Shown here: positions 1 through 64,000 of the stretch, one piece after another
How the letters are laid out: every line of letters starts with the position of its first letter
Numbering within the stretch: position 1 is the stretch's first letter
NCBI GenBank assembly: GCA_963847375.1
Contig: CAWJZO010000001.1
Location: forward strand, 1,083,904 to 1,147,903
Source of the DNA: an uncultured Chloroflexia bacterium
Lineage (GTDB): Bacteria; Chloroflexota; Limnocylindria; QHBO01
Reading direction: 5' to 3'
Length of the DNA: 64,000 nt
The notes under the pieces: model-generated
What the model was told of the DNA's origin: nothing
Database searches by the model: none
The model's input: the letters and a program-made list of their open reading frames with translations, nothing else
Program-made: the position numbers and the translations under genes

Positions 1-601
1 GATGCAGGCGATCGGTCTCCATGATGTGGGTCATGAAGAAGTCCCAGCGCTCCTGCCGCCAGAAGTGGCGGGTCGCCTCCATGCGGGCCTCGAATACATC
101 GACGAGATGGGGGAGGAAATCGGCCTTGTCCCGCCGGGCCCGCCACGGGTCGGCATCGACCTGGTAGCCGAGACCGCGGAGGACGTCGTAGACCTCGGGC
201 GAGGGAGATGCCTTCTCGAGGTTCGGGCTGAGGAAGCAGCCGATGACAAGTCCGTTCACCGCGCGAGGCGGGTAGGTGACGGGGACGTTCATGGAGAAGA
301 CGCGCTGTCCGGCCTGGCTGAGGCGGTCGAGGATCGTCGGGGCGCGAACGTCGCGAGCCGTGGGGATGTACGTCTTCTTCGTCCCCGGACGGCGATCGAG
401 AAATCCGTAGATGTTGTGCTTGCCGGGGTTCATCCCGGTCATGAACGATGCCCACGCCACCGACGAGACGTTCGGCACGGACGTGTCCATCTGTGCCATC
501 GGCCCGCGCTCGGCGATCGCGCGGAGGTTCGGCAGCTCGCCGGCCTCGAAGAGGCGCTGGACGAACGTGAACGGCACTCCGTCAAGCGCGACGACCAGCA
601 C
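1..601 (-). CDS. Type I phosphodiesterase/nucleotide pyrophosphatase (NPP, alkaline-phosphatase superfamily) family protein, paralog 2; N-terminal part only, gene runs off window start (alternative GTG start at 649)
   Basis: Manual reverse-strand translation gives V-LVVALDGVPFTFVQRLFEAGELPNLRAIAERGPMAQMDTSVPNVSSVAWASFMTGMNPGKHNIYGF..., which matches the NPP family pattern (threonine-region PxxSxxxxTG) and the N-terminus of the 1301-2677 paralog ([11 protein letters not shown]...). It is not in the ORF track because it has no stop inside the window. It lies 16-64 bp downstream of cysC on the same strand. Confidence 0.65.
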   Translation of the reverse strand, partial: MLVVALDGVPFTFVQRLFEAGELPNLRAIAERGPMAQMDTSVPNVSSVAWASFMTGMNPGKHNIYGFLDRRPGTKKTYIPTARDVRAPTILDRLSQAGQRVFSMNVPVTYPPRAVNGLVIGCFLSPNLEKASPSPEVYDVLRGLGYQVDADPWRARRDKADFLPHLVDVFEARMEATRHFWRQERWDFFMTHIMETDRLH

Positions 602-665
602 CCGCGGGCCTGCGCCGCGCGCTGATCTCTGGGGGTCCAGGAAGCTCACCTTCGCTTGCCTGACC

Positions 666-1307
666 CTACAGGTAGCCGAGGTCGCGGAGCCGGTCGGTGA
701 CCTCCGACTCCTCGTCCTCGGTGTACGCGGCGTCGGCGCCCGCCGGGAACGGCTCGGCCGCGGTGAGGTATCCGAGCTCCTCCAGCTTGCTCACGATCCG
801 GTCCACCGACGCGTCAGGCCCATCGGCGCCGTCGGTTCGAATCGTGAGCTCCGGGCGCTCGGGCGGCTCGTATGGATCGTCGACGCCGGTGAGGCCGGTC
901 ATCGTGCCCTCGCGGGCACGGCGGTAGAGGCCCTTCGAGTCACGCGCCTCGAGGGCGTCAAGCGTGGCGTCGAGGTAGACCTCCACGAAGCGCCCGACGC
1001 GTCCACGAACCTCGTCGCGCACGGCCCGATACGGGCTGATCGCCGCGGCGATCGCCACGACGCCGTTCCGGGTGAGTAGCTCACAGACCCAGCCGATGCG
1101 GCGGACGTTCGAGTCACGGTCCTCCTTGCTGAACGAGAGGCCGGCGGACAAGTGCCTCCTCACCTCATCGCCGTCGAGGACCTCGACCCGGTGGCCACGG
1201 CCAGCGAGACGCTCGGCAAGTGCCCGCGCGATCGTCGACTTGCCCGCGCCGGACAGCCCTGTCAGCCAGACCGTGAATCCGACGTCGGTCGCGCTCGAGG
1301 TCACCAT
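666..1307 (-). CDS. cysC: Adenylylsulfate (APS) kinase
   Basis: The internal Met start gives [34 protein letters not shown]..., with the Walker [10 protein letters not shown] and conserved APS-kinase blocks ([62 protein letters not shown]). A 4-nt overlap with the upstream gene suggests translational coupling. Confidence 0.9.
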
Positions 1308-2677
1308 GCGAGCGCCCGTCCACGGAGTCCATGGGGGACCGTCAGCCCGAGCGCTTCGCACAGCGTCGGCGCGATGTCGTAGATGTCGACCGTGCCGAGG
1401 TCGCGCCCGCCGAGGTCGGCGCGCGGGTCGCGGTACACGAAGATGCCTTCCTGGGCGTGGTTGGCCTCGTCCGGGCCGGTGTCGTTCTCGAACGTCCAGA
1501 TGCTGTCGAATCCGACGCTGCCGACGGACCGCCACTCGAGGTCGCCGAAGTAGATGATCAGGTCCGGCGCGATATTGCGGACCTCCCGATACAGATCCTC
1601 CGGTCGGTGGCCCACCGTCCCGATCGGCGCTCCGTCGGGGTCCGTGATTGTGGCGAGGCGGTCGATCAGCTCCTGCCGAACCCTGTCAACGTCCTGCTGA
1701 GGGATCACCCCCTCGGGCTCACGCCCGGCAACGTTGAGGAAGAGCCGGCCATAGTATCCGCCGGACGCCCATGCGCGGGTTTGCGGCCAGTCGATCTCGC
1801 AGTCTTCGAGCGGAGTGACGGCCGACGGCCGCTCCTTGAGGACGAGATAGCCCTCGTCGATGAGCCACTCGTTGATGCAGATGCCGCCGGCCATGCTCCG
1901 CGCACCGTGGTCGGAGGCGACGACGATGATCGTGTCATCGTCCACCCGCTCCAGCAGACGGGCGACACGCCGATCGACGTGGACGTGGTAGTCGTGAACC
2001 GCGTCGGAGAAGTGGGTGCCGGGCTCGTACTTCGGGTGATCGGTGGCCATGTACTTCCAGAAGGCGTGATGGATGCGATCGACCCCCATGTCGACCATCA
2101 TGAAGAAGTCGTAGCGGGCCCGATCGAGGAGGCGCTCCGCCACCTCGAAGTGGTGATCGGCGAGGCGGTAGATGTCGCGCAGGATACGGTCCTTGTCCTC
2201 TGAGCGGAAGTTCGGCACGTCGACGAGGAACTCTTCGCCAAGCCACTCGGCAATCTCCGCCTTTAGCTCCGGCGGATGGGTGTATTCGCTCTTCGCACTC
2301 GGCGTGAGGAAGCATCCGACCATCTCGCCGTTCACCGGACGGGGAGGGTAGCTCTGGGGGACCGAGAGGACGCCCACCCGGCCGCCGGCGCGGCTGACGA
2401 GGTCCCACATCCGGTCGGCCTTCACCGACGTCCCGTTCGCGATCGTCATCCGGTCGTACGAGTGGTCGGCTCGGTTGCGGAAGCCGTAGAACCCAAGCTC
2501 CCCGGGGTCGCGGCCGCTCATCATCGCGGACCACGCCGGCACGGTGATCGCCGGGATCGTGCTGCTCATCCGGCCATAGGCGCCGGTCTCCATCAGCCCG
2601 CGGATCGTCGGCAGGTCGTCTCTCCACGCGTCGAAGACGAGCTGCGGCGTCGCGCAGTCGAGGCCGACGACGAGCAT
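1301..2677 (-). CDS. Type I phosphodiesterase/nucleotide pyrophosphatase (NPP) family protein, paralog 1
   Basis: Start at internal ATG 2675-2677 ([15 protein letters not shown]...). Motifs [27 protein letters not shown] and ...VASDHGAR... fit PF01663-like alkaline-phosphatase-superfamily phosphodiesterases. Confidence 0.75.
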
Positions 2678-2914
2678 GCGACGCGCCACATCGCCGTTCA
2701 CCCGGCCACCCTCGGAACGGCGGCGCGCATCGCTGCTGCCCTGGCGGGTCGGGTGGGTGTCTCTCTCGGGGGCGCATTCCCCATGTGCGGCGGCAATCCG
2801 AGCGGCACGTTCTTCTCCTCGCGCATCAGCGGACACCACCGATCAGCACGGTCAACGTTCCTGGGAGGGCGGCCATGATAGCGCACGAGCGGTCCGGCCG
2901 CGAGGGCCGCCGCC

Positions 2915-3769
2915 TCACAGCGACCACTCCTCCAGCCGCAGCCCGGTGAGGGTTCGGAGCCGCTCGACGTCGTCACGAAGCTCGTCGCGGAGCGCCTTGC
3001 GGAGGGTCGGGTCGAGCTCGGGCCGGGCGACCCGTCGAGAGAGCTGGCCACGAGCCCGCTTTCCGGCCTCGACGAGCGGCCGCGGCAGGTGCCGTCCGAT
3101 CCGCGTCGCGCGTGCGGCCTCGAGGATGTGCCCGAGCCGATTCGTCCGCGCGCGGCGGTTGGCGACGTTGGCCTTCGTCGCCACGTCGAATTCGAACGGC
3201 TCGAGCTCGAGGAAGTCGGTGACGGCGCGCAGCGCGTCATCCGGGCCTGCCTCGAGGGACTCGGTGGTCATGACATGGATCCGCTCGATCGGGTAATGCG
3301 GGAGGTACTGGTCGAGCTGGTAGGCGTAGCGACTCTGGTCGACGTAGACGTTGCCGTGCAAGTCGGCGAACGCCTCGCTCAGTGGGCGGTCCTCGCGATG
3401 GCGGAGGTACTCGTGGAGGTACTGCGACACGGTTCGGGCGATCGGGTCGCGGACGATGTAGATGAGCCTCGCGTTGGGAATGAGCCGATGCATCCTCTCC
3501 GGCACCCCGGCGCGGTGCGGAAACTTCGTGTATCCGGGCGATGCCTCCCCTCGCACCGGCGCGTCGGGGTCGAAGTGCGCCTCGTACCACTCGACCGGCC
3601 GATCGGCGTTGCGATCGGTGAAGTAGTGGATCTCCTTCGGCTGCGACATCGCGACGGCGGGATGCTGATCGAGGTAGGCGTGGAGGCTCGTCGTTCCCGA
3701 CTTCATCGCGCCGATGATCACGAGGTTGGGCAGGGCCCCCACCGAGCCCCGGCGTGCGGTCAGCCTCAT
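2915..3769 (-). CDS. PAPS-dependent sulfotransferase
   Basis: 5'-PSB motif NLVIIGAMKSGTTSLHAYL and 3'-PB motif YIVRDPIARTVSQY (RDP). The start ATG at 3767-3769 overlaps the TGA of the upstream gene (ATGA). Confidence 0.85.
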   Translation of the reverse strand: MRLTARRGSVGALPNLVIIGAMKSGTTSLHAYLDQHPAVAMSQPKEIHYFTDRNADRPVEWYEAHFDPDAPVRGEASPGYTKFPHRAGVPERMHRLIPNARLIYIVRDPIARTVSQYLHEYLRHREDRPLSEAFADLHGNVYVDQSRYAYQLDQYLPHYPIERIHVMTTESLEAGPDDALRAVTDFLELEPFEFDVATKANVANRRARTNRLGHILEAARATRIGRHLPRPLVEAGKRARGQLSRRVARPELDPTLRKALRDELRDDVERLRTLTGLRLEEWSL

Positions 3770-5334
3770 CGGGGGCTCGCAATGCCGGAGCGCAGTGGCC
3801 GCTCGAGCGACGCGCGCAACAGGTTCACGTAGTGGCCGTCGTCGACCGCGGTGGCGGAGAGGCGAGACGACTCGCGAACGGCGCGGTGCGCCCACGCCAG
3901 CCGAATCAGCGGGCCGACGACGTCGCTGCCGATGCCGAGGCGGTCGATGTACGCGCCGACGGCCTCGACCAGGATCTCGTCCCGCTCGAGCGCGTCGAGC
4001 AGCCGCGCCGGACGCATCGCGAAGCGCCGGACCCGGGCCCGGTCGATCGCGTGCGAACGCGCGAAGTGGAAGAGGTCCCAGAGCGGCAGGCCGTCAGGGG
4101 TGGCCGCCTCCCAGTCGAGGAACGCGATCCGGCCATCGGGCCGCCGGAGGGCGTTCAGGGTCGTGGCATCGCCGTGCATGAGCACCATCGGGATCCCCTC
4201 GGACGCATGGACGATCGCTCGCGCCGAGTCACGCAGGCGATCGCGCTGCTCCCGGGTCAGCGCGTAGATCCGCTCGACTGCCCCCACCACGTCCTCGACG
4301 ATCGCGGCGAGCGCCGTCGCGCGCTCGCCGCCCCGGCTCGCGCTGTTCGCCGCGAGGTCGGTCAGCCAGCGATAGGCGGCGGCCGCGTCCGCGCGATCGG
4401 GGCGCGAAGCCGCGATCCTTCCATCGAGCGCGCTCTCCCCGACGATGCGCAGGCCCCCATGCTCGCCGCCGAACGCCACGACTGGAGCACTGCCCGGGGG
4501 CACGATGGCGTCGCGCGCGATGCGACGGAGGATCCGCTCCTCGTTCTCGAGGCGAGCGTTGTGGACCGGATCACGGGTCGTCTTCACCACGAACTCCGGC
4601 CGGGCCGCGCCAGGTCCGAAGAGGTAGAAGATCAGCTTCCGCGAGCTGTACCGCCCGCGTGCCGAGAGCCCGAAGCGGTGACGTCGCAGATCGACGCCGT
4701 CGGCCGCCGCGATCTCGACGACATAGGCGGGGAGCCTTCCCTGGCCGGTGGCGTCCGCCCGCCCGGCGAGGAGGCCGGTCCGGCGACGGGAGGCGAGGTC
4801 GGGGGCCAGTTGATCGAGCACGCGGAGGCCGCGTGGCAGGCTCGGCACGCTGATCCGTCGCTGGACGAAGTAGCGTCGGATCGCCGCCTCGTCGGCCGGG
4901 ACCGCCGAGCGGGCCTCGCCGCGCGCGGGCGTGAGCCAGAAGCGGTCGACTCGCCCGAGGCCCGCCGTCCTGAGGGCCGCCTCGATCGGGTCGCGCCCCT
5001 GCACCTCCACGTAGACACGTCCACCAGGGCGCAGGGCCCGTGCGATCGCCGCCAGAGCGTCGTCGCTGATCGGTCGCTCGACGCCGTCGGTGACGTAGAT
5101 GAGGTCAACCGATGTCGGATCCAGGACGGCGAGGTCTGAGGCCGTCACCACCCGGACCCGTCCCGAGATCCGCTCGAGCGTCGCACGCGCTGCAGGCGAT
5201 GGCGCACCGACGCAGACGACCTCGTCGAGCTCGAGCGAGTCGAGCAGATAGGTCCACGCCGCGCCGGCGGCCGAGTCCCGGACGTTGCTGCCGACCGCCG
5301 CCGTGATCCTGGCCGCACCGGGCTCGGAGCTCAT
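3766..5334 (-). CDS. Two-domain protein: N-terminal class-I SAM-methyltransferase-like fold with degenerate motif I, fused to a C-terminal aminoglycoside-phosphotransferase (APH/ChoK/WaaP-like) kinase domain
   Basis: N-terminus: VVCVGAPSP...VRVVTASD...VDLIYVTD...LRPGGRVYVEV resembles MTase motifs I/II/III. C-terminus: Brenner motif LMHGDATTLNAL and DWE (IAFLDWEAATPDGLPLWDLFHF), typical of APH-fold small-molecule or sugar kinases. Confidence 0.7.
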   Translation of the reverse strand: MSSEPGAARITAAVGSNVRDSAAGAAWTYLLDSLELDEVVCVGAPSPAARATLERISGRVRVVTASDLAVLDPTSVDLIYVTDGVERPISDDALAAIARALRPGGRVYVEVQGRDPIEAALRTAGLGRVDRFWLTPARGEARSAVPADEAAIRRYFVQRRISVPSLPRGLRVLDQLAPDLASRRRTGLLAGRADATGQGRLPAYVVEIAAADGVDLRRHRFGLSARGRYSSRKLIFYLFGPGAARPEFVVKTTRDPVHNARLENEERILRRIARDAIVPPGSAPVVAFGGEHGGLRIVGESALDGRIAASRPDRADAAAAYRWLTDLAANSASRGGERATALAAIVEDVVGAVERIYALTREQRDRLRDSARAIVHASEGIPMVLMHGDATTLNALRRPDGRIAFLDWEAATPDGLPLWDLFHFARSHAIDRARVRRFAMRPARLLDALERDEILVEAVGAYIDRLGIGSDVVGPLIRLAWAHRAVRESSRLSATAVDDGHYVNLLRASLERPLRSGIASPR

Positions 5335-6893
5335 GGACGAGCCCCGAACATGCGCCGACCGATGCGCGATCGCAGCAGGGCCGGGAACGTATCACCGACC
5401 CGGAGCACGTCGCGATTGAGGGTGACCACGGCGAGCGTCACGACCGTCACGAAGGCCATGTGGACGGCCAGCGGGAGATCGGCGAGTGCGGCGACGATCG
5501 CGAGGAAGACGACCCCCATGACGATCACGACGTAGACGCGCAGTGTTGCGCGCTCGAAGACGCTGATCCCGGTCGAGAGGCGAAGCCCGGCCTGCTTGAG
5601 CACGTTGTGGACCACCAGGGTCGCGGTCGTGCCGATGGCGGCTCCGAGCGCGCCGAACTGCGGAATCAACAGGAGGTTGAGGACGACGTTGGTGACGGCC
5701 GCCGCGAGGTTCAGGGAGACGATGTACCGCAGTCTGCCGACCACCTTCAGCGTCAGTCCATTGAACCCGAGGGCCACATTGAAGTAGTACCCGAAGGAGA
5801 GCAGCGCAAGGTAGGTGGCCGACTCGCGATATCGCTCCTCGTACAGGAAGACCGTAAGCGGCTCGGCCAGGGAGAACGTCACCGCGAAGATCGGGAAGGA
5901 GAAGACTGCCATCCAGGTCGCGGTGCGCCAGTACAGCCGGTTGATGCCATCGCGGTCGCCCCTCGCGAAGAACCGGGATGCGAGCGGTGTGAACAGCAGG
6001 GCGAAGCTCGTGAAGACGACCTGGTTGAGAAGCGCCGGCTGGTGGACCACCCGGAACGCGGCCACCTCGGTCGTGCCCTGGAAGTACTCCAACAAGATGA
6101 CGTCCGACGCAGCGAGGACGACGAAGACGAGGTCCGAGCTCAGCAGGGGGAGGGCGAACCCGAAGACTTCGCGAGCGGGTACGACGATGCCGCCAGACCG
6201 CAGGTGGTCGATGAGGCCGCGCGAGACGAGCAGCCTCCACAGGATCACGCTGTACACGACCACGAGGATCAGCCCCGCGGCGACGTACCCGGCAGCCAGG
6301 ACCTCGACGCCGCTGCCGGACGCGATGAGCAGTCCCACCGCGGCGAGCTTCAGCAGCGGGCCCAGCAGGTGCTTGCGGACGAACACCGCCCAGGCGTCGC
6401 CGAACACCGCGAACATCCCGATGAGCAGGCCGTCGTAGGCCTGGATGGGTGCGAGCGCGGCCAGGATGACGAGGACGGTGACGGCCTCCGGGTCGTCGAG
6501 GAGCGTTCCCGCCAGCACGCCCTGAAGCCCGATGACAACGGCCACGAATGCGATCCCGAGTCCGATCACGGTGCCGAAGGCAAGGACGATGGTCCCAAAG
6601 AGGCGGTCGTACTGGCCACGCTCCTCGTAGATCGGAACGAACCGGGTGATCGCACGGTCGAGGCCGAGCGTCACGATGCTCTCGCCGACAGCGACGATCG
6701 AGAGGGCGTAGGCAAACGCGCCGAAGCCCTCCTCGGAGAGGTAGCGAACGATGAGCACCTGGATGACGAAGTTGATGAGCAGCGAGATGCCGCGCCCTCC
6801 GGTCAGGAGCGTCGAGCCACGAAGCTGGCGCGAGGTCTCGTCCGAGTCGTCGGGTGCGATCGTGGGGCCGGCGTCCTCCCGCGGGGAGGTCAT
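5331..6893 (-). CDS. Polysaccharide biosynthesis protein / Wzx-like flippase (MOP superfamily)
   Basis: A 520-aa polytopic membrane protein with about 14 predicted hydrophobic helices and a Polysacc_synt-like N-terminal region (LLTGGRGISLLINFVIQVLIVRYLSEEGFGAFAYALSIV). ATGA overlaps on both sides. Confidence 0.85.
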   Translation of the reverse strand: MTSPREDAGPTIAPDDSDETSRQLRGSTLLTGGRGISLLINFVIQVLIVRYLSEEGFGAFAYALSIVAVGESIVTLGLDRAITRFVPIYEERGQYDRLFGTIVLAFGTVIGLGIAFVAVVIGLQGVLAGTLLDDPEAVTVLVILAALAPIQAYDGLLIGMFAVFGDAWAVFVRKHLLGPLLKLAAVGLLIASGSGVEVLAAGYVAAGLILVVVYSVILWRLLVSRGLIDHLRSGGIVVPAREVFGFALPLLSSDLVFVVLAASDVILLEYFQGTTEVAAFRVVHQPALLNQVVFTSFALLFTPLASRFFARGDRDGINRLYWRTATWMAVFSFPIFAVTFSLAEPLTVFLYEERYRESATYLALLSFGYYFNVALGFNGLTLKVVGRLRYIVSLNLAAAVTNVVLNLLLIPQFGALGAAIGTTATLVVHNVLKQAGLRLSTGISVFERATLRVYVVIVMGVVFLAIVAALADLPLAVHMAFVTVVTLAVVTLNRDVLRVGDTFPALLRSRIGRRMFGARP

Positions 6894-8242
6894 CGGCCGC
6901 GAGCCGCTCGCTTCAGCGACCGCTCCACGTAACGCCGCCAGATGAGCCAGGTCACCTCCCGTTGGACCTCATCCAGGCTCCGGTCGGTGTCGACGACGGC
7001 GGCGTTCGGGAGCCGATCACTCAGTGCGAGGTACGCCTGCCGCTGGGACTCGAGCCTTTCCGGATCGTGCTCCTGCTTTCGGGCGTAGAGCACCGGACCT
7101 GGAGCGTCGAGGGTGACGACAAGATCGGGTCGCGGCACTGTGTGGGCGAGCGCCCAGCGGCGCAACCGCGTGGTCATGGGCGCGTTCGTGCTTTCCCGCA
7201 GGAGCGCGTCGTACCCGAAGCGGTCGTAGACCACGAGCCGTCCCCGCCGACGATGGAAGGCGGCACCCGCGTACCTGCGCCACTGCCGAATGAGATACCC
7301 CGAGGTGCGGGCCAGGTGCTCGATGGGGCCGCGGGGAGATCGCCGCCGTGCCTGGCCTCCGCCGTAGAGACCCATGTACACCGGCCGGGTGGGAAAGAAG
7401 AAGGTCTCCTCGAGATGGGCAGCCATCGACGACTTTCCGGTCCCGTCCGGACCGAGGAACGCGACGCTCAATCCCGGCTCGACAGCGAAGCGGCGAACCT
7501 TCGTGAGTCGCCGCGCCGCGCCGCGCGTCAGGCGTCGGGCGAGCGGCCGGCCGACGCGCCAGCGCCGCGCGTCGAGGATGTCCTGGCCCGCGCCGAGAAG
7601 CTCGCGCCACCGACCCTGCGCCGCGGCGGCGATCGCCCGCCCGGGACTCCACTCGACCGGCGCATTCGGCGCGAACCAGGCGGCCAGCGGTCCCTCGCCC
7701 GTTGCCTGCGCCGCGAGCTCGCGGAGGACGGTCGCATGGCGGTCGGGCAGATCGCGGCGATCGAGGATGCAGTGGAGGAGCAGCGCCCAGAAACGATCTT
7801 CGGCGGCCAGTCGCCAGGTGCCGTGATCCGAGACTCGCCGGGCGAGGCACGCGTCCGCGGTGCCGGTTTCGATCGTCGCGTGAGGACCGAACGACAGCTC
7901 CGTGACGACGTCGAACTTCACGAACGAGCCGGTGTCCCGGTCGTAGGCGACGTAGAACCGGTGGCTGCCGCGTCCCCAGGCGGCAAGTTGGAGGTAGCCG
8001 AGACTTCGAAGAAGCTCGCTGGCACGGGGGAGATCTCGCTTCGAGATGAGGAGGTCCACGTCCTCCCCCGTGACGACGGGCGTCGTCTCGCCGCGCAGCA
8101 GGCACCAGCGGACCTGGTCCTGGTCGAGCTCGGCGAAGGTGCGCCGGATCGCCTCGAGGTCGCTCGCTTGCCTCGCCGCGGGGCCGATCTCGGGCGGCGC
8201 GGCGCCTCGGGGTCGCGGGGTCATCGGCCGATGACGATACAT
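6890..8242 (-). CDS. Fusion protein: N-terminal Pol-beta-type nucleotidyltransferase-like domain plus C-terminal P-loop NMP-kinase-like (thymidylate/APS-kinase fold) domain
   Basis: N-terminus: LRGETTPVVTGEDVDLLIS aligns with the NTase hG[GS]...[DE]h[DE]h motif. C-terminus: Walker A LGPDGTGKSS, a DRF/DRY-like VVYDRFGYD, and a lid DLVVTLDAPGPVLYARK as in TMK/APS kinases. The overlapping plus-strand ORF 6854-8263 is rejected. Confidence 0.6.
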   Translation of the reverse strand: MYRHRPMTPRPRGAAPPEIGPAARQASDLEAIRRTFAELDQDQVRWCLLRGETTPVVTGEDVDLLISKRDLPRASELLRSLGYLQLAAWGRGSHRFYVAYDRDTGSFVKFDVVTELSFGPHATIETGTADACLARRVSDHGTWRLAAEDRFWALLLHCILDRRDLPDRHATVLRELAAQATGEGPLAAWFAPNAPVEWSPGRAIAAAAQGRWRELLGAGQDILDARRWRVGRPLARRLTRGAARRLTKVRRFAVEPGLSVAFLGPDGTGKSSMAAHLEETFFFPTRPVYMGLYGGGQARRRSPRGPIEHLARTSGYLIRQWRRYAGAAFHRRRGRLVVYDRFGYDALLRESTNAPMTTRLRRWALAHTVPRPDLVVTLDAPGPVLYARKQEHDPERLESQRQAYLALSDRLPNAAVVDTDRSLDEVQREVTWLIWRRYVERSLKRAARGR

Positions 8243-8357
8243 GACGAACTGCGCGGACGCTGACCTGGGTCGTCGGGCACCTTGCGCATCGGTCAGTCAG
8301 CGGCCGTACCGACACACGAGCGCTGCGACACGCCACGTGGACGGATCCCGGCCCAGG

Positions 8358-8633
8358 TCACTCGCCGCGATGACGAATGATGAGGAACGCCGCGAATCCG
8401 GCGACCGCGACGAAGAGGAGGGTGGCGATGGTGACCTCGATGTCGTCGGGCACCAGATCGGCCCGGATGGCGACGGCCACCGCTGCGGCCACGCCACCAA
8501 TCAGTGCGCCAATTGCCAGCTTGACCACCGCACCATGCCACCCACCGTGGCTGAGCCGAAGCCCGACGAGGGTCAGGCCAACGAGCGACGCGCCAAGTAT
8601 CATGCCGATGACCGCGTTCTGCACCGGGCACAT
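8358..8633 (-). CDS. Small integral membrane protein (3 TM), unknown function
   Basis: Hydrophobic helices (IGMILGASLVGLTLVGL, AIGALIGGVAAAVAVAI, IATLLFVAVAGFAAFLII). The start is uncertain; alternatives are at 8603 and 8687. Confidence 0.45.
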   Translation of the reverse strand: MCPVQNAVIGMILGASLVGLTLVGLRLSHGGWHGAVVKLAIGALIGGVAAAVAVAIRADLVPDDIEVTIATLLFVAVAGFAAFLIIRHRGE

Positions 8634-8650
8634 CCTACCGGCCGATCGAC

Positions 8651-10633
8651 ATGGGCACGCCGGTCCGGGACCGACGCCGCTCGACATATGGAGATCGGCA
8701 CATCGTGAGACGTCTGGCCATCCTGCTGGTGACCGTCATGCTCCTGGCGAGCATCGGTATCGCCTTGGCGCTCGCATCCAACGAGACGAGTGGCCCGACG
8801 GCGAATCCATCCTCGGTTGTCCCCTCCTTCTCGCCCGGCCCCCTCGGCGGCCCTGTGGGTGAGGTGCCTGGGGCGCCGGAGTCGTTCGCGTTCGGAGAGG
8901 GCGGCTCGCCCGACCCCGCGGGCACGGGAGCGCAGAGCCGGCTCTGGTTCAATGACGGCAGCTGGTGGGGCGTGTTCCTGACGAGCAGCAGCGCGGATCA
9001 GAGGATCTTCCGGCTCGACGCGGCGTCGCTCACCTGGGTCGACACCGGCGCCGTGGTGGACGATCGACCCTACGCCAAGATCGACGCGCAGTGGGACGGG
9101 GAGCGCCTGCTGGTCGCGAGCGCCGGGGAGGAAGCCGACGAGCGCCACGCGCTTCGGGTGGATCGGTTCAGCTACAACCCGGCCTCGGGCGAATACCGGA
9201 GGAACGCGAACTTCCCGGTGCCGGTGACCGCCGCGGGGGTTACGGGAGCGACGCTGGCACGCGCCGCCGACGGGCGGCTCTGGGTCGCCTATCGCGACGG
9301 CGACCGACTCATCCTGGACCATTCCCTGGAATCCGACCTCTCGTGGCACGGCCCGATCGCGCTCGACGTCGCGACCGGCCCCGTCGACGCGGTCGCGTTG
9401 GCAGCCGTGGGACGGCGCATCGGCCTCGTCTGGACGCTGACGACGGGAGACTCCCTGCATGTTGCCTGGCTCGACCCTGCGCTGGGGACGGACGGGTGGT
9501 CGGCCGCGGCCCCCGTCCCGGTTCCGGGGCTCGAGTTCGGCGAGGACGAGATCGGGATCGCCGTCGATCGCTCGCCCGGTGCCGAACGCCTGTACGTCGG
9601 GCTCAAGACGAACGCTGGCGAGACGGCCGACCGCAGGCGCCTCGCGCCGCAGGTGGTCGTGGCGGAGCTCCGTCCCGGAGAGGATCCGGCGACGTATCTC
9701 GTCGGCCGCGTCGAGGACCAGCACGGGGGGCCGAGCCTTGTCGTCGATGGCGAGGCTCGATTGCTTCATGTCGTCATGGAGGCGCCAGCCGGCGGAGGCA
9801 CGATCTACCGCAAGACCGCCTCGCTGGACCGTCTCGAGTTCGGTGGCGGTCTCGGGCAGGCGCTCATCCCGGCGACCGAGGCGCTGCCTGGTCTCGGGTC
9901 GCCCACGGCGACGAAACAGAGCGTCGACGGGGGCAGCGGGTTGGTCGTCGCCGCGACGGATCGCGGGGTCGATCGATGGGGCTTCGGCTCACTGGGTGTG
10001 GCTCCCGTCACGGCGGAACCGCCACAGGGCCCAGACGACAGGGCCATGCTCGTCAATTACACCTTCAACGGGCTTGCCGTGGGCGATGATCCCCCGGGAT
10101 GGGAGGTCGACGGCGATCCGCTCCCGGCGTTCACGGTCGTGAGCCTCACCGGATCCGACAGCTCAGCCCGTCTGACCGCGACGACAGCCGATGCGAGGAC
10201 GTGCGCGCGATTTGCCGCCGTCGAGGGCGACGTGCTACGGGCGGGCGCGGACGTGCTGTTCAACGAGCCCTCGACAGGTGACATGAAGCTTCTTCAGCTG
10301 CGAGGGCGCGAGGGAGAAGTCGCCTCGATCCGGGTGCGCGAGGGCGAGGTGGTGTATGCGGACGGCGACACCCGAGTGCGGAGCGGGCTCGTTCTTGAGC
10401 CGGGTCGCTGGTACCGTGTTGTGCTGGGGCTCGATCTTGCCGCGCGGACATTCGGCGTCCAGGTCCGCGACGCGGTCGATGATGCGATCCTGTTGGAAGA
10501 TGCCGGCCTCGCCTGGGCGGCGGAGGTCGAGGCTGTCGACCGCGTGTGTGCCGAGCTGTCGCCGCAACCGGGCCTCGAGCTCTATCTCGATGAAGTGAGG
10601 GTTCGGTCGCGGCTGGCGGAGGGTGAGGGCTGA
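8651..10633 (+). CDS. Secreted/membrane-anchored BNR(Asp-box)-like beta-propeller protein, paralog 1, with a C-terminal lectin/LamG-like domain
   Basis: N-terminal signal anchor. Conserved SRLWFNDGSWWGVF...LDAASLTWVDTG...RFSYNPASGEY block shared with the ORFs at 14586 and 24427, plus degenerate Asp-box-like S/TxDxxxW segments. Confidence 0.7.
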   Translation: MGTPVRDRRRSTYGDRHIVRRLAILLVTVMLLASIGIALALASNETSGPTANPSSVVPSFSPGPLGGPVGEVPGAPESFAFGEGGSPDPAGTGAQSRLWFNDGSWWGVFLTSSSADQRIFRLDAASLTWVDTGAVVDDRPYAKIDAQWDGERLLVASAGEEADERHALRVDRFSYNPASGEYRRNANFPVPVTAAGVTGATLARAADGRLWVAYRDGDRLILDHSLESDLSWHGPIALDVATGPVDAVALAAVGRRIGLVWTLTTGDSLHVAWLDPALGTDGWSAAAPVPVPGLEFGEDEIGIAVDRSPGAERLYVGLKTNAGETADRRRLAPQVVVAELRPGEDPATYLVGRVEDQHGGPSLVVDGEARLLHVVMEAPAGGGTIYRKTASLDRLEFGGGLGQALIPATEALPGLGSPTATKQSVDGGSGLVVAATDRGVDRWGFGSLGVAPVTAEPPQGPDDRAMLVNYTFNGLAVGDDPPGWEVDGDPLPAFTVVSLTGSDSSARLTATTADARTCARFAAVEGDVLRAGADVLFNEPSTGDMKLLQLRGREGEVASIRVREGEVVYADGDTRVRSGLVLEPGRWYRVVLGLDLAARTFGVQVRDAVDDAILLEDAGLAWAAEVEAVDRVCAELSPQPGLELYLDEVRVRSRLAEGEG

Positions 10634-11586
10634 TGCGAATACTCGTGACGGGCGCTGCCGGCTTCGTCGGTTCTCACCTCGCGGAGCGGCTCCTCATCGA
10701 CGGCCATGAGGTTGTCGCTCTCGACTGCTTCACCGACTACTACCCACGAGCTGTCAAGGAGCGCAACCTGGCGGGGCTGATGCGTTCGCCGGGCTTTCGG
10801 TTCCACGAGCTCGACTTGCGCACCGACCCACTGGATGCCGCGCTCGAGGGCGTGGACGTCGTGGTCAACCAGGCGGCGATGGCTGGGCTCATGCGGAGCT
10901 GGACCGACTTCGACAGCTACGTCAGCTGCAACCTGATCGGCCTTCAGCGCCTGGTCGACGCCTCCCGTGACGTGCGGCAGTTCGTCCACATCTCGACCTC
11001 GTCGGTGTATGGCACGGATGCCGTCGGCGACGAGGACACTCCGACGAGGCCGACATCTCCGTACGGGGTCACGAAGCTCGCGGCCGAGAAGCTGCTTCTT
11101 GCGCAGGTCGCCGTGCACGGCTTCCCCGCGACGATCCTTCGCTATTTCTCGATCTACGGGCCACGCCAACGTCCGGATATGGCGTACCACATCTTCATCG
11201 AGGCCCTCATGGACGGCCAGCCGATCACGGTCTATGGCGACGGGCTGCAGTCACGCTCGAACACGTTTGTGACCGACGCCGTCGCGGGCACTGTGGCGGC
11301 GATCGACGGAGCGCGCGTCGGAGAGGTCTATAACATCGGCGGCGGCCAGGAGCTGGGGCTGTTGGAGGCCATCGGCATCATCGCCGACGAGCTGGGCGCG
11401 CAACCCACGATCCGCCATGAGCCGGCACGACCCGGCGACCAGCGTCGTACGTGGGCCGACACGTCCCGAGCGCGCGAAGCCTTCAGCTACCGCCCACTCG
11501 TCGAGCCGGCACACGGGCTCGCCGAGCAGGTCCGCTGGCAAGCCGGGTTGAGGTCCCTGGAGCCGGCCAGATCCTCAGGCGCCTGA
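10633..11586 (+). CDS. NAD-dependent nucleotide-sugar epimerase/dehydratase (SDR family)
   Basis: MRILVTGAAGFVGSHLAERL (Rossmann GxxGxxG) and catalytic YxxxK (SPYGVTKLAAE). ATGA overlap with the upstream propeller gene. Confidence 0.85.
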   Translation: MRILVTGAAGFVGSHLAERLLIDGHEVVALDCFTDYYPRAVKERNLAGLMRSPGFRFHELDLRTDPLDAALEGVDVVVNQAAMAGLMRSWTDFDSYVSCNLIGLQRLVDASRDVRQFVHISTSSVYGTDAVGDEDTPTRPTSPYGVTKLAAEKLLLAQVAVHGFPATILRYFSIYGPRQRPDMAYHIFIEALMDGQPITVYGDGLQSRSNTFVTDAVAGTVAAIDGARVGEVYNIGGGQELGLLEAIGIIADELGAQPTIRHEPARPGDQRRTWADTSRAREAFSYRPLVEPAHGLAEQVRWQAGLRSLEPARSSGA

Positions 11587-12195
11587 GCGGCGCGCGACGG
11601 CCATCACGGTCCGCGCGAGAATCCAGATGTCCAGCCGGAACGACATCCGCTCGATGTAATCGATGTCGAGTCGAGCCCGCTCATCGAAGGTCGCCTCGTT
11701 CCGACCGGTCACCTGCCAGAGGCCGGTGAGGCCGGGCATGACCTCGAGGCGCTCGGTGTGCCACAGCTCGTACGTGCTCGCCGCGAACGACGTCGGTCGC
11801 GGGCCGACGAGTGACATCTCCCCACGGACCACGTTGAGGACCTGCGGCAGCTCATCGAGGCTGGTCTTCCGGAGGAATCGACCCACACGGGTCACGCGCG
11901 GATCATCGATGACCTTGAAGTCCGGAGCCGGAACGATGCTCAGGTGCTGGAGGCTCGCCTTCAGCTCCTCGGCGTTCGTCACCATGGTCCGGAACTTGTA
12001 CATCCGGAACCTGCGGCCGTGGCGGCCGGTGCGCTTCTGGGCGAAGAGGATCGGGCCCGGCGAATCGATGCGGATCGCCACCGCGCAGATCGCCAGGGCG
12101 ATGGCGATCAGGGGAAGGAATGCGATGCATGCTGCGAGGTCGAATGCTCGCTTGCCGATCGCGTAGCGAGGCCGGAACGAGAGGACATGCGGCAT
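11575..12195 (-). CDS. Initiating phosphoglycosyl transferase (bacterial sugar transferase, PglC/WbaP C-terminal type)
   Basis: Single N-terminal TM, then the conserved KFRTM...DELPQ...GEMSLVGPRP motifs of the undecaprenyl-phosphate sugar-1-phosphate transferase family. Confidence 0.85.
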   Translation of the reverse strand: MPHVLSFRPRYAIGKRAFDLAACIAFLPLIAIALAICAVAIRIDSPGPILFAQKRTGRHGRRFRMYKFRTMVTNAEELKASLQHLSIVPAPDFKVIDDPRVTRVGRFLRKTSLDELPQVLNVVRGEMSLVGPRPTSFAASTYELWHTERLEVMPGLTGLWQVTGRNEATFDERARLDIDYIERMSFRLDIWILARTVMAVARRSGA

Positions 12196-12198
12196 CGC

Positions 12199-12846
12199 TC
12201 AACCGGTCCTCTCGGAGGACTCTTCTCGCTGGTCCGTCAGGGGTGGCACGAGGCGAACCGGAGCGCGATCGGTGCCGAGCTCTCCGATCGGCCGGAGGTT
12301 GGCCACGAGTGCGCCCGTCGTTGCCCCGCCGCTCGGGAACTCGACGGCCTCGACTCGGTCGAGGGCGGGATCGCCCGGAATGGCGATCCGCAGCCGGCCG
12401 ATAAGCTGCTGCGCCGATTCCAGGCTGGACTCCGGCAGGACGACATAGACGCTACCTTCGATCGACAGCACCTGGTCGATGCTGCGGACCATCAGGGGCA
12501 GTGCTCCGAGGCTGCCGGGCGCCGGTGCCAATCCATCGGCGTTTGTGACGTCGATGCCGGGGAAGCGCATCAGGACGAACGAACGCTCGAAGCGACGCGC
12601 TCGGTCCAGCTCGCGACGGAACGCATCCCATGACCGATGGGACGCGCCAGCCGGCCGCTCCGATCGGCTCGACATCCTCCCCCCGTAGAAGGCGGTCATC
12701 AGACCGCCGAGCATGAGGCCGATGACGCCGAGCATCCCGGCGGTGACCGTCAGGGCTCCGCTCATGCCGGCGTAGTACCCGATGGCGACGCCGACGACGA
12801 CAGCCGAGATACCCAGAGTCAGATTGGACAGCACCGTCCGCTTCAA
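12199..12846 (-). CDS. Membrane-anchored degenerate GGDEF-domain protein (I-site RxxD retained, GG[DE]EF replaced); putative c-di-GMP receptor or regulator
   Basis: Two N-terminal TM helices. The cytoplasmic part, FRRELDRARRFERSFVLMRFPGIDV...RSIDQVLSIEGSVYVVLPESSLESAQQLIGRLRIAI, parallels GGDEF-domain blocks (RARRyg.plsllmiDiD ... RESDxxaRyGGEEFvvllPetdleeA...aerir) but lacks the catalytic GGDEF motif. Confidence 0.55.
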   Translation of the reverse strand: MKRTVLSNLTLGISAVVVGVAIGYYAGMSGALTVTAGMLGVIGLMLGGLMTAFYGGRMSSRSERPAGASHRSWDAFRRELDRARRFERSFVLMRFPGIDVTNADGLAPAPGSLGALPLMVRSIDQVLSIEGSVYVVLPESSLESAQQLIGRLRIAIPGDPALDRVEAVEFPSGGATTGALVANLRPIGELGTDRAPVRLVPPLTDQREESSERTG

Positions 12847-12856
12847 GAGACGACTC

Positions 12857-14281
12857 CTACTCCACCTGGAGCGGCGCGTACGCCTCGATGACGGTAGCCG
12901 TCGAACTGCGCTCGGGCGATGTCTGGCCGATGGGCTCCGTCTCGCCGGTCGCCAGCGCGCCCACCCGAAAGCCTCGCCCGAACGCGGAGTAGTCGAATCC
13001 GAGGGCAGTCATCTGATCCGGGATCAGGGCGCCTCGCCCGTCGACGAGGACCGGGGTCCGCACGGCTGCCCGGACCACGCTCCAGTCGAGGTTGAGGAAT
13101 TCGGGCCACTCGGTGACGAGCCCGATCGCATCCGCACCCTCGACCGCTTCGAGGGCGCTCGACACGACCTCGAGGCCGGGCACCAAGTCGGCCGATCGGA
13201 CCCGCGCCGACTCCATCGGGTCGTAGGCCACGACGGTGGCACCCCCGGCGAGCAGGTGCCGGGCGATGTCGAGCGCCGGAGCGTCGCGCAGGTCGTCCGT
13301 CAGCGGCTTGAACGTCAGGCCCAGTAGCGCCACGCGCTTGCCCTCGAGGGAGCCGCCGGTCAGCTCGCGCACATTCGCGACGAAGTCGGTCCTCTGCCGA
13401 TGGTTGATCTCGTCCACCGCAGACAGGAGAGGCGACGGCACTCCGGCCAACGTGGCCGACTTCACCGTCATCGTCACCTGGTTCGGCAGGCATGACCCGC
13501 CGAACCCGACGCCCGCACGCAGGAACCGGCCTCCGATGCGCGAGTCGAACGCCATTCCCGCGACGACCTGATCGACCTGCGCGCCATACGCGTCGCAGAG
13601 CGCGGCGAGCTCGTTCGCGAAGCTGATCTTCGTTGCCAGGAAGAGGTTGGAGCCGAGCTTGGCGAAGGCGGCGTCGATCGCGGACATCGTCAGCACCGGC
13701 GCGGTGCTCCACTCGTACAGCGCGTTCATCCGCTCCACGCCTCGGCCGTCGGGGTCGTCGATGACACCGAAGATGACTCGCTCGGCCTCGAGGTAGTCGC
13801 GGATGGCGGCGCCTTCGCGTGTGAACTCCGGATTCACGACGGCGGCGATCGGCTCGCGGCCGGCCTGTTCCCGGATCGAGCGCAGGAGTCGCGGAAGCTG
13901 CCGGATGAAGTCCGGCGGCAGTGTCGAGCGCACGGCAAGCACGGCATCGTCCGCCATGTGTGGGACGACTTCGCTCAGGCATGCGAGCATCGTCTCAGTC
14001 TGCCAGCCCCCGTTGCCGTCGTGGGTGCCGACCGCCACGATGACCACGTCGGCACTCGCCGCGGCTTCTCGCCCGGAAGCCGAGAACGCGAGGTGATCGG
14101 ATTCACGCTGGCGGGCGACCATCTCGTGCAGCCCCGGCTCGTAGAACGGGACCGCTCCGTCCTTCAGCGCATCGAGACGAGCCGCATTGACCTCGACCCC
14201 GATCACGTGATGACCGCGTTCCGCGAGGCACGCGGAGGTCACCAATCCTACGTAGCCGAGACCGAATACTCCGACTTGCAT
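12857..14281 (-). CDS. UDP-glucose/GDP-mannose 6-dehydrogenase family protein (nucleotide-sugar dehydrogenase)
   Basis: MQVGVFGLGYVGLVTSACLAERGHHVIGVEV (NAD-binding) and the catalytic region GFGGSCLPNQV (the conserved Cys-containing GGxCxxKD-like block of the family). Confidence 0.85.
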   Translation of the reverse strand: MQVGVFGLGYVGLVTSACLAERGHHVIGVEVNAARLDALKDGAVPFYEPGLHEMVARQRESDHLAFSASGREAAASADVVIVAVGTHDGNGGWQTETMLACLSEVVPHMADDAVLAVRSTLPPDFIRQLPRLLRSIREQAGREPIAAVVNPEFTREGAAIRDYLEAERVIFGVIDDPDGRGVERMNALYEWSTAPVLTMSAIDAAFAKLGSNLFLATKISFANELAALCDAYGAQVDQVVAGMAFDSRIGGRFLRAGVGFGGSCLPNQVTMTVKSATLAGVPSPLLSAVDEINHRQRTDFVANVRELTGGSLEGKRVALLGLTFKPLTDDLRDAPALDIARHLLAGGATVVAYDPMESARVRSADLVPGLEVVSSALEAVEGADAIGLVTEWPEFLNLDWSVVRAAVRTPVLVDGRGALIPDQMTALGFDYSAFGRGFRVGALATGETEPIGQTSPERSSTATVIEAYAPLQVE

Positions 14282-14585
14282 TGGGCAGCAACCCCCGCTT
14301 TCCCTTCTGGGCACGAAGAGTGGTCAGCTCCCCCTGGGTCGAGGGCTTGACCCGGGGCGGAGAGGGGACACTTATTAGACCCGGAAGTACTGGATAGGAC
14401 CCCGAAATATCCGGGGTGAGATGACCTGAGTAATGTACGGGCCGGGACCGGAGTTTACAATCCCTTACTGGCGGCTTATCGCTGGCTTATGTGCACAAAT
14501 CCTTCCAATACAGCACAAACCGTTGCCCGGCGGCACCGACAAACCGTGGGTCGAGGGCGATTCCGGGGGGAAGGACCATCGACCG

Positions 14586-16613
14586 ATGCCCAGAGCCGGG
14601 GTACCATGCGCCGGGTTCATTCGTCCTCATCGGTACCGGGGGGTTCCCTCCTTGTTGCGCATTCGAACGTTCCACCTCAGTCTGGTGGTCGGGCTCCTGT
14701 GGTCGATTCTCGCCATCGGGCCGGCCGTCGCCGCCCCCGGAGATATCGGCCTGGAAGGCCCGTCGTACTCCGGTGCTGCCGCCGAACCAACCGGTGAGAA
14801 GCCCGAGAGCAAGACGTGGTTCGCCGATGGCGTCTGGTGGGGCAGCCTGTGGGACACGGCGAGCTCGCGCTACGAGATCTTTCGCCTGAACGCGGCCGGC
14901 ACGTGGACGTCGACGAACGTGGCGCTCGATGGGCGCGCGAACAGCAGAGCGGACACGCTGTGGGATGGGACGAGACTGTACGTCGCTAGCCACGTGTTCA
15001 GCGAGTCACCGAGCAGCGGGTTCCCCTCGCACCTGTATCGGTTCAGCTACAACCCGTCGACCGACACCTACTCGCTCGACAGCGGGTTCCCGCAGCAGAT
15101 CAACAACGTGCGGTCCGAGTCCCTCGTCATCGACAAGGATTCGACGGGCCGGTTGTGGGCGACGTGGGTCCAGGGCAATAGCGGCAGTCGAACTGTGTTC
15201 GTGAACCGCACACTGGGCGGCGACGTGAGCTGGGGGACGCCGTTCACGCCTGCGGTCTCGGGAACGCAGGTTGCCAATGACGACATCTCGTCGGTGATCG
15301 CCTTCGGCGGCAACAAAATCGGCGTCTTCTGGAGCAACCAGGACGAGGATACGTTCTACTTCGCCTCGCACCAGGACGGGGCGGCCGACACCGCCTGGGG
15401 ATCGGTCTCGACCGTCTTTCCCGGAAGTAGCAACGGGGACGACCATATGAACCTGAAGTCGTTGCACACCGACGGCAGTGGACGCGTCTTCGCCGTCGTG
15501 AAGACGAGCCTCACCGGGCCTTCGACCCCCTCGATCGTTCTGCTCGTTCGCAGTGCGGCCGGGTCATGGCAGTGGCACACGATCTGGACGAAGCAAGTGA
15601 TGCTCACCAGGCCGATCGTCCTTCTCGATACCGAGAATGGGCGGATCCACGCGTTCGCGTCGGACGAGGGCGGTGGCCGGGTCTACACGAAGACGAGCCC
15701 GATCGCCTCGGTCGCGTTCCCGAGCGGGCTCGGGACGACGGTGATGCAGGACGCGTCGCAGAACAACATCAACAACGCCACGTCGACGAAGCAAAACGTC
15801 ACCAGCGCGAGCGGGCTTCTCGTCCTGGCCTCGAACCAGTCCACGAAGCGCTACTGGCACCACTTCGACCCGCTCGGCGGCGGCGGCAGCCCGTCGGGAC
15901 CAACGGCCAGCTTCACCGCCAGTCCGACCGGCGGCACCGCGCCGCTGGAGGTCGACTTCACCGACACGAGCGCCGGCGCACCTACCGCCTGGGCCTGGGA
16001 CTTCACCGATGACGGCGTCGTCGACTCCAATGCCCAGCACCCGAGCCATACCTACACCACCGCCGGCAGCCACACCGCTCGCCTGACGGTGAGCAATGCC
16101 GGCGGGTCCGACGCCACTACCCGCACGATCACCGTCAACCCGGCCGGCGGAGGCGGCGAGCCCATCGCCCCCAGCGATGACACCTACGCCGACTCCGGCG
16201 CGCCGACGGCGATCAAGGGCAACGCGAGGGACCTGCGCGTGCGAAGTGCCTCGAAGCAGCTGCATACCTACCTCAAGTTCACGGTCAGCGGCGCGGGCGC
16301 GGTGGACGGCGCCACCCTGCGGCTGTTCGTGACCGAGTCCAGCGTCGATGGCGGCAGCCTTTACCTCGTGCCCATCAACACGTGGAGCGAGGCCAGTCTC
16401 AACTGGTCGAACAAGCCGGACCCGAGCGGCGGGCCGATCGACACCCTCGGAGCGGTCGCGGCGAACAACTGGGTCGAGCTCGACGTCAGCAGCGTCGTGA
16501 CCGGCGACGGCACCTACAGCTTCGTGCTCATCAACGCCAGCAACGACGTCGCACGCTTCAGCTCCAGCGAGGCCGCCACCGGCGACCCCGAGCTCGTCCT
16601 CAGCGCGCCCTGA
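14586..16613 (+). CDS. Secreted BNR/Asp-box-like beta-propeller protein, paralog 2, with a PKD domain and a C-terminal DNRLRE-like carbohydrate-binding domain
   Basis: A good SD (GGGGGAAGGA) precedes the ATG at 14586, then a long signal peptide. Shared KTWFADGVWWGSLW...RFSYNPSTDTY block. PKD motif ...ASFTASPTGGTAPLEVDFTDTS...WDFTDDG...HTYTTAGSHTARLTVSN.... C-terminus: WSEASLNWSNKP (DNRLRE-like). Confidence 0.75.
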   Translation: MPRAGVPCAGFIRPHRYRGVPSLLRIRTFHLSLVVGLLWSILAIGPAVAAPGDIGLEGPSYSGAAAEPTGEKPESKTWFADGVWWGSLWDTASSRYEIFRLNAAGTWTSTNVALDGRANSRADTLWDGTRLYVASHVFSESPSSGFPSHLYRFSYNPSTDTYSLDSGFPQQINNVRSESLVIDKDSTGRLWATWVQGNSGSRTVFVNRTLGGDVSWGTPFTPAVSGTQVANDDISSVIAFGGNKIGVFWSNQDEDTFYFASHQDGAADTAWGSVSTVFPGSSNGDDHMNLKSLHTDGSGRVFAVVKTSLTGPSTPSIVLLVRSAAGSWQWHTIWTKQVMLTRPIVLLDTENGRIHAFASDEGGGRVYTKTSPIASVAFPSGLGTTVMQDASQNNINNATSTKQNVTSASGLLVLASNQSTKRYWHHFDPLGGGGSPSGPTASFTASPTGGTAPLEVDFTDTSAGAPTAWAWDFTDDGVVDSNAQHPSHTYTTAGSHTARLTVSNAGGSDATTRTITVNPAGGGGEPIAPSDDTYADSGAPTAIKGNARDLRVRSASKQLHTYLKFTVSGAGAVDGATLRLFVTESSVDGGSLYLVPINTWSEASLNWSNKPDPSGGPIDTLGAVAANNWVELDVSSVVTGDGTYSFVLINASNDVARFSSSEAATGDPELVLSAP

Positions 16614-16712
16614 GGCGGCTCGGCGCAAGGCACGCGGCGGCCTTCGGGCTACCATGACCCGCGGCCGTCCCGGCTCGGGCCGGCCGGCAACGTACATCCG
16701 AGCAGAGGGGCG

Positions 16713-17747
16713 ATGATCGACCGCCGTCTGAGGGGAGCGGTGCGCCCGCTCCGCAGGCTCATGAGAGCCGGGACCGACCTCGCCGACTCCAGGTCGACCG
16801 CGGCCATCGCGCTGCAGATCACCGGGAGCATCGGCGCATGGACCGTCGCCTCGGTTCGTCGCGCGCGCAGCGGGACCCGCATCGTGACGCTGCGGGATGC
16901 CAGGGGACCGGCGGCGATCCTCAAGCTGACGGACGTCGGGTCGGCGGCGGCCCAGCTCGATCGTGAGGCCGAGCTTCTCGGCAAGCTGAGGCGCCTCGTC
17001 ACCGATGCCGGCATGCTCGCGCTGATTCCAGAGCCGATTGCCAGCGGCAGTCACGGAGAATGGACGTACATCCTCGAGCGTGCCCTCCCCGGCGTGTCGA
17101 GCACGCGGTCGCTTCGTGATCCCGAGGCCCGCCGTTGGGTCATCGGAGAGGCAACGTCGCTCGCACTCAGCCTCCACGCGCTGACCTCGGCGCACGCGCC
17201 ACTGGCCCCGGAGCGGATGAGCGAGTGGATTGACGAGCCGCTGGCGCTCGTCCGGCGCCTGGCGGCAGGATCGCCGGCGAACGAGCCGATCCTCGAGCGA
17301 ATCCGTCGAGAGCTGCACGCGGCGCTCGGGGACGACGCTGTCACGGTTGCGTTCATTCATGGTGACTTCTGGAGCGAGAACCTGCTGATCGATGTCCACT
17401 CGCGGCGGATCACGGGTCTCGTCGACTGGGACAGCGCTGCACCCGGCGCGCTGCCTGCGCACGATCTGCTGCATTTCGTCCTCTACACCCGTAAGCTCCT
17501 CCGTCGAAGCGAGATCGGCACCGAGATCTGCCGGGCGCTCGGGCCTGACCCGGCTTGGCAGCCGGAAGAGCAGCCCGCCATCGACCGCGTGGCAGCTTCG
17601 GGCAGTGGCGGCGCAGGAGTCCTTCGAGTGCCGGTGCTGCTCTACTGGCTGCGCATCGTCTCCGAGAACTTTGCTCGACAGCCGGACGCGACACGCCGTC
17701 GCAAGTGGGTCTCGGACAACATCGATGCGGTCCTGGCGTGCGTCTGA
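16713..17747 (+). CDS. Aminoglycoside-phosphotransferase-fold kinase (APH/CotS/WaaP-like), second copy in the island
   Basis: Brenner motif FIHGDFWSENLLID and DWD (GLVDWDSAAPG). Confidence 0.75.
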   Translation: MIDRRLRGAVRPLRRLMRAGTDLADSRSTAAIALQITGSIGAWTVASVRRARSGTRIVTLRDARGPAAILKLTDVGSAAAQLDREAELLGKLRRLVTDAGMLALIPEPIASGSHGEWTYILERALPGVSSTRSLRDPEARRWVIGEATSLALSLHALTSAHAPLAPERMSEWIDEPLALVRRLAAGSPANEPILERIRRELHAALGDDAVTVAFIHGDFWSENLLIDVHSRRITGLVDWDSAAPGALPAHDLLHFVLYTRKLLRRSEIGTEICRALGPDPAWQPEEQPAIDRVAASGSGGAGVLRVPVLLYWLRIVSENFARQPDATRRRKWVSDNIDAVLACV

Positions 17748-18934
17748 ACGTCCTCGTCATCGATCGGTCGCCACCAGTGAGCCTGCTGCAGGGCAACGCC
17801 CTGATCGGCTACGAGGTCCAGCGACGCCTCGGTCACCATCGCCGCACCCTGGTCGCGCCGGCACCGGGCGGACGCGCGGAAGAAGCGCAGCGCCACCTTG
17901 CCAACGTGTTCGATGCGATCCACCTCGTCCCCCGTCCCCGGCCGGTCGATGCACTCGCGGGATCGGTTGAAGCACTTCTGGCTGATCGCCTGCCGATGCT
18001 GCCGTTCCTCGACCTGCCCGCGGCTCACGAATTCGCGCGCGCCCTGCGCGGTGTGACCCGGCAGGAGAGCTTCGACGTGATTCATGTGCGACAACTGCCC
18101 ATGGCCGGGTTCGGCAAGCGCCTGCCCGGTCCCCGGCTGCTCGAGCTGATCGACTCCGAGACGCTGGGCGCCGAGCGTACCCGTCCGGCGACGGCGAAGA
18201 CGCGGGTCCGCGCCTCGGCTGCCGCGGTGATCGAGCGGCAGGCGATGCGCCGATACCGAGTCGTAACAGCGGTGGCTAAGGCTGACGCCGATCGGCTGCG
18301 CCAGCTCGACCCACGGCGGCGGGTGGAGGTCATCCCGAACGGTGTCGACGCGGACTATTTCCGCCCGCAGCCAACCGTGGCCGCGGACCCGGATACCCTC
18401 GTCTTCGTGGGCGCGATGTCCTACCCCCCGAACGTGGCCGCCATGCGGCACTTCTGTCAGGAGGTGCTGCCCCTCGTCCGACGTGCGCGCCCGTCCGTGC
18501 GCCTGACCATCGTCGGGCGCGACCCGGGTCCGGCGGTGTGGCAGCTGGCCGAGCTCGGCGGGGTCGCCGTCACCGGCGAAGTCGACGATGTGCGCCCGTA
18601 TCTCGTCCGGGCCGCCGTCGTCGTGGTCCCGATGGTGAGCGGGAGTGGGATCAAGAACAAGGTGCTCGAGGCGATGGCGGCCGGCAGGCCGGTCGTCGGT
18701 ACCTCGATGGCGGTCGAAGGGCTGCCGGTCGTCAGTGGGCGCGAGGCCGTGGTGGCGGACGGCCCGGAGCGTCTGGCCGCAGCGATCACGAGCCTGCTCG
18801 CATCCCCGCGGCAGCAGGACGCAATCGGGCAGGCGGCGCGCGCGTTCGTGGAAGAGCGATACACGTGGGACGCATGCGCCGGGGCCTACGATCAGCTCTA
18901 TCGCGAGCTCGCGGCCGCGAGGCGACGCGCGTGA
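17738..18934 (+). CDS. Glycosyltransferase family 4 (GT-B fold)
   Basis: GTG start overlaps the stop of the APH gene (GTGA). C-terminal GT4 signature ...VVPMVSGSGIKNKVLEAMAAGRPVVGT... (E-x7-E region). Confidence 0.8.
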   Translation: MRLNVLVIDRSPPVSLLQGNALIGYEVQRRLGHHRRTLVAPAPGGRAEEAQRHLANVFDAIHLVPRPRPVDALAGSVEALLADRLPMLPFLDLPAAHEFARALRGVTRQESFDVIHVRQLPMAGFGKRLPGPRLLELIDSETLGAERTRPATAKTRVRASAAAVIERQAMRRYRVVTAVAKADADRLRQLDPRRRVEVIPNGVDADYFRPQPTVAADPDTLVFVGAMSYPPNVAAMRHFCQEVLPLVRRARPSVRLTIVGRDPGPAVWQLAELGGVAVTGEVDDVRPYLVRAAVVVVPMVSGSGIKNKVLEAMAAGRPVVGTSMAVEGLPVVSGREAVVADGPERLAAAITSLLASPRQQDAIGQAARAFVEERYTWDACAGAYDQLYRELAAARRRA

Positions 18935-20199
18935 CCGACCGGCCGGCAAGGCGACGCCGGGTCGCCTACATCACGTCGCGCTTCCCGAAACTGTCGGAGA
19001 CGTTTGTCCTGTACGAGATTCTCGCGATCGAGGAGCTCGGGATCGACGTGGACGTGTTCGCCCTCCTGCGCGAGTCGGAGCCGGTGCATCACCAAGAGGC
19101 CGCCCGTCTCGCGGCGCGGGCGTTCTCGGTCAGGCTGGCGTCGTTGCCGGTCCTATCGGCGCAGTTGCACTGGCTGCGCCGCCGACCCCGCGCCTATCTC
19201 ACCGCATGGTGGGATGCCATCCTCGGCAACGTGCGCTCTCCGCGATTCCTGGTGCGAGCCCTCGCCGTCGTTCCGCTGGCCGCGACATTCGCCCGTCGCA
19301 TGAGCGCGTCGGAGGTGGAGCACATCCACGCGCACTGGGCGACGCATCCAACGTTGGCTGCCTACGTCGCGAGCCGTCTTACCGGGATCCCATACAGCTT
19401 CACCGGACACGCCCACGACATCTATGTCGATCGAACGATGCTGCGCGAGAAGATCGCCAGCGCGGCGTTCGTCGTGACCATCTCCGAGTTCAACCGCCGC
19501 TTGCTCGAGCGGCTGTATGGGGCCGTTGCGCGCGATCGCGTCGTCGTCATCCACTGCGGGACCGATCCGCACCTGTTCGAACCGCCGAGCGATCGTCCCG
19601 AGGGGCCCTGGACGATCGTCTGCGTCGCCAGCCTGCAGCCGCAGAAGGGCCAGCGCCACCTCATCGAGGCGTGCCGCCGCCTCGTCGACGACGGCATCGA
19701 CCTGCGCTGCCTGCTGGTCGGCGACGGCGAGACGAGGGGCGACCTGGAGCAGCGCGTCCGTGCCGCGGGGCTCGGAGATCGGGTCGTCCTCCTCGGGCAG
19801 CAGCCGCGTCACCGGGTCGTGGAGGTCCTCGGCGCGGCCGACGCTGTTGCGCAGCCGAGCGTGGTCCTGGCGAGCGGGAAGATGGAAGGCATTCCGGTCG
19901 CGCTGATGGAGGCGATGTCGATGGAGCGCCCTGTCGTGGCGACCGACATCTCGGGGGTCGCGGAGCTCGTCGAGGACGGCGCCACGGGCATCCTCGTTCC
20001 GCCAGGCCACCCGTCCGCCTTGGCATCCGCGCTCCGTACCCTCCATGACGACTCCGCCTTGGCCGCGCGACTGGGGCGTGCTGGCCGCCGGCGCGTCATC
20101 GAGGACTTCGACCTCACCCGCAGCGCGAGAGAGCTTGCCGGGCGCTTCGCCCGCACCGGACCACGTCCGATGCCGCCCCGCTCCGGCCGGGCAGGCTGA
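18931..20199 (+). CDS. Glycosyltransferase family 4 (GT-B fold)
   Basis: GTG start overlaps the previous stop (GTGA). Motifs VVLLGQQP...SGKMEGIPVALMEAMSMERPVVATDISGVAELVEDGATGILVPPG. Confidence 0.8.
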   Translation: MTDRPARRRRVAYITSRFPKLSETFVLYEILAIEELGIDVDVFALLRESEPVHHQEAARLAARAFSVRLASLPVLSAQLHWLRRRPRAYLTAWWDAILGNVRSPRFLVRALAVVPLAATFARRMSASEVEHIHAHWATHPTLAAYVASRLTGIPYSFTGHAHDIYVDRTMLREKIASAAFVVTISEFNRRLLERLYGAVARDRVVVIHCGTDPHLFEPPSDRPEGPWTIVCVASLQPQKGQRHLIEACRRLVDDGIDLRCLLVGDGETRGDLEQRVRAAGLGDRVVLLGQQPRHRVVEVLGAADAVAQPSVVLASGKMEGIPVALMEAMSMERPVVATDISGVAELVEDGATGILVPPGHPSALASALRTLHDDSALAARLGRAGRRRVIEDFDLTRSARELAGRFARTGPRPMPPRSGRAG

Positions 20200-20332
20200 A
20201 AGCCCGTGCTGTATCCTTTTCGGACAAGCTCGATGTCTCCCTGCCGAGCCAGTGGCTACGCCAGGAAGTAGGACCGAGACAGTGCCGCAAGCCGGAAACC
20301 GCCCGCCGACCACTCGCCGCCGACGGCTCCGC

Positions 20333-21625
20333 TCAATGGTCATCTCGATGGTGACCGCCATCACTGTCGTCGGTGCCGGTATCACCGTCGCGTCTGTCTG
20401 GGCGCGTTCATCCGCCGATGCCCCTGACGGAGAGCGGACGGTTGGCGCTCGCGAGCCCGCGTCGACGCCAGGTGACGAGGACGAGTCGCTTGACTTCGTT
20501 CAGCACTCGGCACTCGTGCCGGTGCCGATGCCGACGCCCGCCCCGTCTCTCGAGCTGACGCCATCTACGGTACCGATCGTGCCGACCGGTCCCTCTCAGG
20601 GTGGTGGCGCAGGCCCGGTCTCGGGATCTGGTGGGGCGTTCGCAGCTGCGGACCCACGAGCGGCCGGTGACTTCATCCTCATCTCGCGGAGTCGCCTCCT
20701 CTCGTTGCCGACAAGTGGCGCAGCGTGGAGCCAGCTCAAAGCGGTGGCGGACTCGAACCCTGGTTCGCCCAACCTCTCGGACATGAACCAGGAGAACAAC
20801 GTCCGGGTGCTGGCCAAGGCGATCGTGTTCGCTCGCACCGGAGACGCGAAGTATCGCGCGGACGTGATCGCCAATCTCAAGGCCGCAATCGGCACCGAGG
20901 GCGGCAGCGCGCTGGCCCTGGCGCGTGAGGCCGCCGCCTACGCGCTGGCGGCCGACTTCATCGGCCTGTCCCAAGCCGATTCGTCCTTCGACTCGGGGAC
21001 GTTCCGTCCGTGGCTGGGATCGCTGCTCACCAAGTCGATCGAGAGTCGGACCCTCCGGACCACGCACGAGGAGCGTGCGAATAACTGGGGTACGCACGCC
21101 GGCGCAAGTCGCGCGGCGATCGCCGCGTACCTCGGGAATACGGCCGAGCTCGCGCGCACCGCGCAGGTCTTCCACGGTTGGGTGGGCAACCGCAGCGCAT
21201 ACGCCGGCTTCAGCTTCGGCGATCTGTCGTGGCAGCCCAATCCATCGGCGCCGGTGCCCGTGCTGCCCAGCGGCGCGCGGATGGGCGGCCAGGGCGTCGG
21301 TGGGGCACTACCGGAAGAGATGCGCCGCGGCGGTGACTTCCAGTGGCCTCCGGCGGGGACCGACTATCCATGGGGCGCCCTCGAGGGTGCCGTGCTCCAG
21401 GCGGAGATCCTCCACCGATTCGGATACGACGCATACAACTGGGGTGACGCGGCCCTCCTGCGTGCCGTGCGCTTCTTGTTCGATACGGCCGGCTGGCGGC
21501 CGGCGGGCAACGATCAGTGGGTATTCTGGGTCATCGACTACCGGTACGGATCCGGATATCGGGCGGGCGCGCCGATTTCACCGGGCAAGAACTTCGCATG
21601 GAGCGACTGGCTCTACAGCCGGTAG
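20333..21625 (+). CDS. Secreted (signal-anchored) alginate-lyase-like / alpha-alpha-toroid polysaccharide lyase family protein
   Basis: N-terminal RRRRLRSMVISMVTAITVVGAGITVASVWA signal anchor. An ERANNWGTHAG block resembles the NNH(S)YW catalytic motif of alginate-lyase/heparinase-like lyases. The start is uncertain (ATG 20333; upstream alternatives exist). Confidence 0.4.
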   Translation, partial: SMVISMVTAITVVGAGITVASVWARSSADAPDGERTVGAREPASTPGDEDESLDFVQHSALVPVPMPTPAPSLELTPSTVPIVPTGPSQGGGAGPVSGSGGAFAAADPRAAGDFILISRSRLLSLPTSGAAWSQLKAVADSNPGSPNLSDMNQENNVRVLAKAIVFARTGDAKYRADVIANLKAAIGTEGGSALALAREAAAYALAADFIGLSQADSSFDSGTFRPWLGSLLTKSIESRTLRTTHEERANNWGTHAGASRAAIAAYLGNTAELARTAQVFHGWVGNRSAYAGFSFGDLSWQPNPSAPVPVLPSGARMGGQGVGGALPEEMRRGGDFQWPPAGTDYPWGALEGAVLQAEILHRFGYDAYNWGDAALLRAVRFLFDTAGWRPAGNDQWVFWVIDYRYGSGYRAGAPISPGKNFAWSDWLYSR

Positions 21626-21633
21626 GCTGAGGA

Positions 21634-22026
21634 TCAGCCCAGCGCAACGAGCGCATAGAGGCGAGCCTCCGTGCGACTGAGCACCCAGCCATCCACGACG
21701 ACCGTGCTCCCGGCGGCGTAGTCGGTGCGGATCCGGGCCGCCACCTCGCGTGACGCGCGGCGCGCGGAGGTCGGTACGGTCGGGCCTACGAGGTCGCGGA
21801 CCAGGACGACCCTTCGCGCTTCCGTCGGGTGGGCAGCGAGATAGGAACGACCGAGGCGGGCCGCGCCCTCGCCGTCGGTGATAAGCCCTCGCAGAAGGCT
21901 CGCAGCGTCTCGCCCCGACAGGCGCTCGATGAGCGTCAACAGGCCGCTGGGTCCAAAAGCCACTCCAGCCGCGACGCCGGCTGCCGCAATGAGGAGGCGG
22001 CGTCGGGTGAGGTCGACCGCCGTCAT
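21634..22026 (-). CDS. Small Tat-signal subunit (gluconate-2-dehydrogenase subunit-3-like) partner of the GMC oxidoreductase
   Basis: Start ATG at 22024-22026 overlaps the GMC gene TGA (ATGA). The N-terminus MTAVDLTRRRLLIAAAGVAAGVAFG is a twin-arginine signal. Confidence 0.6.
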   Translation of the reverse strand: MTAVDLTRRRLLIAAAGVAAGVAFGPSGLLTLIERLSGRDAASLLRGLITDGEGAARLGRSYLAAHPTEARRVVLVRDLVGPTVPTSARRASREVAARIRTDYAAGSTVVVDGWVLSRTEARLYALVALG

Positions 22027-23717
22027 CAGGCTGCCGCCTCCAACAGGTGGTCGGCGAGGCGAAGCGCGAGGGCCACGATCGTCAGCGTCGGCGTCGCCGA
22101 TCCCGCGGTCGTGAACACCGAGCTGCCCGCGACGTAGAGGTTGCGCATGCCATGCACGCGGCAGTCGCCGTCGACCACGCCCTGACGCGGGTCCTCGTGC
22201 ATGCGTGTCGTTCCCATGTGATGCCAACCGCCAGCGAGGTCCGCCGGCCATTCTGCGGCATTCTCGTCGATGACGAGGCGCAGGCGCCCCAGGTCCGCCC
22301 GACCGAGCTCCGCACCGAGGAGCTCCGTCGCTCGCACGACGCTGGCCCGGTCGGCGTCCGACAGCTGCCAATCGAGCTCGACCATCGGCATCCCGAGTGC
22401 GTCGCGGTCCCGACCCAGACGGACGCGCGAGTCCGGATTCGGTGTCGGATCGATGCGCGTGGTCACGTCGACCGCCTCGACGGGGATTCGCCCGATGGAT
22501 TCGCCGAACAGGAGCGTCGCGATGTCGCCGAATACCTCGGGGATCAATGCAGCGCGCCCTTCGTCACCGATCGCTGCAGCGGCGACCTCGGGGATCGGGA
22601 CGGGAATCGGTCCACCGAAGGCCAGGAACCGACGCCAGCTCGTCAGGTCGTCGGCGATCCGGTTCGCGTCGTCGAGGAAATCAGCGTCCTCTTCGGCGCG
22701 ACCCGTGAGCCGGCGCAGGGCAGCGCGATCCTCGGCGCCGACGGCGCGGTTGTACCAGGCCGGGAACCGGGGCTCCATCCGAAACTGGATGTCGGCGAGC
22801 TCCTCGACCTCGCGCACTTCCTCGGGCAGCGCCAGGTAGCCGGTGATGCGCGAGTCGCCGGCGTCATGGGTCAGGTAGAACCGCAGGTCGATCTCCGGAT
22901 CGAATGGCACGAAGGTCGCGCCGATGAAGCGCGGGTGCTCGAGGAAGTACCGACCGACAAGGTCCTCGCCATTTCCGACACCCGCCGGGAAGCGATCGGT
23001 CGATGCGAGGAGGAGCCGCGGGGTCTCGATGCCGCCCGCGGCGAGCACGTAGTGTCGAGCGCTCGCGCCGAACTCGACACCTGAGAGGGTGTTCAGCCGA
23101 AGGCCCGAGACGGCGTCGGCCGCGTCGTCGATCTCGATCTCGACGAGGTTGCTGTTCAAGACGACGCGCGCGCCCGACGCCTCGAGATCGTCGCCGTAAT
23201 TGCGCGAGAACCGCCGCCGCGTCGCGCGGACGTTCTGTACGATCCGCGTCTCGACGCGGGCCGCATCCAACGGCAATGGGGGATACGCGCTGCGTTCGAC
23301 CCACACGTCGGTGTCCCACTCGTCTGAGGGCAGTCCGCAGAGCTCACCGGCCCGCGAGTAATACGGATCGAGATCCGAAATGCCGATCGGCCAGCCGCTG
23401 CCCGGGATCCATGGCCGCGCGGACAGATCAAAGGCCTCGAATGGCCGGCACGTCCCGCCCCAGTGGTTGGTCGAGCCACCGAAGTACCGAAGCCGGGCTC
23501 CAGCGAGATCGAAGTAGGGCAGGCCGACGTTCATGCCGCGATAGAGGAGCTGCGTCTCCGTCTCAGCCGCGAGATCACCACTCTCGACCAGCAGCACACG
23601 CATCCCGGCGCCGTCGAGCGCCATCGCGAGCGTGATGCCCGCCGCCCCAGCGCCCACGATGGCGACGTCGGCCTCGAGCACCTCTCCGTTGCCGACACTG
23701 CGGCCATCCACGAACAT
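22026..23717 (-). CDS. GMC-family FAD-dependent oxidoreductase
   Basis: N-terminal FAD fold DVAIVGAGAAGITLAMAL, GGSTNHWGG, and C-terminal GWHHMGTTRM...VDGDCRVHGMRNLYVAGSSVF. Confidence 0.85.
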   Translation of the reverse strand: MFVDGRSVGNGEVLEADVAIVGAGAAGITLAMALDGAGMRVLLVESGDLAAETETQLLYRGMNVGLPYFDLAGARLRYFGGSTNHWGGTCRPFEAFDLSARPWIPGSGWPIGISDLDPYYSRAGELCGLPSDEWDTDVWVERSAYPPLPLDAARVETRIVQNVRATRRRFSRNYGDDLEASGARVVLNSNLVEIEIDDAADAVSGLRLNTLSGVEFGASARHYVLAAGGIETPRLLLASTDRFPAGVGNGEDLVGRYFLEHPRFIGATFVPFDPEIDLRFYLTHDAGDSRITGYLALPEEVREVEELADIQFRMEPRFPAWYNRAVGAEDRAALRRLTGRAEEDADFLDDANRIADDLTSWRRFLAFGGPIPVPIPEVAAAAIGDEGRAALIPEVFGDIATLLFGESIGRIPVEAVDVTTRIDPTPNPDSRVRLGRDRDALGMPMVELDWQLSDADRASVVRATELLGAELGRADLGRLRLVIDENAAEWPADLAGGWHHMGTTRMHEDPRQGVVDGDCRVHGMRNLYVAGSSVFTTAGSATPTLTIVALALRLADHLLEAAA

Positions 23718-23794
23718 CGCTTGCTACCGCAGTCCGGCGGGCGACTCGGCGAGAATGACGGTCGCGAACCTGCCTCGCATTCTACGCTGCCCGC

Positions 23795-24343
23795 ATGCAG
23801 GAACCCCACGACGAGGCAACGCCCGGCGTGCGTGCGTCCTTCGTGCGCCGACTCGTGGCGTTCCTGCTCGATGGCGTCGTGCTCCTCGTGGCGGGCTTTG
23901 CCCTCCTCACGCTCACCACGGCAGCCATCGGTCCCACCGTGCTGGTGGAACTGGAGTCGGCCGCGAGCCCGGTGTCGGAGGTCCGTGCCTGGCGCGTCGT
24001 TCTCAATGCCGCACTGCTCGCGGCGCTGAGCGGCCTGTACTTCGTCATCTCATGGTCACGCTTTGGCTGGACGCCCGGGCAGCGGCTGTTCCGGCTCGTC
24101 GTGCGCGTGGCGTCGCCCGCTGCGGGGATCAGCCCGCGACGGGCCGTGCTTCGGTGGTCGCTGCTGGGAGCACCGCTGGGTCTTGCCGCAGCGCTGACCG
24201 TGAGCGTGCCGCTGCTGTTCCTTGCCGTCCTCGTTGTGTCCTTCGCATGGTTCGCCGTGCTGGTTGTGACCACGCTGCTCAGCCGAACTGGCCGTGGCCT
24301 TCACGATCGGCTGGCCGGCACCACGGTCATCCGCCGCGCCTAG
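23795..24343 (+). CDS. RDD-family membrane protein
   Basis: RRLVAFLLDGVVLLV...GWTPGQRLFRLVV with 3-4 TM helices (RDD domain pattern). Confidence 0.7.
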   Translation: MQEPHDEATPGVRASFVRRLVAFLLDGVVLLVAGFALLTLTTAAIGPTVLVELESAASPVSEVRAWRVVLNAALLAALSGLYFVISWSRFGWTPGQRLFRLVVRVASPAAGISPRRAVLRWSLLGAPLGLAAALTVSVPLLFLAVLVVSFAWFAVLVVTTLLSRTGRGLHDRLAGTTVIRRA

Positions 24344-24358
24344 AGCCCCAGTGACAAA

Positions 24359-24389
24359 GGACGGGTCCGACAGCGTGTCGAGCCCGTCC
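24359..24389. terminator. Bidirectional hairpin between convergent genes (GGACGGGTC-CGACA-GCG-TGTCG-AGCCCGTCC)
   Basis: Nested inverted repeat about 16 bp after the RDD gene stop and 38 bp after the stop of the convergent SLH gene. There is no U-tract, which is common in high-GC genomes. Confidence 0.4.
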
Positions 24390-24426
24390 AGGTGCCTCGT
24401 TGGCGGTGGTCGCTAGCGGGTCTGCC

Positions 24427-26349
24427 TCACTGGGTCTCCGCCCGATGGAGGAAGGCCGCCATCTGGCCGCGGCTCACGACCCGGTCCGGGCAGTACCTCG
24501 TGCCTGCCGGGTTGCAGCCGGTCGTGATCCCGTTGAAGGCCAGGATGTTGATGTTCCGCTCGTGCGTGTTGCCGTTGTCGTCGGTGAAGGCGTTGACGCT
24601 GCCACCGCCGCTCAAGCCGTACGCCCGCACCAGGAACGTGGCCATCTGGTCACGCTCGACGGGCTCGTCGGGGCAGTACTTCGTGCCGCCACCGCCGCAG
24701 CCGGTCGTCAGCCCGTTGAAGGCCAGGATGTTGATGTTCCGCTCGTGCGGGTTGCCGTTGTCGTCGGTGAAGGCGTTGACGCTGCCACCGCCAGTCAGGC
24801 CGCGTGCGCGCACGAGGAACGTCGCCATCTGATCACGGTCGACGTCGTCCTCCGGGCAGAAGAGGGTGCCGCCCTGGTTGCAGCCCGTCGTGATGCCCTC
24901 GTCATGGATCCACACGATGTCCTCGAAGAACCGGTGGGTGGTGGGCACGTCCAGGAACGGACTGCCGCCACTGCCGCTCAGCGCGAGGAAGCCGTGGTAG
25001 TAGCGATCATTCGTGTCACTGCTGGCGATCGCGAGGAGGCCGCTCGTCGACGTCACCGAATGCTTTGCGGTCGAGACGTCGTTGATGTCGTTCGTTCCGT
25101 CCGCGATGAGCGCGGTTCCAAGGCCGGCGGCGTTGAAGCTGAGGGTGCTCAGCGGAGCCGACTTGTAGTAGATGGCCTGATTACCGCCGCCCGAGCTCTC
25201 CGGGGCCGTGTAGAGCACGTAGACCTGATCGTTCGTCTCGTCGACCACGACCTGAGGGCGCGTCACGGACTGTCCTGCACCGACCACCGTGTGCTCGCTC
25301 CAGTCGCCATTGCTGGCGCGCCGATAGAGCTGGATGTGGTTCGGTCCGTCGTTGGTCTTCAGTGCGGCGAGGATGTCTCCGCCGCTCGTCGCAGTCAGCT
25401 TCAGGTTGATGTGGTCTTCGGTGAAGAGGGTGGAGCCGCTGATCGAGTCACCTTGCGCCCAGGTCGTATCACCCGCGCTGTCGGCGTGGGTGAAGAAGTG
25501 GAACGCAGAATCGGGATCGGTGGCGGGTCGGTGCTCGCTCATGAGCACGCCGACGGAGTCGCCGTCAAACGCGATGATCGCGCTGATGTCGTCAGGCCCG
25601 ATGTTGTCGCCGATCTGGAAGGGCGCGCCCCAGGTGTGCTCGTTCGTCGTCGAGCGGTTGATCATGACTTCGCGGTTCGTGGCGTCGACCGGGTTGTCGA
25701 AGGCGACCCACAGCTGGTTGGTCGAGTCCTTCGCGATCGTCACCGTCTCAGCTGGACCCTGGCCGACGACGAGACCATCGTCAATGTCGAGGTCGCCGTC
25801 GACGTCCGATCGGAAATCGGGATCGATCGTGTACGTGTCGCTTCCGGCGTTGTAGCTGAACTTATAGACGATGATCGGGGCGACGTCAGTGTCACCGTTC
25901 ACCGAAGCCACGTAGAGCGCCGAGCCGTCCCAGAGGTAGTCGCCGTGGCTGCTGTTTCGCGGGTCCACGACGGTGCTCGTCGCGGTCCAGGTGTTGTTCG
26001 CGGCGTTGTAGCGATGGATCCGGTTGTCGTCCGAACCATCGACGAATAGCCCGCCCCACCAGGAGCCGTCGGCGAACCAGACCTTCGACTGCGGCTTGTC
26101 CTCGGTCGGCGAGCCGACGCCGGTCCCGTAGGAATGGTCGATGAACCCTGCGTCGACCGGTGCGGCGATCGTCGGTCGAACGATTGCGAGGAGTGACAGG
26201 AGCAGTGCGGCGGTCAGCGCGAGGAACGCGACCTGCCGACGGCGCGCGTGGGCAGCGGAGTACGGACTGGGCACGAGTGCGGGACCCCCATGTGATGTGT
26301 GATGCTGGCGATGACGGGATGAGGCCATTGCGCCGATAGGTCGCGGCAT
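24427..26349 (-). CDS. Secreted BNR/Asp-box-like beta-propeller protein, paralog 3, with three C-terminal S-layer-homology (SLH) domains
   Basis: Signal peptide RRRQVAFLALTAALLLSLLAIVRPTIAAP. Shared SKVWFADGSWWGGLF...KFSYNAGSDTY block and Asp-box-like DSAGDTTW. Three C-terminal repeats F(L/T)D(V/D)...H...I..L...G(I/L)TTGC......CP(D/E)..V.R.QMA(T/A)FL.RA match SLH. Confidence 0.75.
   Translation of the reverse strand: MPRPIGAMASSRHRQHHTSHGGPALVPSPYSAAHARRRQVAFLALTAALLLSLLAIVRPTIAAPVDAGFIDHSYGTGVGSPTEDKPQSKVWFADGSWWGGLFVDGSDDNRIHRYNAANNTWTATSTVVDPRNSSHGDYLWDGSALYVASVNGDTDVAPIIVYKFSYNAGSDTYTIDPDFRSDVDGDLDIDDGLVVGQGPAETVTIAKDSTNQLWVAFDNPVDATNREVMINRSTTNEHTWGAPFQIGDNIGPDDISAIIAFDGDSVGVLMSEHRPATDPDSAFHFFTHADSAGDTTWAQGDSISGSTLFTEDHINLKLTATSGGDILAALKTNDGPNHIQLYRRASNGDWSEHTVVGAGQSVTRPQVVVDETNDQVYVLYTAPESSGGGNQAIYYKSAPLSTLSFNAAGLGTALIADGTNDINDVSTAKHSVTSTSGLLAIASSDTNDRYYHGFLALSGSGGSPFLDVPTTHRFFEDIVWIHDEGITTGCNQGGTLFCPEDDVDRDQMATFLVRARGLTGGGSVNAFTDDNGNPHERNINILAFNGLTTGCGGGGTKYCPDEPVERDQMATFLVRAYGLSGGGSVNAFTDDNGNTHERNINILAFNGITTGCNPAGTRYCPDRVVSRGQMAAFLHRAETQ
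24531..24844. repeat. Intragenic tandem DNA repeat (183-bp period; two copies with a 78/79-nt near-identical core) encoding consecutive SLH domains
   Basis: Copy A 24531-24661 and copy B 24714-24844. The first 79 nt differ at one position. This produces the artefactual repeated plus-strand ORF 24392-24832. Confidence 0.8.
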
Positions 26350-26446
26350 GATAGCCCGATCGTCATGGCCTTGCCACTAGTCGAGCCTTCCACTGGTGCC
26401 GGGGGGCAACGTCAACGCGGTACACTCCGTCATAGTCTGGGGCATT

Positions 26447-26540
26447 GGATTGACGCCCGATGCACTAAACAGATTGACGTCGGGTGTACTACATAGATTG
26501 GAACCTAGGGATTCATCGGTCTCTCTCCGGGGATTAGGCG
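26447..26540. promoter_or_regulatory. Array of GATTGAC/GATTGG/GATTCA/GATTAG direct repeats (two ~24-bp imperfect copies plus three partial ones) in a divergent promoter region
   Basis: GGATTGACGcccgatgcactaaaca / aGATTGACGtcgggtgtactacata / GATTGGaacc / GATTCatcgg / GATTAGgcg. Local GC is lower than in the flanks. The site lies between the SLH-propeller gene (start 26349, minus) and the Zn-ribbon gene (start ~26540, plus). Confidence 0.4.
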
Positions 26541-27004
26541 TGAAGGTCGAACAGCACGACGCGGTGCGGCCGTTGCCGACCGCGCATCAGGCACGGCGGC
26601 GGGCCAGCCGCTTCTGCCACAAATGCGGTGGGCCGATGGCGATCTCGCCCGGCTCGCTGAACGGCGTGCGCTGCTTCAACTGCGGAGCGCAACCGGGCAT
26701 CGTGACGCCGGCGACGCTGTCGTCACCGCCGCGGGACATCATCCTGCCCCGCCCGTCGGGGCAAGCGCCGACGCGGATGTACCCCGTGCCGATGGCGGTC
26801 GCGCGGCGCAGCGCCACGCCCGATGTGCGGGTATCGGACGCCCCGCCCATCGGCTGGTCCTGGCCGGTGGTGTCGATGGACCTGACCGGAGTCAGGAGCT
26901 GGATCCTGGACCTGCGCCTTCAGTCAAAGGGCGCGATCATCACTGCCGCGGCGGCCGGCGTTGCCTTGGCCATCGCCCTGACGGTCACCGTCACCCTGGC
27001 CTGA
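26540..27004 (+). CDS. Small zinc-ribbon protein with a C-terminal TM helix, unknown function
   Basis: CHKCGGPM...CFNCG zinc ribbon and a C-terminal hydrophobic helix AIITAAAAGVALAIALTVTVTLA. The start is taken at the GTG after the repeat array; the ORF could extend upstream to 26396. Confidence 0.4.
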   Translation: MKVEQHDAVRPLPTAHQARRRASRFCHKCGGPMAISPGSLNGVRCFNCGAQPGIVTPATLSSPPRDIILPRPSGQAPTRMYPVPMAVARRSATPDVRVSDAPPIGWSWPVVSMDLTGVRSWILDLRLQSKGAIITAAAAGVALAIALTVTVTLA

Positions 27005-28433
27005 CCGGCCGTTGGTGGTCGCGCTTCCCGGCCACGCGCGCCTCCTGGCCGTCGGTCGTATCGCGGACCTCGACACCGATGGCGGCCAGCTCCTCGCGCA
27101 GCGCATCTGAAGCCGCAAAATCGTGGGCGTCTCGCGCGGCGGCGCGGCGCTCGAGCAGCTCGGCCGCGCCCTCGGGGAGCGGCGCCTCTCGCTCGGCCGG
27201 CAGATTCAGCGAGAGCCCGAGCACGCGGTCGAAGTCGAGCAGCAGCGCGCGGCGATGCGCCTCGGTCAGCGACGTGTCGGCCGCGACCTCGTGGGCAATC
27301 GCCAGCCCGCGTGGGGTGCCGAGGTCGTCGGCAACCGCCTCGGCGAAGCGCTGGCGATAGGCGCTCATCGGCTCCGTTGAGAGGTCCACCAGCTCGTCGG
27401 GACCTGCAGCGGCCCGGCGAAGCCGCGCCAGTCCGGACGTCGCAGCGTGCATCGCGTCATCGGTGAAGTCGAGCTTGGAGCGATAGTGCGCCGTCAGCGC
27501 CAGGTAGCGGAAGGCGAGCGGCTCGTAGCCCTTCTCTGGCAGCTCCGCCACTCGGATGATGTTGCCCGCGCTCTTCGCCATCTTGGCGTCGTCCATCGTC
27601 AGGAACTCGCCATGCATCCAGATGCTGACGACCGGGTGCCCGAGGGCGCCCTCCGACTGCGCGATCTCGTCCTCGTGGTGCGGGAACTTCAGGTCGATCC
27701 CCCCGGTGTGGACGTCGAACCGCTCGCCGAGGTGCTTCAGCGACATCGCCGAGCACTCGATATGCCATCCGGGGAAGCCGTCGCCCCACGGTGATGGCCA
27801 CTTCATGAGCCTCCGCTCGCCGGCGCGCTTCCAGAGCGCGAAGTCGGCCGGGTCATGCTTGTCGGACTCGATCTCCACTCGGTGGCCGGCGTACGTCTCT
27901 TCCACCTTCTGTCCGGAGAGCTGGCCATACGGCGGGAACTCGCTGACGTCGAAGTAGATCGTGCCGCCAACCTCGTAGGCGAGGCCGTTGGCGACGAGCC
28001 GTTGGGTGAGGTCGATCATCTCGGCGACGTGATCGGTTGCCTTCGGCATGACGTCGACCGGCAGGATGTTGATGAGCGCCTCGTCCTCGAGCCAGGCACG
28101 GGTATAGAAGTCTGCGATCTCCGTCGGTGACTTTCCCTCGGTCTCCGCGGCGCGCTCCATCTTGTCCTCGCCCTCGATCGCGTCGAGCTGGTCGTCGCGC
28201 ATGTGGCCGACGTCGGTGATGTTCTTGACGTAGCGCACCTGGTAACCGAGGTACTCGAGCGTCCGGTGCAGCAGGTCGCCGAAGAGGTACGTCCGCAGAT
28301 TGCCGATGTGCGCGTACTTGTAGACGGTGCTGCCGCACGTGTAGACGGTCACCCGCCCGGGCTCGAGCGGCTCGAGCGGCTCGGTGCGCCGGGTCAGCGA
28401 GTTGTGGAGGCGGATCGTCGGGAGCTCAGCCAT
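26991..28433 (-). CDS. cysS: Cysteine--tRNA ligase
   Basis: HIGN (CGSTVYKYAHIGNLRTY), KMSKS (KMAKSAGN), a zinc-binding Cys, and a DALR-2-like C-terminal domain. Confidence 0.9.
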   Translation of the reverse strand: MAELPTIRLHNSLTRRTEPLEPLEPGRVTVYTCGSTVYKYAHIGNLRTYLFGDLLHRTLEYLGYQVRYVKNITDVGHMRDDQLDAIEGEDKMERAAETEGKSPTEIADFYTRAWLEDEALINILPVDVMPKATDHVAEMIDLTQRLVANGLAYEVGGTIYFDVSEFPPYGQLSGQKVEETYAGHRVEIESDKHDPADFALWKRAGERRLMKWPSPWGDGFPGWHIECSAMSLKHLGERFDVHTGGIDLKFPHHEDEIAQSEGALGHPVVSIWMHGEFLTMDDAKMAKSAGNIIRVAELPEKGYEPLAFRYLALTAHYRSKLDFTDDAMHAATSGLARLRRAAAGPDELVDLSTEPMSAYRQRFAEAVADDLGTPRGLAIAHEVAADTSLTEAHRRALLLDFDRVLGLSLNLPAEREAPLPEGAAELLERRAAARDAHDFAASDALREELAAIGVEVRDTTDGQEARVAGKRDHQRPVRPG

Positions 28434-28486
28434 CGGTTCCGCGATTCTACCGAGGCCGAGCGAAGTCCACGTATATACGGTCTACC
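28434..28486. promoter_or_regulatory. Divergent cysS / NUDIX promoter region with an AT-rich perfect palindrome CGTATATACG
   Basis: 10-bp palindrome in a GC-rich context, and the only TATA-like element between the two divergent start codons. Confidence 0.3.
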
Positions 28487-29086
28487 ATGAGGCCGATGAC
28501 GTCCACGGACCCCGCTGACGCCTACCCGTTGACGTTGGGCGAGGAGCCCCGCTTCTGCCCGGCCTGCGGCCGCCCGGTCGAGCAGCGCGTGCTGGAGACC
28601 GACCACCGTCCGCGGCTCGTGTGCGACGAGGGCCACGTCACCTGGCGCAATCCGCGAGTCGTGGTCGGAACGCTGCCGATCGACGGCGGGCGCGTGTACC
28701 TCGCACGCCGCGCCATCGAGCCGGCGCTGGGTCGTTGGGGCAACCCGAGTGGCTTCCTCGAACTCGGCGAGTCGGCTCAGGAAGGCGCCCGACGCGAGAC
28801 GGAGGAGGAGACCGAGCTGCGCGTCGAGGTCGGGCGGCTGATCGGCGTGTACTCGCGTCCACATGCGGGAATCCTGACGATCGCGTTCGAGGCAACCGTG
28901 GTCGGCGGACGGCCCGAGCCCGCCGCCGAGACGAGCGAGGTCCGTGCATTCGGGCCTGACGAAATCCCCTGGGGCGACATCGCCTTCAGCACGGCCGAGA
29001 GCGCATTGCTTGACTGGGTCGCGTCGCTGCCCGGGCGCGGGCCACGGTTCGAGCCGGAGCTCTATGTACAGGGAGATACCGACTAA
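28487..29086 (+). CDS. NUDIX hydrolase with N-terminal zinc ribbon (NudC-like architecture)
   Basis: CPACGRP...C zinc ribbon, then the Nudix box GRWGNPSGFLELGESAQEGARRETEEETEL. Confidence 0.8.
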   Translation: MRPMTSTDPADAYPLTLGEEPRFCPACGRPVEQRVLETDHRPRLVCDEGHVTWRNPRVVVGTLPIDGGRVYLARRAIEPALGRWGNPSGFLELGESAQEGARRETEEETELRVEVGRLIGVYSRPHAGILTIAFEATVVGGRPEPAAETSEVRAFGPDEIPWGDIAFSTAESALLDWVASLPGRGPRFEPELYVQGDTD

Positions 29087-29174
29087 GCAGTCATTGCCTG
29101 AACGACCTGAAGAAACACGTGACTTGACGCGCCCGAAGGTTTACGCTGAGTCGGTACGACCGGAGCGATCATCT

Positions 29175-30860
29175 GTGGTGAACGAGCGGCCGGTCACCGG
29201 ATTCTGTGAGCGGTGTCGTCAGGCCCACGAACTGCTCATTCCCGAGCCTGGATTGGGGGACCGCGACTTCCAGCGCATCGGCGCGCGCTTCTGCTGGTGC
29301 GCCGGATGCGGCCGGGTGGTCGGCAGGACCTGCTGCTGGGACGGCTCCGCCGGCCTGTGCCCCGACTGCATGGCGCTCCGCGCCGCCAAGGACCCGTCTC
29401 TGACCGATGCGGTGCTCACGCGCAACGCCCTGTCGGCATTGTCGGCTGCGACGGATGCGGTGGCAGGGCTCGAGGCTCGGCTCGGCCGGCTGACGGTCAG
29501 CGAAGACGACGTGACCCGCAACGCGTGGGAGGACGCATGGCTCGAAATGGGCATCGCGATCGTGCGTGCCGATCACGCCACCGATACCGCGCGGCGCCGG
29601 GGGGCGGAGGCCTCGGTCACCAGCGACGACCAGGAGTGGCTGACCCGCCAGCTGGCATCACGCGGCGGTGCGTGGGACGCACGCCATCGGGCCGTCGTCG
29701 ATCGCGTCGAGCGCGTCGGAACACGGATCCATGCGCTCGGCACCGTCGACCTGCCAGCCGCGACGCCGATGGCGCCAGCCGAGGACTCTCGCCTGGTCGC
29801 CGTGCCGATGACCCGCGCGAGCTCGCCGGTCCGGCCCCAGCCGGTCGGAGACCGGGCCTTGGTCGGCGCGCGGCAGAGCGTCACGGCGGCCGCTCTGACC
29901 GTCCTCGCGCGGCCGGACGCCCCTCCGCCGGCGCCCGACGTTTCGCCACCCACCCGGCCGATCCCCGTGCGACCCGCCCGGCCCGCGCAAAAGGATCTCC
30001 CGGCCCGGCGCGTGGTGCTGGCCCTGCGCGACCTCGAGACGAATGGCGCCGCCCTCTCGGTCCACGATCGGCGGCCGACGCCGGCGGCGAAGGAGCGGGC
30101 GGTTGCGGTCGTGCCGGCACGCCCTCGCCCAGCCGAAGCGCCTCGCATCTCGCGCCGAGCGGGCATCCTGCTCGCGGCCGTGCTGACGATGATCGGCGCG
30201 TTCGCGGTTGCGCTCGCGGCCATCGATCGTCTCGGCGGCATCGCCGAACCAGCGCCGGGGGCGCTCGGCGACGTCCAATCGACAGGCGAGTCAGGGTCGG
30301 AAGGAACAGGGGCGGTGGCCACCGCGGGCATCGGCGAAGGGATGACGGCCGCGGTTGTCACGTTCGACCGCGAGCCTCTCGGGCCGCTGCGCAACGATGC
30401 GACCGCGATCGTGCGCGTCCTCGGCGCGCCGGACGTGGCCGCATTGCCCACCTCGTTCGACCGCTCCCTCCTCCTCGCCGTCGAAGGCGCCGGAGCATGT
30501 CTCGTCGGGGTTCCCGGCGAACCGACCCGATCGCTCGGGATCGACATGCTCACCGGCAGCCGCGTCGGCGGAACCCTGCGCGTGACGCCCACCGACCGCC
30601 CTGACGAGGCGGCGGCGCTCGTCCTGTCCCGGATCGCGGGCCTCGCGCCGAACACCTGGTACTCGATCCAGCTGGGCTGGACCGGGAGTGGCGCGATCAG
30701 CTTCGAGATCCGGGAGCGCGAAGGCGGCAGCGCCGTCCGGCGAGGGACCCTCACCGCGGAGGCCGGCGGCGACGCCGGCTCGGGATCGGTGTGCCTCAAG
30801 GCGCTGGGCGTGTCCGAGGCGACTGCGATGCATCTCGACAACGTGGTGGTCGGCTCGTGA
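29175..30860 (+). CDS. Bitopic membrane protein: cytoplasmic Cys-rich zinc-ribbon N-domain, Pro-rich linker, one TM, extracytoplasmic C-domain; unknown function
   Basis: FCERCRQAH...CWCAGCGRVVGRTCCWDGSAGLCPDC, a TM ILLAAVLTMIGAFAVALAAI, and an extracellular about 200-aa domain. The start is uncertain (GTG 29175/29178 after an AT-richer gap, or ATG 29064). Confidence 0.5.
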   Translation: MVNERPVTGFCERCRQAHELLIPEPGLGDRDFQRIGARFCWCAGCGRVVGRTCCWDGSAGLCPDCMALRAAKDPSLTDAVLTRNALSALSAATDAVAGLEARLGRLTVSEDDVTRNAWEDAWLEMGIAIVRADHATDTARRRGAEASVTSDDQEWLTRQLASRGGAWDARHRAVVDRVERVGTRIHALGTVDLPAATPMAPAEDSRLVAVPMTRASSPVRPQPVGDRALVGARQSVTAAALTVLARPDAPPPAPDVSPPTRPIPVRPARPAQKDLPARRVVLALRDLETNGAALSVHDRRPTPAAKERAVAVVPARPRPAEAPRISRRAGILLAAVLTMIGAFAVALAAIDRLGGIAEPAPGALGDVQSTGESGSEGTGAVATAGIGEGMTAAVVTFDREPLGPLRNDATAIVRVLGAPDVAALPTSFDRSLLLAVEGAGACLVGVPGEPTRSLGIDMLTGSRVGGTLRVTPTDRPDEAAALVLSRIAGLAPNTWYSIQLGWTGSGAISFEIREREGGSAVRRGTLTAEAGGDAGSGSVCLKALGVSEATAMHLDNVVVGS

Positions 30861-32188
30861 CCGTCTCGGTCGCCACCAGGGTGCGGCGCGCCGTCGCAAT
30901 CGGCCTGCTGCTCGTCGCGTGCGTCGCAAGCGGCCCAACCGCCGCGTGGGGCGCGGACGAAGAGGATGCGCCCGCCACCGCGCTGCGCGTGGGCCTCGAC
31001 CGCCTGCTGGCCGAGCATGCCCTGCTGTCGATGGAGGTGGTTCGCGGCGCCATCGCCGACGCGCCGGACTTCGATGCCGCCGCCGGAGTGCTCGAGGAAA
31101 ACACCTCCGAGATCATCGCCGCGATCGAGGACGTTTACGGCCCCGAGGCCGGTGCCGCGTTCGGCGAGCAGTGGCGCAACCACATCGGCTACATCGTCGA
31201 CTACGCGCGTGCGCGAGCCGAGGGCGACACGGACGCGGCGGAGCTCGCCTCAGCCCAGCTGGATCGGTACGTCACCGAGTTCAGTGCGCTCCTTGCCGAT
31301 GCGATGCCGGTCCTCCCGGACGACACCGTCACCGAGCTGATCGATTCGCATGTCGAACAGCTCGAGCATGTCGCCGCCTTCGACGAGGGAGACTTCGGCC
31401 ACGCGTACTCCGCAATCCGCGGCACGTATCGGCACATGTTCGACATCGGTGACGGCCTCGTGGTCGGCATCGTGACCGCCTTCCCGGATCGCTTCACCGG
31501 TCGTGATCAGGCGTTCAGCCCGGCGACCGATCTGCGGATCAGTCTCGACCGGCTGCTCGGTGAGCACGCCCACCTCGCGGCACTGGCGATGCGCGCGACC
31601 CTCAACGACGACCCGGACGTCGATAGCGCCGCCGACGCGCTGGCCGAGAATTCGGCGGAGCTCACCACGCTCATCGCGGACATCTATGGCGATGCCTCCG
31701 GCGAGGCGTTCGACACCCTCTGGAGCACCCATGTCGGCTGGTACCTCGCCTACGTGCAGGCCCTTGCCAACGACGACGAGCCGGCCGCCGAAACGGCCCT
31801 GGCCGGTCTCACCGACTCTCGCCAGGCCTTCAGCGCCTTCGTCGCGAATGCCAACCCGTTCCTGCCCGAGGCCGATCTGGAGGGCCTGATCGAGATGCAC
31901 GCCGAGTCCCTCGTCAGCCAGGCCGATGCGTATGCGGCCGGTGAATACGACACCGCCCACGAGCTCGCACGCGAGGCATACGCCCACACCGCCGAGCTGA
32001 GCGCCAGCTTCGCGGCCGCGATCCGCGACCAGTTCCCTCGGCTATTCCCGGACGCCGCGATGTCGGACGGGCAGGCGCCGTGGCCGATTGCGATCGGGAT
32101 CGGGCTCGCGCTCGGTGGCGTCGCCCTCGGCGCGGCGGTGGCACGCCGTCGCCGCGCCATGATGGGCAGGGGTCAGCTCAGCGTGTGA
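30857..32188 (+). CDS. Secreted protein with an internal about 230-aa duplication and a C-terminal membrane anchor, unknown function
   Basis: GTG start overlaps the previous stop (GTGA). Signal peptide AIGLLLVACVASGPTAAWG. The two halves align (LRVGLDRLLAEHALLSMEVVRGAIADAPDFDAAAGVLEENTSEIIAAIEDVYGPEAGAAFGEQWRNHIGY vs LRISLDRLLGEHAHLAALAMRATLNDDPDVDSAADALAENSAELTTLIADIYGDASGEAFDTLWSTHVGW). C-terminal TM plus RRRR. Confidence 0.6.
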   Translation: MTVSVATRVRRAVAIGLLLVACVASGPTAAWGADEEDAPATALRVGLDRLLAEHALLSMEVVRGAIADAPDFDAAAGVLEENTSEIIAAIEDVYGPEAGAAFGEQWRNHIGYIVDYARARAEGDTDAAELASAQLDRYVTEFSALLADAMPVLPDDTVTELIDSHVEQLEHVAAFDEGDFGHAYSAIRGTYRHMFDIGDGLVVGIVTAFPDRFTGRDQAFSPATDLRISLDRLLGEHAHLAALAMRATLNDDPDVDSAADALAENSAELTTLIADIYGDASGEAFDTLWSTHVGWYLAYVQALANDDEPAAETALAGLTDSRQAFSAFVANANPFLPEADLEGLIEMHAESLVSQADAYAAGEYDTAHELAREAYAHTAELSASFAAAIRDQFPRLFPDAAMSDGQAPWPIAIGIGLALGGVALGAAVARRRRAMMGRGQLSV

Positions 32189-32630
32189 CCTCGCCGCGCA
32201 CCGGAACGCCGAGGCCGAGGAGGACGCCGTACCCGATCGTCGCGAGGATCGGCGCGATCTCGAGCGCGACCACCGGCACCCCGAGCCCGCGCGCCAGGCC
32301 CGCGGCGATGAGTGCCCACGCAAGCAGCGCGACCACCGGCGCCGCCGCCGCCAGGGTGGCGCGGACGGTAAAGAAGCGGGCGAAGAAGTAGGCGAAGCAC
32401 ATGCCGACGAGGGCGCCACCCAGTTGGACCATCGCGAGCCCAAGGACGAAGGCAAGCTCCGGAGTGTCGGCGAAGGGAGATACGGCGATCGCCAGCGGGC
32501 GCAGCGGGCGCAGCGGGTCGCCGGAGATCGCGGCGCCGAGCAGCATCGCGATCGCCGCCCAGACGTAGGCGCCCGCGAGCCCGGTCACGAAGCCACGGTA
32601 AGCCAACCGCAGGCCCATCACCTCGGTCAT
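32178..32630 (-). CDS. Integral membrane protein, unknown function
   Basis: 150 aa and almost entirely hydrophobic helices. Confidence 0.45.
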   Translation of the reverse strand: MTEVMGLRLAYRGFVTGLAGAYVWAAIAMLLGAAISGDPLRPLRPLAIAVSPFADTPELAFVLGLAMVQLGGALVGMCFAYFFARFFTVRATLAAAAPVVALLAWALIAAGLARGLGVPVVALEIAPILATIGYGVLLGLGVPVRGEVTR

Positions 32631-32713
32631 GCTCGCCAGCGTAGAACGCGAGATCGGGATCGGTGAGCGTGCCGAAGGTCCGGTCCCGGTCGGTACCTCG
32701 GCCGGACGGAGCG

Positions 32714-33976
32714 TCAGGTCGGGCGGGTGAAGGCGGCGACCGCGTTCTGGCCGCCAAACCCGAAGCCGTTCACGAGGACCACGTCGAGATCGGCGCGGCG
32801 CGCGACGTCCGGCACGTAGTCGAGGTCGCAGTCGGGGTCGGGAGTCTCCTGGTTGATCGTCGGCGGCAGGACGCCGTCACGGATAGCGAGCACCGCGGCG
32901 AGAGACGAGATCGCACCGGCCGCGCCGAGCGTGTGGCCGACCATGCTCTTGTTGCTCGTTACCGCCAGGCGGTCGGCATGGTCGCCGAATGCGACGCGGA
33001 TCGCGCGCGTCTCGGTCGCGTCGTTGAGCTGCGTGGACGTCCCGTGGGCCACGATCGCCTGCACCTGCGCCGGCTCGAGATGCGCGTCGCGCACCGCGCG
33101 CTGCATCGCCAGCGTGGCGCCATGGCCGGAGGGCTCCGGCGCCGAGATGTGGAACGCATCCGCGGTCAGCGCGCCGCCCGCGAGCTCGGCGAGGATCGGC
33201 GCCCCGCGGGCCTCGGCGTGCTCGATCGCCTCGACCACGACCACCACGGCCGCCTCGCCGAAGACGAAGCCGTCGCGGTTGCCGTCGAAGGGGCGTGAGG
33301 CGCCGGCAGGATCGTCATTGCGCTTCGAGAGCGCGCCCATGTTGCCGAGAGCGGCGAACGCGACCGGCAGGATGGCGGCCTCGGTGCCGCCGGTGACGAC
33401 GACGTCGACGTCGCCGTGCTCGATGAGCCGCTGAGCCTCGACGAAGGCCTGCACCCCAGCCGCGCAGGCAGCGACCGAGGTGATGACCGGGCCGGTGATC
33501 CCGTTCTGGATGCTGATCTGGCAGGCCGCCATCGACGGCGACATCATCGGCACCGTGAACGGGCTGACACGGTCGGGCCCCTTCGTCATCAGCGTCATCT
33601 CGCCATTCGTCACTTCATCCAGGCCGCCGCCGCCGGTGTTGACGACCACCGCCACGTCGTCGCGGTTGTGCTCGCCGATCGCCAGGCCGGCGTCATCGAT
33701 CGCCTGGCGCGCGGCGGCGACCGCCAGCTGGCTGAAGCGGCTCATCCGGCGGGCCTGCTTGAAGTCCATCCAGTCGCGCGGATCGAAGCCCTTCACCTCC
33801 GCCGCGATGCGCACGTCGAAGTCGCTCGCGTCGAACTGGGTGATCGGCGCGACGCCGGACACGCCGTCCGTCAGATTGCGCCAGAAGGTCGCGACGTCGT
33901 TGCCGATGGGCGTGATCGCGCCGAGGCCGGTGACGACCGCGCGGCGGGCCGGGTCGCGGGGCGGTGGCGGTCGCAT
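32714..33976 (-). CDS. fabF: 3-oxoacyl-ACP synthase II (KAS II), second of a tandem pair
   Basis: Active-site Cys (SVAACAAG), His-His (VAHGTSTQLND, VGHTLGAAG), and the C-terminal GFGGQNA. Confidence 0.85.
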   Translation of the reverse strand: MRPPPPRDPARRAVVTGLGAITPIGNDVATFWRNLTDGVSGVAPITQFDASDFDVRIAAEVKGFDPRDWMDFKQARRMSRFSQLAVAAARQAIDDAGLAIGEHNRDDVAVVVNTGGGGLDEVTNGEMTLMTKGPDRVSPFTVPMMSPSMAACQISIQNGITGPVITSVAACAAGVQAFVEAQRLIEHGDVDVVVTGGTEAAILPVAFAALGNMGALSKRNDDPAGASRPFDGNRDGFVFGEAAVVVVVEAIEHAEARGAPILAELAGGALTADAFHISAPEPSGHGATLAMQRAVRDAHLEPAQVQAIVAHGTSTQLNDATETRAIRVAFGDHADRLAVTSNKSMVGHTLGAAGAISSLAAVLAIRDGVLPPTINQETPDPDCDLDYVPDVARRADLDVVLVNGFGFGGQNAVAAFTRPT

Positions 33977-34009
33977 CAGGTCGGCTGTGCGGCGCCCAGG
34001 GCCGTCGCT

Positions 34010-35290
34010 CTAGTCATCCCAGCGGCGGAAGATGACCGTGCTGTTGTGTCCGCCGAGCCCCATCGAGTTCGAGAGGGTCACGCGCGCGTCGGAGGCACGC
34101 GCCTCGTTGGGAACGTAGTCCAGCGTCAGCTCCGGATCTGGGTGACGGTAGTTGATCGTCGGCGGGATACAGCCGGTGGCCAGCACCTTCACGCACACGA
34201 GCGCCTCGATCGCGCCGGCCGCGCCCATCGCGTGGCCGGTCATCGACTTCGTGCTCGACACCGCGAGGCGGTCGGCGTGCTCGCCGAAGACGTCGCGGAT
34301 GGCCATCGTCTCGTATCGGTCATTCAGCGGCGTGCTCGTCCCGTGCGCGTTGATGTAGTCCACCTCATCGGGACCGATGGAGGCGCGCTTCAGCGCCGCG
34401 CGCATCGCGCGCTGGTTGCCCTCCCCGCGCTCCGCTGGCGCCGCCATGTCGTACGCATCCGCGGCCGACCCATAGCCGATGACTTCGGCGATCGGCCGAG
34501 CGCCGCGCGCGAGCGCGTGCTCCAGCTCCTCCAGGACGAGCACCGCGGAGCCCTCGGACACGACGAAGCCATTGCGCGTCGCGTCGAACGGGCGGGAGGC
34601 GACGGCCGGGTTGTACTCGCCGGTGTCCGGGTCAATCGGCGTGCCCAGCGCACGCATCTGCCCGAAGCCGGCGAAGGCAAGCGGCAAGAGCGGCGCCTCG
34701 GTGCCGGCGCCCAGCATGATGTCCGCCTCGCCGCGCACGATCACTTCCATCGCCTCTCCCACAGCGTGCCCGCCGGTTGCGCAGGCGCTCACGACCGCCG
34801 TGTTCGGCCCGCGGATGCCGAACTCGATGGCGACCTGCCCGGACGGGGAGTCGGGGAGCATGTGCGGCAGCATGAAGGGACTCACGCGACGCGGGCCGCG
34901 CTCGAGGAGCGTCTTGTGGCCGTCGAGCAGGAGGCCGATACCGCCGATCCCCGTGCCGAAGACCATGCCGAAGCGGTCCGCGTCGACGTCGCGGGCGACA
35001 TGTCCATCCTCGCCGAGCAGGCCCGCGTCTCGCAGCGCCTCGTCGGTCGCGGCGACCGCGAAATGCGTGCAGCGATCGTGGCGTCGGGCATCCTTGGCGT
35101 CCATGTAGTCGGTCGCCTCGAAGCCCTTCACCTCGCCGGCGATGTCGATCTCGAACGGCGTCGTGTCGAACAGCGTGATCCGGTCGATCCCCGAAGTCCC
35201 GGCGACGAGGGCATCCCAGGTGGCATCCGAGCCGATCCCTACCGGCGAGACGACGCCCAGGCCGGTCACGACCGCGCGGCGGTCTGTCAC
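34010..35290 (-). CDS. fabF: 3-oxoacyl-ACP synthase II (KAS II), first of a tandem pair
   Basis: SACATGGHAVG, NAHGTSTPLND, TGHAMGAAG, GLGGHN. The GTG start overlaps the fabD stop (GTGA). Confidence 0.85.
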   Translation of the reverse strand: MTDRRAVVTGLGVVSPVGIGSDATWDALVAGTSGIDRITLFDTTPFEIDIAGEVKGFEATDYMDAKDARRHDRCTHFAVAATDEALRDAGLLGEDGHVARDVDADRFGMVFGTGIGGIGLLLDGHKTLLERGPRRVSPFMLPHMLPDSPSGQVAIEFGIRGPNTAVVSACATGGHAVGEAMEVIVRGEADIMLGAGTEAPLLPLAFAGFGQMRALGTPIDPDTGEYNPAVASRPFDATRNGFVVSEGSAVLVLEELEHALARGARPIAEVIGYGSAADAYDMAAPAERGEGNQRAMRAALKRASIGPDEVDYINAHGTSTPLNDRYETMAIRDVFGEHADRLAVSSTKSMTGHAMGAAGAIEALVCVKVLATGCIPPTINYRHPDPELTLDYVPNEARASDARVTLSNSMGLGGHNSTVIFRRWDD

Positions 35291-36279
35291 GCCGGCGACT
35301 CGCGGAAGGCGTTCAGCCACGCGCGTGGATCCGGCAGGTCGACCGCGTGGGTCACGACGTCGGGGTTGATGCGGCGAATGAGCCCGGAGAGGACGCGGCC
35401 CGGACCGACCTCGACGAAGTCGGTGACCCCGCCCGCGGCCATGCGTCGCACGCTGGCGGTCCACTGCACGCCGTGGACGAGGTGCTCGGTCAGCTCGCTG
35501 CGCAGCCCGTCGGCGGTGCTGATCACCGTGGCGTGCACGTTGCCAAGCATCGGGACCTGCGGGTCGCGGAACGGGACGCGCGCCAGGATGCGACCGAACT
35601 CGTCGCGTGCGCGGCGCATGAGCGGCGAGTGGCTGGCGACGCTGACGGTGAGGCGCACCGCCTTGCGGGCGCCGACGGTCCTGCTCATCTCGAGGGCGAA
35701 CACGAGCGCCGGCACGACGCCCGACAGCACGACCTGCCCGGGAGCGTTCTGGTTCGCGACGGCGATCTCGCCGTGCTCGCTCGCCGCGTCGAGGATCTCC
35801 TCGACCTGCTCGTCGGAGAGGCCGATGACCGCGCCCATGCCACCGTCGATCCCGCGCTCCTGCATGATCCGGCCGCGCTCGCGGACAAGGCGGAGCGCAT
35901 CCGCGTAGTCGATGGCGTCGGCCGCGACCGCCGCCGCGTACTGGCCGGCCGAATGGCCGGCCAGCGACTGCGGCACGATCTCGATGCCGGCCTCCGCCGC
36001 CTCCTCGCGCATCGCCTCGAGGAAGGCATAGCTCGTCGCAAGGATGGCGGGCTGGGCGTTGACGGTGAGGTCGAGCTCCTCGGCCGGTCCTTCGAGGATC
36101 ATCCTGGACAGCGGGATGCCGAGCGCCTCGTCGGCACGCTCATAGGCGGCCGCCGCCGCAGGAGATCGCTTCACGAGATCGGCACCCATCCCCACGTACT
36201 GGGAGCCCTGCCCGGGGAAGACGAGAGCGACGGTCCGCCGTCGAGGAGCGTCAGCGGCGTCGCGCGTCTGCGTGGTCAT
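35287..36279 (-). CDS. fabD: Malonyl-CoA:ACP transacylase
   Basis: VALVFPGQGSQYVGMG, an active-site Ser in GHSAGQY, and the overall FabD pattern. Confidence 0.85.
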   Translation of the reverse strand: MTTQTRDAADAPRRRTVALVFPGQGSQYVGMGADLVKRSPAAAAAYERADEALGIPLSRMILEGPAEELDLTVNAQPAILATSYAFLEAMREEAAEAGIEIVPQSLAGHSAGQYAAAVAADAIDYADALRLVRERGRIMQERGIDGGMGAVIGLSDEQVEEILDAASEHGEIAVANQNAPGQVVLSGVVPALVFALEMSRTVGARKAVRLTVSVASHSPLMRRARDEFGRILARVPFRDPQVPMLGNVHATVISTADGLRSELTEHLVHGVQWTASVRRMAAGGVTDFVEVGPGRVLSGLIRRINPDVVTHAVDLPDPRAWLNAFRESPA

Positions 36280-36442
36280 ACGCGTACTTTGTATCGGTTA
36301 CATGCGGGGAGTTGCGCGCGAGTATAGCCGAGCGTGCGCGAATGGCCGAATCGGAGCACTTGCGCGACCGAGATCGGTGGCTCGTGCCAATCATACTGGC
36401 CGACCGACCGACAGACCGATGAATTGGCCCCTTCCTCGGTCA

Positions 36443-36512
36443 GTTGGCCAACATGACTAGCCGAGCGACCGAGGAGGCCGGTCTCGTCGGTCCGGAGGCC
36501 AACCTGGTTGGC
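36443..36512. promoter_or_regulatory. Two palindromes sharing the half-site GTTGGC (GTTGGCCAAC at 36443-36452; GCCAACCtGGTTGGC at 36498-36512) upstream of fabD-KAS-KAS
   Basis: Perfect inverted repeats 165-235 bp upstream of the fabD start, inside a 256-bp intergenic region. The second also lies 24 bp past the stop of the upstream M20 gene. Confidence 0.4.
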
Positions 36513-36535
36513 ATCCACGCTGACCGCCGCGACGT

Positions 36536-37930
36536 TCAGCGCGTCGCGAAGCGCGCGACGACATCGGCCAGCACCGGAAGCCCGAACGCGATCGCCGACA
36601 CCGGGACGCGCTCATCGTGGCCATGGAAGAGGCTCAGGAACGGCATCTCGGGGTCGAGGCGGAGCGGAGCGAAGCCGTAGCACGGGATTCCCAGCTGAGC
36701 GAGGGCCTTCGCATCGGTGCCGGGCGTGATCATCATCGGGACCGGGGTGGCCTCGGGATCCGCGGCACGCAGCGACGCGTCGGCGAGCCGGACGATCTCG
36801 GCGTCCGCCGGCCACTCGACGGGTGGCAGCGTGACGACGGCCTCGACTCTGGCGTCGTCGCCGACCACCGCCTGGAGCCGCGACAGCAGTGCGGCCTGGT
36901 CGGTGCCGGGGAGGGTGCGCACGTCGACCTCCGCCTCACCGAAGCCGGGGATGACGTTGACCTTCTTTCCGGAGCGCAGGACGGTGGGGGTGACGGTGTC
37001 GCGCAGCATGGCGTCGATCGAGCGGCGCAGGACCGGGTCCGTCACGCCGTCCTCGAGGGCCGCGTGGGCGCCCGCGGGATCGGATGCGGCCAGGTCTGCG
37101 ACCGCGCCGAGGCCGAGCGCGCGCAGGAAGTCACCGACCACGCCGATCACCCGCGCGGGCCGCTCGGCCTGGTCGGCGGCGATGGCCGCCGCCGCTCGCG
37201 CCAGGCGGATCGCGGCATTGGCGTCGTGAGGCATCGAGCCGTGGCCGGGGGTACCGGTCGTGCGCAGGCGCGTCCACGCGATGCCTTTCTCGGCGACCTG
37301 GATCGTGTAGAAGCGACGCTCGCCAAGGGTCATCGAGTAGCCGCCGACCTCGTTGAGCGCCGCCGCGGCCGAGCGGCCGGATGCGTCATGGAAGAGCTCC
37401 GGCCGCTGCTCGACGAGCCCGCGCGCGCCATGCTCGCCGCCGGCCTCCTCGTCGGCCACCGCCGCGAAGATCACGTCGCGCCGAAGCTCCGCCCCCGATC
37501 GGCGCAGCGCCAGCATCACCGCCAGCTCCATGGCAACCATGTTCTTCATGTCGACCGCGCCCCGGCCCCAGACCACCCCGTCGACGACGTCGCCGGCGAA
37601 CGGGTCGCGGGTCCATGCCTCCGCGTCGACGGGGACGACGTCGATGTGGCCGAGCAGGATGAGCGGGGGCTCGGTCGACGGCCCGCCGGCCGCGAGACGC
37701 GCCACGCACGACCCGCGCCCAGGGGTCAGCTCGATCACCTCGGAGGCGATTCCGGCGCCCTCGAGGACCTCGGCGCAGTAGCGCGCGGCCGCGGTCTCGC
37801 CGCCACGAGGATCGCGCCCGGCGGCAACCTCGGGCCCACCGTCGGGCGGGTTGACCGATGGGATGCGGATCAGCCCGCGAAGGTGCTCGACGCAGGCGTC
37901 GACGTCGAGGAAGTCGGTCAGTTCGCTCAT
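36536..37930 (-). CDS. M20-family metallopeptidase (DapE/ArgE-like)
   Basis: GHIDVVP, ...AVDMKN..., a metal-ligand E (EEAGGEHGA), and an overall M20 dimerisation-domain pattern. Confidence 0.8.
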   Translation of the reverse strand: MSELTDFLDVDACVEHLRGLIRIPSVNPPDGGPEVAAGRDPRGGETAAARYCAEVLEGAGIASEVIELTPGRGSCVARLAAGGPSTEPPLILLGHIDVVPVDAEAWTRDPFAGDVVDGVVWGRGAVDMKNMVAMELAVMLALRRSGAELRRDVIFAAVADEEAGGEHGARGLVEQRPELFHDASGRSAAAALNEVGGYSMTLGERRFYTIQVAEKGIAWTRLRTTGTPGHGSMPHDANAAIRLARAAAAIAADQAERPARVIGVVGDFLRALGLGAVADLAASDPAGAHAALEDGVTDPVLRRSIDAMLRDTVTPTVLRSGKKVNVIPGFGEAEVDVRTLPGTDQAALLSRLQAVVGDDARVEAVVTLPPVEWPADAEIVRLADASLRAADPEATPVPMMITPGTDAKALAQLGIPCYGFAPLRLDPEMPFLSLFHGHDERVPVSAIAFGLPVLADVVARFATR

Positions 37931-39129
37931 GCAGGAGAGGGTACCGGCGGCGGCCGGTAGGCGATCATCGCTGCAATGGCGATGACCGGGGCGACGACGC
38001 TGACCATCATGCCGGCCACGATATCAACCCGTCCCCACAGCTCGGCCGCCGCCAACGATCCGGCCACGATCCCGAGGGTCGAGAGGGCGTTGATGACGCC
38101 GAACGTTCGACCGAGGCGCCGCTCCGACGCGGTGTCGGCCAGGAGCGCGTACCACGAGGCGCTGAACGCGGTCCACGCGCCGCCGGAGAGCACGCCCAGC
38201 CCGTAGACGGCCGCCATCGGGAGGCCGATGACGAGCCCCAGCCCGAAAGCCGCGATCGCGATCGGCGCAAGGATCGCCACCAGGCGGCGACCGATCCGAT
38301 CGGCGAGGTGGGCGAGCGCCGGGCCGAGCAGGATGCTGCCGGCGCCGAAGAACGAGAACGCGATGCCGACCTCCACGATCGACCAGCCGAGACGGGTCGT
38401 TGCCAAGGGGGCGTAGGTGGTGATGAATGCGCCGTACGAGGCGAGGAGCGCGAGGTTGGCGACGAGGAGCGCTGCCAGCGGCCCGACGTGCAGGGGCTCG
38501 TCGGGCTCGTCATCGGTCTCGGCAGCGCGGGCGGCGCGCCCGCGGGAGGGGAGGAAGAGCGTGCCGACCAGTGCGACCGCGCTCGTCAGCGCCACGATGA
38601 CGAACGGCGCGCGCAGCCCGCCGATCGCCGCCGCGAAGCCGCCGAATGCCGGACCGGCGACCGTTCCCGCCGACTGCGCCGCGGAGATGATGCCGTTGGC
38701 GAAGGCGCGACGCGCCGGCTCGATCGACTGTGCCAGGTAGATGCGCTCGGACACGATCATCGCCCCGCCGCCGAGTCCAGCGGTCGTGCGCCAGGTGAGG
38801 AGCCACGCCGCGGTGGCTGCGGTCGCGATCAGCGCGTTCATCGCGCCGTACAGCGCCAGCCCGGCGGTCAGCAGCCGCCTCGCCCCCCACTGCTCGGAGA
38901 GGAACCCAGCGCCGAGCTGACCGAACGCATTCGTGACGGCGAAGGCGCTTGTCAGCAGCCCGAGCACGATCGGCGGCGCCCCCAACTCGGTGGCGTACAG
39001 CGGCAGGAGCGGGAGCATGACGCTGATCCCGACCTGGCTGACGAAGCCGATGGCGGCGAGCAGCCCGAGCGCCGGATCGACGGCGCCGACCGCCCGCTGC
39101 AGGCGTGAGCCCGCGACCCGATCCGACAC
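37927..39129 (-). CDS. MFS transporter
   Basis: 12 TM helices and an MFS-type loop motif. ATGA overlap with the M20 gene. Confidence 0.8.
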   Translation of the reverse strand: MSDRVAGSRLQRAVGAVDPALGLLAAIGFVSQVGISVMLPLLPLYATELGAPPIVLGLLTSAFAVTNAFGQLGAGFLSEQWGARRLLTAGLALYGAMNALIATAATAAWLLTWRTTAGLGGGAMIVSERIYLAQSIEPARRAFANGIISAAQSAGTVAGPAFGGFAAAIGGLRAPFVIVALTSAVALVGTLFLPSRGRAARAAETDDEPDEPLHVGPLAALLVANLALLASYGAFITTYAPLATTRLGWSIVEVGIAFSFFGAGSILLGPALAHLADRIGRRLVAILAPIAIAAFGLGLVIGLPMAAVYGLGVLSGGAWTAFSASWYALLADTASERRLGRTFGVINALSTLGIVAGSLAAAELWGRVDIVAGMMVSVVAPVIAIAAMIAYRPPPVPSPA

Positions 39130-39154
39130 GCCGCCGATGGTAGCGCGGACGAGC

Positions 39155-40086
39155 TCAGGCCTCGGGGAGGACCTCCCGGATCGGTGGCCGATGCGGCACC
39201 GCGGTCGCGTGGCGGCGCTCGGTGAGGAGCGCCAGCGGCACTTCGGCCGCGATCATGACGAGCGAGATCAGGAGCAGGATCGGTTCGGTCTGCGCGAGGC
39301 CGAGCCAGAAGAGCGCGATGAGGAAGAAGCCGTGGATCGCGAAGCGGATGACGAAGGCCATGCGCAGGTCGACGATCGCCACCGACGCGCCGTTCGGCCG
39401 GCCGCGGTCCGGGCCGAGCACGCCCCACGCCGCCACCGCCAGGAACGCGGAGAAGGTCAACCCGAAGAGCACGAGCCCGCCGCCGGGAGCAGGGTCGACG
39501 AGCGGCAAAACCAGGGCGAACGGGATGATGCAGGCCACGAGAAAGACGAACGCGGGGATCGGGACGAGCAGCTGGAGCCACTCGAGCGCCGGCCGCTGCC
39601 GGGCGGCATCGCGCAGGTGGCGGGTGAAGAGGCTGTAGCCGAGGGTGACGAACAGCCACGAGTAGAAGTTGCCCGCGGGCACGCCGAACCAGCCGTCGGC
39701 GAGGCCGACCTCGCGCCACGTCCAGAGGCCCATGCGGATGGCGATCGCGTCGAACGCGAGGTCAAGCATCAGCGCCAGCACGCTGTCGACGACGGGGGCG
39801 TATCGGCGCCGCACGCCGAGCGCATCGGTGATGCGCATGGCACCGGCGATGATCAGCGCCCAGGTCAGGCCGATGACGACCGGAGCCCGGTCGATGGCGA
39901 GGATCCACTCGGACGCGTACTCGTAGGTCTCGAAGATGAGCTGGTCGCCCTCCTCGAGCAGGATCCCGAAGACGGCGGCGCTGATGAGCTCGAGGAACGG
40001 GAGCCGCCCGCGTCGCAGGGCGAAGACGGCGGCGATGACGAAGAAGGTCGTCGCCCCGAGCTCGAGCACGATGTACAGGGCGTTCA
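39155..40086 (-). CDS. Polytopic integral membrane protein (about 8 TM), unknown function
   Basis: The ORF track fuses it into a 1056-aa ORF (39155-42325) whose upstream 2.2 kb is antisense to aldH and GrpB. I take the real start at ATG 40084-40086 (MNALYIVLEL...). Confidence 0.6.
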
Positions 40087-40183
40087 TGCGCCCCCATCGT
40101 AGCAAGTTATTAGAAGGCCGGCCGAGCCCCAGCTTTCTCTGCAGGGACCGGTCCAAATTCGATCCGGTCGTAGAATCGGCGGC

Positions 40184-41626
40184 ATGACGACCGAGGTTCG
40201 GGCTCCGAGCGTCCCGATCTATCTCGCCGGCGAGTTCGTGGAGGCCGGCGCGCCGCTGGAGGTGCGCAACCCCGCGACCGACGAGATCGTGGCGACGACG
40301 TTCCAGGCCGGGGCCGCCGAGCTCGACCGAGCCGTCGCTGCAGCGGTCGAGGCCTTCGAGCGGACGAGGCACCTGGCCAGTTACGAGCGGCGCGATGCCC
40401 TCGCCCACGTCGCGGCGTGCATCGAGCGCGACGCCGACGAGCTCGCCGTGCTCCTCACCCGCGAGTCGGGAAAGCCGATCCGCGACGCCCGCGGCGAGGT
40501 CGCCCGCGCGGCGCTCACGTTCCGCACCGCGGCCGAGGAGTCGCTGCGCATCAACGGGGAGTGGCTGCCGCTCGACTGGGCACCGGCGAACCGGGGCCGG
40601 CACGGGATCGTGCGGCGCTATCCCATCGGTCCGGTGGCCGGCATCAGCCCCTTCAACTTCCCGCTCAACCTCGCCGCGCACAAGGTTGCGCCGGCGATCG
40701 CGGCCGGCTGCAGCATCGTGCTCAAGCCGCCGTCGAAGGACCCGCTGGTGATGCTGCGCATCGCCCGCTACCTCGACGAGACCGATCTGCCCAAGGGCGC
40801 GGTGAGCATCCTGCCGATGGACCGACCGACCGGCGACCGGATGGTCTCGGACGATCGGTTCAAGCTCCTCTCGTTCACGGGCTCGCCGAGCGTGGGCTGG
40901 AAGATGAAGGCCGATGCCGGGAAGAAGAAGGTCGTCCTGGAGCTGGGCGGCAACGCCGGGGCAGTCGTCGACGAGACCGCCGACCTCGACTGGGCCGTCG
41001 ACCGCCTCGTGTACGGCTCGTTCGCGTACGCCGGGCAGGTGTGCATCAGCGTCCAGCGCATCTACGTCGTGCGCGCCGTCTACGACGAGTTCACGCGACG
41101 CTTCGTCGAGCGCGTCGAGCGCGTGAAGGTCGGCGATCCGCTCGACGCCGACACCGAGCTCGGACCGATGGTGGACGAGAAGGCGGTCGAGCGCACCCAC
41201 GGATGGGTGACCGATGCGATCCGCGACGGCGCCCGCGCCCTCGTCTCCGGCGAGCCCGACGGCCGCTGGTACCCGCCGACGGTGCTCGTCGACGTGCCAC
41301 GCGACGCGATGATCTGCTCCGAGGAGGCCTTCGCGCCGGTCGTCAACCTGTTCGCCGTGGACTCGTTCGCCGATGCGCTCGCCGCGATCAACGACAGCCG
41401 CTTCGGGCTCCAATGCGGCCTCTTCACCGCGTCGCTCGACCACACCCTCGTCGCGCACGACGAGCTCGAGGTGGGCGGGATCATCGTCAACGACGTGCCG
41501 ACCTGGCGCACCGACGCGATGCCGTACGGAGGCGTCAAGGACTCGGGCCTCGGGCGCGAGGGCCTGCGCTGGAGCATCGAGGACATGACCGAGCCGCGGC
41601 TGTTGGCCTTCGCGCGCCCTCAGTGA
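40184..41626 (+). CDS. NAD(P)-dependent aldehyde dehydrogenase
   Basis: Catalytic ELGGNA and the Cys block (FAYAGQVCIS), plus the overall ALDH pattern. Confidence 0.9.
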   Translation: MTTEVRAPSVPIYLAGEFVEAGAPLEVRNPATDEIVATTFQAGAAELDRAVAAAVEAFERTRHLASYERRDALAHVAACIERDADELAVLLTRESGKPIRDARGEVARAALTFRTAAEESLRINGEWLPLDWAPANRGRHGIVRRYPIGPVAGISPFNFPLNLAAHKVAPAIAAGCSIVLKPPSKDPLVMLRIARYLDETDLPKGAVSILPMDRPTGDRMVSDDRFKLLSFTGSPSVGWKMKADAGKKKVVLELGGNAGAVVDETADLDWAVDRLVYGSFAYAGQVCISVQRIYVVRAVYDEFTRRFVERVERVKVGDPLDADTELGPMVDEKAVERTHGWVTDAIRDGARALVSGEPDGRWYPPTVLVDVPRDAMICSEEAFAPVVNLFAVDSFADALAAINDSRFGLQCGLFTASLDHTLVAHDELEVGGIIVNDVPTWRTDAMPYGGVKDSGLGREGLRWSIEDMTEPRLLAFARPQ

Positions 41627-41635
41627 AGCGATTCG

Positions 41636-42439
41636 ATGACGCTGGACGACGCCCTCGCCCGGAGGCTCCGCGCCGTCGGGGTCGATCCAATTAACCCTGG
41701 CGATGCACGAGAGGCGTTCCTGCGCCTGCATGACCGCTACGGCCAGCGCGCCACACTCCTGGACCGCTACGCCCTGGAGGCCGCCGCTCGCGGCGTGCGC
41801 GTCGACGAGCTCGACGAGCAGCTGCGCGCGAGCGTGACCGCCGACGTCATCGCCCTTCACGAGCCCGGCTGGGAGATCATCGACGGATCGGATCGGAGCC
41901 GCGCGGATCCCGTCGAGGTGGTGGAGTACGACCCCGAGTGGCCGGCGCGCTTCGAAAGCTGGCGCAGGCGCCTGCATGCCGCGCTCGGCTCGCTGACGAC
42001 GCGAATCGAGCACGTGGGTTCGACCGCAGTGCCGGGGTTGGCCGCGAAGCCGATCATCGACGTCCAGGTCTCGGTACCGGATGTCGCCGACGAACCGGCC
42101 TACGTTCCGGCCATCGAGCGGGCCGGGGCGGCTTTCCGCTCCCGCGACATGCGCCATCGCTACTTTCGTCCGGCGGGCGGTCTCCCGCGAGACGTCCAGG
42201 TGCATGTCTGCAGTGCGGGGTCGGGTTGGGAGCGGCAGCACCTGCTTTTCCGCGACTACTTGCGGGCCGTGGTCGCCGCTCGTGATGCCTACGCTCGGCT
42301 GAAGCGCGAGCTCTCGGCGCGGCACCGGCTGGATCGGATCGCGTACAACGAGGCAAAGACCGACTTCATCCTAGACGCAATGGCCGATGCCGAAGCCTGG
42401 GCCGACCGCACGGCATGGATGGTGGAGGGTGCCCGATGA
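41636..42439 (+). CDS. GrpB (UPF0157) family protein with an about 100-aa N-terminal extension
   Basis: VVEYDPEWPARFESWRRRLHAALGSLTTRIEHVGSTAVPGLAAKPIIDVQV... is the GrpB signature. Confidence 0.75.
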   Translation: MTLDDALARRLRAVGVDPINPGDAREAFLRLHDRYGQRATLLDRYALEAAARGVRVDELDEQLRASVTADVIALHEPGWEIIDGSDRSRADPVEVVEYDPEWPARFESWRRRLHAALGSLTTRIEHVGSTAVPGLAAKPIIDVQVSVPDVADEPAYVPAIERAGAAFRSRDMRHRYFRPAGGLPRDVQVHVCSAGSGWERQHLLFRDYLRAVVAARDAYARLKRELSARHRLDRIAYNEAKTDFILDAMADAEAWADRTAWMVEGAR

Positions 42440-42792
42440 CGCTGGCCATCCGCTTCGCGCGCATCCTGCGCGCCGAGGAGCTGCGTGACGGCGAGCTGAT
42501 CCCCGTCGAGATCGACGGTACGCCGGTCGTCCTCGTCCGGCACGCCGGCGCCTTCTTTGCTGTGCAGAACAACTGCTCGCACAAGGACTTCCCGTTGAGC
42601 GAGGCCGGCTTCGACCCGCGCGACGGGGTGCTGGTGTGCGCGTGGCACGGGGGCTGTTTCGACGTGCGCACCGGCGAGGCGGTCGTCCCGCCCGCCGCCG
42701 AGCCGGTCGAGACCTTCCCGGTGCGGGTCACCGATGGCTGGGTCGAGCTCGGCCTCACCGGCAGCCTGGCCCCACGCCAGGGCGCGGCATAG
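42436..42792 (+). CDS. Rieske [2Fe-2S] domain protein
   Basis: CSHKDFPLS ... CAWHGGCF Rieske boxes (CxH...CxxH). ATGA overlap with GrpB. Confidence 0.85.
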   Translation: MTLAIRFARILRAEELRDGELIPVEIDGTPVVLVRHAGAFFAVQNNCSHKDFPLSEAGFDPRDGVLVCAWHGGCFDVRTGEAVVPPAAEPVETFPVRVTDGWVELGLTGSLAPRQGAA

Positions 42793-42803
42793 CTCCGCGG
42801 CCG

Positions 42804-43580
42804 ATGCGCATCGAGGCCGTCCTCTTCGTCAACTGGATCTTCTGGGCCGCGCTCTCGGCCGGCACGCTGCTCGTCGTCGGCGTTAGCGAGCGGCTGGGCG
42901 GCACGACTCGCGGCTACCGGCTGTTCATGGCCTGGCTGCTCGTCGCCTTCGCCGCCGTCCTGGTTGCCAGCGACCTCGCCCTGCCGGCCGGCGTCGAGGC
43001 GTCGGGCACGGCCGAGCTGCGCAGGCCACTGACCCTCGCCTTCGCCGCCGGCGCCGGCGTCTACCTCGTCGCCTCGCTCGCCGGCTGGCCACGGAGCGGG
43101 CTCGCCATCGGCTCGGGGCTCATCGGCATCGCCGCGCTCGTCGTGCTTGCCGCGGCCGGTGGGACCGACAACGCCGCCCTCTTTGCCGGACAGCTCGTGC
43201 TCGCGGCGCTCGCGCTCGGCGCGGTGAACGCGGGCATGCTGCTGGGCCACTGGTACCTCGTCACGCCGAAGCTGTCGCCCGCGCCGCTCCGCCGCATGAT
43301 GTGGCTCCTCGTCGGGTGCCTCGTGCTCCAGGGGATCGCCTTCGTCGTCGCGGTCACCACCGGTCCGGAGGCCCTCGAGGGCGGGCTGGGCATGCTCACC
43401 TGGCTTCGCCTCGGCGTCGGCATCCTGCTGCCGCTGGTGGCCGCAGGCCTCGCCATCGCGGCCTCGTCGGCGGCGTCGCTGCAGGCGTCGACCGGGCTGC
43501 TGTACATCGGCCTGGCGCTGGTGATGGCCGGCTCGATCGCCGGAGCGAGCATCGCCTATCTGACCGGCGTGCCGGTCTAG
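42804..43580 (+). CDS. Integral membrane protein, unknown function
   Basis: About 8 hydrophobic helices. The start is taken at the internal Met after the Rieske gene. Confidence 0.55.
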   Translation: MRIEAVLFVNWIFWAALSAGTLLVVGVSERLGGTTRGYRLFMAWLLVAFAAVLVASDLALPAGVEASGTAELRRPLTLAFAAGAGVYLVASLAGWPRSGLAIGSGLIGIAALVVLAAAGGTDNAALFAGQLVLAALALGAVNAGMLLGHWYLVTPKLSPAPLRRMMWLLVGCLVLQGIAFVVAVTTGPEALEGGLGMLTWLRLGVGILLPLVAAGLAIAASSAASLQASTGLLYIGLALVMAGSIAGASIAYLTGVPV

Positions 43581-43584
43581 ACCG

Positions 43585-44235
43585 ATGCGGATCACGGCGC
43601 GCACCTTCGCCTCGCTGCGCGAGCTCTCGGTGGACCGATGCGAGCTCGAGCTCGACGCCGGCGCAACCGTCGGCGATGCCTGGGGCGCGCTGGCGGCGCT
43701 GCACCCCGACCTGCATCCGCAGCGGCCGTACGTGCGCGCGGCGCGGAACGGCGCGTACGTGCCCTGGGACGAGCCGGTCGCCGACGGCGACGTCGTCGCC
43801 TTCCTGCCGCCGGTGAGCGGCGGCTCCTCGTCGCTGACCGAGGCGCCAATCGACGTCACAGCGCTCGAGCGCGCGGTGGCGGGTTCAGGGATGGGGGCGA
43901 TCGTCACCTTCGTCGGCCGCGCGCGTGACGTCGCCGACGACGAGCGGACCGTCGTCGAGCTCGAGTACGAGGCATATGCGGAGATGGCCGAATCGGTCCT
44001 CGACCAGATCCGCGCGGAGGCCGAGCGGCGGTTCGGCGTGGCGTGCGCGGTTGTCCATCGGTCCGGGGTCGTGCCGATCGGCGAAGCCGCCGTGGCCATC
44101 GTCACCGCCGCGCGCCACCGGGCGGAGGCGTACGAGGCCAATCGATTCGTGATCGAGGCGATCAAGGAGAGGCTGCCGATCTGGAAGCGCGAGCGCTTCG
44201 CCGACGGCAGCGAGTGGAAGCGGCCCGGCGCCTAG
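43585..44235 (+). CDS. moaDE: Molybdopterin synthase MoaD-MoaE fusion protein
   Basis: The N-terminal ThiS/MoaD-like domain ends ...VVAFLPPVSGG. The C-terminal MoaE domain is ...GAIVTFVGRARD...VVELEYEAYAEMAE...VHRSGVVPIGEAAVAIVTAARHRAEAYEANRFVIEAIKERLPIWKRE. Confidence 0.8.
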   Translation: MRITARTFASLRELSVDRCELELDAGATVGDAWGALAALHPDLHPQRPYVRAARNGAYVPWDEPVADGDVVAFLPPVSGGSSSLTEAPIDVTALERAVAGSGMGAIVTFVGRARDVADDERTVVELEYEAYAEMAESVLDQIRAEAERRFGVACAVVHRSGVVPIGEAAVAIVTAARHRAEAYEANRFVIEAIKERLPIWKRERFADGSEWKRPGA

Positions 44236-44289
44236 AGGTGATGCTCGCGGCCGTTGTCGGGTCGCCGCCGCGCGCCGTGCGGCTCCGGT

Positions 44290-44359
44290 GCGTCGCGAGC
44301 GCGCGGGCGAGGGTCGTCTTGCCAGAACAGCTCGTGCCGTGGACGTTGATTCGTTGCAT
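44290..44359 (-). pseudogene. Remnant of a P-loop kinase/ATPase gene (only the N-terminal ~22 codons are recognisable)
   Basis: MQRINVHGTSCSGKTTLARALA (GxxxxGK[ST] plus TLA..LA) then degenerates. No continuation is found in any frame before running antisense into moaDE. Confidence 0.3.
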
Positions 44360-44427
44360 CGGCGGGTGAGGGTAGCCGACTCGCGTCGCGTGCACGCACC
44401 GGCCGTGAGGGGCACAATGCGCGGGAT

Positions 44428-45564
44428 ATGGCGACCCCCAAGCCGGGCGAGATCCGTTGCCCGACCTGCCATCGCTCGACGCCGCCCGCCGGCTTCTGCA
44501 CGCAGTGCGGCTCGGCGATTCCGCCCGACGCCCGCGCCCGACCGCGCGGCATGGACCGTGACGAGCTCCAGAGCCGCATCCGCGCGCGACAGTCGGGAGG
44601 AGACCCCTACCGGCGCGGAGGGACGGTGGACGACCAGGCCGGCGGATACAAGCCGTACGAGCCCGATCCGATCGACACCCAGGCTCGACGCCCCGATGCC
44701 GGGCCGCAGACGCGCCAGGACTACCTCGACGAGAGCGCGGCGGCCGCCGCGGCAGCCGCCGGGATCGCTGCCGGGGACGTTACCGTCGACCGTGACGACT
44801 GGGCCCGACCCGCCTCGGCCCCGACGCCGGCTGCGGCTCCGCCGCCGGGCGACGAGTGGGCACCGCCGCCATCGGACCTGCCGGTGGCCGATGCCTACCA
44901 GCCCGAGTACGTCGACAACTTCGACGACGACGCCTACGACCAGGAGCCCGATCCCTACGCGTATGACGACTGGCAGGAGCCGCGCGAGCGCCGTGCGGGG
45001 CTGGGCGCCGTGGCCATCCTCGGATTCCTCGCGCTCGGCGTCCTCGCCCTGCTCGGTGGCGCCGTGCTGGCCGGCATTTTCAGCGCCGGGCCTGGGATCG
45101 GCGCTTTGGGGGACGCGACGCCGTCGCCGACCGCGGTCGCGACTGTCGTGCCGACGCCCTCGGCGAGCGCCGACGCCGGCGAGACGCCTGCCACCAGCGG
45201 CTCTCCGGCCGCCAGCGGCGAGCCGGTCGTCTTCCCCGACGGCTTCACGGCGGAAGCGCAGCCCTGCATCCGCGGCAGCGCCACGGCGGATGGCTGCGAC
45301 TCGAACGGCGCCAGCAACAGCGGGTCGGTGGACATCTGGGTCGGGTTCCAGGGGGGCAACAGCGACGACGTGGTCGGTGCCGCGCTGGTGACGCCGGATG
45401 GTTCGGAGATCGACGGCTCGATCGACCTGGCACGGATTGGCTGCACATCGGCGTGCACGGGCTACACCTGGTTCCCGTTCGACGGCTTGGAGCCGGGCAC
45501 CTACGAGGTCCGCGTCACACGCAATGGGGAGCTCGCCGACACGGTCACGTTCGAGGTCTCGTAG
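44428..45564 (+). CDS. Membrane-anchored protein: N-terminal zinc ribbon, acidic disordered linker, one TM, extracytoplasmic beta-rich domain
   Basis: CPTCHRS...CTQCGS, a D/E/P/Y-rich region, a TM LGAVAILGFLALGVLALLGGAVLAGIF, and a C-terminal domain ending YTWFPFDGLEPGTYEVRVTRNGELADTVTFEV. Confidence 0.6.
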   Translation: MATPKPGEIRCPTCHRSTPPAGFCTQCGSAIPPDARARPRGMDRDELQSRIRARQSGGDPYRRGGTVDDQAGGYKPYEPDPIDTQARRPDAGPQTRQDYLDESAAAAAAAAGIAAGDVTVDRDDWARPASAPTPAAAPPPGDEWAPPPSDLPVADAYQPEYVDNFDDDAYDQEPDPYAYDDWQEPRERRAGLGAVAILGFLALGVLALLGGAVLAGIFSAGPGIGALGDATPSPTAVATVVPTPSASADAGETPATSGSPAASGEPVVFPDGFTAEAQPCIRGSATADGCDSNGASNSGSVDIWVGFQGGNSDDVVGAALVTPDGSEIDGSIDLARIGCTSACTGYTWFPFDGLEPGTYEVRVTRNGELADTVTFEVS

Positions 45565-45584
45565 GGACCGATCAGGCGCGCGGC

Positions 45585-46199
45585 ATGCACGATCCCGACG
45601 AGCCGATGACCCAGCCGACGTTCGAGCAGCTGCGCATTCCGGCGGCCCTGATCCTCATCATCGCCGCCGTCTTCATCTTCCTGCCGCGTGACGGCGACGA
45701 CCCGACCAGGACCGCCGGAGCCCCCGCCGGCTCGACGGCGACGGCCGGCCAGCCCGGCGGAGCGGTGAGCGTCACCCCGCCGCCGACGCCGATCGCGACG
45801 GCCACCGTCGCACCGGTCGCGGGGCCGACCGCGACTCCAGATCCAACCCCGGAGCGGACCCAGGCGGCCGCCGGCGCCATCTTCCGGGCAGAGGTGCTGG
45901 CCTGTCGATTGGTCGCCGGATCCAACTGCATCGGCCGGCTCGGCACCCTTCCGGCCAGGGCCGGCCGGCTCACCGCGCTCGTTCGCTTCACCGACGCGAT
46001 CGCCGGCGACGCGATCGCCGTGACGATGAGCGGACCGGGCGGAACGATCGCCGGCGGCCCGTTTACGCTCCAGGGCGGCGGTGACGGCTATTACTACTCG
46101 ACGTTCCCCATCGGCGGACTGCCGAACGGCGAGTACACGCTGATCGCCACGCGCAACGGGAACGAGGTCGCCACGACCTCGTTCCGGCGCGGCCGCTGA
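45585..46199 (+). CDS. Membrane-anchored secreted protein, C-terminal-domain paralog of the upstream gene
   Basis: A TM IPAALILIIAAVFIFL, a Pro/Thr/Ala-rich linker, and a C-terminus YYYSTFPIGGLPNGEYTLIATRNGNEVATTSFR similar to the C-terminus of the preceding protein. Confidence 0.55.
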   Translation: MHDPDEPMTQPTFEQLRIPAALILIIAAVFIFLPRDGDDPTRTAGAPAGSTATAGQPGGAVSVTPPPTPIATATVAPVAGPTATPDPTPERTQAAAGAIFRAEVLACRLVAGSNCIGRLGTLPARAGRLTALVRFTDAIAGDAIAVTMSGPGGTIAGGPFTLQGGGDGYYYSTFPIGGLPNGEYTLIATRNGNEVATTSFRRGR

Positions 46200-46204
46200 A
46201 GGCC

Positions 46205-47296
46205 TCAGCCGCCGCCCGAGGACTCGCTCACCGCCCCGAGGTGCGCGATCCGCTCGGCGCCGGCGTCGCGCCTGCGCGCGGCCATGGCGCTGATCGCCTC
46301 GAGGACGCACCGGTGAGCCGCCGCCGCGGTCACCTCGGCGTGGTCGAACGGTGGCGCGACCTCGACGACGTCCATCGCCGCGAGCTCGACGCTGCCGACC
46401 ACCTGGCGGACCGCGCGCAGCAGCTCGCGGGTCAGCATGCCGCCGGGCTCGGGGGTGCCGGTGCCGGGCGCCATCCCGGGGTCGATAACGTCGATGTCGA
46501 CCGACAGGTAGATGACCTCCGGCCCGTCGAGCGCCTCGGCGATCGCGTCGGCGATCACCGCCTCGGCGCCGCGCTCCTCGATCTCCGTCATGAGGTGCCA
46601 GCGCAGGCCTTGCTCACGCATCCACTCCAGAGTCTCGGGCCCCGGCCAGTAGCCGCGCAGCCCGACCTGGACGAAGTTGCGTCCGGCGACCGCGCCGGAC
46701 TCGATGAGGCGTCGCATCGGCGTGCCGTGCGACCGCAGGTTGCCCCACGTCGCGTTGGCGGCGTCGGCGTGCGCATCGAAGTGGACGATGCCGAGCCGCT
46801 TCGGCGCGACCGCCCGCGCCACGGCCGAGGCCGAGGGGAACGTGATCGAATGATCGCCGCCTAGGACGATCGGCACCGCGCCGGTCCGCGCCACCTCCCA
46901 CACCTTGCGCTCGATGACCGCGTGCGCGCGATCGATGTCCATGGGGGTGACCGGCGCGTCGCCGGCATCGACCACGTTGAGCCAGTCGTAGGGCTCGATG
47001 TCGAGCTGCAGCGAGTTGATCGCGCCGGCGTGGTAACTGGCCTGGCGGATCGCGCGCGGCCCGAACCGCGCACCCGGCCGGTGGCTGACCGAGTCGTCGT
47101 AGGGGGCGCCGACAATCGCGACGTCCGGTCGCTCAAGCGCCAGGGCGCCGGCATCGGTCACCCAGGGCAGCTTCTGGAAGCTCGGCAGGCCGACATAGGC
47201 CGGGAGGGTGAAGTCGTCGTAGGCGGTGTACGGATCGGCGCCTGGCGGCGCCTCGTCGTTGATGCCGTTCGCGGTGCGGCGATCCTCGTCGGCCAT
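46205..47296 (-). CDS. speB: Agmatinase / ureohydrolase (arginase family)
   Basis: Arginase-family Mn-binding motifs GGDHSIT, DAHAD, SVDIDVIDP. Confidence 0.8.
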   Translation of the reverse strand: MADEDRRTANGINDEAPPGADPYTAYDDFTLPAYVGLPSFQKLPWVTDAGALALERPDVAIVGAPYDDSVSHRPGARFGPRAIRQASYHAGAINSLQLDIEPYDWLNVVDAGDAPVTPMDIDRAHAVIERKVWEVARTGAVPIVLGGDHSITFPSASAVARAVAPKRLGIVHFDAHADAANATWGNLRSHGTPMRRLIESGAVAGRNFVQVGLRGYWPGPETLEWMREQGLRWHLMTEIEERGAEAVIADAIAEALDGPEVIYLSVDIDVIDPGMAPGTGTPEPGGMLTRELLRAVRQVVGSVELAAMDVVEVAPPFDHAEVTAAAAHRCVLEAISAMAARRRDAGAERIAHLGAVSESSGGG

Positions 47297-47392
47297 GGCG
47301 CCTCAGCGTCACCTCCGGCGTTCGGCGGGCGCCGTCGCGTCGCGGAGCAGGCCCGTCGAGGGCTCGATCCTAGCACTACCATCGGCCTCCGC

Positions 47393-47695
47393 ATGGCCAT
47401 GCAAGTGACGTACACCGTCGAGGAGGCGCGGACCCTCGTTCCCTTCGTGCGCTCGGCGCTGCTCCAGCTGGCGGTCGAGCGTCGGCGGCCGGAGCCGTCC
47501 ACCGACGTCATGCGGGCGCTCCTCGAGCACCTCGAATCGCTCGGGATCGTCGTCCGCGACCTCGACGAGGGGCTGATCGACTTCCCGACCGTGCGCGACG
47601 GCGAGCGGGCCTGGCTGTGCTGGAAGCTGTCGGACGGCGACCTCGGCTACTGGCACACGACGCGCGAGGGCTTCGCCTCGCGCCAGCCGCTGTAG
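47393..47695 (+). CDS. Small conserved hypothetical protein (100 aa)
   Basis: A clean ORF directly preceding the kinase gene (3-bp gap), hydrophilic. I cannot assign a family from memory. Confidence 0.45.
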   Translation: MAMQVTYTVEEARTLVPFVRSALLQLAVERRRPEPSTDVMRALLEHLESLGIVVRDLDEGLIDFPTVRDGERAWLCWKLSDGDLGYWHTTREGFASRQPL

Positions 47696-47697
47696 GA

Positions 47698-48567
47698 CCG
47701 ATGCGGGACGCGTCGGAGTTCCTCGTGATCGGCGATGCCGTCCTCGACGTGGCCGTTGCGCCAGAGGATGCGCCTCGTCCTGGCGGAGACGTCCCGGCCG
47801 CCGTCCGTGCGGCGCCGGGCGGCCAGGGCGCGAACATCGCCGTCAGGTTGGTCCGCCGCGGTGTCCCGGTCCGGCTCGTGTGCGCGCTCGGTGAGGATGT
47901 CGCCGGTCGAATCGTGCGTCACGCGCTCTCGGCGGAGGGGGTGCTGCTCGAGGCGGCGGGAACGGGCGGAAGCGGCGTCGTGGTCATCCTCGTCGCCGCC
48001 GACGGCGAGCGCACGATGTTCAGCCGCCGCATCCAGCTGCTGCCGCTGAGCTTCAACGCGACTGCCGCCTGGACCATCGTGTCGGGCTATGTGCTGCTCG
48101 AGGACGGCGAGCTGCGGCTGAACGATCGCGGTGGTCTCATTGCCGTCGTCGGTTGTTCGCTACCGGATGGCGCTGCGAGCGACTGGTGGCTCCGCGCGCG
48201 CTCCCTGCGCCCGAATCTCGTGGTCATGAACGCCGACGAGGCCGGCGCGGTCGGCGCCGATGCCGCGAAGCTTGCCCTCGATGCCGCCGCCGTCGTCGTG
48301 GTGACCGGTCCGGACGGCGTGGATGCGGCGTACCCGAACTCCGAACTGGAGGTCCGACGCGTCCGGATCGACCGCGTCCCCGCCGCCGACACGACTGGCG
48401 CCGGCGATGCGTTCGCGGCCGCCTTCATCGCCGAGCTTCGCGAGCCGCCGTGGCCGCCCTCGCCGGCCATGCTCGATCACGCGCTGGCCGTCGCCGCGGC
48501 CTTCGCCGCGGAGGTCACGCGCGTGCCCGGCGCGCAGACCCGCGTGCCCGACGAGTCGAACGAATGA
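47698..48567 (+). CDS. psuK: PfkB-family carbohydrate/nucleoside kinase, probably pseudouridine kinase
   Basis: Ribokinase-fold motifs including DTTGAGDAF. ATGA-coupled to psuG downstream. Confidence 0.65.
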   Translation, partial: PMRDASEFLVIGDAVLDVAVAPEDAPRPGGDVPAAVRAAPGGQGANIAVRLVRRGVPVRLVCALGEDVAGRIVRHALSAEGVLLEAAGTGGSGVVVILVAADGERTMFSRRIQLLPLSFNATAAWTIVSGYVLLEDGELRLNDRGGLIAVVGCSLPDGAASDWWLRARSLRPNLVVMNADEAGAVGADAAKLALDAAAVVVVTGPDGVDAAYPNSELEVRRVRIDRVPAADTTGAGDAFAAAFIAELREPPWPPSPAMLDHALAVAAAFAAEVTRVPGAQTRVPDESNE

Positions 48568-49475
48568 CACCGAGCTTCCTTGCGGTCTCAGACGAGGTTC
48601 GCGACGCGATCACCAACGGCCTGGGCGTCGTGGCCCTCGAGTCGAGCCTCATCGCCCAGGGGCTCCCGGTGCCTCACAACCTCGAGACGGCGCTGGCGGC
48701 CGAGGCCGCGGTGCGAGAAGCGGGTGCCATCCCGGCCACCGTTGCCGTGGAGGACGGACGCATCTTCGTCGGCGCGGATCGCGCGCTGCTCGAGCGGCTC
48801 GCGGACCCGGAACGGCGGATCGTCAAGGGCGCCTCGCGCGATCTGGGACCGCTCCTCGCCAGCAGGGCCCTTGCCTCGACGACGGTGAGCGCCACGATGC
48901 GGGCGGCCCACCTCGCGGGGATCGCGACATTCGCGACCGGCGGCATCGGCGGCGTCCACCGCGGAGCGGCCGAGAGCTTCGACGTGTCGAGCGACATCGA
49001 CGAGCTGGCGGCCACGCCGGTCGCGGTGGTCTGCTCGGGCGCGAAGTCGATCCTCGACCTGCCCGCCACGCTCGAGCTGCTCGAGACGCGCCGGGTGCCG
49101 GTCGTCGGCTACGGCACCGATGAGCTGCCGGCCTTCTACAGCACGACCTCCGGCCTGCGCCTGCCGCACCGCGTCGACAGCGCCATCGCGGCGGCCGCCG
49201 CGATCGCGGCGCATCGGTCCATCCCGGGCGCCGGCGGCATCCTCATCGTCCAGCCGCCGCCCGCCGACCTGGCCATCGAACCTGGTGAGGTGCAGGCCTG
49301 GAGCGATGCGGCGATGAATGACGCAGAGCGCCGGGGGATCCGCGCCGGAGCCCTCACGCCGCACGTGCTCGGGTCCCTCGCGCGGGCGTCGGGAGGGAGG
49401 ACGCTGCGCGTGAACATCGGTCTGATCGTCGCCAATGCGCGCACCGCGGGTACCATCGCGGCGGTCTTGACCTGA
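48564..49475 (+). CDS. psuG: Pseudouridine-5'-phosphate glycosidase
   Basis: VALESSLIAQGLP, FATGGIGGVHRGAAESFDVSSD, and VVCSGAKSILDL match YeiN/PsuG closely. Confidence 0.85.
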   Translation: MTPSFLAVSDEVRDAITNGLGVVALESSLIAQGLPVPHNLETALAAEAAVREAGAIPATVAVEDGRIFVGADRALLERLADPERRIVKGASRDLGPLLASRALASTTVSATMRAAHLAGIATFATGGIGGVHRGAAESFDVSSDIDELAATPVAVVCSGAKSILDLPATLELLETRRVPVVGYGTDELPAFYSTTSGLRLPHRVDSAIAAAAAIAAHRSIPGAGGILIVQPPPADLAIEPGEVQAWSDAAMNDAERRGIRAGALTPHVLGSLARASGGRTLRVNIGLIVANARTAGTIAAVLT

Positions 49476-49503
49476 CGGCGGGCGGGGGTATGCTCGCCCG
49501 ATC

Positions 49504-50025
49504 GTGCGCATCTACGACGGCAGCCCGCGCCAGCAGTGGGAAGAGGTCCTGCGGAGCATCGGTGCATTCGCCGATCGCGAGGCTTTGAAGGAGCTCCTCC
49601 TCCTCGAGCTCGAGACCGGATTCGTGCTCCAGGGTCTCGGCCTCCAGGCAGGCGGCGCCGACTCGGACAGCTTCGGAACGGCAGTGAAGCGCACCTACGA
49701 GCTCACCGACGACCAGGTCGCCGAGCTCATGGACGTGAGAGTCGCGGACCGCGGGAACTCGCCAGAGAACGTCCCGCACGCCGACATCACGAACTACTAC
49801 GAGCACGCCATGCGCGTGATCGGCAGCTACGTCGACTCGCAGAGGCCGCACGACGTATTCCTCTTCGAGCAGGAAGGGTCCTTCGTGGTTCGGCTCTTCG
49901 GCGTCGCCGGGTCACGCGCGGCGCACCAGCTCGCCGAATTCACGCGAGACGAGATCTTGGTTATGATCGGGGCCGCACCCGAGCAGCGAGAGCACTCCGC
50001 GCCGAAGCCCACCGGCGCACCCTAG
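49504..50025 (+). CDS. Hypothetical protein
   Basis: GTG-start ORF, 173 aa, with no recognised motif. Confidence 0.4.
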   Translation: MRIYDGSPRQQWEEVLRSIGAFADREALKELLLLELETGFVLQGLGLQAGGADSDSFGTAVKRTYELTDDQVAELMDVRVADRGNSPENVPHADITNYYEHAMRVIGSYVDSQRPHDVFLFEQEGSFVVRLFGVAGSRAAHQLAEFTRDEILVMIGAAPEQREHSAPKPTGAP

Positions 50026-50038
50026 AAGGGACTTGCGA

Positions 50039-50191
50039 ATGAAGGCGATCAAGGTCTTGCTCATTGGCATCGCCGCCGTCGTCGCCGCGATGATCGTCAT
50101 CCCGCTCACCATCCTCGCCGGCCTGTTCGTGTGGCTGAAGCTCACCGAAGAGACCGATGAGGACGTGATGGAGCTCGACGACACGATCTAG
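50039..50191 (+). CDS. Small membrane protein (50 aa), below the ORF-track cutoff
   Basis: A GAAGGG SD lies 6 nt upstream of the ATG. One TM (VLLIGIAAVVAAMIVIPLTILAGLFVWL) followed by an acidic tail. Confidence 0.4.
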   Translation: MKAIKVLLIGIAAVVAAMIVIPLTILAGLFVWLKLTEETDEDVMELDDTI

Positions 50192-50492
50192 CTCCGGTTG
50201 GATCCGCCCTTTGGACCGATCCGGACCTCGCTGAACCGGCGCCCGATGCGCCGGTTCGCTGGTTCTCGGCGCGAATCGTCCGAATTCCCGCCGATTGCGC
50301 ATTGTGGCATCCCGCGAGGGCCGAACGGTGCGAATTCCCTCTCCACGGGCATTGCGCTGGTGGGAAATCTCGAAGGGCTGTGATTCCCACCTGACGGGCA
50401 TCCCAAGCTCAGCGTGGACCGTTCGCGCGCCTAGCGAACGCCGTAACTCCCACGCCACGGGAATTCGGACGGCTCGCGGGCAAATGGACCGT
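50192..50492. repeat. Repeat-rich, lower-GC 300-bp noncoding region between convergent genes (GAATTCCC/GATTCCCA/AACTCCCA boxes, GGCATCCC x2, TGGACCGTTC x2, CGTTCG/CGAACG hairpin)
   Basis: GAATTCCC at 50282-50289 and 50332-50339; GATTCCCA at 50382-50389; AACTCCCA at 50445-50452; GAATTCGG at 50461-50468; TGGACCGTTC at 50415-50424 and 50485-50494; a CGTTCG...CGAACG stem at about 50419-50439. There is no convincing ORF. Confidence 0.5.
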
Positions 50493-51311
50493 TCAGGCCG
50501 TGGCCAGCGCCCACGCCGCCGTCCAGCACACCGCCGCGACGAGCATCCCGATCCACAACCGCTGCGGACCCGCCACGCCTTGCCCCACCGCGACGAGCCC
50601 GACCAGCCCCAGCCCGACCGATGCCGGCGCCACCTGCGCGCCGACGACCAGGGCGACGCCGACGCCCAGCCCGACGGCCATGACCAGCACCCACGCCAGG
50701 CGGAACGCGGTCGCGCGCCCGAGGGTCTGTGCCAGGTTGCGAGACCCGAGCCGCGCGTCGGCGTCGAAGTCGCGCAGTGTGTTGGCCAGGTGCGCGGCGG
50801 CCGCGAATGGCCCGACGATCAGCGGGGCGACCGCGACGCGGGCGAGGTCGACGCCGACACCCGCCGCCACCCACAGCGGCAGCAAGCCGAAGCTGACCAG
50901 GTAGGGGAGCACCGAGAGCGGCGTGCGCGACAGCCACAGGTTGTAGGCCACCGCCGAGCCCGATGCCGCCGCGCCGAGCAGCAGCGGCACCGGCCCGAGC
51001 GGCAGCGACGCGGCGAGCTGCACTGCCGCGCCGAAACCGGCAACCCAGAGTGCCATCGCGGGCGAGACCGCACCGGAGGGAATCGGCTTCGTCGGCTGGG
51101 CGACGCGGTCACGGTCTCGATCTGCCCAGTCGTTCAGTGCGCCGGTCATGACCTGCGAGCCCGCCACCGCCAGGGTCGTCAGCGCCAGGCGCCAGCCCGG
51201 ATCGAGGCCCGACTGGGCCGAGAGGATGGCGCCCAGGACGGCGCTCAGGGCAATGACCGTCGCCGCCGGCGCGGGGTGAACGAGGCGAACGACGGCGGCG
51301 ACGCCGGACAC
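50493..51311 (-). CDS. UbiA-family aromatic prenyltransferase
   Basis: NDWADRDRDRV...KPIPSG (the Asp-rich motif of the UbiA family) and about 8 TM helices. The ORF extends to 51434, but that would overlap the DUF2087 gene, so I take the GTG start at 51311. Confidence 0.7.
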   Translation of the reverse strand: MSGVAAVVRLVHPAPAATVIALSAVLGAILSAQSGLDPGWRLALTTLAVAGSQVMTGALNDWADRDRDRVAQPTKPIPSGAVSPAMALWVAGFGAAVQLAASLPLGPVPLLLGAAASGSAVAYNLWLSRTPLSVLPYLVSFGLLPLWVAAGVGVDLARVAVAPLIVGPFAAAAHLANTLRDFDADARLGSRNLAQTLGRATAFRLAWVLVMAVGLGVGVALVVGAQVAPASVGLGLVGLVAVGQGVAGPQRLWIGMLVAAVCWTAAWALATA

Positions 51312-51324
51312 GGCGCGCTCGGCC

Positions 51325-51612
51325 TCAGGTGCTGGCGGGCGGGCTCGGTCGCTCGCGCCAGTACACCCTGTTCCTCCGTCCCAGGAAGCCGTGGTCGACG
51401 AGCAGGCGGCGCAGGGTCGCCGGATCGGGCGCATCGTCGGCCAACATCGCGTTCACCTCGCGCTCATCGTAGAGGTGGTCGCGCTCGAAGCGCTCGGCCA
51501 GGACCGCCAATGCCGCGAGGCGGTAGCTCGACCGGCTCGGCAGCGAGGTCAGACGTCCGTTGCGGATGAACGCGACGAGGACGTGCGTGGCGGGGTCGCG
51601 CCGGACGGGCAT
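51325..51612 (-). CDS. DUF2087-like small protein
   Basis: ...RFERDHLYDEREVNAMLADDAPDPATLRRLLVDHGFLGRRNRVYWRE matches the DUF2087 pattern (Y.EREVN...LRR.LVD.GFL.R..G.YWR). It is the lower-coordinate (C-terminal, minus-strand) end of an otherwise antisense 757-aa ORF. Confidence 0.55.
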   Translation of the reverse strand: MPVRRDPATHVLVAFIRNGRLTSLPSRSSYRLAALAVLAERFERDHLYDEREVNAMLADDAPDPATLRRLLVDHGFLGRRNRVYWRERPSPPAST

Positions 51613-51678
51613 GGACGAAGGATAGAGCTCGGATTCGCGCCGGAACGCACGTACGGCGGGTGAGGAACTGGAGTATGA

Positions 51679-54596
<2,918 letters not shown>

Positions 54597-54770
54597 TCAC
54601 TTGACCGCACGCGATCCCGAACCTCACTGCCCGACCGTCGGTCGTGTCCGCCCGGAGGTCGTCCCCTTCAACTGCCGATCCTGACGCCGTCTCCCGGCCG
54701 AGCAGGACGTTGCACCCAAGCACATCGAGGTCAGATCCCCAATGAACCACCGCTGGCAGGCGAGGCGGCC

Positions 54771-56243
54771 ATGAACGACGACGCACGGCCCCAGCAGCAG
54801 CGCCGCCGATCGCGACGCCGCGCCGACAATGCCCCTCGCCGTCAAGGAGGGAACCAGCGCGGGTTCAGCCAGCGCCGCCGCAACGACTACGCGTCGGGGC
54901 AGTACTCGTCCATCTTCACCGGCCCATTCCCGACCGACGCGGACGAGGACGGCCTGAATCTCGCCGACCTGCAGGCGAAGTCGGTCGACGAGCTGCGCGA
55001 GCTGGCCGCCGAGCACGACATCGAGGGCTCGGACGCGCTCGAGCACTCGGACCTCGTCCTCAAGCTGCTCGACGTCGTTCCCCTGGCGCCAACGCAGCCG
55101 CGCGACCGCAACGGCCAGCCGGGCGTCGCCGAGGGGATTCTCGAGATCGTCGACGAGGGCTTCGGGTTCCTGCGCGTGAATGGCGTGATGCCCTCGCCGC
55201 AGGACATCTACGTCAGCTCGTCGCAGGTGCGTCGCTTCGGCCTGCGGACCGGTGATCGCGTCACCGGTCAGACCCGCCAGCCGAAGGACCAGGAGAAGTA
55301 CTGGGGCCTGCTGCGCGTCGACACGGTGAACGGCGTGGAGCCCGAGATCGCCAAGCGCCGGCCGTACTTCGACTCGCTCGTGCCGGTCTTCCCCGACGAG
55401 ATGTTCGACCTGGAGACCGATCAGAAGAACCTGACCCAGCGCCTCATCAACCTCATCAGCCCGGTCGGCAAGGGCCAGCGCGGCCTGATCCTGTCGCCGG
55501 CCAAGGCCGGCAAGACGACCGTCCTCAAGCACATCGCGGCGGGCATCACCGACAACGCGCCCGAGGCCCTGCTCATGGTCGCCCTCATCGGTGAGCGGCC
55601 CGAGGAGGTCACGGACATGGAGCGCTCGGTGAAGGGTGAGATCTACTCCTCGACCTTCGACGAGCCGACCGAGAACCACACCCGCGTCGCGGAGATGTGC
55701 CTCGAGATCGCCAAGCGCCAGGTCGAGACCGGTCGCGACGTCGTCATCCTGCTCGACTCGATCACCCGGCTGGCGCGTGCCTACAACCTCGCCCTCCCGG
55801 CGTCCGGCAAGACCCTGTCCGGCGGCGTCGATCCCGTCGCGCTCTACCCGCCGAAGCGGTTCTTCGGGGCCGCGCGAAACATCGAGAACGGCGGCTCGCT
55901 GACGATCATCGCCACCTGCCTGGTCGACACCGGCTCGCGAATGGATGATGTCATCTACGAGGAGTTCAAGGGCACCGGCAACATGGAGCTGGCCCTCGAT
56001 CGCAAGCTGTCCGAAAAGCGGATCTTCCCGGCCATCGATGTCCTGCGATCCGGGACCCGGCGCGAGGAGCTGCTGCTCGACGAGAACGAGCTGCGGATGG
56101 TCTGGACGATGCGCCGGATGCTGTCCGCGGTCGGCCCGAACGAAGGCATCGAGCTGCTCATGCAGCGGCTCGGCAAGACGAAGAACAACGCCGAATTCCT
56201 CGTCTCGCTCTCGAAAAGCGTCGAGGCCTCCGAGCGGCCGTAG
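54771..56243 (+). CDS. rho: Transcription termination factor Rho, with an Arg-rich N-terminal extension
   Basis: Rho_N ([25 protein letters not shown]), a CSD-like RNA-binding region, the P-loop [20 protein letters not shown], and Q/R loops. Confidence 0.95.
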
Positions 56244-56272
56244 CCCCGACCTCGCGACGACCGACACTCGGC

Positions 56273-57652
56273 ATGCTCGAGCCGATGCGCGCCATGCGCC
56301 GACTCGCTGCCGTCGCCATGGCACTCGTCCTGCTCGCAGCCTGCGACGCGGGGACCGCCTCGTTCACCGCGTCGCCCTCGGCGAGTCTGCCCTCGGCGAC
56401 CGCCGCTCCATCCGGCACTCCCCTCACCGCGGCGGTGGAGCCGGCGCCCGGGTCGGACAGCGAGGTGTACGCGCCGAACCCGGGGGCGATCGTCGTCGCC
56501 ATCGATGCCGGTCACGGCGGATGCCTCGACTGGGGCGTCCCCGACCCGTCGCAGCGCGGCGAGGAGCTGGCGGAGAAGACGATGACCCTGCTGATGGCGC
56601 AACGCCTGCGCGATCGGCTCGAGGCCGATGGCATCGGCGTCGTGATGATCCGCGAGGGCGACGGGGCGCTGGCCGGCGATCTCGATCCGGACTTCGGCTG
56701 CGAGGGGCCTCCATGGCGCGACGTCGACGGCGACGGCAATGCCGGATTCGAGGAGAGCGGGCGCATCCGCACCCGCGACGAGCTCCAGGCCCGCATCGAC
56801 ATGGCCAACCTTGCCGGCGCCGACGCGTTCGTCAGCATCCACATCAACTCGCCGACGGAGGCCGGCCAGGTGATCGAGATCGCCTTCGGCCAGACCTTCT
56901 ACGACGACGAGACGCCGTGGGGGCCCGACGGCAGCGCCGGCCTGGCCGATGCGATCCAGCGCGGCGCCGTGGCCGCCATCGACCCGCTGACGACCTACAG
57001 GCGCCAGGACCGCGGCACCGAGGCGGTCGCCTACTACGCGATCAGCCGCACCTGGGCGGACGGCGACACATGCGAGCGCGAGGGCGACGAGTTCTGCAAG
57101 CCGCAGCGCGGCCTCCTCATGCCATCCGCCCTCGCCGAGGTGGGCTCGATCACGCTTCGCGCGGAGCACGACCTGCTCGCCTCCGCGGCGGGCCAGGAGG
57201 CCGTCGCCGATGGCCTCTTCGACGGGCTCGTCGAGTTCTTCGGCGCGCGGCGGCTGGCCGGGCGCATCGGCCTCGCGGACGCGCCGGTCGGCGTCGCGCC
57301 GCAACCGGTCCCCGGTGACGGCCCGCCCTTCTGGCCCTCGCCGCTGCCCGACGGCCCGGTCGAGCTGCGGCTCACGAACACCGGCACCGAGGCGTGGACC
57401 GTGGGCTCGGTGCTCGTCGCCGGATGGGAGCAGACCGATGCGCCCTACCTTGCAGTGGCGCCCGAGAGTCTCGAGGCGCTCGACGCCGAGATCCCGGCGC
57501 TCGAGCCCGGCGAGTCGGTCGTCGTCTGGGTGAATCTCCCGCTCGCTTCGGCCGGCGGGCGAGCCGTGGCATGGATCTCGCTATCGGTCGCGCGTGCGTC
57601 CCTGGCCGACAGGGGGTCGGCGCCGCTTCAGCTCTCGACCGAAGGGCCCTGA
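56273..57652 (+). CDS. N-acetylmuramoyl-L-alanine amidase (Amidase_3) lipoprotein with a C-terminal extra domain
   Basis: Lipobox LLAAC; IDAGHGG ... SIHINS ... Zn-ligand pattern of the Amidase_3/CwlV family. Confidence 0.8.
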   Translation: MLEPMRAMRRLAAVAMALVLLAACDAGTASFTASPSASLPSATAAPSGTPLTAAVEPAPGSDSEVYAPNPGAIVVAIDAGHGGCLDWGVPDPSQRGEELAEKTMTLLMAQRLRDRLEADGIGVVMIREGDGALAGDLDPDFGCEGPPWRDVDGDGNAGFEESGRIRTRDELQARIDMANLAGADAFVSIHINSPTEAGQVIEIAFGQTFYDDETPWGPDGSAGLADAIQRGAVAAIDPLTTYRRQDRGTEAVAYYAISRTWADGDTCEREGDEFCKPQRGLLMPSALAEVGSITLRAEHDLLASAAGQEAVADGLFDGLVEFFGARRLAGRIGLADAPVGVAPQPVPGDGPPFWPSPLPDGPVELRLTNTGTEAWTVGSVLVAGWEQTDAPYLAVAPESLEALDAEIPALEPGESVVVWVNLPLASAGGRAVAWISLSVARASLADRGSAPLQLSTEGP

Positions 57653-57869
57653 AGCGCTGCGCACCGCACCAAACCGGAGGACCCGCAGGTACCGTCACGC
57701 CCTGGCGCGGAATCCGGTTGCCGGTCCTATTTCACGCTGCTACCATGCGCCGAGCATGAGATCCGGCCATCGGCCAACGGCGGGGGCGCTGACCTCCCGG
57801 TCGGACCGACAGGAGATTCGTGCAGCAGCGTTGACCCTTCAACCCGTGTAGGCGGAGCTCAGTTTCCTA
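57653..57869 (+). promoter_or_regulatory. 217-bp lower-GC 5' leader of the M23 peptidase gene (candidate structured RNA leader)
   Basis: Unusually long noncoding gap for this compact region, with internal complementarity. I could not match a riboswitch class by eye. Confidence 0.2.
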
Positions 57870-58658
57870 TTGCCTGATCCGCGCCGGCGCCTTCGCCGTA
57901 TCACGAAATGGAGTCTGCCGACACGGGTGATCACTCACCTGTCAGTCGCCAGCCTCGTGGCCGCCGCCGGCTTTGCCGGACTCTCGGGGACGGCCGAGAC
58001 GGCCGCCGATGGCAACCACTTCGCCGGATCAGCCCCCTTCGTCACCACCGTCTACGGCGTCGCCCCTCCGAGCCAGGAGTTCGCGACGAGCCAGTTCGAC
58101 ACGCGCGACGGCGCCGACGAGAAGGCGGCCATCCTCGACCGCAGCGCCCGCTCCGTCCTCCCCACGTCGAGCGGCCCGCTCCCACAGCCCGTGGCGGTCG
58201 ATCCCGATGCCACGCCCCTCCCGGCGCCTGGCAACGTCGGTTCCACGTCGACAGCCACCGGTGTCAACTCGACGACAATCCGCGCCCCTGCGGCGGCTCC
58301 CACCGCCCTCGCATGGCCGGTGCCAGCCGGCTCGGTCAGCCAGTACTACCACGCCGGGCACCTGGCGCTCGACATCGCGGCGCCGTACGGGGCGCAGGTA
58401 TCGGCCGCCCAGGCCGGCGTCGTCACCTCGGCAGGCTGGCGCGCCAACGGGGGCGGATACGTGATCTCGATCGACCACGGCAACGGGATGATCACGGTCT
58501 ACAACCACCTCGGCTCGATCGGGGTCTCGCCCGGCCAGCTCGTATCCGCCGGGGAGGCGATCGGCGGAGTCGGCTGCACGGGCATGTGCACCGGGCCGCA
58601 CGTTCACTTCGAGGTGATCGTGAACGGCGTGATCGACAACCCCCTGCGCTATCTGTAG
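57870..58658 (+). CDS. M23-family (LytM) peptidoglycan endopeptidase
   Basis: HLALDIAAPYGAQV...GYVISIDHGNGMITVYNHL...GCTGMCTGPHVHFEV (HxxxD, HxH motifs). Confidence 0.85.
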   Translation: MPDPRRRLRRITKWSLPTRVITHLSVASLVAAAGFAGLSGTAETAADGNHFAGSAPFVTTVYGVAPPSQEFATSQFDTRDGADEKAAILDRSARSVLPTSSGPLPQPVAVDPDATPLPAPGNVGSTSTATGVNSTTIRAPAAAPTALAWPVPAGSVSQYYHAGHLALDIAAPYGAQVSAAQAGVVTSAGWRANGGGYVISIDHGNGMITVYNHLGSIGVSPGQLVSAGEAIGGVGCTGMCTGPHVHFEVIVNGVIDNPLRYL

Positions 58659-58724
58659 ACCGCGTCCGGCGGCGTATCTCCGTCCAATTGCCGGCGCCGA
58701 TCGCAGGCGTATGCTCCGCCCCTG

Positions 58725-60002
58725 ATGCCCGGCTTCGCTGACCGCGCGCGCATCCTCGTCGCCGGTGGCGCCGGCGGCGACGGCGCCAGCACCTTCCGTC
58801 GCGAGGCGCACGTCCCTCGTGGCGGTCCGGACGGCGGAGATGGCGGCAACGGCGGGAGCGTGATCCTGGTCGTCGAGCCCGGCCAGACGACGCTCGGCGA
58901 TTTCCAGCGCAAGCGTCACTTCCGCGCCTCCCCCGGCGGGCGCGGCACCGGGCGCAAGGCGCACGGCCGCAGCGCGACCGACGTCGTCGTGCGCGTCCCG
59001 CCCGGCACCGTCGTTCGCTCCCATCCCGAGGGCGAGCGGATCGGCGAGCTGCTCGAGAGCGACGACCGGCTGGTGGTCGCACGCGGCGGACGTGGCGGGC
59101 GCGGCAATGCGCGCTTCGCGACGCCGACGAACCGGGCACCGCGACACGCCGAGAAGGGCACGCCCGGCGAGGAGCGCTGGGTCGAGCTTGAGCTGAAGCT
59201 GATCGCGGACATCGGCCTGGTGGGCGCGCCGAATGCCGGCAAGTCGACGCTGCTGGCGGCGCTCACCGAGGCCCGCCCGGAGGTCGGCGCCTATCCATTC
59301 ACCACGGTCAGCCCGAATCTCGGGGTGATCGCGCTCGACCCTGACGGCGAGCGGCTGGCAATCATCGCCGACGTGCCCGGCCTCATCGAGGGCGCCCACG
59401 AGGGCAAGGGCCTCGGCCACCAGTTCCTCCGCCATGTCGAGCGCACCCGCGTGCTGGTCGGGGTCGTCGATGGCGCGGCGCGCGAGCCGGTGCCCGAGTG
59501 GGAGGCCGTCGCCGAGGAGCTGCGCCTGCACGACCCAGCGCTCATGGCGCGCCCGATGCCGCTCGTCGTCACCAAGCTGGACCTGCCCGATGTGCGCGAT
59601 CACTGGCCGGAGGTCCGCGACCAGTTGGCCGGCGCGATCGGCGTGAGCGCCCACGATGGCACCGGGCTCGATGAGCTCCGCGCACGGCTGGCGACCGCGC
59701 TCGACGAGGCCGAGGCACACGCGGCCGCCGAGCCGGCGGACGACGAGCGGGTGATCCATCGCTTCGACCCGCTGGCCGAGGGCTGGCAGGTGGTCGCCGA
59801 CGGTGACGGTCTCAGGGTGAAGGGCAGGCGCGTCGAGACGGCGGCCGCCCGCACCGACTTCGAAAACGACGAGTCGCGCGACCGCTTCTGGCGCCTTCTC
59901 GAGCGGCTCGGGGTCGACGACGAGCTCCGGAAGCGCGGGGCCGGGCCGGGGATGACGGTGCACATCGGTCCGGCCGAGCTCGAATGGGGCGAGGACGAGT
60001 GA
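58725..60002 (+). CDS. obg: GTPase Obg
   Basis: Gly-rich Obg fold (GGDGGNGG), G1 GLVGAPNAGKST, G3 DVPGLIEGA. Confidence 0.95.
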   Translation: MPGFADRARILVAGGAGGDGASTFRREAHVPRGGPDGGDGGNGGSVILVVEPGQTTLGDFQRKRHFRASPGGRGTGRKAHGRSATDVVVRVPPGTVVRSHPEGERIGELLESDDRLVVARGGRGGRGNARFATPTNRAPRHAEKGTPGEERWVELELKLIADIGLVGAPNAGKSTLLAALTEARPEVGAYPFTTVSPNLGVIALDPDGERLAIIADVPGLIEGAHEGKGLGHQFLRHVERTRVLVGVVDGAAREPVPEWEAVAEELRLHDPALMARPMPLVVTKLDLPDVRDHWPEVRDQLAGAIGVSAHDGTGLDELRARLATALDEAEAHAAAEPADDERVIHRFDPLAEGWQVVADGDGLRVKGRRVETAAARTDFENDESRDRFWRLLERLGVDDELRKRGAGPGMTVHIGPAELEWGEDE

Positions 60003-60688
60003 CGATCGACCTCTTCGCCGCACCGCGCACCGAGCGTGCCCCGGAATGGGTCGCGGAGAGCGCGAGGCGGATCGGGATCCTGGGCGGCACCTTCGACCCG
60101 CCGCATGTCGGGCACCTGTGGCTGGCGACGCTGGCGGCGGACGCCATCGGTCTCGACCGGGTGCTGTTCATGCCGGCCGCGCAGCCACCGCACAAGCCCG
60201 GCGAGGGGATGGCGAGCGCGGCCGATCGGCTGCTGATGACGCGCCTGGGCATCGCCGGCGACGAGGCCTTTGAGCTGACGCTCATCGAGATGGAGCGCGC
60301 TGGGCCGTCGTACACGATCGACAGCGTCGTCGAGCTGCGACGCCTCTACGGCGACGAGGCCGATCTGTTCCTGCTCATGGCCGCCGACTCGCTGGCGCAG
60401 ATCGACACGTGGCGCCAACCGGACGAGCTCCTCGAGCGGATCGAGTGGGTCGTGGGGCCGCGGCCGGGCGTGGCGCTGCCGGATCGGTCGGCGCTCGATG
60501 AGCGGTTCGGTGAGCGTGCCAGCCGCATCCACCTGCTCGACGGGCCATCGCTCGACGTCAGCAGCACTGAGGTCCGCGAGCGAGTGGCGGCCGGACACGC
60601 CATCCGCTACCTTGTGCCGCGCGGCGTCGAGGAGCTGATCGTCGATCGCGGGCTCTACCGCCGCGAGCGAAGGAGTGGCCCGTCCTGA
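59999..60688 (+). CDS. nadD: Nicotinate-nucleotide adenylyltransferase
   Basis: GILGGTFDPPHVGH (the (H/T)xGH motif) and SSTEVRERV. The start is GTG 59999 (GTGA with obg) or ATG 59984. Confidence 0.85.
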   Translation: MTIDLFAAPRTERAPEWVAESARRIGILGGTFDPPHVGHLWLATLAADAIGLDRVLFMPAAQPPHKPGEGMASAADRLLMTRLGIAGDEAFELTLIEMERAGPSYTIDSVVELRRLYGDEADLFLLMAADSLAQIDTWRQPDELLERIEWVVGPRPGVALPDRSALDERFGERASRIHLLDGPSLDVSSTEVRERVAAGHAIRYLVPRGVEELIVDRGLYRRERRSGPS

Positions 60689-60702
60689 CCGATCCCGACC
60701 GC

Positions 60703-61059
60703 GTGGAGATCCCGTCCGATGCCGCCGAGCTCGCGCACCGGATCGTCGAGATCGCGTCCGACAAGAAGGGCAACGATATCGTCCTGCTGCGGACCGCCGA
60801 GCTCACGACGATGGCCGACTTCTTCGTCATCGCGTCGGGGCGCTCCGACCGCCAGGCCCAGGCGCTGGCCGGCGCGATCGTCGACGAGCTGCGCAAGGAG
60901 GGGACTCGCCCGCTGGGCGTCGAGGGACGCGAGTCGTCGCGCTGGGTGCTGCTCGACTACGGGAGCGTCATCGTCCATGTCTTTGCGCCCGAGGAGCGCG
61001 AGTACTACGGCCTCGAGCGGCTGTGGGGCAAAGCCGCCCAGGTCGTACGCGTCGTCTAG
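60703..61059 (+). CDS. rsfS: Ribosomal silencing factor RsfS (Iojap)
   Basis: VEIASDKKGNDIVLL...DFFVIASGRSDRQAQALAGAIVDEL...WVLLDYGSVIVHVF. Confidence 0.9.
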   Translation: MEIPSDAAELAHRIVEIASDKKGNDIVLLRTAELTTMADFFVIASGRSDRQAQALAGAIVDELRKEGTRPLGVEGRESSRWVLLDYGSVIVHVFAPEEREYYGLERLWGKAAQVVRVV

Positions 61060-61233
61060 CGCCACGACCTCGCGTCGTGGCGCGCGAGCAAGAAGAGCAC
61101 GAGCAGAAAGTTGGTGCCGACCTTGCTGCTCTTGACGAGAATCCCCTGACATCCGGAAGTACGGGGTCGGTCCCGCAGGGGTGGCCCATCGGTCCCATTG
61201 AGAGCGGCGCCCTGCGTTCGCATGCTCGTTGCC

Positions 61234-61512
61234 ATGACTGCCCAGGCGCGACGTTCGCGACCGATCGAGACCTGCCGCTTCTGCAGCGGGGCGCTGCTGA
61301 CGTCCGTGTTCGACACCGTCTTCCGCGACCCGGCAGCCGATGAGCGCCTCTTCTTCGCCATCCCCGGCGCGCTGTGCGTGCCGTGCCGCCAGCTGTATGT
61401 CGACCAGCAACTGATCGGCATCCTCGGCCTCGACGGCGCGCGCTGCACCTTCGCGATCGAGTCCGATCGCGTCCTCCAGACCGGCCAGGCCGGTCAGGCC
61501 CCGGCCGCCTAG
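61234..61512 (+). CDS. Small Cys-pair protein (CxxC...CxxC), unknown function
   Basis: CRFCSG ... CVPCRQ. It is a single ORF in a lower-GC patch, and the start is uncertain. Confidence 0.3.
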   Translation: MTAQARRSRPIETCRFCSGALLTSVFDTVFRDPAADERLFFAIPGALCVPCRQLYVDQQLIGILGLDGARCTFAIESDRVLQTGQAGQAPAA

Positions 61513-62546
61513 GCGCGTCGCGCCATCACCTGCTCGCCGAGCCATGCGGCGAGTGCGGGCTGCTCCTCCATCGCGTTCGACTTGATTGCCAGGTCGGCCT
61601 CCCACAGGCCGATGAGCATCGCCTCGAGCTCCTCGCCCCGATAGCGCCTCGCCGCATCCACCAGCCGTTCGGCCACGCGGGCATTGCCACGCGCCACGCG
61701 CTTCGCGATCTCGCCCGGCGGCGTCTTCCGCGCGGCGAGGTCGCGGGCGACGATCAGGTCGCTCACCCGTCCCGCCAGTGAGGCGAGGATCCGCAACCCG
61801 GGCTGCCCCTCGTCGAGGGCGCGCTGGAGTGCCGCCGCTGCGGCCGCGGGCTCGCGCCGGTCGATGGCATTGGTGATCGCGAAGACCGATGCGGGCCGCG
61901 TGTCCGCTGTCAGCGCCTCGACGTCGTCCGCGGTGATCGGCCGCTTACCCGCGTACGTGGCGAGCTTGCGCAGCTCCGAGTCGGCGATCCGGGTCATCTC
62001 GCCGCGTTCGACGTCGGTCTCCCAGATGCCGCCTCCGGTGCGCTCGGCCAGCACATGCGCCGCCCGGGTCTCGATCTTCACGCCGATGCGCGCCGCGTGC
62101 GCCGTGATCCAGCCGCGCAGCTCACCGCGGCGCGGGGCCGCATGCTCCTCGACGCGGCCGCCGCGGGCCTTCACCGCGTCGGCCAGGCGCTTCAGCAGCG
62201 CCGGCGGCTTCGTGATGTCGCGCGATGGGCGCTCCTCGAGCAGCGCCAGCGCGGAGCCGTCGGGCAGATCGGTGACCAGCGCCAGCAGCTTGTCCGCCAG
62301 TGCGGTCGAGCGACCGGCGGCCTTGAGCGGTTGACGGAGGACCGCGAGGTGCGCTCCGAAAAGGCTCATCGTTCCGGCCTCGAGCTGCGCGCGGTCGATC
62401 GCGCCGTCGGGCGCCGATCCGGCGTTGACCTCGACGACGTCGTTCGCGTCGATCGAGGCCGCGAAGTCACGTACCGCGGCGTCCAGGCCGAAGCCGTCGT
62501 CGCCGTGGACGAGGAGGAGCGCCACGCTCACCCGCCGGCCTCCCAT
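61509..62546 (-). CDS. holA: DNA polymerase III delta subunit
   Basis: Length and pattern of HolA (LLLVHGDD...; the C-terminal helical domain with LEAMLIGLWEADLAIK), in the usual position next to comEC. Confidence 0.7.
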   Translation of the reverse strand: MGGRRVSVALLLVHGDDGFGLDAAVRDFAASIDANDVVEVNAGSAPDGAIDRAQLEAGTMSLFGAHLAVLRQPLKAAGRSTALADKLLALVTDLPDGSALALLEERPSRDITKPPALLKRLADAVKARGGRVEEHAAPRRGELRGWITAHAARIGVKIETRAAHVLAERTGGGIWETDVERGEMTRIADSELRKLATYAGKRPITADDVEALTADTRPASVFAITNAIDRREPAAAAAALQRALDEGQPGLRILASLAGRVSDLIVARDLAARKTPPGEIAKRVARGNARVAERLVDAARRYRGEELEAMLIGLWEADLAIKSNAMEEQPALAAWLGEQVMARRA

Positions 62547-63085
62547 GCCGCGCGCAGGAGAGCCACGAGGTCGTCGACGGACAGCTCGGTCGCCTCGGCC
62601 AGCTGCTCCTCGAGGGCATGGGCGGGCCGCCGCGCCGTCTCGATCGATTCGGCGTGCCGGGGATGCCGCGCCTTCATGTCGTCCAGGCGCTCGTCAACGG
62701 TCATGAACGCCAGCGCCACATGGCGGTCGGCCACGGCCACGAGGACCGACGGCCAGCCGATGGGGTGGCGATCGTCGTCGAGGAGCGCGGTGACCGGGTG
62801 GGAGGCGACCGGCATCGCGAGCTCGGGGTAGCCAAGCGCCTCGAGCCGCATCGCCCCGACGATGCCGTGCTCGCCACCGGTGCGGCGGATCTCGACCTTG
62901 TCAATGTCGTGGAGGAGTGCTGCCGCTTCGACCAGCGCGCCGTCCACCGGGATCGAGGCCTCGGCCACCAGCCCGGCGGCCGCCACGGCGACGCGAGCCA
63001 CGCCCTCGGAGTGTACGACGATGCCGTCAGGCAGCCCGGCGCCGGCCAGCAGCCGTCGGGCGGTGTCTCGGTCGGGGATGGCCAC
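62528..63085 (-). CDS. HD-domain phosphohydrolase (YqeK-like)
   Basis: H...HD motif: VHSEGVARVA...ALLHDIDK. Confidence 0.7.
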   Translation of the reverse strand: MAIPDRDTARRLLAGAGLPDGIVVHSEGVARVAVAAAGLVAEASIPVDGALVEAAALLHDIDKVEIRRTGGEHGIVGAMRLEALGYPELAMPVASHPVTALLDDDRHPIGWPSVLVAVADRHVALAFMTVDERLDDMKARHPRHAESIETARRPAHALEEQLAEATELSVDDLVALLRAAWEAGG

Positions 63086-64000
63086 GGACCGATGCTACCG
63101 GCGCCCGCCAGCCCATGCACCGCCAGCGCCCCGGTCGAGCCGCCGTCGGTTTGCACGCGGAGCGTGAGGCCATCGGTGACGACCTCGACGTCGCCGTCGA
63201 GATCGGTTCGGAAGACGGCGATCCCCGGGCGCGCGAGGGTGCCCAGCGTCTCCGGTGCCGGATGACCGTACTCGTTGCCCTCGCCGGACGAGATGACGGC
63301 GACCGAGGGACGGACGGCGTCGACCAGCCCGGGCGTCGTGGACGAATTCGAGCCGTGGTGGCCGACCTTCAGGACGTCGACGGGTCCCACCAGGCCGCGC
63401 GAGACGAGCACGGTCTCGACCGGCGCCTCGGCGTCGCCAGTCAGCAGCGCCGAGAAGCCACCCATCTCGAGCAGCAGCACGACCGACCCGTTGTTGATGT
63501 CGCCCTCTGGCAGCGGCGCGTCGGCGTCGGCCTGCGTGGGATAGAGGACGGTGGCGAAGGTGCCCGCCCCGAGATCGAGGCGCTGGCCCGCGCGTGCCAG
63601 GACGGTCGGAAGGGCGGCACGGGCCGCATCGGTCAGGAGGCGGTTGTTGGCCGGGTTCGCGAACGGGATGCCGGCGTGCAGGAGCGCGCCGACGCGGTGG
63701 CGATCCAGCACGTCGACGAGCCCGGCGACATGGTCCTGATGCGGATGGCTGAGCACGAGCAGATCGATGCGTCGGGCGAAGAACGGCAGGTTCGCGCCCA
63801 TCCGTCGCAGGGTCAGCTCTGGGTCCGGCCCGCCGTCGACGAGCGTCGTCGTGCCGTCGGGCGCCTCGACCAAGATGGCGTCCCCCTGCCCGATATCGAG
63901 CACCGTGAGGTGAAGCAACCCGTCCGGGCGCGACGCGATCGTGATCGCCAGCAGGAGGCCCACCAGCCCAGCCCCGATCGGCAGCGGACGCGCGACGCGC
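63086..64000 (-). CDS. comEC: ComEC/Rec2 competence protein, C-terminal metallo-beta-lactamase domain (gene continues beyond the window end; true stop unclear)
   Basis: LTVLDIGQGDAILVE...LVLSHPHQDHVAGL...VLKVGHHGSNSS...FRTD. The in-frame ORF does not stop until 62701, overlapping the HD gene. Confidence 0.7.

What the first reader, a model, noticed from the sequence alone, without database searches (positions are those of the whole stretch)
1..8242. Leftward operon predicted to sulfate and phosphorylate a glycan: NTase/kinase fusion, Wzx flippase, MTase-like/APH-kinase fusion, sulfotransferase, NPP, CysC, NPP
Seven genes on the minus strand are joined by ATGA/GTGA overlaps or very short gaps (<1-648, 666-1307, 1301-2677, 2915-3769, 3766-5334, 5331-6893, 6890-8242). 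APS kinase next to a PAPS-type sulfotransferase implies a sulfated product. The Wzx-type flippase and the adjacent PglC, GT4, epimerase and UDP-sugar-dehydrogenase genes imply that the acceptor is an undecaprenyl-linked cell-envelope glycan. An APH-fold kinase (WaaP-like), two NPP-family phosphodiesterases and an NTase-like/P-loop-kinase fusion have no counterpart in the standard O-antigen, capsule or teichoic-acid pathways I know. I cannot match this gene set to any described sulfated-polysaccharide locus (nodPQ/nodH, stf0 and kps types are organised differently). Sat/CysDN is absent from the window, so the operon probably continues past position 1.
Basis: partly seen in the sequence, partly recalled or inferred. 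Interest (0 to 1): 0.8.

Follow-up and report, generated by a model that had tools for sequence, protein, structure and literature searches.

The report
Predicted sulfated surface-glycan operon
The seven-gene operon is real and most likely adds sulfate, and probably phosphate, to a cell-surface sugar polymer of a Chloroflexota-like bacterium; its two 'phosphodiesterase' genes belong to a widespread, unstudied gene cassette that sits with the enzymes that activate sulfate.

Summary
Seven minus-strand genes sit at the stated coordinates with the stated domains, and four of the six junctions are ATGA overlaps. One junction, g4 to g3, is a 213-237 nt gap. An eighth small membrane-protein gene (8358-8624) heads the unit.

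The operon is part of a roughly 26-kb Wzx/Wzy-type glycan locus and has two layers.

- **Conserved core.** An NTase/dTMP-kinase-like fusion, Wzx, and a WbdD-like pseudo-methyltransferase/kinase recur with GT4/GT2/Wzy in more than 50 species of many phyla.
- **Sulfation add-on in a few Chloroflexota.** It comprises a heparan-sulfate-3-O-sulfotransferase-like enzyme plus NPPa-CysC-NPPb.

The NPP pair is not a glycan phosphodiesterase set. It is three-quarters of a widespread cassette, Sat-NPPa-CysC-NPPb. That cassette also occurs as Sat-NPPa, CysC-NPP and NPP-pyruvate kinase-Sat fusion proteins, and its enzymes share a C-terminal "RLRxLGYL" tail.

Syntenic relatives continue leftward with a sulfatase-like enzyme, a Wzz-like protein, GT2 and Wzy. 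They do not continue with sat/cysDN.

A sulfated glycan is the best-supported product, but no chemistry exists. The biochemical role of NPPa and NPPb is open. I classify this as a new variant of a known kind.

The parts
2..649 (-). g1, NPPb: the N-terminal 216 aa of an alkaline-phosphatase-superfamily (PF01663) enzyme. The gene runs off the left edge of the window. The invariant Ser in 'PNVSSVAW' is the predicted nucleophile.
   Evidence: Pfam 3.7e-22. It is 80% identical to the L081 NPPb. Family alignment A5.
666..1307 (-). g2, APS kinase (CysC)
   Evidence: PF01583 3e-57. NF002059 scores 256 bits against a cut-off of 244. E=1.7e-59 to a solved 'probable adenylyl-sulfate kinase' (PDB 5cb6), with the DGD, R, F and ISPY motifs kept.
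669..731 (-). C-terminal tail of CysC, '[21 protein letters not shown]'. The same motif ends different enzymes of these cassettes.
   Evidence: Regex survey of all loci: about 30 CysC, 4 NPPa, about 19 sulfatase-like and 11 NPP552-type proteins end with this motif.
1301..2677 (-). g3, NPPa: a cytoplasmic AP-superfamily enzyme of an uncharacterised, very conserved clade. An alternative GTG start lies at 2701.
   Evidence: PF01663 3.5e-41. A3 alignment: 67% mean column identity, with invariant D7, T45, N68, D200, H204, D256, H257 and H407. T45 aligns to the PhnA nucleophile. Sat fusions.
2678..2914 (-). Non-coding gap between g4 and g3, the only long junction of the operon. Relatives carry DHH or Sat at the position upstream of NPPa.
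   Evidence: No remnant of Sat or DHH is detectable. No promoter- or terminator-like site lies in the gap.
2915..3769 (-). g4, PAPS-type carbohydrate sulfotransferase
   Evidence: PF13469 and PF00685. The best solved relatives are heparan sulfate 3-O-sulfotransferases at about 1e-19. The K-x-G-T (5'-PSB), E-x-H and R-D-P..S (3'-PB) motifs are kept.
3766..5334 (-). g5, a WbdD-like two-domain protein: a degenerate class-I methyltransferase-like Rossmann domain (about residues 30-150) plus an APH/eukaryotic-like kinase domain (about residues 220-520)
   Evidence: AF2 pLDDT 90. The Foldseek top hit is WbdD 4azt over both domains, followed by APH enzymes and LicA. Kinase residues K251, E265, H387-G-D389, N394 and D407 are invariant. 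The GxGxG motif and the acidic beta-2 residue are not conserved.
5331..6893 (-). g6, Wzx-type (MOP/Polysacc_synt) flippase
   Evidence: PF01943 4.9e-20 and PF13440. It lies directly upstream of the g5 homologue in 56 of 80 species loci.
6890..8242 (-). g7, a fusion of a pol-beta-type nucleotidyltransferase (MenT/ANT(2'')/LnuA-like) and a dTMP-kinase-like P-loop kinase
8358..8624 (-). Small 88-aa hydrophobic (probably membrane) protein gene at the head of the leftward unit
   Evidence: Conserved and syntenic in L081, L083 and L085.
8651..10633 (+). 660-aa protein of unknown function, divergent from the operon. It shares a roughly 370-aa domain with the proteins at 14433-16613 and 24427-26349.
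   Evidence: No Pfam hit. It scores 990 bits to the L001 orthologue. Paralogy is shown.
10633..11586 (+). NAD-dependent sugar epimerase/dehydratase
   Evidence: PF01370 1e-53.
11575..12195 (-). Small, PglC-like polyprenyl-phosphate phosphoglycosyltransferase (initiating enzyme)
   Evidence: PF02397 1.4e-64.
12199..12846 (-). 215-aa conserved protein of unknown function with a hydrophobic N-terminus
   Evidence: Syntenic in L001, L081, L083 and L085. No Pfam hit.
12857..14314 (-). UDP-sugar 6-dehydrogenase
   Evidence: PF03721, PF00984 and PF03720.
14433..16613 (+). Protein with PKD and CBM96 domains, probably extracellular and glycan-binding or glycan-processing
16713..17747 (+). Second APH-fold kinase. 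It corresponds to the 387-aa APH protein that follows the g7 homologue in Kouleothrix-type loci.
   Evidence: PF01636 5e-18. 106 bits to the L084 APH.
17744..18934 (+). GT4 glycosyltransferase
   Evidence: 52% identical to the L084 GT4a.
18940..20199 (+). GT4 glycosyltransferase (start approximate)
   Evidence: 52% identical to the L084 GT4b.
20045..21625 (+). Alginate-lyase-like protein (start uncertain)
   Evidence: PF05426 2e-11.
24427..26349 (-). 640-aa paralogue of the PKD/CBM96 protein, at the far end of the locus
   Evidence: 231 bits to the protein at 14433-16613.

Best explanation
**What the locus is.** Window positions <1 to about 26.3 kb are a Wzx/Wzy-dependent locus for a cell-surface or extracellular heteropolysaccharide. 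The host is a high-GC bacterium, probably Chloroflexota and Limnocylindria-like; the taxon is inferred from the best named homologues.

**Assembly of the repeat unit (inferred from family knowledge).**
- A PglC-like phosphoglycosyltransferase starts a repeat unit on polyprenyl phosphate.
- The GT4 enzymes here, and a GT2 expected left of the window, extend it with sugars supplied by the UDP-sugar dehydrogenase and the epimerase.
- The unit is then decorated on the cytoplasmic face before Wzx flips it.

**Decoration has two layers.**
- *Ancient core.* The core consists of g5, a WbdD-like protein with an intact kinase site and a degenerate methyltransferase domain; the second APH kinase; and g7, an NTase plus dTMP-kinase-like fusion. 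The fold and the intact catalytic residues are shown. That these proteins phosphorylate or nucleotidylate the glycan is inferred.
- *Sulfation add-on.* CysC turns APS into PAPS. The 3-O-sulfotransferase-like g4 transfers sulfate to a sugar hydroxyl. The enzyme identities are shown; the acceptor is inferred. APS must come from a Sat or CysDN encoded elsewhere in the genome.

**NPPa and NPPb.** They are the alkaline-phosphatase-superfamily partners of a widespread Sat-NPPa-CysC-NPPb sulfate-activation cassette. The genomic linkage and the gene fusions are shown. Their reaction is unknown. My preferred guess is hydrolysis of PPi or another by-product to pull the unfavourable ATP-sulfurylase and nucleotidyl-transfer steps. 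The alternative is that they are APS- or PAPS-dependent transferases.
For: - **Gene identities:**
- **CysC is orthodox:** 204 bits, E=1.7e-59, to a solved 'probable adenylyl-sulfate kinase' (PDB 5cb6) with the APS-binding motifs kept.
- **g4 is a carbohydrate sulfotransferase:** it keeps the PAPS-binding and catalytic E-x-H residues of heparan sulfate 3-O-sulfotransferases.
- **Synteny:** relatives at 46-55% g5 identity (L081, L083, L085, L001) and L092 keep the locus. Three of them (L081, L083, L092) carry an NrnA-type DHH PAP phosphatase where the window has g4. A DHH PAP phosphatase completes PAPS pathways elsewhere (PMC10322725).
- **Published rule:** PAPS genes plus sulfotransferases inside a polysaccharide cluster mark a chemically proven sulfated capsule in Vibrio (PMC11641403).
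- **Core conservation:** Wzx lies directly upstream of g5 in 56 of 80 species loci and g7 is present in 51 of 80, together with GT4, GT2 and Wzy.
- **g5 and g7 folds and invariant catalytic residues:**
- **NPP linkage to sulfate activation:**
  - Of 80 metagenome NPPa loci, 35 have Sat just upstream and 41 have CysC just downstream.
  - Full PUA-Sat-NPPa fusion proteins exist on L104, L110 and L128 and as P0333.
  - CysC-NPP and NPP-pyruvate kinase-Sat fusions exist.
  - A stand-alone Sat|NPPa|CysC|NPPb unit sits among housekeeping genes.
  - Different cassette enzymes share the same C-terminal tail.
Against: - There is no chemical evidence for sulfate or phosphate on any Chloroflexota glycan.
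- No Sat or CysDN lies in the window or in the syntenic relatives' loci, so the APS supply is assumed.
- The sulfotransferase is not fixed in position or presence. None was found within the sampled stretch of L081, L052 or L059.
- NPPa-NPPb plus the sulfatase-like enzyme also occur behind g5 in loci with no CysC (L064, L173). NPPa is also fused to or adjacent to GT2 in Roseiflexus-type loci with no sulfate genes. The NPP role may therefore not be limited to sulfation.
- Wzy is not in the window.
- The WbdD match has a low TM-score (0.25-0.30) because the domain orientations differ.
- The 213-237 nt gap means g3-g1 may be transcribed separately.
Confidence: 0.6

Rival explanations
1. NPPa and NPPb, and the sulfatase-like third enzyme of relatives, are themselves the modifying transferases. 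In this reading they are alkaline-phosphatase-superfamily enzymes that take an NMP-X anhydride made next door, APS or PAPS. They pass the sulfuryl group, or a phospho group, through a covalent Thr/Ser intermediate to the glycan. The canonical sulfotransferase g4 would then be an optional extra.
For: - Fusion to Sat places NPPa next to the APS producer. Fusion to GT2 (P0316) places it next to the glycan maker.
- Loci with CysC and the NPP genes but no canonical sulfotransferase in range exist: L081, L052, L059, L092 and L094.
- No sulfotransferase recurs near 17 stand-alone cassettes.
- The bimetallo site and the nucleophile are intact: T45 in NPPa and S62 in NPPb.
- From general knowledge, covalent phospho-X transfer is established in this superfamily (EptA, LtaS, BcsG).
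Against: - No alkaline-phosphatase-superfamily sulfotransferase is known.
- A Thr-O-sulfate intermediate would be a poor donor.
- NPPa is extremely conserved, at 57-78% identity across contexts. That fits a small universal substrate better than variable glycans.
- The pyruvate-kinase fusion (P0338) suggests energy coupling rather than transfer.
- The window does have a complete canonical sulfotransferase.
Confidence: 0.15
2. The NPPa-CysC-NPPb block is a general sulfate-activation or assimilation module that merely landed in the glycan locus. The PAPS it makes serves sulfur assimilation or sulfation of a non-glycan acceptor such as a lipid, small molecule or peptide. The polysaccharide itself is not sulfated.
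For: - The same cassette occurs on its own among housekeeping genes (L172). Its neighbours show no glycan bias.
- The 213-237 nt gap could uncouple g3-g1 from the upstream genes.
Against: - In the window and in at least eight relatives the block sits inside the glycan locus, directly behind g5 or DHH and in front of the Wzz-like, GT2 and Wzy genes.
- g4 overlaps g5 by ATGA, and g4 is of the carbohydrate 3-O-sulfotransferase type.
- No PAPS reductase or sulfite reductase lies nearby.
Confidence: 0.12
3. The CysC-like kinase does not act on APS. Instead it 3'-phosphorylates another nucleotide-activated group. The model is Cj1415 of Campylobacter, which makes 3'-phospho-CDP-phosphoramidate for capsule O-methyl-phosphoramidate. 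On this reading the operon installs a phosphate-based substituent. It would use the APH kinases and the g7 NTase to build the donor and the NPP enzymes to transfer or trim it.
For: - From my own knowledge (Taylor and Raushel, Biochemistry 2017), Cj1415 is a precedent for a CysC homologue in a capsule locus. One search shows the term is used in Campylobacter capsule papers.
- The operon is rich in kinases and has an NTase.
Against: - g2 is close to a solved 'probable adenylyl-sulfate kinase' (PDB 5cb6; 204 bits, E=1.7e-59) and passes the NCBIfam CysC cut-off.
- In relatives this CysC type sits next to, or is fused with, true ATP sulfurylase.
- A PAPS-type sulfotransferase and, in relatives, a PAP phosphatase are present.
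- No glutamine kinase, amidohydrolase or cytidylyltransferase homologues turned up in the Pfam scans.
Confidence: 0.05

Closest known systems
Sulfated polysaccharide gene clusters that combine PAPS-synthesis genes with sulfotransferases: Vibrio sp. KMM 8419 capsule (PMC11641403), the synechan xss cluster of Synechocystis (PMC8205485), and the predicted wps-1 cluster of Actinoplanes missouriensis (PMC13390465)
   Same: - The polysaccharide assembly genes carry one or more PAPS-type sulfotransferases in the same locus.
- The Vibrio cluster also has a dedicated second cysC.
- xss and wps-1 are Wzx/Wzy-type.
- wps-1 also holds a protein-kinase-like protein and a methyltransferase.
   Different: - The Vibrio cluster is ABC/kps-type and brings cysDN with it.
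- xss has no PAPS genes and no kinases.
- None of these papers reports alkaline-phosphatase-superfamily (NPP) genes, an NTase/dTMP-kinase-like fusion or a WbdD-like protein.
- Here there is no ATP sulfurylase in the locus, and the host is a Chloroflexota-like monoderm.
- Here the chemistry is unknown.
WbdD, the bifunctional kinase/methyltransferase that caps the E. coli O9a polymannose O-antigen (PDB 4azt, 4ax8)
   Same: - The domain order is the same: a class-I methyltransferase fold followed by a eukaryotic-like/APH kinase fold.
- WbdD is the best structural match to the g5 model across both domains.
- The kinase catalytic residues are intact.
   Different: - g5 lacks the conserved SAM-binding GxGxG and acidic residues.
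- g5 has no long C-terminal coiled coil.
- g5 is coupled to Wzx by an ATGA overlap instead of to an ABC-transporter pathway.
- Sequence identity is only 11-14%, and the overall TM-score is low.
Canonical PAPS pathway, Sat + CysC (+ PAP phosphatase), including the Methanothermococcus thermolithotrophicus pathway with a DHH-family PAP phosphatase (PMC10322725)
   Same: - g2 is an orthodox APS kinase.
- The cassette relatives carry an orthodox PUA+ATP-sulfurylase Sat.
- Three syntenic relatives carry an NrnA-type DHH protein.
   Different: - Two alkaline-phosphatase-superfamily enzymes are interleaved (Sat-NPPa-CysC-NPPb) and are often fused to Sat or CysC.
- The CysC carries an extra acidic 'RLRxLGYL' tail.
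- I found no description of this arrangement.
Nucleotide pyrophosphatase/phosphodiesterase (NPP) and phosphonoacetate hydrolase PhnA, members of the alkaline phosphatase superfamily
   Same: - Both window proteins match PF01663.
- The metal ligands and the Thr/Ser nucleophile are conserved. NPPa T45 aligns with the PhnA nucleophile Thr.
   Different: - NPPa and NPPb appear cytoplasmic, on the basis of N-termini that show no obvious signal peptide or membrane segment. I ran no predictor.
- They are very distant from any solved structure (best hit PhnA, E=2e-4, N-terminal part only).
- Their genomic partners are Sat, CysC and glycan genes, not phosphonate or nucleotide-salvage genes.
Campylobacter jejuni O-methyl-phosphoramidate capsule modification (Cj1415-Cj1418)
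   Same: A CysC-family kinase is encoded in a surface-polysaccharide locus together with other kinases and a nucleotidyltransferase.
   Different: - g2 is far closer to true APS kinases and is linked to true Sat.
- The other pathway enzymes are absent.
- A PAPS-type sulfotransferase is present.

Membership tests
Wzx/Wzy-dependent polysaccharide locus | Initiating polyprenyl-phosphate phosphoglycosyltransferase | tested here: met
   11575-12195, PF02397 1.4e-64.
Wzx/Wzy-dependent polysaccharide locus | Glycosyltransferases and nucleotide-sugar enzymes in the same locus | tested here: met
   Two GT4 genes, a UDP-sugar dehydrogenase and an epimerase.
Wzx/Wzy-dependent polysaccharide locus | Wzx (MOP-family) flippase | tested here: met
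   g6, PF01943 and PF13440.
Wzx/Wzy-dependent polysaccharide locus | Wzy polymerase and a Wzz/PCP protein | tested here: inconclusive
   No homologue lies in the window. Syntenic relatives place Wzy_C and a Wzz-like 480-aa protein just beyond the point where the window ends.
PAPS-dependent carbohydrate sulfotransferase (g4) | 5'-phosphosulfate-binding K-x-G-T motif and 3'-phosphate-binding R-D-P...S motif | tested here: met
   'IIGAMKSGTTSL' and 'VRDPIARTVSQY' align to the same motifs of 3-OST-1 and 3-OST-5.
PAPS-dependent carbohydrate sulfotransferase (g4) | Catalytic base (E-x-H of 3-O-sulfotransferases) | tested here: met
   'KEIHYF' aligns to 'QEIHFF' and 'NEVHFF'.
PAPS-dependent carbohydrate sulfotransferase (g4) | Sulfate transfer from PAPS to a sugar acceptor | not testable with these tools
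   Needs an enzyme assay.
APS kinase CysC (g2) | Family score above the curated cut-off, with the P-loop and the DGD...R / F / ISPY substrate motifs | tested here: met
   NF002059 scores 256.4 against 244. TIGR00455 scores 206 against 139. Alignment to 5cb6.
WbdD-type chain-terminating kinase/methyltransferase (g5) | Methyltransferase fold followed by a kinase fold in one chain | tested here: met
   AF2 model plus the Foldseek top hit 4azt over 507 columns.
WbdD-type chain-terminating kinase/methyltransferase (g5) | Functional SAM-binding site (GxGxG loop, acidic residue after beta-2) | tested here: not met
   The family consensus is C-V-G-x-P-S. Positions 64-67 are variable. Methyltransferase Pfam models score only below threshold.
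WbdD-type chain-terminating kinase/methyltransferase (g5) | Intact kinase catalytic residues | tested here: met
   K251, E265, H387-G-D389, N394 and D407 are invariant in 28 sequences.
WbdD-type chain-terminating kinase/methyltransferase (g5) | Works with an ABC-transporter O-antigen pathway and carries a long C-terminal coiled coil | tested here: not met
   The gene overlaps wzx. No ABC transporter was found in the Pfam-scanned ORFs of the window. The protein ends at residue 522 with short helices.
NPP / alkaline phosphatase superfamily (g1, g3) | Bimetallo-site ligands and a Thr/Ser nucleophile | tested here: met
   NPPa has invariant D7, T45, N68, D200, H204, D256, H257 and H407. T45 aligns to the PhnA nucleophile Thr. 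NPPb has invariant D23 and S62, and a nearly invariant D263-H264-G265 ('SDHG') and H406.
NPP / alkaline phosphatase superfamily (g1, g3) | Nucleotide pyrophosphate or phosphodiester hydrolysis as the physiological reaction | not testable with these tools
   There is no close characterised relative.
Sat-NPPa-CysC-NPPb cassette (defined here) | NPPa immediately followed by a tailed CysC and then NPPb | tested here: met
   Window order g3-g2-g1. The same order is seen in L001, L052, L081-L085, L092, L094, L098, L104, L106, L112, L117, L146, L167 and L172.
Sat-NPPa-CysC-NPPb cassette (defined here) | ATP sulfurylase directly upstream of, or fused to, NPPa | tested here: not met
   The window has g4 plus a 237-nt gap at that position. 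There is no Sat anywhere in the window and no remnant of one.
MeOPN-type capsule modification (Cj1415-1418) | CysC-like kinase together with glutamine kinase, amidohydrolase and cytidylyltransferase | tested here: not met
   Only the CysC-family member is present. The Pfam scans of the locus show none of the others.

The most novel reading that the evidence does not exclude
NPPa and NPPb define a previously unrecognised enzymatic component of bacterial sulfate activation and sulfation.

The evidence is a widespread four-gene unit, Sat-NPPa-CysC-NPPb. It also occurs as Sat-NPPa, CysC-NPP and NPP-pyruvate kinase-Sat fusion proteins. Its enzymes are tied together by a shared acidic 'Y..EE....RLRxLGYL' C-terminal tail.

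In this reading the alkaline-phosphatase-fold proteins do something the textbook PAPS pathway lacks. They might be a dedicated PPi- or PAP-removing machine assembled into a complex. More radically, they might be APS- or PAPS-dependent sulfuryl or phosphoryl transferases. In a subset of Chloroflexota this unit has been plugged into a conserved Wzx/Wzy glycan locus to make a sulfated envelope polymer.
Probability: 0.25. Interest if true: 0.8.

Novelty: new variant of a known kind. Interest (0 to 1): 0.6.

Why it matters
- **Sulfated bacterial polysaccharides are rare.** They are considered rare outside cyanobacteria and a few marine Gammaproteobacteria, and they are sought as heparin-like biomaterials. 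A Chloroflexota locus with its own PAPS supply widens where to look.
- **The sulfate-activation pathway may be incomplete as taught.** The pathway (Sat, CysC, PAP phosphatase) is regarded as complete. A conserved pair of alkaline-phosphatase-fold enzymes interleaved with, and fused to, Sat and CysC in many environmental bacteria points to a missing step or helper. That can be tested directly with recombinant proteins.
- **A conserved core awaits a product.** The g7/Wzx/g5 core is found in many phyla, and no product is known for it.

Tried and rejected
- **Source contig.** I tried to fetch it to read left of position 1. Exact look-ups of g3 and g5 found no stored contig. Cluster look-up gave no names. 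The genome scan did not contain the source species; the best locus was 47% identical.
- **NPP genes as glycan phosphodiesterases linked to the g5 kinase.** I dropped this as the main reading once the Sat and CysC linkage and the fusions appeared.
- **The DHH protein or NPPb as the only PAP phosphatase.** This could not be resolved.
- **A decayed Sat or DHH gene in the 2678-2914 gap.** Nothing was found.
- **Promoters or terminators in 1-9000.** The simple scans found nothing useful.
- **Structured RNAs.** Rfam gave no hit in the window.
- **Size of the fusion family.** I tried to measure it with the 50%-identity representative library. NPPa is so conserved that the family collapses into few clusters, and only one full-length fusion representative (P0333) is visible, so the count is uninformative.
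- **Literature.** Searches for COG3379, PF14907, or Sat/CysC together with alkaline-phosphatase-family or nucleotide-pyrophosphatase genes found no description.
- **A GT4 on the minus strand at 8600-9769.** Rejected. GC3 and orthologues support the plus-strand 660-aa gene instead.

Full report
**1. The observation**

Their third-codon-position G+C is 0.83-0.90, as expected for real genes in such a genome. g5 and g4 match publicly predicted proteins exactly, and g7 matches one at 100% identity apart from a start called 6 codons downstream. All three come from one 2.24-Mb contig.

Pfam and NCBIfam confirm most domain calls:
- g1 and g3 are PF01663 alkaline-phosphatase-superfamily proteins. They are paralogues at 33% identity.
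- g2 is an APS kinase that scores above the curated CysC cut-off.
- g4 is a sulfotransferase.
- g6 is a Wzx-type flippase.
- g7 has a nucleotidyltransferase-like domain and a P-loop.

The junctions g7/g6, g6/g5 and g5/g4 are ATGA overlaps. g3/g2 is ATGGTGA. g2/g1 is a 17-nt spacer. g4/g3, however, is a 213-237 nt gap. A conserved 88-aa hydrophobic protein gene (8358-8624) precedes g7.

tblastn finds no ATP sulfurylase anywhere in the window. The Pfam scans, which covered most ORFs including the long ones, show no sulfate-adenylyltransferase or CysDN family.

**2. The wider locus**

The operon is part of a glycan locus that runs to about 26.3 kb, where cysS begins. Besides the operon it holds:
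- a 660-aa protein of unknown function (8651-10633, plus strand);
- an epimerase/dehydratase;
- a small PglC-like phosphoglycosyltransferase;
- a 215-aa protein of unknown function;
- a UDP-sugar dehydrogenase;
- a PKD/CBM96 protein;
- a second APH-fold kinase;
- two GT4 glycosyltransferases;
- an alginate-lyase-like protein;
- a 640-aa paralogue of the PKD/CBM96 protein.

The rest of the window is housekeeping.

**3. The two unusual kinases**

*g5.* An AlphaFold model built on 28 homologues has a mean pLDDT of 90.
- Its best structural match in the PDB is WbdD, the kinase/methyltransferase that caps the E. coli O9a O-antigen. The match covers both domains. Aminoglycoside phosphotransferases and choline kinase LicA follow.
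- The kinase residues K251, E265, H387-G-D389, N394 and D407 are invariant.
- The N-terminal Rossmann domain has lost the GxGxG loop and the acidic residue that bind SAM. Methyltransferase models match it only below threshold.
- g5 therefore works like the kinase half of WbdD but is not a WbdD. It has no coiled coil and no ABC-transporter pathway, and its gene overlaps wzx.

*g7.* The model has a pLDDT of 87.
- The carboxylates D63 and D111 are invariant and D61 is nearly so. The P-loop and the D-R motif are invariant.
- Both halves therefore look catalytically competent.

**4. A conserved core and an add-on**

I searched one genome for each of 185,579 species with the g5 family. 165 loci encode a relative, and the best 80 were kept. 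They come from Chloroflexota, Actinomycetota, Acidobacteriota, KSB1, Myxococcota, Planctomycetota and other phyla.

In those 80 loci:

| Feature | Loci |
|---|---|
| Wzx directly upstream of g5 | 56 |
| g7 homologue | 51 |
| NPP genes | 7 |
| CysC | 3 |
| g4-like sulfotransferase | 2 |

A GT4, a GT2 and Wzy lie in between in most of these loci. A Kouleothrix locus shows the core: g7 | APH | GT4 | unknown | GT4 | GT2 | Wzy | Wzx | g5 | alginate-lyase-like | CBM96 protein. It has no sulfate gene.

Closer relatives, at 46-55% g5 identity, are syntenic with the window over 16 kb and show what lies beyond position 1. Their order is ... g7 | Wzx | g5 | (DHH) | NPPa | CysC | NPPb | sulfatase-like enzyme | Wzz-like protein | GT2 | (sulfotransferase) | Wzy. 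They do not contain sat or cysDN.

The DHH protein takes the place of the window's g4. It is an NrnA-type PAP phosphatase, with E about 1e-40 to solved NrnA enzymes. This is the kind of enzyme that completes the PAPS pathway of Methanothermococcus (PMC10322725).

**5. The sulfation enzymes**

- g2 scores 204 bits (E=1.7e-59) against a solved 'probable adenylyl-sulfate kinase' (PDB 5cb6) and keeps the substrate motifs.
- g4 is most similar to heparan sulfate 3-O-sulfotransferases. It keeps their PAPS-binding and catalytic residues.
- Having both PAPS genes and sulfotransferases inside a polysaccharide cluster has been put forward as the hallmark of sulfated polysaccharide synthesis. That proposal rests on a chemically proven sulfated capsule in Vibrio (PMC11641403).
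- The synechan cluster of Synechocystis has sulfotransferases in a Wzx/Wzy cluster (PMC8205485).
- A 2026 paper predicts the same for an Actinoplanes cluster that also contains a kinase-like protein. It notes that sulfated polysaccharides are otherwise known only from cyanobacteria (PMC13390465).

A sulfated glycan is therefore the best reading. It remains an inference.

**6. What the NPP genes are**

*The family.*
- It is huge. The g3 (NPPa) search returned 7,675 hits among the 8,000 candidates scored.
- It is very conserved, at 57-78% identity in Limnocylindria, Roseiflexus, Chloroflexus and Herpetosiphon. The mean column identity is 67%.
- All bimetallo-site ligands are invariant. The invariant Thr aligns with the nucleophile of phosphonoacetate hydrolase.
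- No solved structure is close.

*Linkage to sulfate activation.*
- I fetched 80 NPPa loci from metagenomes. 35 have an ATP sulfurylase immediately upstream and 41 have CysC immediately downstream. NPPb often comes next. Many of these contigs are short, so these counts are lower bounds.
- The unit Sat | NPPa | CysC | NPPb also stands alone among housekeeping genes.
- In 17 such loci the neighbours show no recurrent sulfotransferase, glycosyltransferase, PAPS reductase or transporter.

*Fusion proteins.*
- PUA-Sat-NPPa occurs as a single protein of 856-875 aa on at least four independent sequences.
- One protein is CysC-NPP.
- One is NPP-pyruvate kinase-PUA-Sat.
- A distant relative is fused to a sugar-phosphate nucleotidyltransferase.

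*Linkage to glycan genes without sulfate genes.*
- NPPa | NPPb | sulfatase-like enzyme follow g5 in loci without CysC (L064, L173).
- In Roseiflexus-type loci NPPa is fused or adjacent to a GT2, next to methyltransferases, a Wzx and another NPP.

*A shared tail.* A C-terminal motif links these proteins. It is an acidic stretch with a Tyr, followed by 'RLRxLGY[LIV]' at the very end. It ends:
- the cassette CysC, including the window's g2;
- NPPa itself where CysC is absent;
- the sulfatase-like enzyme;
- the Roseiflexus-type NPP.

The solved kinase 5cb6 ends at the kinase core. A shared docking peptide, and so a complex, is the simplest reading.

**7. Mechanism**

*Shown.*
- The gene identities.
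- The intact active sites.
- The two-layer architecture of the locus.
- The Sat/CysC linkage and the fusions of the NPP pair.

*Inferred.*
- The repeat unit is built on polyprenyl phosphate.
- It is phosphorylated and perhaps nucleotidylated by g5, the second APH kinase and g7.
- It is sulfated by g4 with PAPS from g2, and then flipped by Wzx.

*Open: what NPPa and NPPb do.* I consider two options.
- **Helper hydrolases.** They would remove PPi or PAP and so pull the unfavourable adenylyl transfer. This is the common denominator of Sat, sugar-phosphate nucleotidyltransferases and the g7 NTase, all of which release PPi. The pyruvate-kinase fusion also points to energy coupling.
- **Transferases.** They would use APS or PAPS through a covalent Thr/Ser intermediate. 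This would explain the fusions both to Sat and to GT2, and the loci that lack a canonical sulfotransferase.

I lean to the first option but cannot exclude the second.

A Campylobacter Cj1415-like role for g2 is unlikely. g2 is close to true APS kinases and is linked to true Sat.

**8. Verdict**

- The general kind, a polysaccharide locus with its own PAPS enzymes and a sulfotransferase, is known.
- The combination with a WbdD-like kinase, an NTase/kinase fusion and the NPP pair is a new variant.
- I found no description of the Sat-NPPa-CysC-NPPb cassette behind it.

Limits:
- There is no chemistry.
- The source genome's sulfate genes could not be inspected.

Noticed in passing
window 669-731 (minus strand), and the C-termini of many genes in L001-L173: A conserved C-terminal tail, about 'x-Y-[ST]-x-[DE]-E-E-x-x-[VIL]-x-x-R-L-[RKA]-x-L-G-Y-[LIV]*', ends four different enzyme types: the cassette CysC, NPPa where CysC is absent, the sulfatase-like enzyme, and the Roseiflexus-type 552-aa NPP. 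It could be a docking peptide. Its Tyr in an acidic context could also be a modification site.
   Followed up: partly
L104 8768-11395; L110 7388-9994; L128 2470-5082; P0333; P0347; P0338; P0458; P0316: NPPa-family domains occur in several multi-domain fusions: PUA+ATP-sulfurylase+NPP, APS-kinase+NPP, NPP+pyruvate-kinase barrel+PUA+ATP-sulfurylase, sugar-phosphate nucleotidyltransferase+NPP, and GT2+NPP.
   Followed up: partly
window 8358-8624 (minus strand): An 88-aa hydrophobic protein gene lies between the divergent 660-aa gene and g7. It is conserved and syntenic in three relatives. Its function is unknown.
   Followed up: partly
window 8651-10633 (+), 14433-16613 (+), 24427-26349 (-): Three paralogous proteins of 640-730 aa share a roughly 370-aa domain with no Pfam match. 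One also has PKD and CBM96 domains, and one has a weak S-layer-homology hit. They are probably extracellular glycan-binding or glycan-processing proteins of the locus.
   Followed up: no
window 12199-12846 (minus strand): A 215-aa protein with a hydrophobic N-terminus and no family match is always found between the UDP-sugar dehydrogenase and the phosphoglycosyltransferase in the syntenic relatives.
   Followed up: no
L081 16224-17669 and its orthologues: The 'sulfatase' (PF00884) enzyme that follows NPPb in relatives has Thr-x-P-x-His where true sulfatases have Cys/Ser-x-P-x-Arg, and it has no obvious signal peptide. It is therefore unlikely to be a formylglycine sulfatase. It also sits directly behind g5 in loci that lack the NPP genes (L007, L038, L057).
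   Followed up: partly
L090/L091 (Roseiflexus-type), L105, L114, L115, L120, L121: A second conserved cassette occurs in hot-spring Chloroflexota, with no sulfate-activation genes nearby: NPPa | GT2 | methyltransferases | Wzx | 552-aa NPP | 509-aa protein of unknown function.
   Followed up: no
window 39155-42325 (minus strand): A 1056-aa ORF has only a C-terminal carotenoid-synthesis-protein (PF04240) match. It lies near two beta-ketoacyl synthase genes (32714-35464) and an acyltransferase (35287-36279).
   Followed up: no
window 411-1079 (+) and other long antisense ORFs: Long ORFs with high GC3 lie on the opposite strand of real genes, for example 411-1079(+) and 8600-9769(-). These are the usual shadow ORFs of a 70% G+C genome.
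   Followed up: yes

Follow-up and report, generated by a model that had tools for sequence, protein, structure and literature searches.

ANT(2'')-Ia and LnuA modify aminoglycosides and lincosamides by nucleotidylation of their sugar hydroxyls. In pathways of the LicA/LicC/LicD and LicD/FKRP types, an APH-fold kinase and an enzyme of nucleotidyltransferase (NTase) fold put a phosphodiester-linked substituent on a glycan with release of NMP, and the APH-fold kinases NahK, AmgK and LicA phosphorylate a sugar or an alcohol. PAPS synthase joins ATP sulfurylase to APS kinase, and Cj1416 and Cj1415 act in the biosynthesis of MeOPN in Campylobacter. The MviN/MurJ flippase of Mycobacterium tuberculosis carries an intracellular pseudokinase domain that is catalytically dead and regulatory. 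PsmK and PsmN are encoded in the pseudomycoidin lasso-peptide cluster of Bacillus pseudomycoides (PMC6993621). Modelled on ANT(2'') and described as an "uncharacterized nucleotidyltransferase", PsmN depends on its DxD motif and adds one or more hexoses to the phosphate installed by PsmK (PMC6993621). As late as 2025 the mechanism of PsmN had not been settled (PMC11912497).

The window, which is the whole 64,000-nucleotide stretch of DNA analysed here, contains a gene that combines an NTase domain and a kinase domain in one polypeptide. This target gene and its protein are referred to as T (Table 1). The ORF has exactly the limits first noted for it but is encoded on the minus strand, with its ATG at 8242; public gene calls start at M7 and give a 444-aa product. 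Its composition is of the coding type for a 70% GC genome (GC3 0.83, GC2 0.55), and its TGA stop (6892-6890) overlaps the start codon of the wzx gene in an ATGA, the same arrangement that couples wzx translationally to both T and the next gene, which encodes an APH-like kinase. The full-length AlphaFold model is confident (pLDDT 88.8, pTM 0.87). T is a genuine two-domain protein consisting of a Pol-beta-fold NTase domain and a thymidylate kinase (TMK)-fold P-loop kinase domain, and both domains retain residues of catalytic type, as judged from the alignments.

Table 1. Positions in the window of T, its domains and motifs, and the neighbouring genes.
Feature	Position	Strand	Basis
T: NTase + TMK-like kinase fusion, 450 aa	6890..8242	-	ORF, homologues, coding composition
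T N-terminal domain, aa 1-252	7487..8242	-	PF14907 match, AF2 model, Foldseek
NTase signature R50-G51...D61-V-D63	8054..8095	-	conservation in 116 representatives
D111, third NTase carboxylate, strand 106-113	7910..7912	-	homologue alignments
Helix motif D149-x-F-W-A-L-L-L-H157-x-x-L-D161	7760..7798	-	conservation; inside PF14907 match
TMK-like P-loop kinase domain, aa 257-450	6890..7474	-	phmmer, Foldseek, PF02223
Walker A G264-P-D-G-T-G-K-S271	7430..7453	-	116-representative conservation
D340-R341, equivalent of TMK DR[YFH]	7220..7225	-	conservation; Aquifex TMK alignment
Lid R388-K389-x-E391	7070..7081	-	116-representative conservation
Type I phosphodiesterase / nucleotide pyrophosphatase family protein	1301..2839	-	PF01663 E 5e-41
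Sulfotransferase	2915..3895	-	PF13469 / PF00685
APH-fold (ePK-like) kinase partner, 522 aa	3766..5334	-	homologous to Pfam-APH proteins of L002, L003
Wzx-type flippase, 520 aa	5331..6893	-	PF01943 E 4.9e-20
Small hydrophobic ORF just upstream of T	8358..8687	-	probable start near 8632
Divergently transcribed protein, ~642-660 aa	8651..10633	+	probable start 8705
Conserved core of polysaccharide locus	10633..14314	.	profile matches; synteny
NAD-dependent epimerase/dehydratase, locus core	10633-11586	+	
Bac_transf initiating phosphoglycosyltransferase, locus core	11575-12195	-	
215-aa protein without family assignment, locus core	12199-12846	-	
UDP-glucose dehydrogenase family, locus core	12857-14314	-	
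Second, shorter APH-fold kinase, 344 aa	16713..17747	+	cluster 7; representative PF01636 E 5.4e-14

The N-terminal domain opens with a disordered segment (aa 1-20), continues as a Pol-beta NTase core with a helical subdomain (aa 21-211), and is joined to the kinase by linker helices (aa 212-256) with a pI of 12. PF14907 (NTP_transf_5, "uncharacterised nucleotidyltransferase") matches aa 60-161 with an E value of 7.6e-7 and 29.4 bits (GA 31.2), over profile positions 95-194 of 249 only. The same profile is matched at E<0.01 by 29 of 50 family members, and PF14907.13 is included in the precomputed annotation of the identical protein P0001. Foldseek searches with the model of this domain (pLDDT 88.4) return, at probability 1.00, ANT(2'')-Ia (E 2e-4), LnuA (8.6e-4), MenT1 (1e-3), the JHP933-like structure 4ok0 and TM1012, followed by Pol mu and TUTases. 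The best of these matches, ANT(2'')-Ia and LnuA (PDB 5kqj, 4xje, 4fo1), likewise combine an NTase core with a helical subdomain and share with T the arrangement of a DxD and a third carboxylate. They differ from T in their sequence (12-14% identity, TM ~0.5), in having G[GS] where T has L-R, in the absence of a fused kinase, and in their resistance rather than polysaccharide contexts. The borderline PF14907 match and the structural neighbours together bear out the assignment of this domain to the Pol-beta superfamily.

Conservation was judged on two sets, one of 50 homologues and one of 116 distant representatives. In T the [DE]h[DE]h pair is D61-V-D63-L, and a strand further on carries the third carboxylate, D111. 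In the 116 representatives, position 61 is D or E in 114, D63 is kept in 113 and R50 in 108, with G51 in only 45; D111 is invariant in alignment A1, and among the representatives is D or E in 97 and H in 13. No hG[GS] motif is found 9-13 residues before the DxD. That position is occupied by L49-R50-G51, without Ser, and the 10-residue spacing to the DxD is kept. D61 and D63 would serve as the metal carboxylates, with R50 in the place of G[GS]. A further helix motif is similarly conserved (D149 in 109, H157 in 110 and D161 in 107 of 116) and probably forms the acceptor or base site. The original prediction was right that the Gly-Ser is replaced, by a conserved L-R, but the possible catalytic degeneracy that it derived from this replacement is not supported, given the conservation of the three carboxylates and further active-site residues across 116 distant representatives.

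The C-terminal domain has a TMK-like NMP-kinase fold, as had been proposed. A phmmer search against the PDB aligns aa 260-430 with the Aquifex TMK (E 0.004), and the best 50 Foldseek matches are all TMKs (E 4.5e-6, TM 0.6-0.69). Among profiles, TIGR00041 matches with E 2.8e-6 and PF02223 with E 5.9e-4 (aa 333-430), the latter also being matched by 46 of 50 family members. The TMK-type P-loop (G264-S271), DR[YFH] motif (D340-R341-F342) and basic lid (R388-K389) are all present. In the 116 representatives G267, G269, K270, R341 and R388 are invariant, D340 is found in 114, D266 in 110, E391 in 106 and K389 in 99; D340-R341 aligns with the DRF motif of the Aquifex enzyme. T thus resembles Tmk (Aquifex 2pbr, Thermus 5xt8) in its fold, its GxDGxGKS P-loop, its DR[YF] motif, and in having an Arg/Lys lid after an LDxP strand.

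These matches, and the automatic label "thymidylate kinase", could be read to mean that T is an ordinary thymidylate kinase with an inert N-terminal extension. Its scores, however, lie far below the family cutoffs (27.2 versus 83.25 bits for TIGR00041, 20 versus 27 for PF02223). In addition, a HMMER alignment to the Aquifex enzyme shows that T lacks the elements with which TMK binds dTMP, an R-E-P-G-G stretch following strand 2 and a helix whose aromatic and Arg residues recognise the base: "YREPGGT" is paired with "GLY--GGG", and the next helix is unrelated. In their place the T family conserves Y289-M-G291-L, W321 and H330, the last two within a single long helix (aa 306-332) that replaces the NMP-binding segment between strands 2 and 3. 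The N-terminal domain is as conserved as the kinase domain, the gene is always found in polysaccharide loci rather than in a context of nucleotide metabolism, and two copies can occur in one genome (L024 with L031, and L022 with L060). By its sequence T is not a true TMK, and the ordinary-kinase explanation is effectively refuted by the scores, the missing dTMP motifs, the conserved N-terminal domain and the locus context.

Two other kinase types were considered. The leaning of the original prediction towards an APS kinase is not supported, since PF01583 (CysC) gives no match in T even at E<=10, the sister loci L001, L002 and L003 have separate PF01583 genes, and genes for sulfation are present in no more than 5 of the 85 loci. 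Nor does T match the BY-kinase type, in which a P-loop of the AAA_31/CbiA kind has a GNVR/PCP partner; true GNVR+AAA_31 proteins are encoded next to T, by genes of their own, in 12 of 39 large loci.

A first search with T returned 306 homologues, and among the best 120 of these the matches cover 82-100% of the query, most of them about 90%. The fusion family comprises at least 1,222 cluster representatives (50% identity) at E<=1e-30, from the Chloroflexota, Actinomycetota, Gemmatimonadota, Acidobacteriota, Planctomycetota and Myxococcota, and is therefore large and taxonomically broad rather than rare, as the description "unusual" would have it. All the motifs first quoted are found in T (R50-G51-E52...D61-V-D63-L-L-I-S, G264-P-D-G-T-G-K-S-S, D340-R341-F342, D379 in "LDAP", and A387-R388-K389), and they are not chance resemblances because they are accompanied by HMM matches, by homologues spanning most of the query, and by near-invariance of the motif residues. 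Profile matches, fold searches with the predicted structure and homologue conservation thus agree on an NTase joined to an NMP kinase, and the HMM and structure searches gave neither a non-NTase fold for the N-terminal domain nor a sulfotransferase-like fold for the C-terminal one. As had been supposed, no characterised protein of this architecture was found in databases or in literature searches; family members are labelled "hypothetical protein" or, automatically, "thymidylate kinase" (JGI).

The placement of T in a glycan operon is confirmed by polysaccharide-assembly genes in the window and in sister loci. Wherever enough flanking sequence is available, T lies among such genes (GT2, GT4, Wzx, Wzy, PCP/BY-kinase, Bac_transf). 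Of 39 large loci, 23 contain an APH-fold kinase and the other 16 have none within 10 kb of T; Wzx is found within 10 kb in 12 of the 39 and is absent in 27. The partnership with an APH kinase and Wzx is therefore frequent but not obligatory. It also extends to single polypeptides, which include Wzx-like+T, Wzx-like+T+APH, Wzx+GT9+T, T+APH, GT9+T, T+GT4, T+GT2 and deacetylase+T, as well as a Wzx+APH protein in L003. A polytopic Wzx-like membrane domain is fused to T in 9 of the best 150 representatives. A genetic link thus joins T to the Wzx flippase and to APH-fold kinases, and in many organisms the link is also covalent. The APH partner in the window carries K251, E265, H387-x-D389-x4-N394 and D407-W-E, and the HxDxxxxN and DWE motifs are kept in the APH partners of T; its N-terminal ~215 aa are weakly methyltransferase-like (Methyltransf_11, E 0.016).

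Comparison with the near-identical locus L002 shows that wzx is 92% identical and the remainder of the locus 84-95%, whereas T and the APH kinase are only 51% and 47% identical at the protein level. The two genes form sharply bounded divergent cassettes flanking a conserved wzx, and their identities track each other in other locus pairs too. This paired divergence fits a co-adapted pair that would specify a variable decoration.

The constant polysaccharide context and the Wzx and GT fusions also bear on a reading of T as a nucleic-acid-directed or conflict enzyme, either a polynucleotide-kinase-like protein with an NTase for RNA end-healing or tailing, or a toxin resembling MenT or AbiE. In its favour, the MenT1 toxin ranks third among the structural neighbours of the N-terminal domain, and T is very basic; however, models from PADLOC (CBASS, MenT, AbiE and others) gave no match to T or its neighbours, and neither an antitoxin-like partner nor a plasmid homologue was found. 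We consider this reading very improbable.

From the gene order and the fusions to a flippase and a second kinase, we propose a phosphate-linked decoration made before export. In this tentative interpretation, to which we assign a probability of about 0.35, T may be a bifunctional phosphotransfer enzyme, very basic and located in the cytoplasm, that belongs to an exopolysaccharide pathway of the Wzx/Wzy type and, in association with the flippase, tailors exopolysaccharide units in a manner analogous to PsmK and PsmN. It would act at the inner membrane face, just before flipping, on the undecaprenyl-diphosphate-linked repeat unit or its future substituent. A phosphate would first be installed or extended by the P-loop domain and the APH-type partner acting together, and the NTase-fold domain would then convert it by nucleotide chemistry into a phosphodiester-linked decoration. 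This could occur by nucleotidylation of the phosphate and displacement of NMP by a hydroxyl; alternatively, an NDP-activated donor could supply a phospho-substituent, NMP being released. We infer the acceptor, the nucleotide and the order of steps. The decoration would be a variable, strain-specific feature of the polymer, not part of its backbone. The basic character (median pI 10.2, linker pI 12) suits an anionic membrane or glycan substrate. Against the proposal, TMK-fold kinases usually act on nucleotide monophosphates and not on glycans, we know of no phosphate-bearing polysaccharide from the organisms that carry T, an APH kinase or Wzx is missing near T in many of the large loci, and the third carboxylate is replaced by His in some representatives, as noted above.

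The likeness to PsmK and PsmN, which is structural and does not derive from sequence comparison, lies in the combination of a kinase with an NTase and in the ANT(2'') structural neighbours. The Psm enzymes differ from T in that the substrate is a peptide serine, PsmK is HPr-kinase-like and not TMK-like, and the two are separate proteins. The Lic pathway likewise pairs an APH-fold kinase with an NTase-fold enzyme, and a mechanistic similarity of T to LicD-type phosphotransferases is possible. Unlike that pathway, T has an extra P-loop kinase, and a LicC-type cytidylyltransferase is not consistently present in the loci; a Pfam scan of T at E<=10 gave no match to the LicD family.

In an unlikely elaboration of the decoration proposal, a flippase-coupled "phospho-ligation" machine would be made up of T, the APH-fold kinase and Wzx. 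The lipid-linked repeat unit would first be phosphorylated on a sugar hydroxyl, the Pol-beta-fold domain would nucleotidylate this phosphate much as DNA ligase makes AppDNA, and a second hydroxyl would displace NMP to leave a phosphodiester bridge, with allelic T/APH cassettes giving strain-specific surface decorations. Such a reaction would be previously undescribed enzymology for glycan phosphodiesters and would also explain PsmN.

T and the APH-type kinase could alternatively make a soluble nucleotide-activated precursor and leave the glycan itself unmodified: the APH kinase would phosphorylate a sugar or alcohol, the NTase would couple the product to an NTP, and the P-loop domain would phosphorylate the nucleotide or recycle NMP. 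The same logic, in which nucleotidyl transfer and a P-loop nucleotide-kinase step yield an activated donor, applies to PAPS synthase and Cj1416/Cj1415, although their nucleotidyltransferases have folds different from that of T, and T has no PF01583 match. Consistent with a donor synthase, the kinase domain is nearest to nucleotide kinases, the T+GT4, GT9+T and T+GT2 fusions would place donor synthesis beside donor use, and the closest loci encode sulfotransferases and APS kinases, which shows that activated-donor chemistry takes place nearby. To our knowledge no Pol-beta-fold enzyme synthesizes NDP-sugars, and a polytopic Wzx-like fusion is hard to reconcile with a soluble precursor enzyme. 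The TMK motifs for binding dTMP or NMP are missing, and the scarcity of sulfation genes also counts against it. A phosphonate survey describes a PEP mutase flanked by a "thymidylate kinase" and a PF14907 NTase (PMC8942020), which favours donor synthesis, but no PEP mutase was found in the 85 T loci. On balance, this reading appears doubtful.

The fusions to Wzx-like membrane domains and the ATGA coupling around wzx could also indicate that T and the APH kinase regulate the flippase, with nucleotide sensing or consumption gating or licensing export of an unchanged glycan. The fast, correlated divergence of the pair beside a conserved wzx could then reflect co-adapting protein interfaces. MviN/MurJ resembles the Wzx+APH and Wzx+T(+APH) fusions in that a MOP-family flippase for lipid-linked glycans is joined to a cytoplasmic domain of kinase fold, but its kinase domain is dead, whereas the catalytic motifs of T and APH are conserved. 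The retention of catalytic residues in three enzyme domains (K270, R341 and R388 invariant; APH HxDxxxxN and DWE) is unlike a pseudoenzyme. T is also fused to glycosyltransferases or a deacetylase without a flippase, and Wzx is near T in a minority of the large loci. A purely regulatory role is therefore improbable.

Wzx/Wzy pathways are textbook systems, yet they contain a large family for which no characterised member was found and which public databases label as a housekeeping thymidylate kinase. The repeated joining of its members to the flippase and to APH-type kinases in one polypeptide suggests a hitherto unrecognised step, either of modification or of licensing, at export. If the phosphate-linked decoration proposed above is made, phosphodiester-decorated exopolysaccharides would be predicted in major soil phyla, a mechanistic handle would be gained on PsmN-type NTases that glycosylate a phosphate, and the divergent T/APH cassettes around a conserved wzx would be a marker of strain-level surface variation. 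Cultured carriers make the idea directly testable. Most carriers of T are uncultured MAGs; Micromonospora and Dactylosporangium are cultured.

The sulfotransferase gene is a variable accessory, absent at the same position in L002. The shorter APH-fold kinase is of the type that is fused to T in other organisms. The divergently transcribed protein, for which there is no Pfam or PDB match, recurs beside T, its cluster being found in 16 of 39 large loci. The small hydrophobic ORF is conserved in the closest loci; it is 83% identical to positions 9675-10004 of L002, and in both L002 and L003 the gene calls give an 88-aa counterpart.

The open reading frame (ORF) at 6890..8242 is genuine and lies on the minus strand. 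Counted from the ATG at 8242 it encodes 450 aa (public gene calls begin six codons downstream, giving 444 aa), and its codon-position GC content (GC3 0.83, GC2 0.55) is that of the neighbouring genes in a window of about 70% GC. The translation contains every motif quoted in the original prediction of a nucleotidyltransferase (NTase) fused to a thymidylate kinase (TMK)- or APS kinase-like domain: the NTase motif R50-G51-E52...D61-V-D63-L-L-I-S, the P-loop G264-P-D-G-T-G-K-S-S, D340-R341-F342, and the lid-region motif DLVVTLDAPGPVLYARK, which includes D379 and R388-K389. The product is cytoplasmic, without transmembrane (TM) segments, and belongs to a strongly basic family (median pI 10.2; pI 12 in the linker helices).

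Both domain assignments are correct, as established by HMM matches, phmmer, and AlphaFold2 models compared with the PDB, the one collection used for fold comparison, by Foldseek. In the N-terminal half, aa 60-161 match PF14907 (NTP_transf_5, "uncharacterised nucleotidyltransferase") with an E-value of 7.6e-7 and 29.4 bits against a gathering score of 31.2, over profile positions 95-194 of 249 only. A profile search of this half against PDB sequences gave no match. In the C-terminal half, Pfam reports PF02223 (thymidylate kinase) at aa 333-430 plus generic P-loop families, and phmmer against PDB sequences aligns the Aquifex thymidylate kinase with aa 260-430. The model of the whole protein, built from a 50-sequence family alignment, is confident (pLDDT 88.8, pTM 0.87), and its top 50 Foldseek matches are thymidylate kinases only (E 4.5e-6, target TM 0.55-0.69). 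When aa 1-252 were modelled separately (pLDDT 88.4), the best match was ANT(2'')-Ia (E 2e-4), with lincosamide adenylyltransferase LnuA (E 8.6e-4), the MenT1 toxin (E 1e-3), two "putative nucleotidyltransferases", and then Pol mu, TUTases, CutA and OAS among the others. The folds are thus those of an NTase and a kinase, and neither half is sulfotransferase-like.

Although TMK-like in fold, the kinase domain is, judged by its sequence, no thymidylate kinase, since both family cutoffs are failed (the NCBIfam dTMP kinase model TIGR00041 gives 27 bits where its cutoff is 83) and the dTMP-binding elements differ. In the Aquifex alignment the "YREPGGT" segment, which from general family knowledge we take to bind dTMP, stands opposite "GLY--GGG", and in place of what is presumably the base-recognition helix of TMK there is a single long helix (aa 306-332) carrying conserved residues of its own. 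Database labels for the homologues read only "hypothetical protein" or, automatically, "thymidylate kinase"; that the protein is a housekeeping Tmk is hardly credible. A role in sulfation or as an APS kinase was also rejected, the Pfam scan having given no PF01583 match and sulfation genes being confined to just 5 of the 85 homologous loci collected from other genomes.

Residue conservation was read from the 50-member alignment and from 116 representatives of 50%-identity clusters. Among these representatives, G267, G269, K270, R341 and R388 of the kinase domain are invariant, and D340, D379 and D266 are kept in 114, 113 and 110, respectively. In the NTase domain, D/E61 is found in 114/116, D63 in 113/116, H157 in 110/116, D149 in 109/116, R50 in 108/116 and D161 in 107/116, while position 111 is D/E in 97 and His in 13. 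The canonical G[GS] is the sole NTase motif absent; R50 is conserved instead (G51 in 45/116), and the spacing of 10 residues from the G[GS] position to the DxD is preserved. Because the carboxylates and the other site residues are conserved, the NTase domain looks catalytically competent, and the degeneracy suspected earlier finds no support.

The fusion, initially described as unusual, is in fact conserved and widespread. A first homology search gave 306 matches, of which 120 were listed, with lengths of 367-462 aa and query coverage of 82-100%, mostly about 90%. When 1.84 billion cluster representatives were searched exhaustively with a profile, 11,149 matched at E<=1e-3, and 1,222 reached E<=1e-30; among the best 150, nearly all cover both domains and a few are N-terminally truncated or split. 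A one-genome-per-species scan found 125 relatives, in Chloroflexota, Actinomycetota (including cultured Micromonospora and Dactylosporangium), Gemmatimonadota, Planctomycetota, Myxococcales and Acidobacteria, and some genomes hold two copies (loci L024 and L031; L022 and L060). Since neither plasmid homologues nor PADLOC model matches were found, a defence or toxin reading was dropped, and a nucleic-acid or defence enzyme is very improbable. Searches of the PDB and the literature turned up no solved structure, no characterised protein and no paper that describes the fusion or ties it to Wzx and APH-fold kinases. The one incidental mention, in a phosphonate survey, is of a PEP mutase flanked by a "thymidylate kinase" and a PF14907 NTase (PMC8942020). 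The family is large, mis-annotated and open to testing in cultured actinomycetes.

Features of the window around the NTase-kinase fusion gene
Feature	Coordinates	Strand	Position
Type I phosphodiesterase	1301-2839	-	After the sulfotransferase
Sulfotransferase	2915-3895	-	After the 522-aa APH-fold kinase
522-aa APH-fold kinase	3766-5334	-	Downstream of wzx
Wzx flippase	5331-6893	-	Downstream of the fusion gene
NTase-kinase fusion	6890-8242	-	
Small hydrophobic ORF	8358-8687 (probable start near 8632)	-	Upstream of the fusion gene
Divergent protein of about 650-660 aa	8651 (probably 8705)-10633	+	Upstream of the fusion gene
PKD/CBM96 protein	14433-16613		Upstream side of the fusion gene
Second, shorter APH-fold kinase, 344 aa	16713-17747	+	Upstream side of the fusion gene

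The window contains a Wzx-dependent exopolysaccharide locus, and the glycan operon setting originally proposed is borne out by the Wzx flippase, initiating phosphoglycosyltransferase (Bac_transf), UDP-glucose dehydrogenase (UGDH) and epimerase around the fusion gene, the last three lying upstream together with a 215-aa unknown. ATGA overlaps join the fusion gene to wzx and wzx to the 522-aa kinase gene. Counting the second APH-fold kinase, one flippase in the window is surrounded by three kinases and a single NTase. This 344-aa kinase belongs to a shorter APH family that elsewhere is fused to the C-terminus of the NTase-kinase protein (L061, L068, L083; database proteins P0143, P0167 and others). 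The 522-aa partner gave only weak PDB matches, to choline kinase, ABC1 and macrolide phosphotransferase; weak methyltransferase-domain matches occur in its N-terminal third (aa 24-108; Methyltransf_11, E 0.016). No sequence support was found for its being WbdD-like, that is, a methyltransferase-plus-kinase O-antigen chain terminator.

The 85 loci were ORF-called and clustered, and cluster representatives were annotated with Pfam. Crude ORF calling recognised the fusion gene in 61, of which 39 are at least 15 kb and form the base for neighbour counts; because such calling inflates N-termini, N-terminal "extensions" were disregarded unless backed by database proteins. GT2 glycosyltransferases are near the gene in 25 of these 39 loci, at least one of two APH-fold kinase families (about 500 and 350 aa) in 23, and the unknown protein of about 660 aa in 16. 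GT4 glycosyltransferases, Wzx, Wzy, PCP/BY-kinase, Bac_transf, epimerase and polysaccharide deacetylase also recur. The APH partners retain the catalytic Lys and Glu and the HxDxxxxN and D-W-E motifs and are therefore probably active kinases.

Gene fusions link the same components. In three loci (L061, L068, L083) the NTase-kinase protein and a 350-aa APH kinase form one ORF; in L022 it is joined to a GT2, and in L003 Wzx is joined to a 500-aa APH kinase. Of the best 150 cluster representatives, 17 exceed 600 aa. Database proteins combine the NTase-kinase with an 8-10-TM Wzx-like domain (P0121, P0142, P0246), with this domain and APH (P0143, P0151, P0194, P0200, P0248), with Wzx and GT9 (P0122), or with GT9 (P0125), APH (P0167, P0180, P0257), GT4 (P0209) or a deacetylase (P0261), the Wzx calls on fused membrane domains resting on near-threshold Polysacc_synt matches, weak matches to our own Wzx HMM, and TM counts. 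Physically, these fusions put the protein on the cytoplasmic side of the membrane, beside the flippase and the APH kinase. They weaken the alternative of a soluble synthase of an activated donor, by the logic of PAPS synthase or MeOPN, which is a possible but unlikely reading. Less likely still is a regulatory role at the flippase, comparable to that of the MviN pseudokinase; the conserved catalytic residues of the protein argue against it.

Comparison with L002, a locus from a Chloroflexia MAG, revealed an unusual pattern of divergence. DNA identity is about 89% over window 8358-18240 and 86-97% over most of wzx, and drops to 45-68% precisely over the fusion gene and again precisely over the 522-aa kinase gene (window 3766-8242 against L002 10001-14396, the rest of the locus being 84-95% identical). 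The boundaries are the ends of these two genes, and wzx lies between them. At the protein level the NTase-kinase is 51% and the APH kinase 47% identical, against 92% for Wzx and 95% for Bac_transf, epimerase and UGDH. In other locus pairs the divergence of the NTase-kinase exceeds that of its neighbours by about 5 points on average, and the APH identity tracks that of the NTase-kinase (61/61, 69/64 and 70/70, against 77-82% for neighbours). The two genes thus vary in step, as an exchangeable pair of cassettes set around conserved backbone machinery, which is expected for genes specifying a variable decoration or for tightly co-adapted partners. L002 lacks a sulfotransferase gene at the matching position, which makes this gene an indel, and sister loci have genes for APS kinase, DHH phosphoesterase, a sulfatase-family protein and extra phosphodiesterase instead; it therefore seems that sulfation of this polysaccharide is an accessory trait that varies.

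We regard this widespread, uncharacterised NTase-kinase as a putative module of polysaccharide export that would serve in tailoring or licensing. Our tentative reading, with a probability of roughly one in three, is that it works directly on the lipid-linked repeat unit or on its behalf, shortly before the unit is flipped, and makes a phosphate-linked decoration. In a first, kinase step a phosphate would be added or lengthened by the P-loop domain, alone or together with the APH partner; the NTase-fold domain would then turn this phosphate into a phosphodiester, either by nucleotidylation followed by hydroxyl attack, a ligase-like logic, or by moving a phospho-substituent from an NDP donor, as in LicD/FKRP-type transfer. 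Both folds are well known, and a kinase-plus-NTase logic has precedents. The closest experimental one is PsmK/PsmN, the likeness lying in shared ANT(2'') structural neighbours. PsmN, an "uncharacterized nucleotidyltransferase" modelled on ANT(2'') structures and requiring its DxD motif (PMC6993621), is necessary for attaching one or two hexoses to a phosphate set on serine by the kinase PsmK (PMC6993621; review PMC8498205), by a chemistry still unresolved in 2025 (PMC11912497).

Several further features of these loci deserve mention. The small ORF between the fusion gene and the gene of about 660 aa encodes about 90 very hydrophobic residues, apparently with 2-3 membrane helices, and has no family match. 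It is 83% identical to its L002 counterpart; in L002 and L003 it is called as a gene of 88 aa, and its end there overlaps the beginning of the fusion gene. The divergent neighbour of about 650-660 aa has no Pfam or PDB relative; its family clusters with the PKD/CBM96 protein, and one homologue has a faint alginate-lyase match. This neighbour may be an unrecognised polysaccharide-processing enzyme. Stand-alone paralogues of the TMK-like domain (227-244 aa, about 30-33% identical to the C-terminal domain) share polysaccharide loci with the full-length protein (L016 18866-19576, L044 1251-1985, L069 15092-15790, L079 18504-19187). A general link to phosphonates was rejected, a motif scan of all 85 loci having found no PEP mutase. 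Upstream of one distant locus (L004 1-6916) are genes for 2-aminoethylphosphonate synthesis and attachment, namely a split phosphonopyruvate decarboxylase, an aminotransferase, a cytidylyltransferase-type NTP_transferase and a CDP-alcohol phosphatidyltransferase, and a transposase stands between these genes and the locus.

Follow-up and report, generated by a model that had tools for sequence, protein, structure and literature searches.

Three proteins (P1, P2 and P3) encoded in the 64-kb stretch of DNA of a Chloroflexota-like bacterium that was analyzed (the window) have in common an N-terminal domain of ~385–400 aa that is predicted to adopt a carbohydrate-active propeller fold of the sialidase and PL24/PL25/PL42 type, and that lies outside any sequence-defined family. 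The domain makes a strong candidate for a new family of the CAZyme type. The most probable role of the proteins is to trim the acidic sugar polymer that their associated glycan island makes, or to hold it (Table 1).

Table 1. Coordinates of the propeller proteins, their domains and neighboring genes in the window
Feature	Position	Strand	Description and evidence
P1	8651..10633	+	N-terminal signal-anchor, Pro/Gly/Ser linker, divergent propeller, ConA-like tail
P1 propeller domain	8882..10015	+	~residues 78-455; divergent copy
P1 ConA-like lectin/glucanase β-sandwich	10046..10621	+	AF2 pLDDT 91.1, Foldseek
P2	14586..16613	+	Signal peptide, canonical propeller, PKD, CBM96
P2 propeller domain	14733..15890	+	All 66 family-conserved positions kept
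P2 PKD domain	15906..16136	+	PF00801 4.2e-14, PF18911 2.5e-13; PDB PKD domains
P2 CBM96 (DNRLRE) module	16164..16604	+	PF24517 5.9e-28; PDB 7vbo, 8wab
P3	24427..26349	-	Signal peptide, canonical propeller, three SLH repeats
P3 propeller domain	24967..26163	-	Domain modeled with AF2
P3 three tandem SLH repeats	24436..24966	-	PDB Sap SLH match; repeats read directly
Glycan island remainder	3766..24343	.	Homology matches; synteny in L001, L003, L004, L006, L014, L082
Wzx-like flippase	5331-6968	-
NTP_transf_5/AAA	6890-8242	-
Epimerase	10633-11586	+
Bac_transf	11575-12195	-
UDP-glucose dehydrogenase (UGDH)	12857..14314	-	Uronic acid source, beside P2
APH-like kinase	16713-17747	+
GT4	17555-18934	+
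Membrane-anchored alginate-lyase-like protein	20045..21625	+	PF05426 2.2e-11
GMC oxidoreductase	22026-23717	-
RDD	23795-24343	+

An earlier sequence-only reading of this DNA had identified the three open reading frames and had proposed that they share an N-terminal module of ~400 aa with a set of characteristic motifs; it had recommended profile searches, structure prediction and a phylogeny of the copies. All three reading frames were present where they had been placed. The public gene call for P2 agrees (start 14586, 675 aa), and the calls for P1 and P3 begin 18 codons (start 8705, 642 aa) and 25 codons (start 26274, 615 aa) further in, respectively. Pairwise BLASTP across the N-terminal ~370–420 residues gave 37% identity between P2 and P3 (E=1e-72), 27% between P1 and P2 (E=6e-38) and 29% between P1 and P3 (E=2e-31), a similarity well above that expected by chance. 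The motifs also were found: the WF-type motif reads SRLWFNDGSWWG, SKTWFADGVWWG and SKVWFADGSWWG in P1, P2 and P3, respectively, and is accompanied by IFRLDAA, IFRLNAA and IHRYNAA, and by RFSYNPASGEY, RFSYNPSTDTY and KFSYNAGSDTY, in the same order. A single hydrophobic segment is present near the N-terminus in each of the proteins; in P1 it spans residues 22–40. The domain had been described as triplicated, and tblastn of the window detected exactly three copies. However, the recent duplication which that term implied did not stand: P1, P2 and P3 belong to three distinct clades, every one of them has orthologues of 80–88% identity in relatives, and the proteins are ancient paralogs rather than recent copies.

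Sequence searches with P1, P2 and P3 in Pfam, NCBIfam and the PDB gave no match for the shared domain. Profile searches of all PDB sequences matched it to no propeller, and its sequence could not be connected with any GH or PL family, in agreement with the earlier remark that no known GH family could be assigned. The AF2 model of the P3 domain (pLDDT 92.8, pTM 0.93) comprises ~28 strands that form seven four-stranded blades in which the N-terminal strand closes blade 7. The propeller suggested previously is upheld; the Asp-box-like turns are only degenerate relative to the canonical SxDxGxTW and end in conserved Trp residues (W59, W178, W235 and W288). The top 50 Foldseek matches of the P3 model were mostly carbohydrate-active propellers, and the structural neighbors displayed only 9–15% identity. 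Among carbohydrate-active propellers the highest TM values were obtained with PL25 (5uam and 5uas, 0.58–0.60), followed by PL42 (7esn, 0.58), PL24 (0.50–0.52) and GH145 (0.52), although TM values of 0.5–0.6 denote a fold in common and not a mechanism in common.

The C-terminal tails matched those anticipated for the three proteins. The model of the P1 tail is a curved two-sheet β-sandwich of 15 strands which in Foldseek matched an accessory domain of BT_1020 (8.9e-10) and also legume lectins, calreticulin and BoNT HcN, with overall values of 1e-6 to 1e-9. This tail has no Pfam match in P1 itself, and the distant P1 relative P0154 shows a weak Laminin_G_3 match. The CBM96 module of P2 scored 98.2 bits with PF24517 against a cutoff of 26 bits, spanning profile positions 5–163 of 164, and matched the CBM96 of the alginate lyase 7vbo in the PDB (6e-5). 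The only characterized CBM96 binds alginate, which is a polyuronate (PMC9971899). Residues 456–638 of P3 align with SLH1–3 of Bacillus anthracis Sap (7.3e-8) and contain three tandem repeats with the conserved TRAE-type Arg, each ending in an xRxQ motif (DRDQ, ERDQ and SRGQ). The P3 tail matches an SLH-containing tail in NCBIfam, and the single SLH match in Pfam was below cutoff (15 versus 20.8 bits). SLH-anchored proteins go with a pyruvylated secondary cell-wall polymer and a CsaB pyruvyltransferase; a PS_pyruv_trans gene was not found among the window ORFs that were scanned. In view of these tails, the proposal that the three proteins are destined for different envelope locations is a reasonable reading: P1 would be tethered to the membrane, P2 would be released and then kept on the polymer by its PKD and CBM96 modules, and the SLH repeats would attach P3 to the wall.

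The glycan island that had been proposed to surround or adjoin the three genes includes a flippase, Bac_transf, UGDH, epimerase and GT4, with P3 at the edge of the island next to cysS. The domain family comprises 3,406 clusters at 50% identity, mostly in Chloroflexota and Actinomycetota, and most members carry CBM96, LamG, PKD or Ig modules without another candidate catalytic domain. Family members often are multi-copy and recur in Wzx/Bac_transf/UDP-glucose dehydrogenase clusters, UGDH is their commonest immediate neighbor, and four further independent loci all were located in Bac_transf/Wzz/UGDH clusters. Homologues of EPS-synthesis genes occurred within 10 kb in 35 of 74 distant loci (UGDH in 17, Bac_transf in 22 and alginate-lyase-like genes in 12), and approximately half of the family loci have no EPS genes within this distance.

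Sixty-six positions are conserved in the family, and P2 and P3 retain every one. In each blade, conserved charged residues lie at the inner strand or immediately ahead of it: K27, R69/D75, E139, D191-D192, D250-H251, R302 and K367. Conserved His and Tyr residues are H226, H251, H390, Y104, Y111 and Y388, and R69 and R302 are the only two conserved Arg residues. From the positions of the charged residues relative to the strands, we infer that they would converge in a single pocket at the center of the propeller's entry face. The pocket may bind an anionic sugar, and the likely ligand would be a uronic-acid-containing heteropolysaccharide produced by the surrounding Wzx/Bac_transf/UDP-glucose dehydrogenase island. 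The predicted pocket would be intact in P2 and P3. The three copies are not equivalent: P1 differs at 31 of the 66 positions, some of which are 100% conserved elsewhere. The changes include E139T, D146A, D191V, H226L, H251E, K255A, R302G, Y388W and H390F (P3-domain numbering), and probably leave P1 with no more than the basic half of the pocket. In the P1 clade, H251, R302, D146 and D191 were lost and then relaxed, with R69, D75, K334 and K367 kept, a pattern that is expected if the lost residues act beyond binding.

The C-terminal domain of the alginate-lyase-like protein of the island is 43% identical (E=2e-77) to the C-terminus of P0153. In relatives, a P1-type propeller is fused to this lyase-like domain in the place where P1 has its ConA-like tail, and the lyase-fused propeller occupies the same syntenic slot (L082). 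P1 may be a non-catalytic recognition module that partners the membrane-anchored alginate-lyase-like protein, and P2 and P3 may cleave or trim the island's own glycan product, as lyase or hydrolase. That P2 and P3 are glycan-processing enzymes acting on this product, and that P1 has degenerated into a binding partner for the lyase-like protein, is the interpretation that we prefer and to which we assign nearly an even chance. It is possible, if doubtful, that the shared domain defines a new family of carbohydrate-active enzymes, in all likelihood polysaccharide lyases of uronate linkages. Such a family would supply the polymer-processing enzyme, encoded within the cluster, that is missing from exopolysaccharide pathways of the Wzx/Wzy type in monoderm Chloroflexota and Actinomycetota, with P2 and P3 as catalytic members and P1 as a pseudo-enzyme that serves as the substrate-recognition subunit of an (α/α)-type lyase.

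All three propellers instead might be non-catalytic, lectin-like receptors that tether or organize exopolysaccharide at the membrane, wall and outer matrix, with cleavage performed by the alginate-lyase-like protein. PLL-type seven-bladed lectins superpose on the P3 model about as well as the enzymes do (TM 0.52–0.53), none of the catalytic motifs of known families was recognized, and an SLH region combined with a binding domain is a common layout of wall proteins. The fusion of the P1-type propeller to a lyase-like domain, and of PF14099 lyase domains in 3 of 48 long members, is as expected of an accessory module; such fusions to true lyase domains (Alginate_lyase, PF14099) make a role as accessory binder equally possible. 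However, the blades are not sequence repeats that each carry a site, unlike in PLL lectins, and conservation points to a single central site with an invariant Asp-His pair, acidic residues and Arg/Lys. Most members already have CBMs (CBM96, LamG) that would be redundant on a lectin, and the selective losses in the P1 clade also argue against this explanation, which we regard as unlikely.

The predicted pocket, which is rich in Lys/Arg as well as Asp/His, might suit an esterase (phospho-, sulfo- or acyl-) acting on substituents (removing phosphate or sulfate groups, for instance) or on a phosphodiester-linked polymer, including teichoic-like linkages, and not on glycosidic bonds. The island harbors two type-I phosphodiesterases and the APH-like kinase, that of one relative includes a sulfotransferase and an APS kinase, and genes for phytase-type propellers, Phosphoesterase and Glyphos_transf occasionally neighbor family members. 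Nevertheless, neither sequence nor top structural matches connect the domain with phytase, PON or other phosphoesterase propellers, and UGDH, glycosyltransferases and Bac_transf, not teichoic-acid genes, prevail in the neighborhoods, which renders an esterase improbable. A principally structural function without ligand specificity, such as that of an S-layer or wall-scaffold subunit in the case of P3, appears quite improbable: SLH-anchored proteins of ~600 aa often are S-layer subunits and the P3 type is maintained beside cysS in relatives, but invariant polar residues across phyla are rare in S-layer proteins, the domain tracks EPS clusters, and it is found both by itself, as a secreted protein, and within multidomain proteins that are rich in CBMs and reach 4,327 aa. 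Activity as GH33-type sialidases or other nonulosonic-acid hydrolases, which the sequence-only reading had suggested, is highly improbable. Bacterial sialidases produced the lowest Foldseek E-values (6.8e-9), weak BNR_2 matches (4e-4) were detected in 2 of 67 relatives, the degenerate turns are Asp-box-like, and the IFRL motif recalls FRIP. Yet sialidases have six blades instead of seven, their TM values (0.45–0.51) are below the 0.58–0.60 of the seven-bladed lyases, and none of the three copies matches Pfam BNR, BNR_2 or Sialidase at E≤1. The FRIP-like Arg of IFRL/IHRY is absent from the positions that are conserved at ≥85%, and NeuB/NeuA-type sialic-acid pathway genes were not found among the window ORFs scanned, where UGDH is adjacent instead.

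The propeller lyases, which cleave substrates containing uronic acid by β-elimination, are among the closest known counterparts of the shared domain. PL25, PL42, PL24 and GH145 all act at uronate linkages, and the lyase mechanism employs His/Tyr base-acid catalysts and an Arg neutralizer positioned on the uronate (PMC8377490). The PL25 ulvan lyase PLSV_3936 (5uam, 5uas), with the catalytic set Arg204/Tyr188/His123/His143 (PMC8377490), is seven-bladed like the shared domain, superposes better overall than any other PDB structure (TMq 0.58–0.60), and acts via a central anterior pocket on an anionic polysaccharide containing uronic acid. However, it is only 9–11% identical to the shared domain with no HMM relationship, and is a catabolic enzyme of marine ulvan-utilization loci, whereas the family described here resides in biosynthetic clusters, in monoderm lineages from soil and freshwater. 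PL42 and the former GH145 (FoRham1, 7esn; BT3686, 5muk; Pfam BNR_4) also are seven-bladed with BNR-like turns (TMq 0.58 and 0.52) and act on a uronate substrate, Rha-GlcA. GH145 includes members with a His-to-Gln change (PMC8377490), and the P1 clade likewise is without a key His. In contrast, BNR_4 (PF15892) is not matched by P1, P2 or P3, and the catalytic residues His85/His105/Tyr150/Arg166 of PL42 are in blades 2–3, whereas blades 4, 5 and 7 hold the conserved His residues of the present family. GH33 sialidases, whose active site comprises an Arg triad, a Tyr/Glu nucleophile pair and an Asp acid/base, include those of Porphyromonas gingivalis (8gn6) and Pseudomonas aeruginosa (3h6j). They give the best Foldseek E-values (~1e-8), and like the family here they have turns of the Asp-box type and often are fused to lectin-like or CBM modules, but differ in blade number, TM values, Pfam matches and the nonulosonic-acid context that is lacking here. 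The highest TM values in any library (TMq 0.63–0.68, rmsd 4.8–5.6 Å) were with gp424, gp425 and gp427 of Bacillus phage G, which are uncharacterized proteins of 9–13% identity to the domain.

AlgL, PslG, PelA and BcsZ are secreted or periplasmic glycanases encoded inside exopolysaccharide operons, where they set chain length or effect release or clearance of the polymer. The likeness to the island is one of functional analogy only, as the folds are unrelated and the hosts are diderm Proteobacteria. Unlike those systems, the island described here combines three differently anchored paralogs with a separate PL5-like protein.

The open reading frames P1, P2 and P3 were located by translation of the window where the sequence-only reading had placed them, and every motif quoted in that reading was present in the products. 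The common N-terminal module proposed for the three proteins was borne out by BLASTP comparison of their N-terminal ~370-420 residues, which gave 37% identity between P2 and P3 (E=1e-72), 27% between P1 and P2 (E=6e-38), and 29% between P1 and P3 (E=2e-31). A tblastn search of the whole window recovered exactly these three copies and no fourth. Public gene calls match the P2 start at 14586 (675 aa), for which a longer alternative exists at 14433. For P1 (642 aa) and P3 (615 aa) they begin 18 and 25 codons, respectively, downstream of the ORF starts. Each protein possesses a single N-terminal hydrophobic segment (residues 22-40 of P1, 26-44 of P2 and 39-57 of P3) that would fit with export. The P1 segment is followed by a Pro/Gly/Ser-rich linker and may be a membrane anchor.

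The three tails also proved to be as previously read. The P2 tail comprises PKD (4e-14) and CBM96 domains, the latter being the DNRLRE domain (PF24517, 5.9e-28; score 98 bits, cutoff 26 bits). The sole characterized CBM96 member binds alginate (PMC9971899). Residues 456-638 of P3 align to the three-repeat SLH domain of Bacillus anthracis Sap (7e-8), and three repeats ending DRDQ, ERDQ and SRGQ were read directly from the translation. The P1 tail lacked a Pfam match, and its predicted structure (pLDDT 91; alignment of 27 orthologues) was a 15-strand β-sandwich, in keeping with the lectin-like tail anticipated for it; the sandwich matches ConA-like lectin/glucanase domains, namely a BT_1020 accessory domain (8.9e-10), legume lectins, calreticulin and BoNT HcN. 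Despite the three SLH repeats of P3, no CsaB-type pyruvyltransferase was found among the window ORFs scanned. The SLH ligand pathway must be encoded outside the window, unless the ligand is a different one.

The trio consists of ancient paralogs that bear three different localization modules. In a neighbor-joining tree of extracted domains, P3 was placed in an SLH/CWB2-anchored clade, P2 within a large PKD/CBM96 'canonical' group, and P1 on a long branch beside its own orthologues. Relatives encode an orthologue of each protein at 80-88% identity, and synteny of the entire island, trio included, extends to six related loci (L001, L003, L004, L006, L014 and L082). On the phylogeny that the sequence-only reading had advised, a recent triplication was rejected, as the copies are old and occupy separate clades.

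Structure prediction, also advised, yielded a confident model of the shared domain (pLDDT 92.8, pTM 0.93; 67-sequence alignment). The model is all-β with ~28 strands, which we read as seven four-stranded blades (residues 28-67, 72-113, 128/141-182, 194-242, 248-294, 301-354 and 360-393) with blade 7 closed by an N-terminal strand at residues 7-11. Foldseek matches in the PDB were mostly carbohydrate-active propellers, with sequence identities of 9-15% throughout. GH33 sialidases gave the lowest E-values (6.8e-9), but had TMq values of only 0.45-0.51 compared to 0.58-0.60 for PL25 ulvan lyase, 0.58 for PL42 Rha-GlcA lyase, 0.50-0.52 for PL24, 0.52 for GH145 and 0.53 for PLL lectins. On these values, the best global superpositions of the model are with seven-bladed enzymes and not with sialidases. 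PL24, PL25, PL42 and GH145 all act at uronate linkages through a central anterior pocket (PMC8377490). The earlier description as a BNR/Asp-box-like propeller holds for the fold class and the degenerate turns, but not for a six-bladed sialidase, a reading rejected on the blade count, the absence of Pfam matches and the absence of a nonulosonic acid pathway among the window ORFs scanned. The best BFVD matches were gp424, gp425 and gp427 of Bacillus phage G (G3MAG5, G3MAG6 and G3MAG8; TMq 0.63-0.68), uncharacterized proteins that are closer structurally to the propeller than is any PDB entry. These may share the fold and serve the phage as modules for receptor binding or depolymerization.

The domain typifies a large, unannotated family of secreted seven-bladed propellers with a conserved polar constellation and CBM-rich architectures. 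An exhaustive profile search, with clustering at 50% identity, recovered 3,406 representatives at E≤1e-3, of which 1,912 reach E≤1e-30; the longest has 4,327 aa. A search of species-representative genomes with a 10-sequence alignment revealed >556 stretches that encode a relative. Most loci are in Chloroflexota (Chloroflexia and Limnocylindria) and Actinomycetota (Geodermatophilus, Modestobacter, Pseudonocardia, Nocardioides, Georgenia, Aquihabitans, Rubrobacteraceae, Gaiellaceae and Solirubrobacteraceae), and a few are in Cytophagia, KSB1 or Terriglobia; cultured carriers include Geodermatophilus, Modestobacter, Blastococcus, Pseudonocardia, Nocardioides and Georgenia. An uncultured Chloroflexia MAG is closest to the window (81% identical), and the other relatives are Ca. 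Limnocylindria, so that the DNA probably comes from a Limnocylindria-like member of the Chloroflexota. Architectures include a stand-alone signal peptide plus propeller, the propeller with SLH or CWB2, the propeller with PKD, Ig-like, TIG or Fn3 domains and CBM96 or LamG, and T9SS sorting tails. True lyase domains are rare additions: three of the 48 long members have PF14099, while P0152 and P0153 have Alginate_lyase. A metagenomic relative of 801 aa, P0156, carries the propeller twice in tandem in one polypeptide. Pfam and NCBIfam scans of P1, P2 and P3 gave no match to the shared domain, and searches of all PDB sequences, with single sequences and with two profiles, returned accessory domains or noise only. 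As the domain has no annotation in these resources, family proteins are named solely after accessory modules (PKD, SLH, Ig-like). Literature searches that covered CBM96, seven-bladed lyases, and propellers together with exopolysaccharide clusters turned up no description of the family, which appears to be without models, solved structure or paper.

Conservation divides the trio. Conservation across the family reaches ≥85% at 66 positions. P2 agrees with the family at every one of them and P3 at 64, whereas P1 deviates at 31 and has lost about half of the constellation. The changes in P1 include E139, H251 and Y388 (P3-domain numbering), which are 100% conserved elsewhere, and D146, D191, S194 and R302, which are about 98% conserved. 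These positions also vary within the P1 clade: position 251 is Q, E or D, position 302 is G, D, A or N, and position 146 is A or S. R69, D75 and K367 do not vary in the clade, and K334 and K27(R) hardly do. In the model the conserved charged residues of blades 1-7 are placed at the first (inner) strand or immediately ahead of it. This location corresponds in propeller enzymes to the mouth of the central pocket, and these strand positions would situate the charged residues at a pocket entrance.

The family is embedded in clusters for acidic polysaccharide biosynthesis. P1 and P2 are inside the polysaccharide-synthesis island of the window with P3 at its edge, as first described.

Features of the window in and around the polysaccharide-synthesis island
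Feature	Position	Strand	Remark
Phosphodiesterase/nucleotide pyrophosphatase, type I (two paralogous genes)	2-790, 1301-2842	both -	33% identity; just upstream of island
Polysaccharide-synthesis island	3.7-24.3 kb
Wzx-type flippase	within 3.7-24.3 kb
NTP_transf_5 plus AAA/thymidylate-kinase-like protein	6890-8242	-	
P1	8651-10633	+	ORF and translation
NAD-dependent epimerase	within 3.7-24.3 kb
Bac_transf initiating transferase	within 3.7-24.3 kb
ORF, 215 aa	12199-12846	-	2-3 N-terminal TM segments; between Bac_transf and UDP-glucose dehydrogenase
UDP-glucose dehydrogenase	within 3.7-24.3 kb
P2	14586-16613	+	ORF and translation
APH-like kinase	within 3.7-24.3 kb
GT4 glycosyltransferase	within 3.7-24.3 kb
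ORF, 467 aa	18645-20048	+	overlaps end of GT4 gene
Membrane-anchored alginate-lyase-like protein	20045-21625	+	PF05426, partial match
GMC oxidoreductase and RDD membrane protein	22026-24343	-, +	between lyase-like gene and P3
P3	24427-26349	-	ORF and translation

Across the family, UDP-glucose dehydrogenase is the most frequent immediate neighbor; next come GT2, Bac_transf, Wzz, Wzy_C and flippases. Homologues of the window exopolysaccharide genes lie within 10 kb of the propeller in 35 of 74 loci other than close relatives of the window: Bac_transf in 22, UDP-glucose dehydrogenase, epimerase and NTP/AAA genes in 17 each, and the alginate-lyase-like gene in 12. Four further loci fetched independently, including that of a cultured Blastococcus, are all in Bac_transf/Wzz/UDP-glucose dehydrogenase/Wza-type clusters, and two or three propeller copies occur within 10 kb in 36 of 82 loci. 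The gene neighborhoods are strikingly biosynthetic. The NTP/AAA protein and the lyase-like protein both accompany distant family members, the former as often as UDP-glucose dehydrogenase does.

Other island genes were inspected. A single TM segment (residues 95-113) and an extended linker of low complexity are present in the lyase-like protein, for which a PDB sequence search found no relative. The 215-aa ORF has no Pfam match; a 200-aa ORF occupies the corresponding slot in L082. The 467-aa ORF also lacks a Pfam match. Its candidacy as a Wzy polymerase is doubtful given one hydrophobic segment only, and its 42% resemblance to a second GT4 gene at the equivalent position in L001 makes a divergent glycosyltransferase, whose true start would lie further downstream, the probable reading. 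The GMC oxidoreductase, conceivably a secreted sugar oxidase, and the RDD gene keep their arrangement in L001, L003 and L004. Downstream of the island are cysS, fatty-acid synthesis and other housekeeping genes. The syntenic island of L082 (1-9556) has additional sulfotransferase, APS kinase, DHH phosphoesterase, Wzy_C and GT2 genes, which suggests that its glycan is sulfated and acidic. The P2-like gene of L082 apparently is split into four short ORFs and could be a pseudogene or reflect assembly frameshifts.

P1 is linked by fusion to the lyase-like domain. Two relatives, P0152 and P0153 (777 aa), have a propeller of the P1 type that shares 49% identity with P1 and the same degenerate pocket, and carry an Alginate_lyase-like domain instead of the ConA-like tail. 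The last 315 residues of the window lyase-like protein show 43% identity (E=2e-77) with this domain. The fusion gene fills the P1 slot exactly: its neighbors are Wzx and NTP/AAA genes in one direction and epimerase, Bac_transf and UDP-glucose dehydrogenase genes in the other. Such a fusion is evidence of the classical Rosetta-stone kind for joint action of the P1 propeller with the lyase-like protein.

It is proposed tentatively that P2 and P3 cut or trim the uronate-containing polymer of the island by a lyase or hydrolase mechanism, with P3 operating at the wall through its SLH repeats and P2 in the matrix through CBM96, and jointly that P1 is a non-catalytic recognition module serving the membrane-anchored lyase-like protein. 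The main rival, considered less probable, is that P1, P2 and P3 all are lectin-like tethers. Readings of the propellers as esterases, structural proteins or sialidases have a lower probability still.

If P2 and P3 indeed are catalytic, the domain would define a new CAZy-type family and would explain trimming, release or remodeling of acidic exopolysaccharides in monoderm Chloroflexota and Actinomycetota. It recurs in gene clusters for the synthesis of exopolysaccharide and capsule in phyla that are abundant in soil and freshwater. Pocket-intact P2 and P3 alongside pocket-degenerate P1 in one island provide a natural contrast and a ready experimental design, and the cultured carriers make propeller function testable. 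The fold class and the modular logic of a catalytic-type propeller joined to CBM or SLH modules are familiar; the systematic link of the family to exopolysaccharide biosynthesis clusters and the split between intact and degenerate paralogs are new observations. AlgL, PslG, PelA and BcsZ are encoded inside their own biosynthetic operons, and the role proposed for P2 and P3 would be analogous to that of these pathway-encoded proteins.
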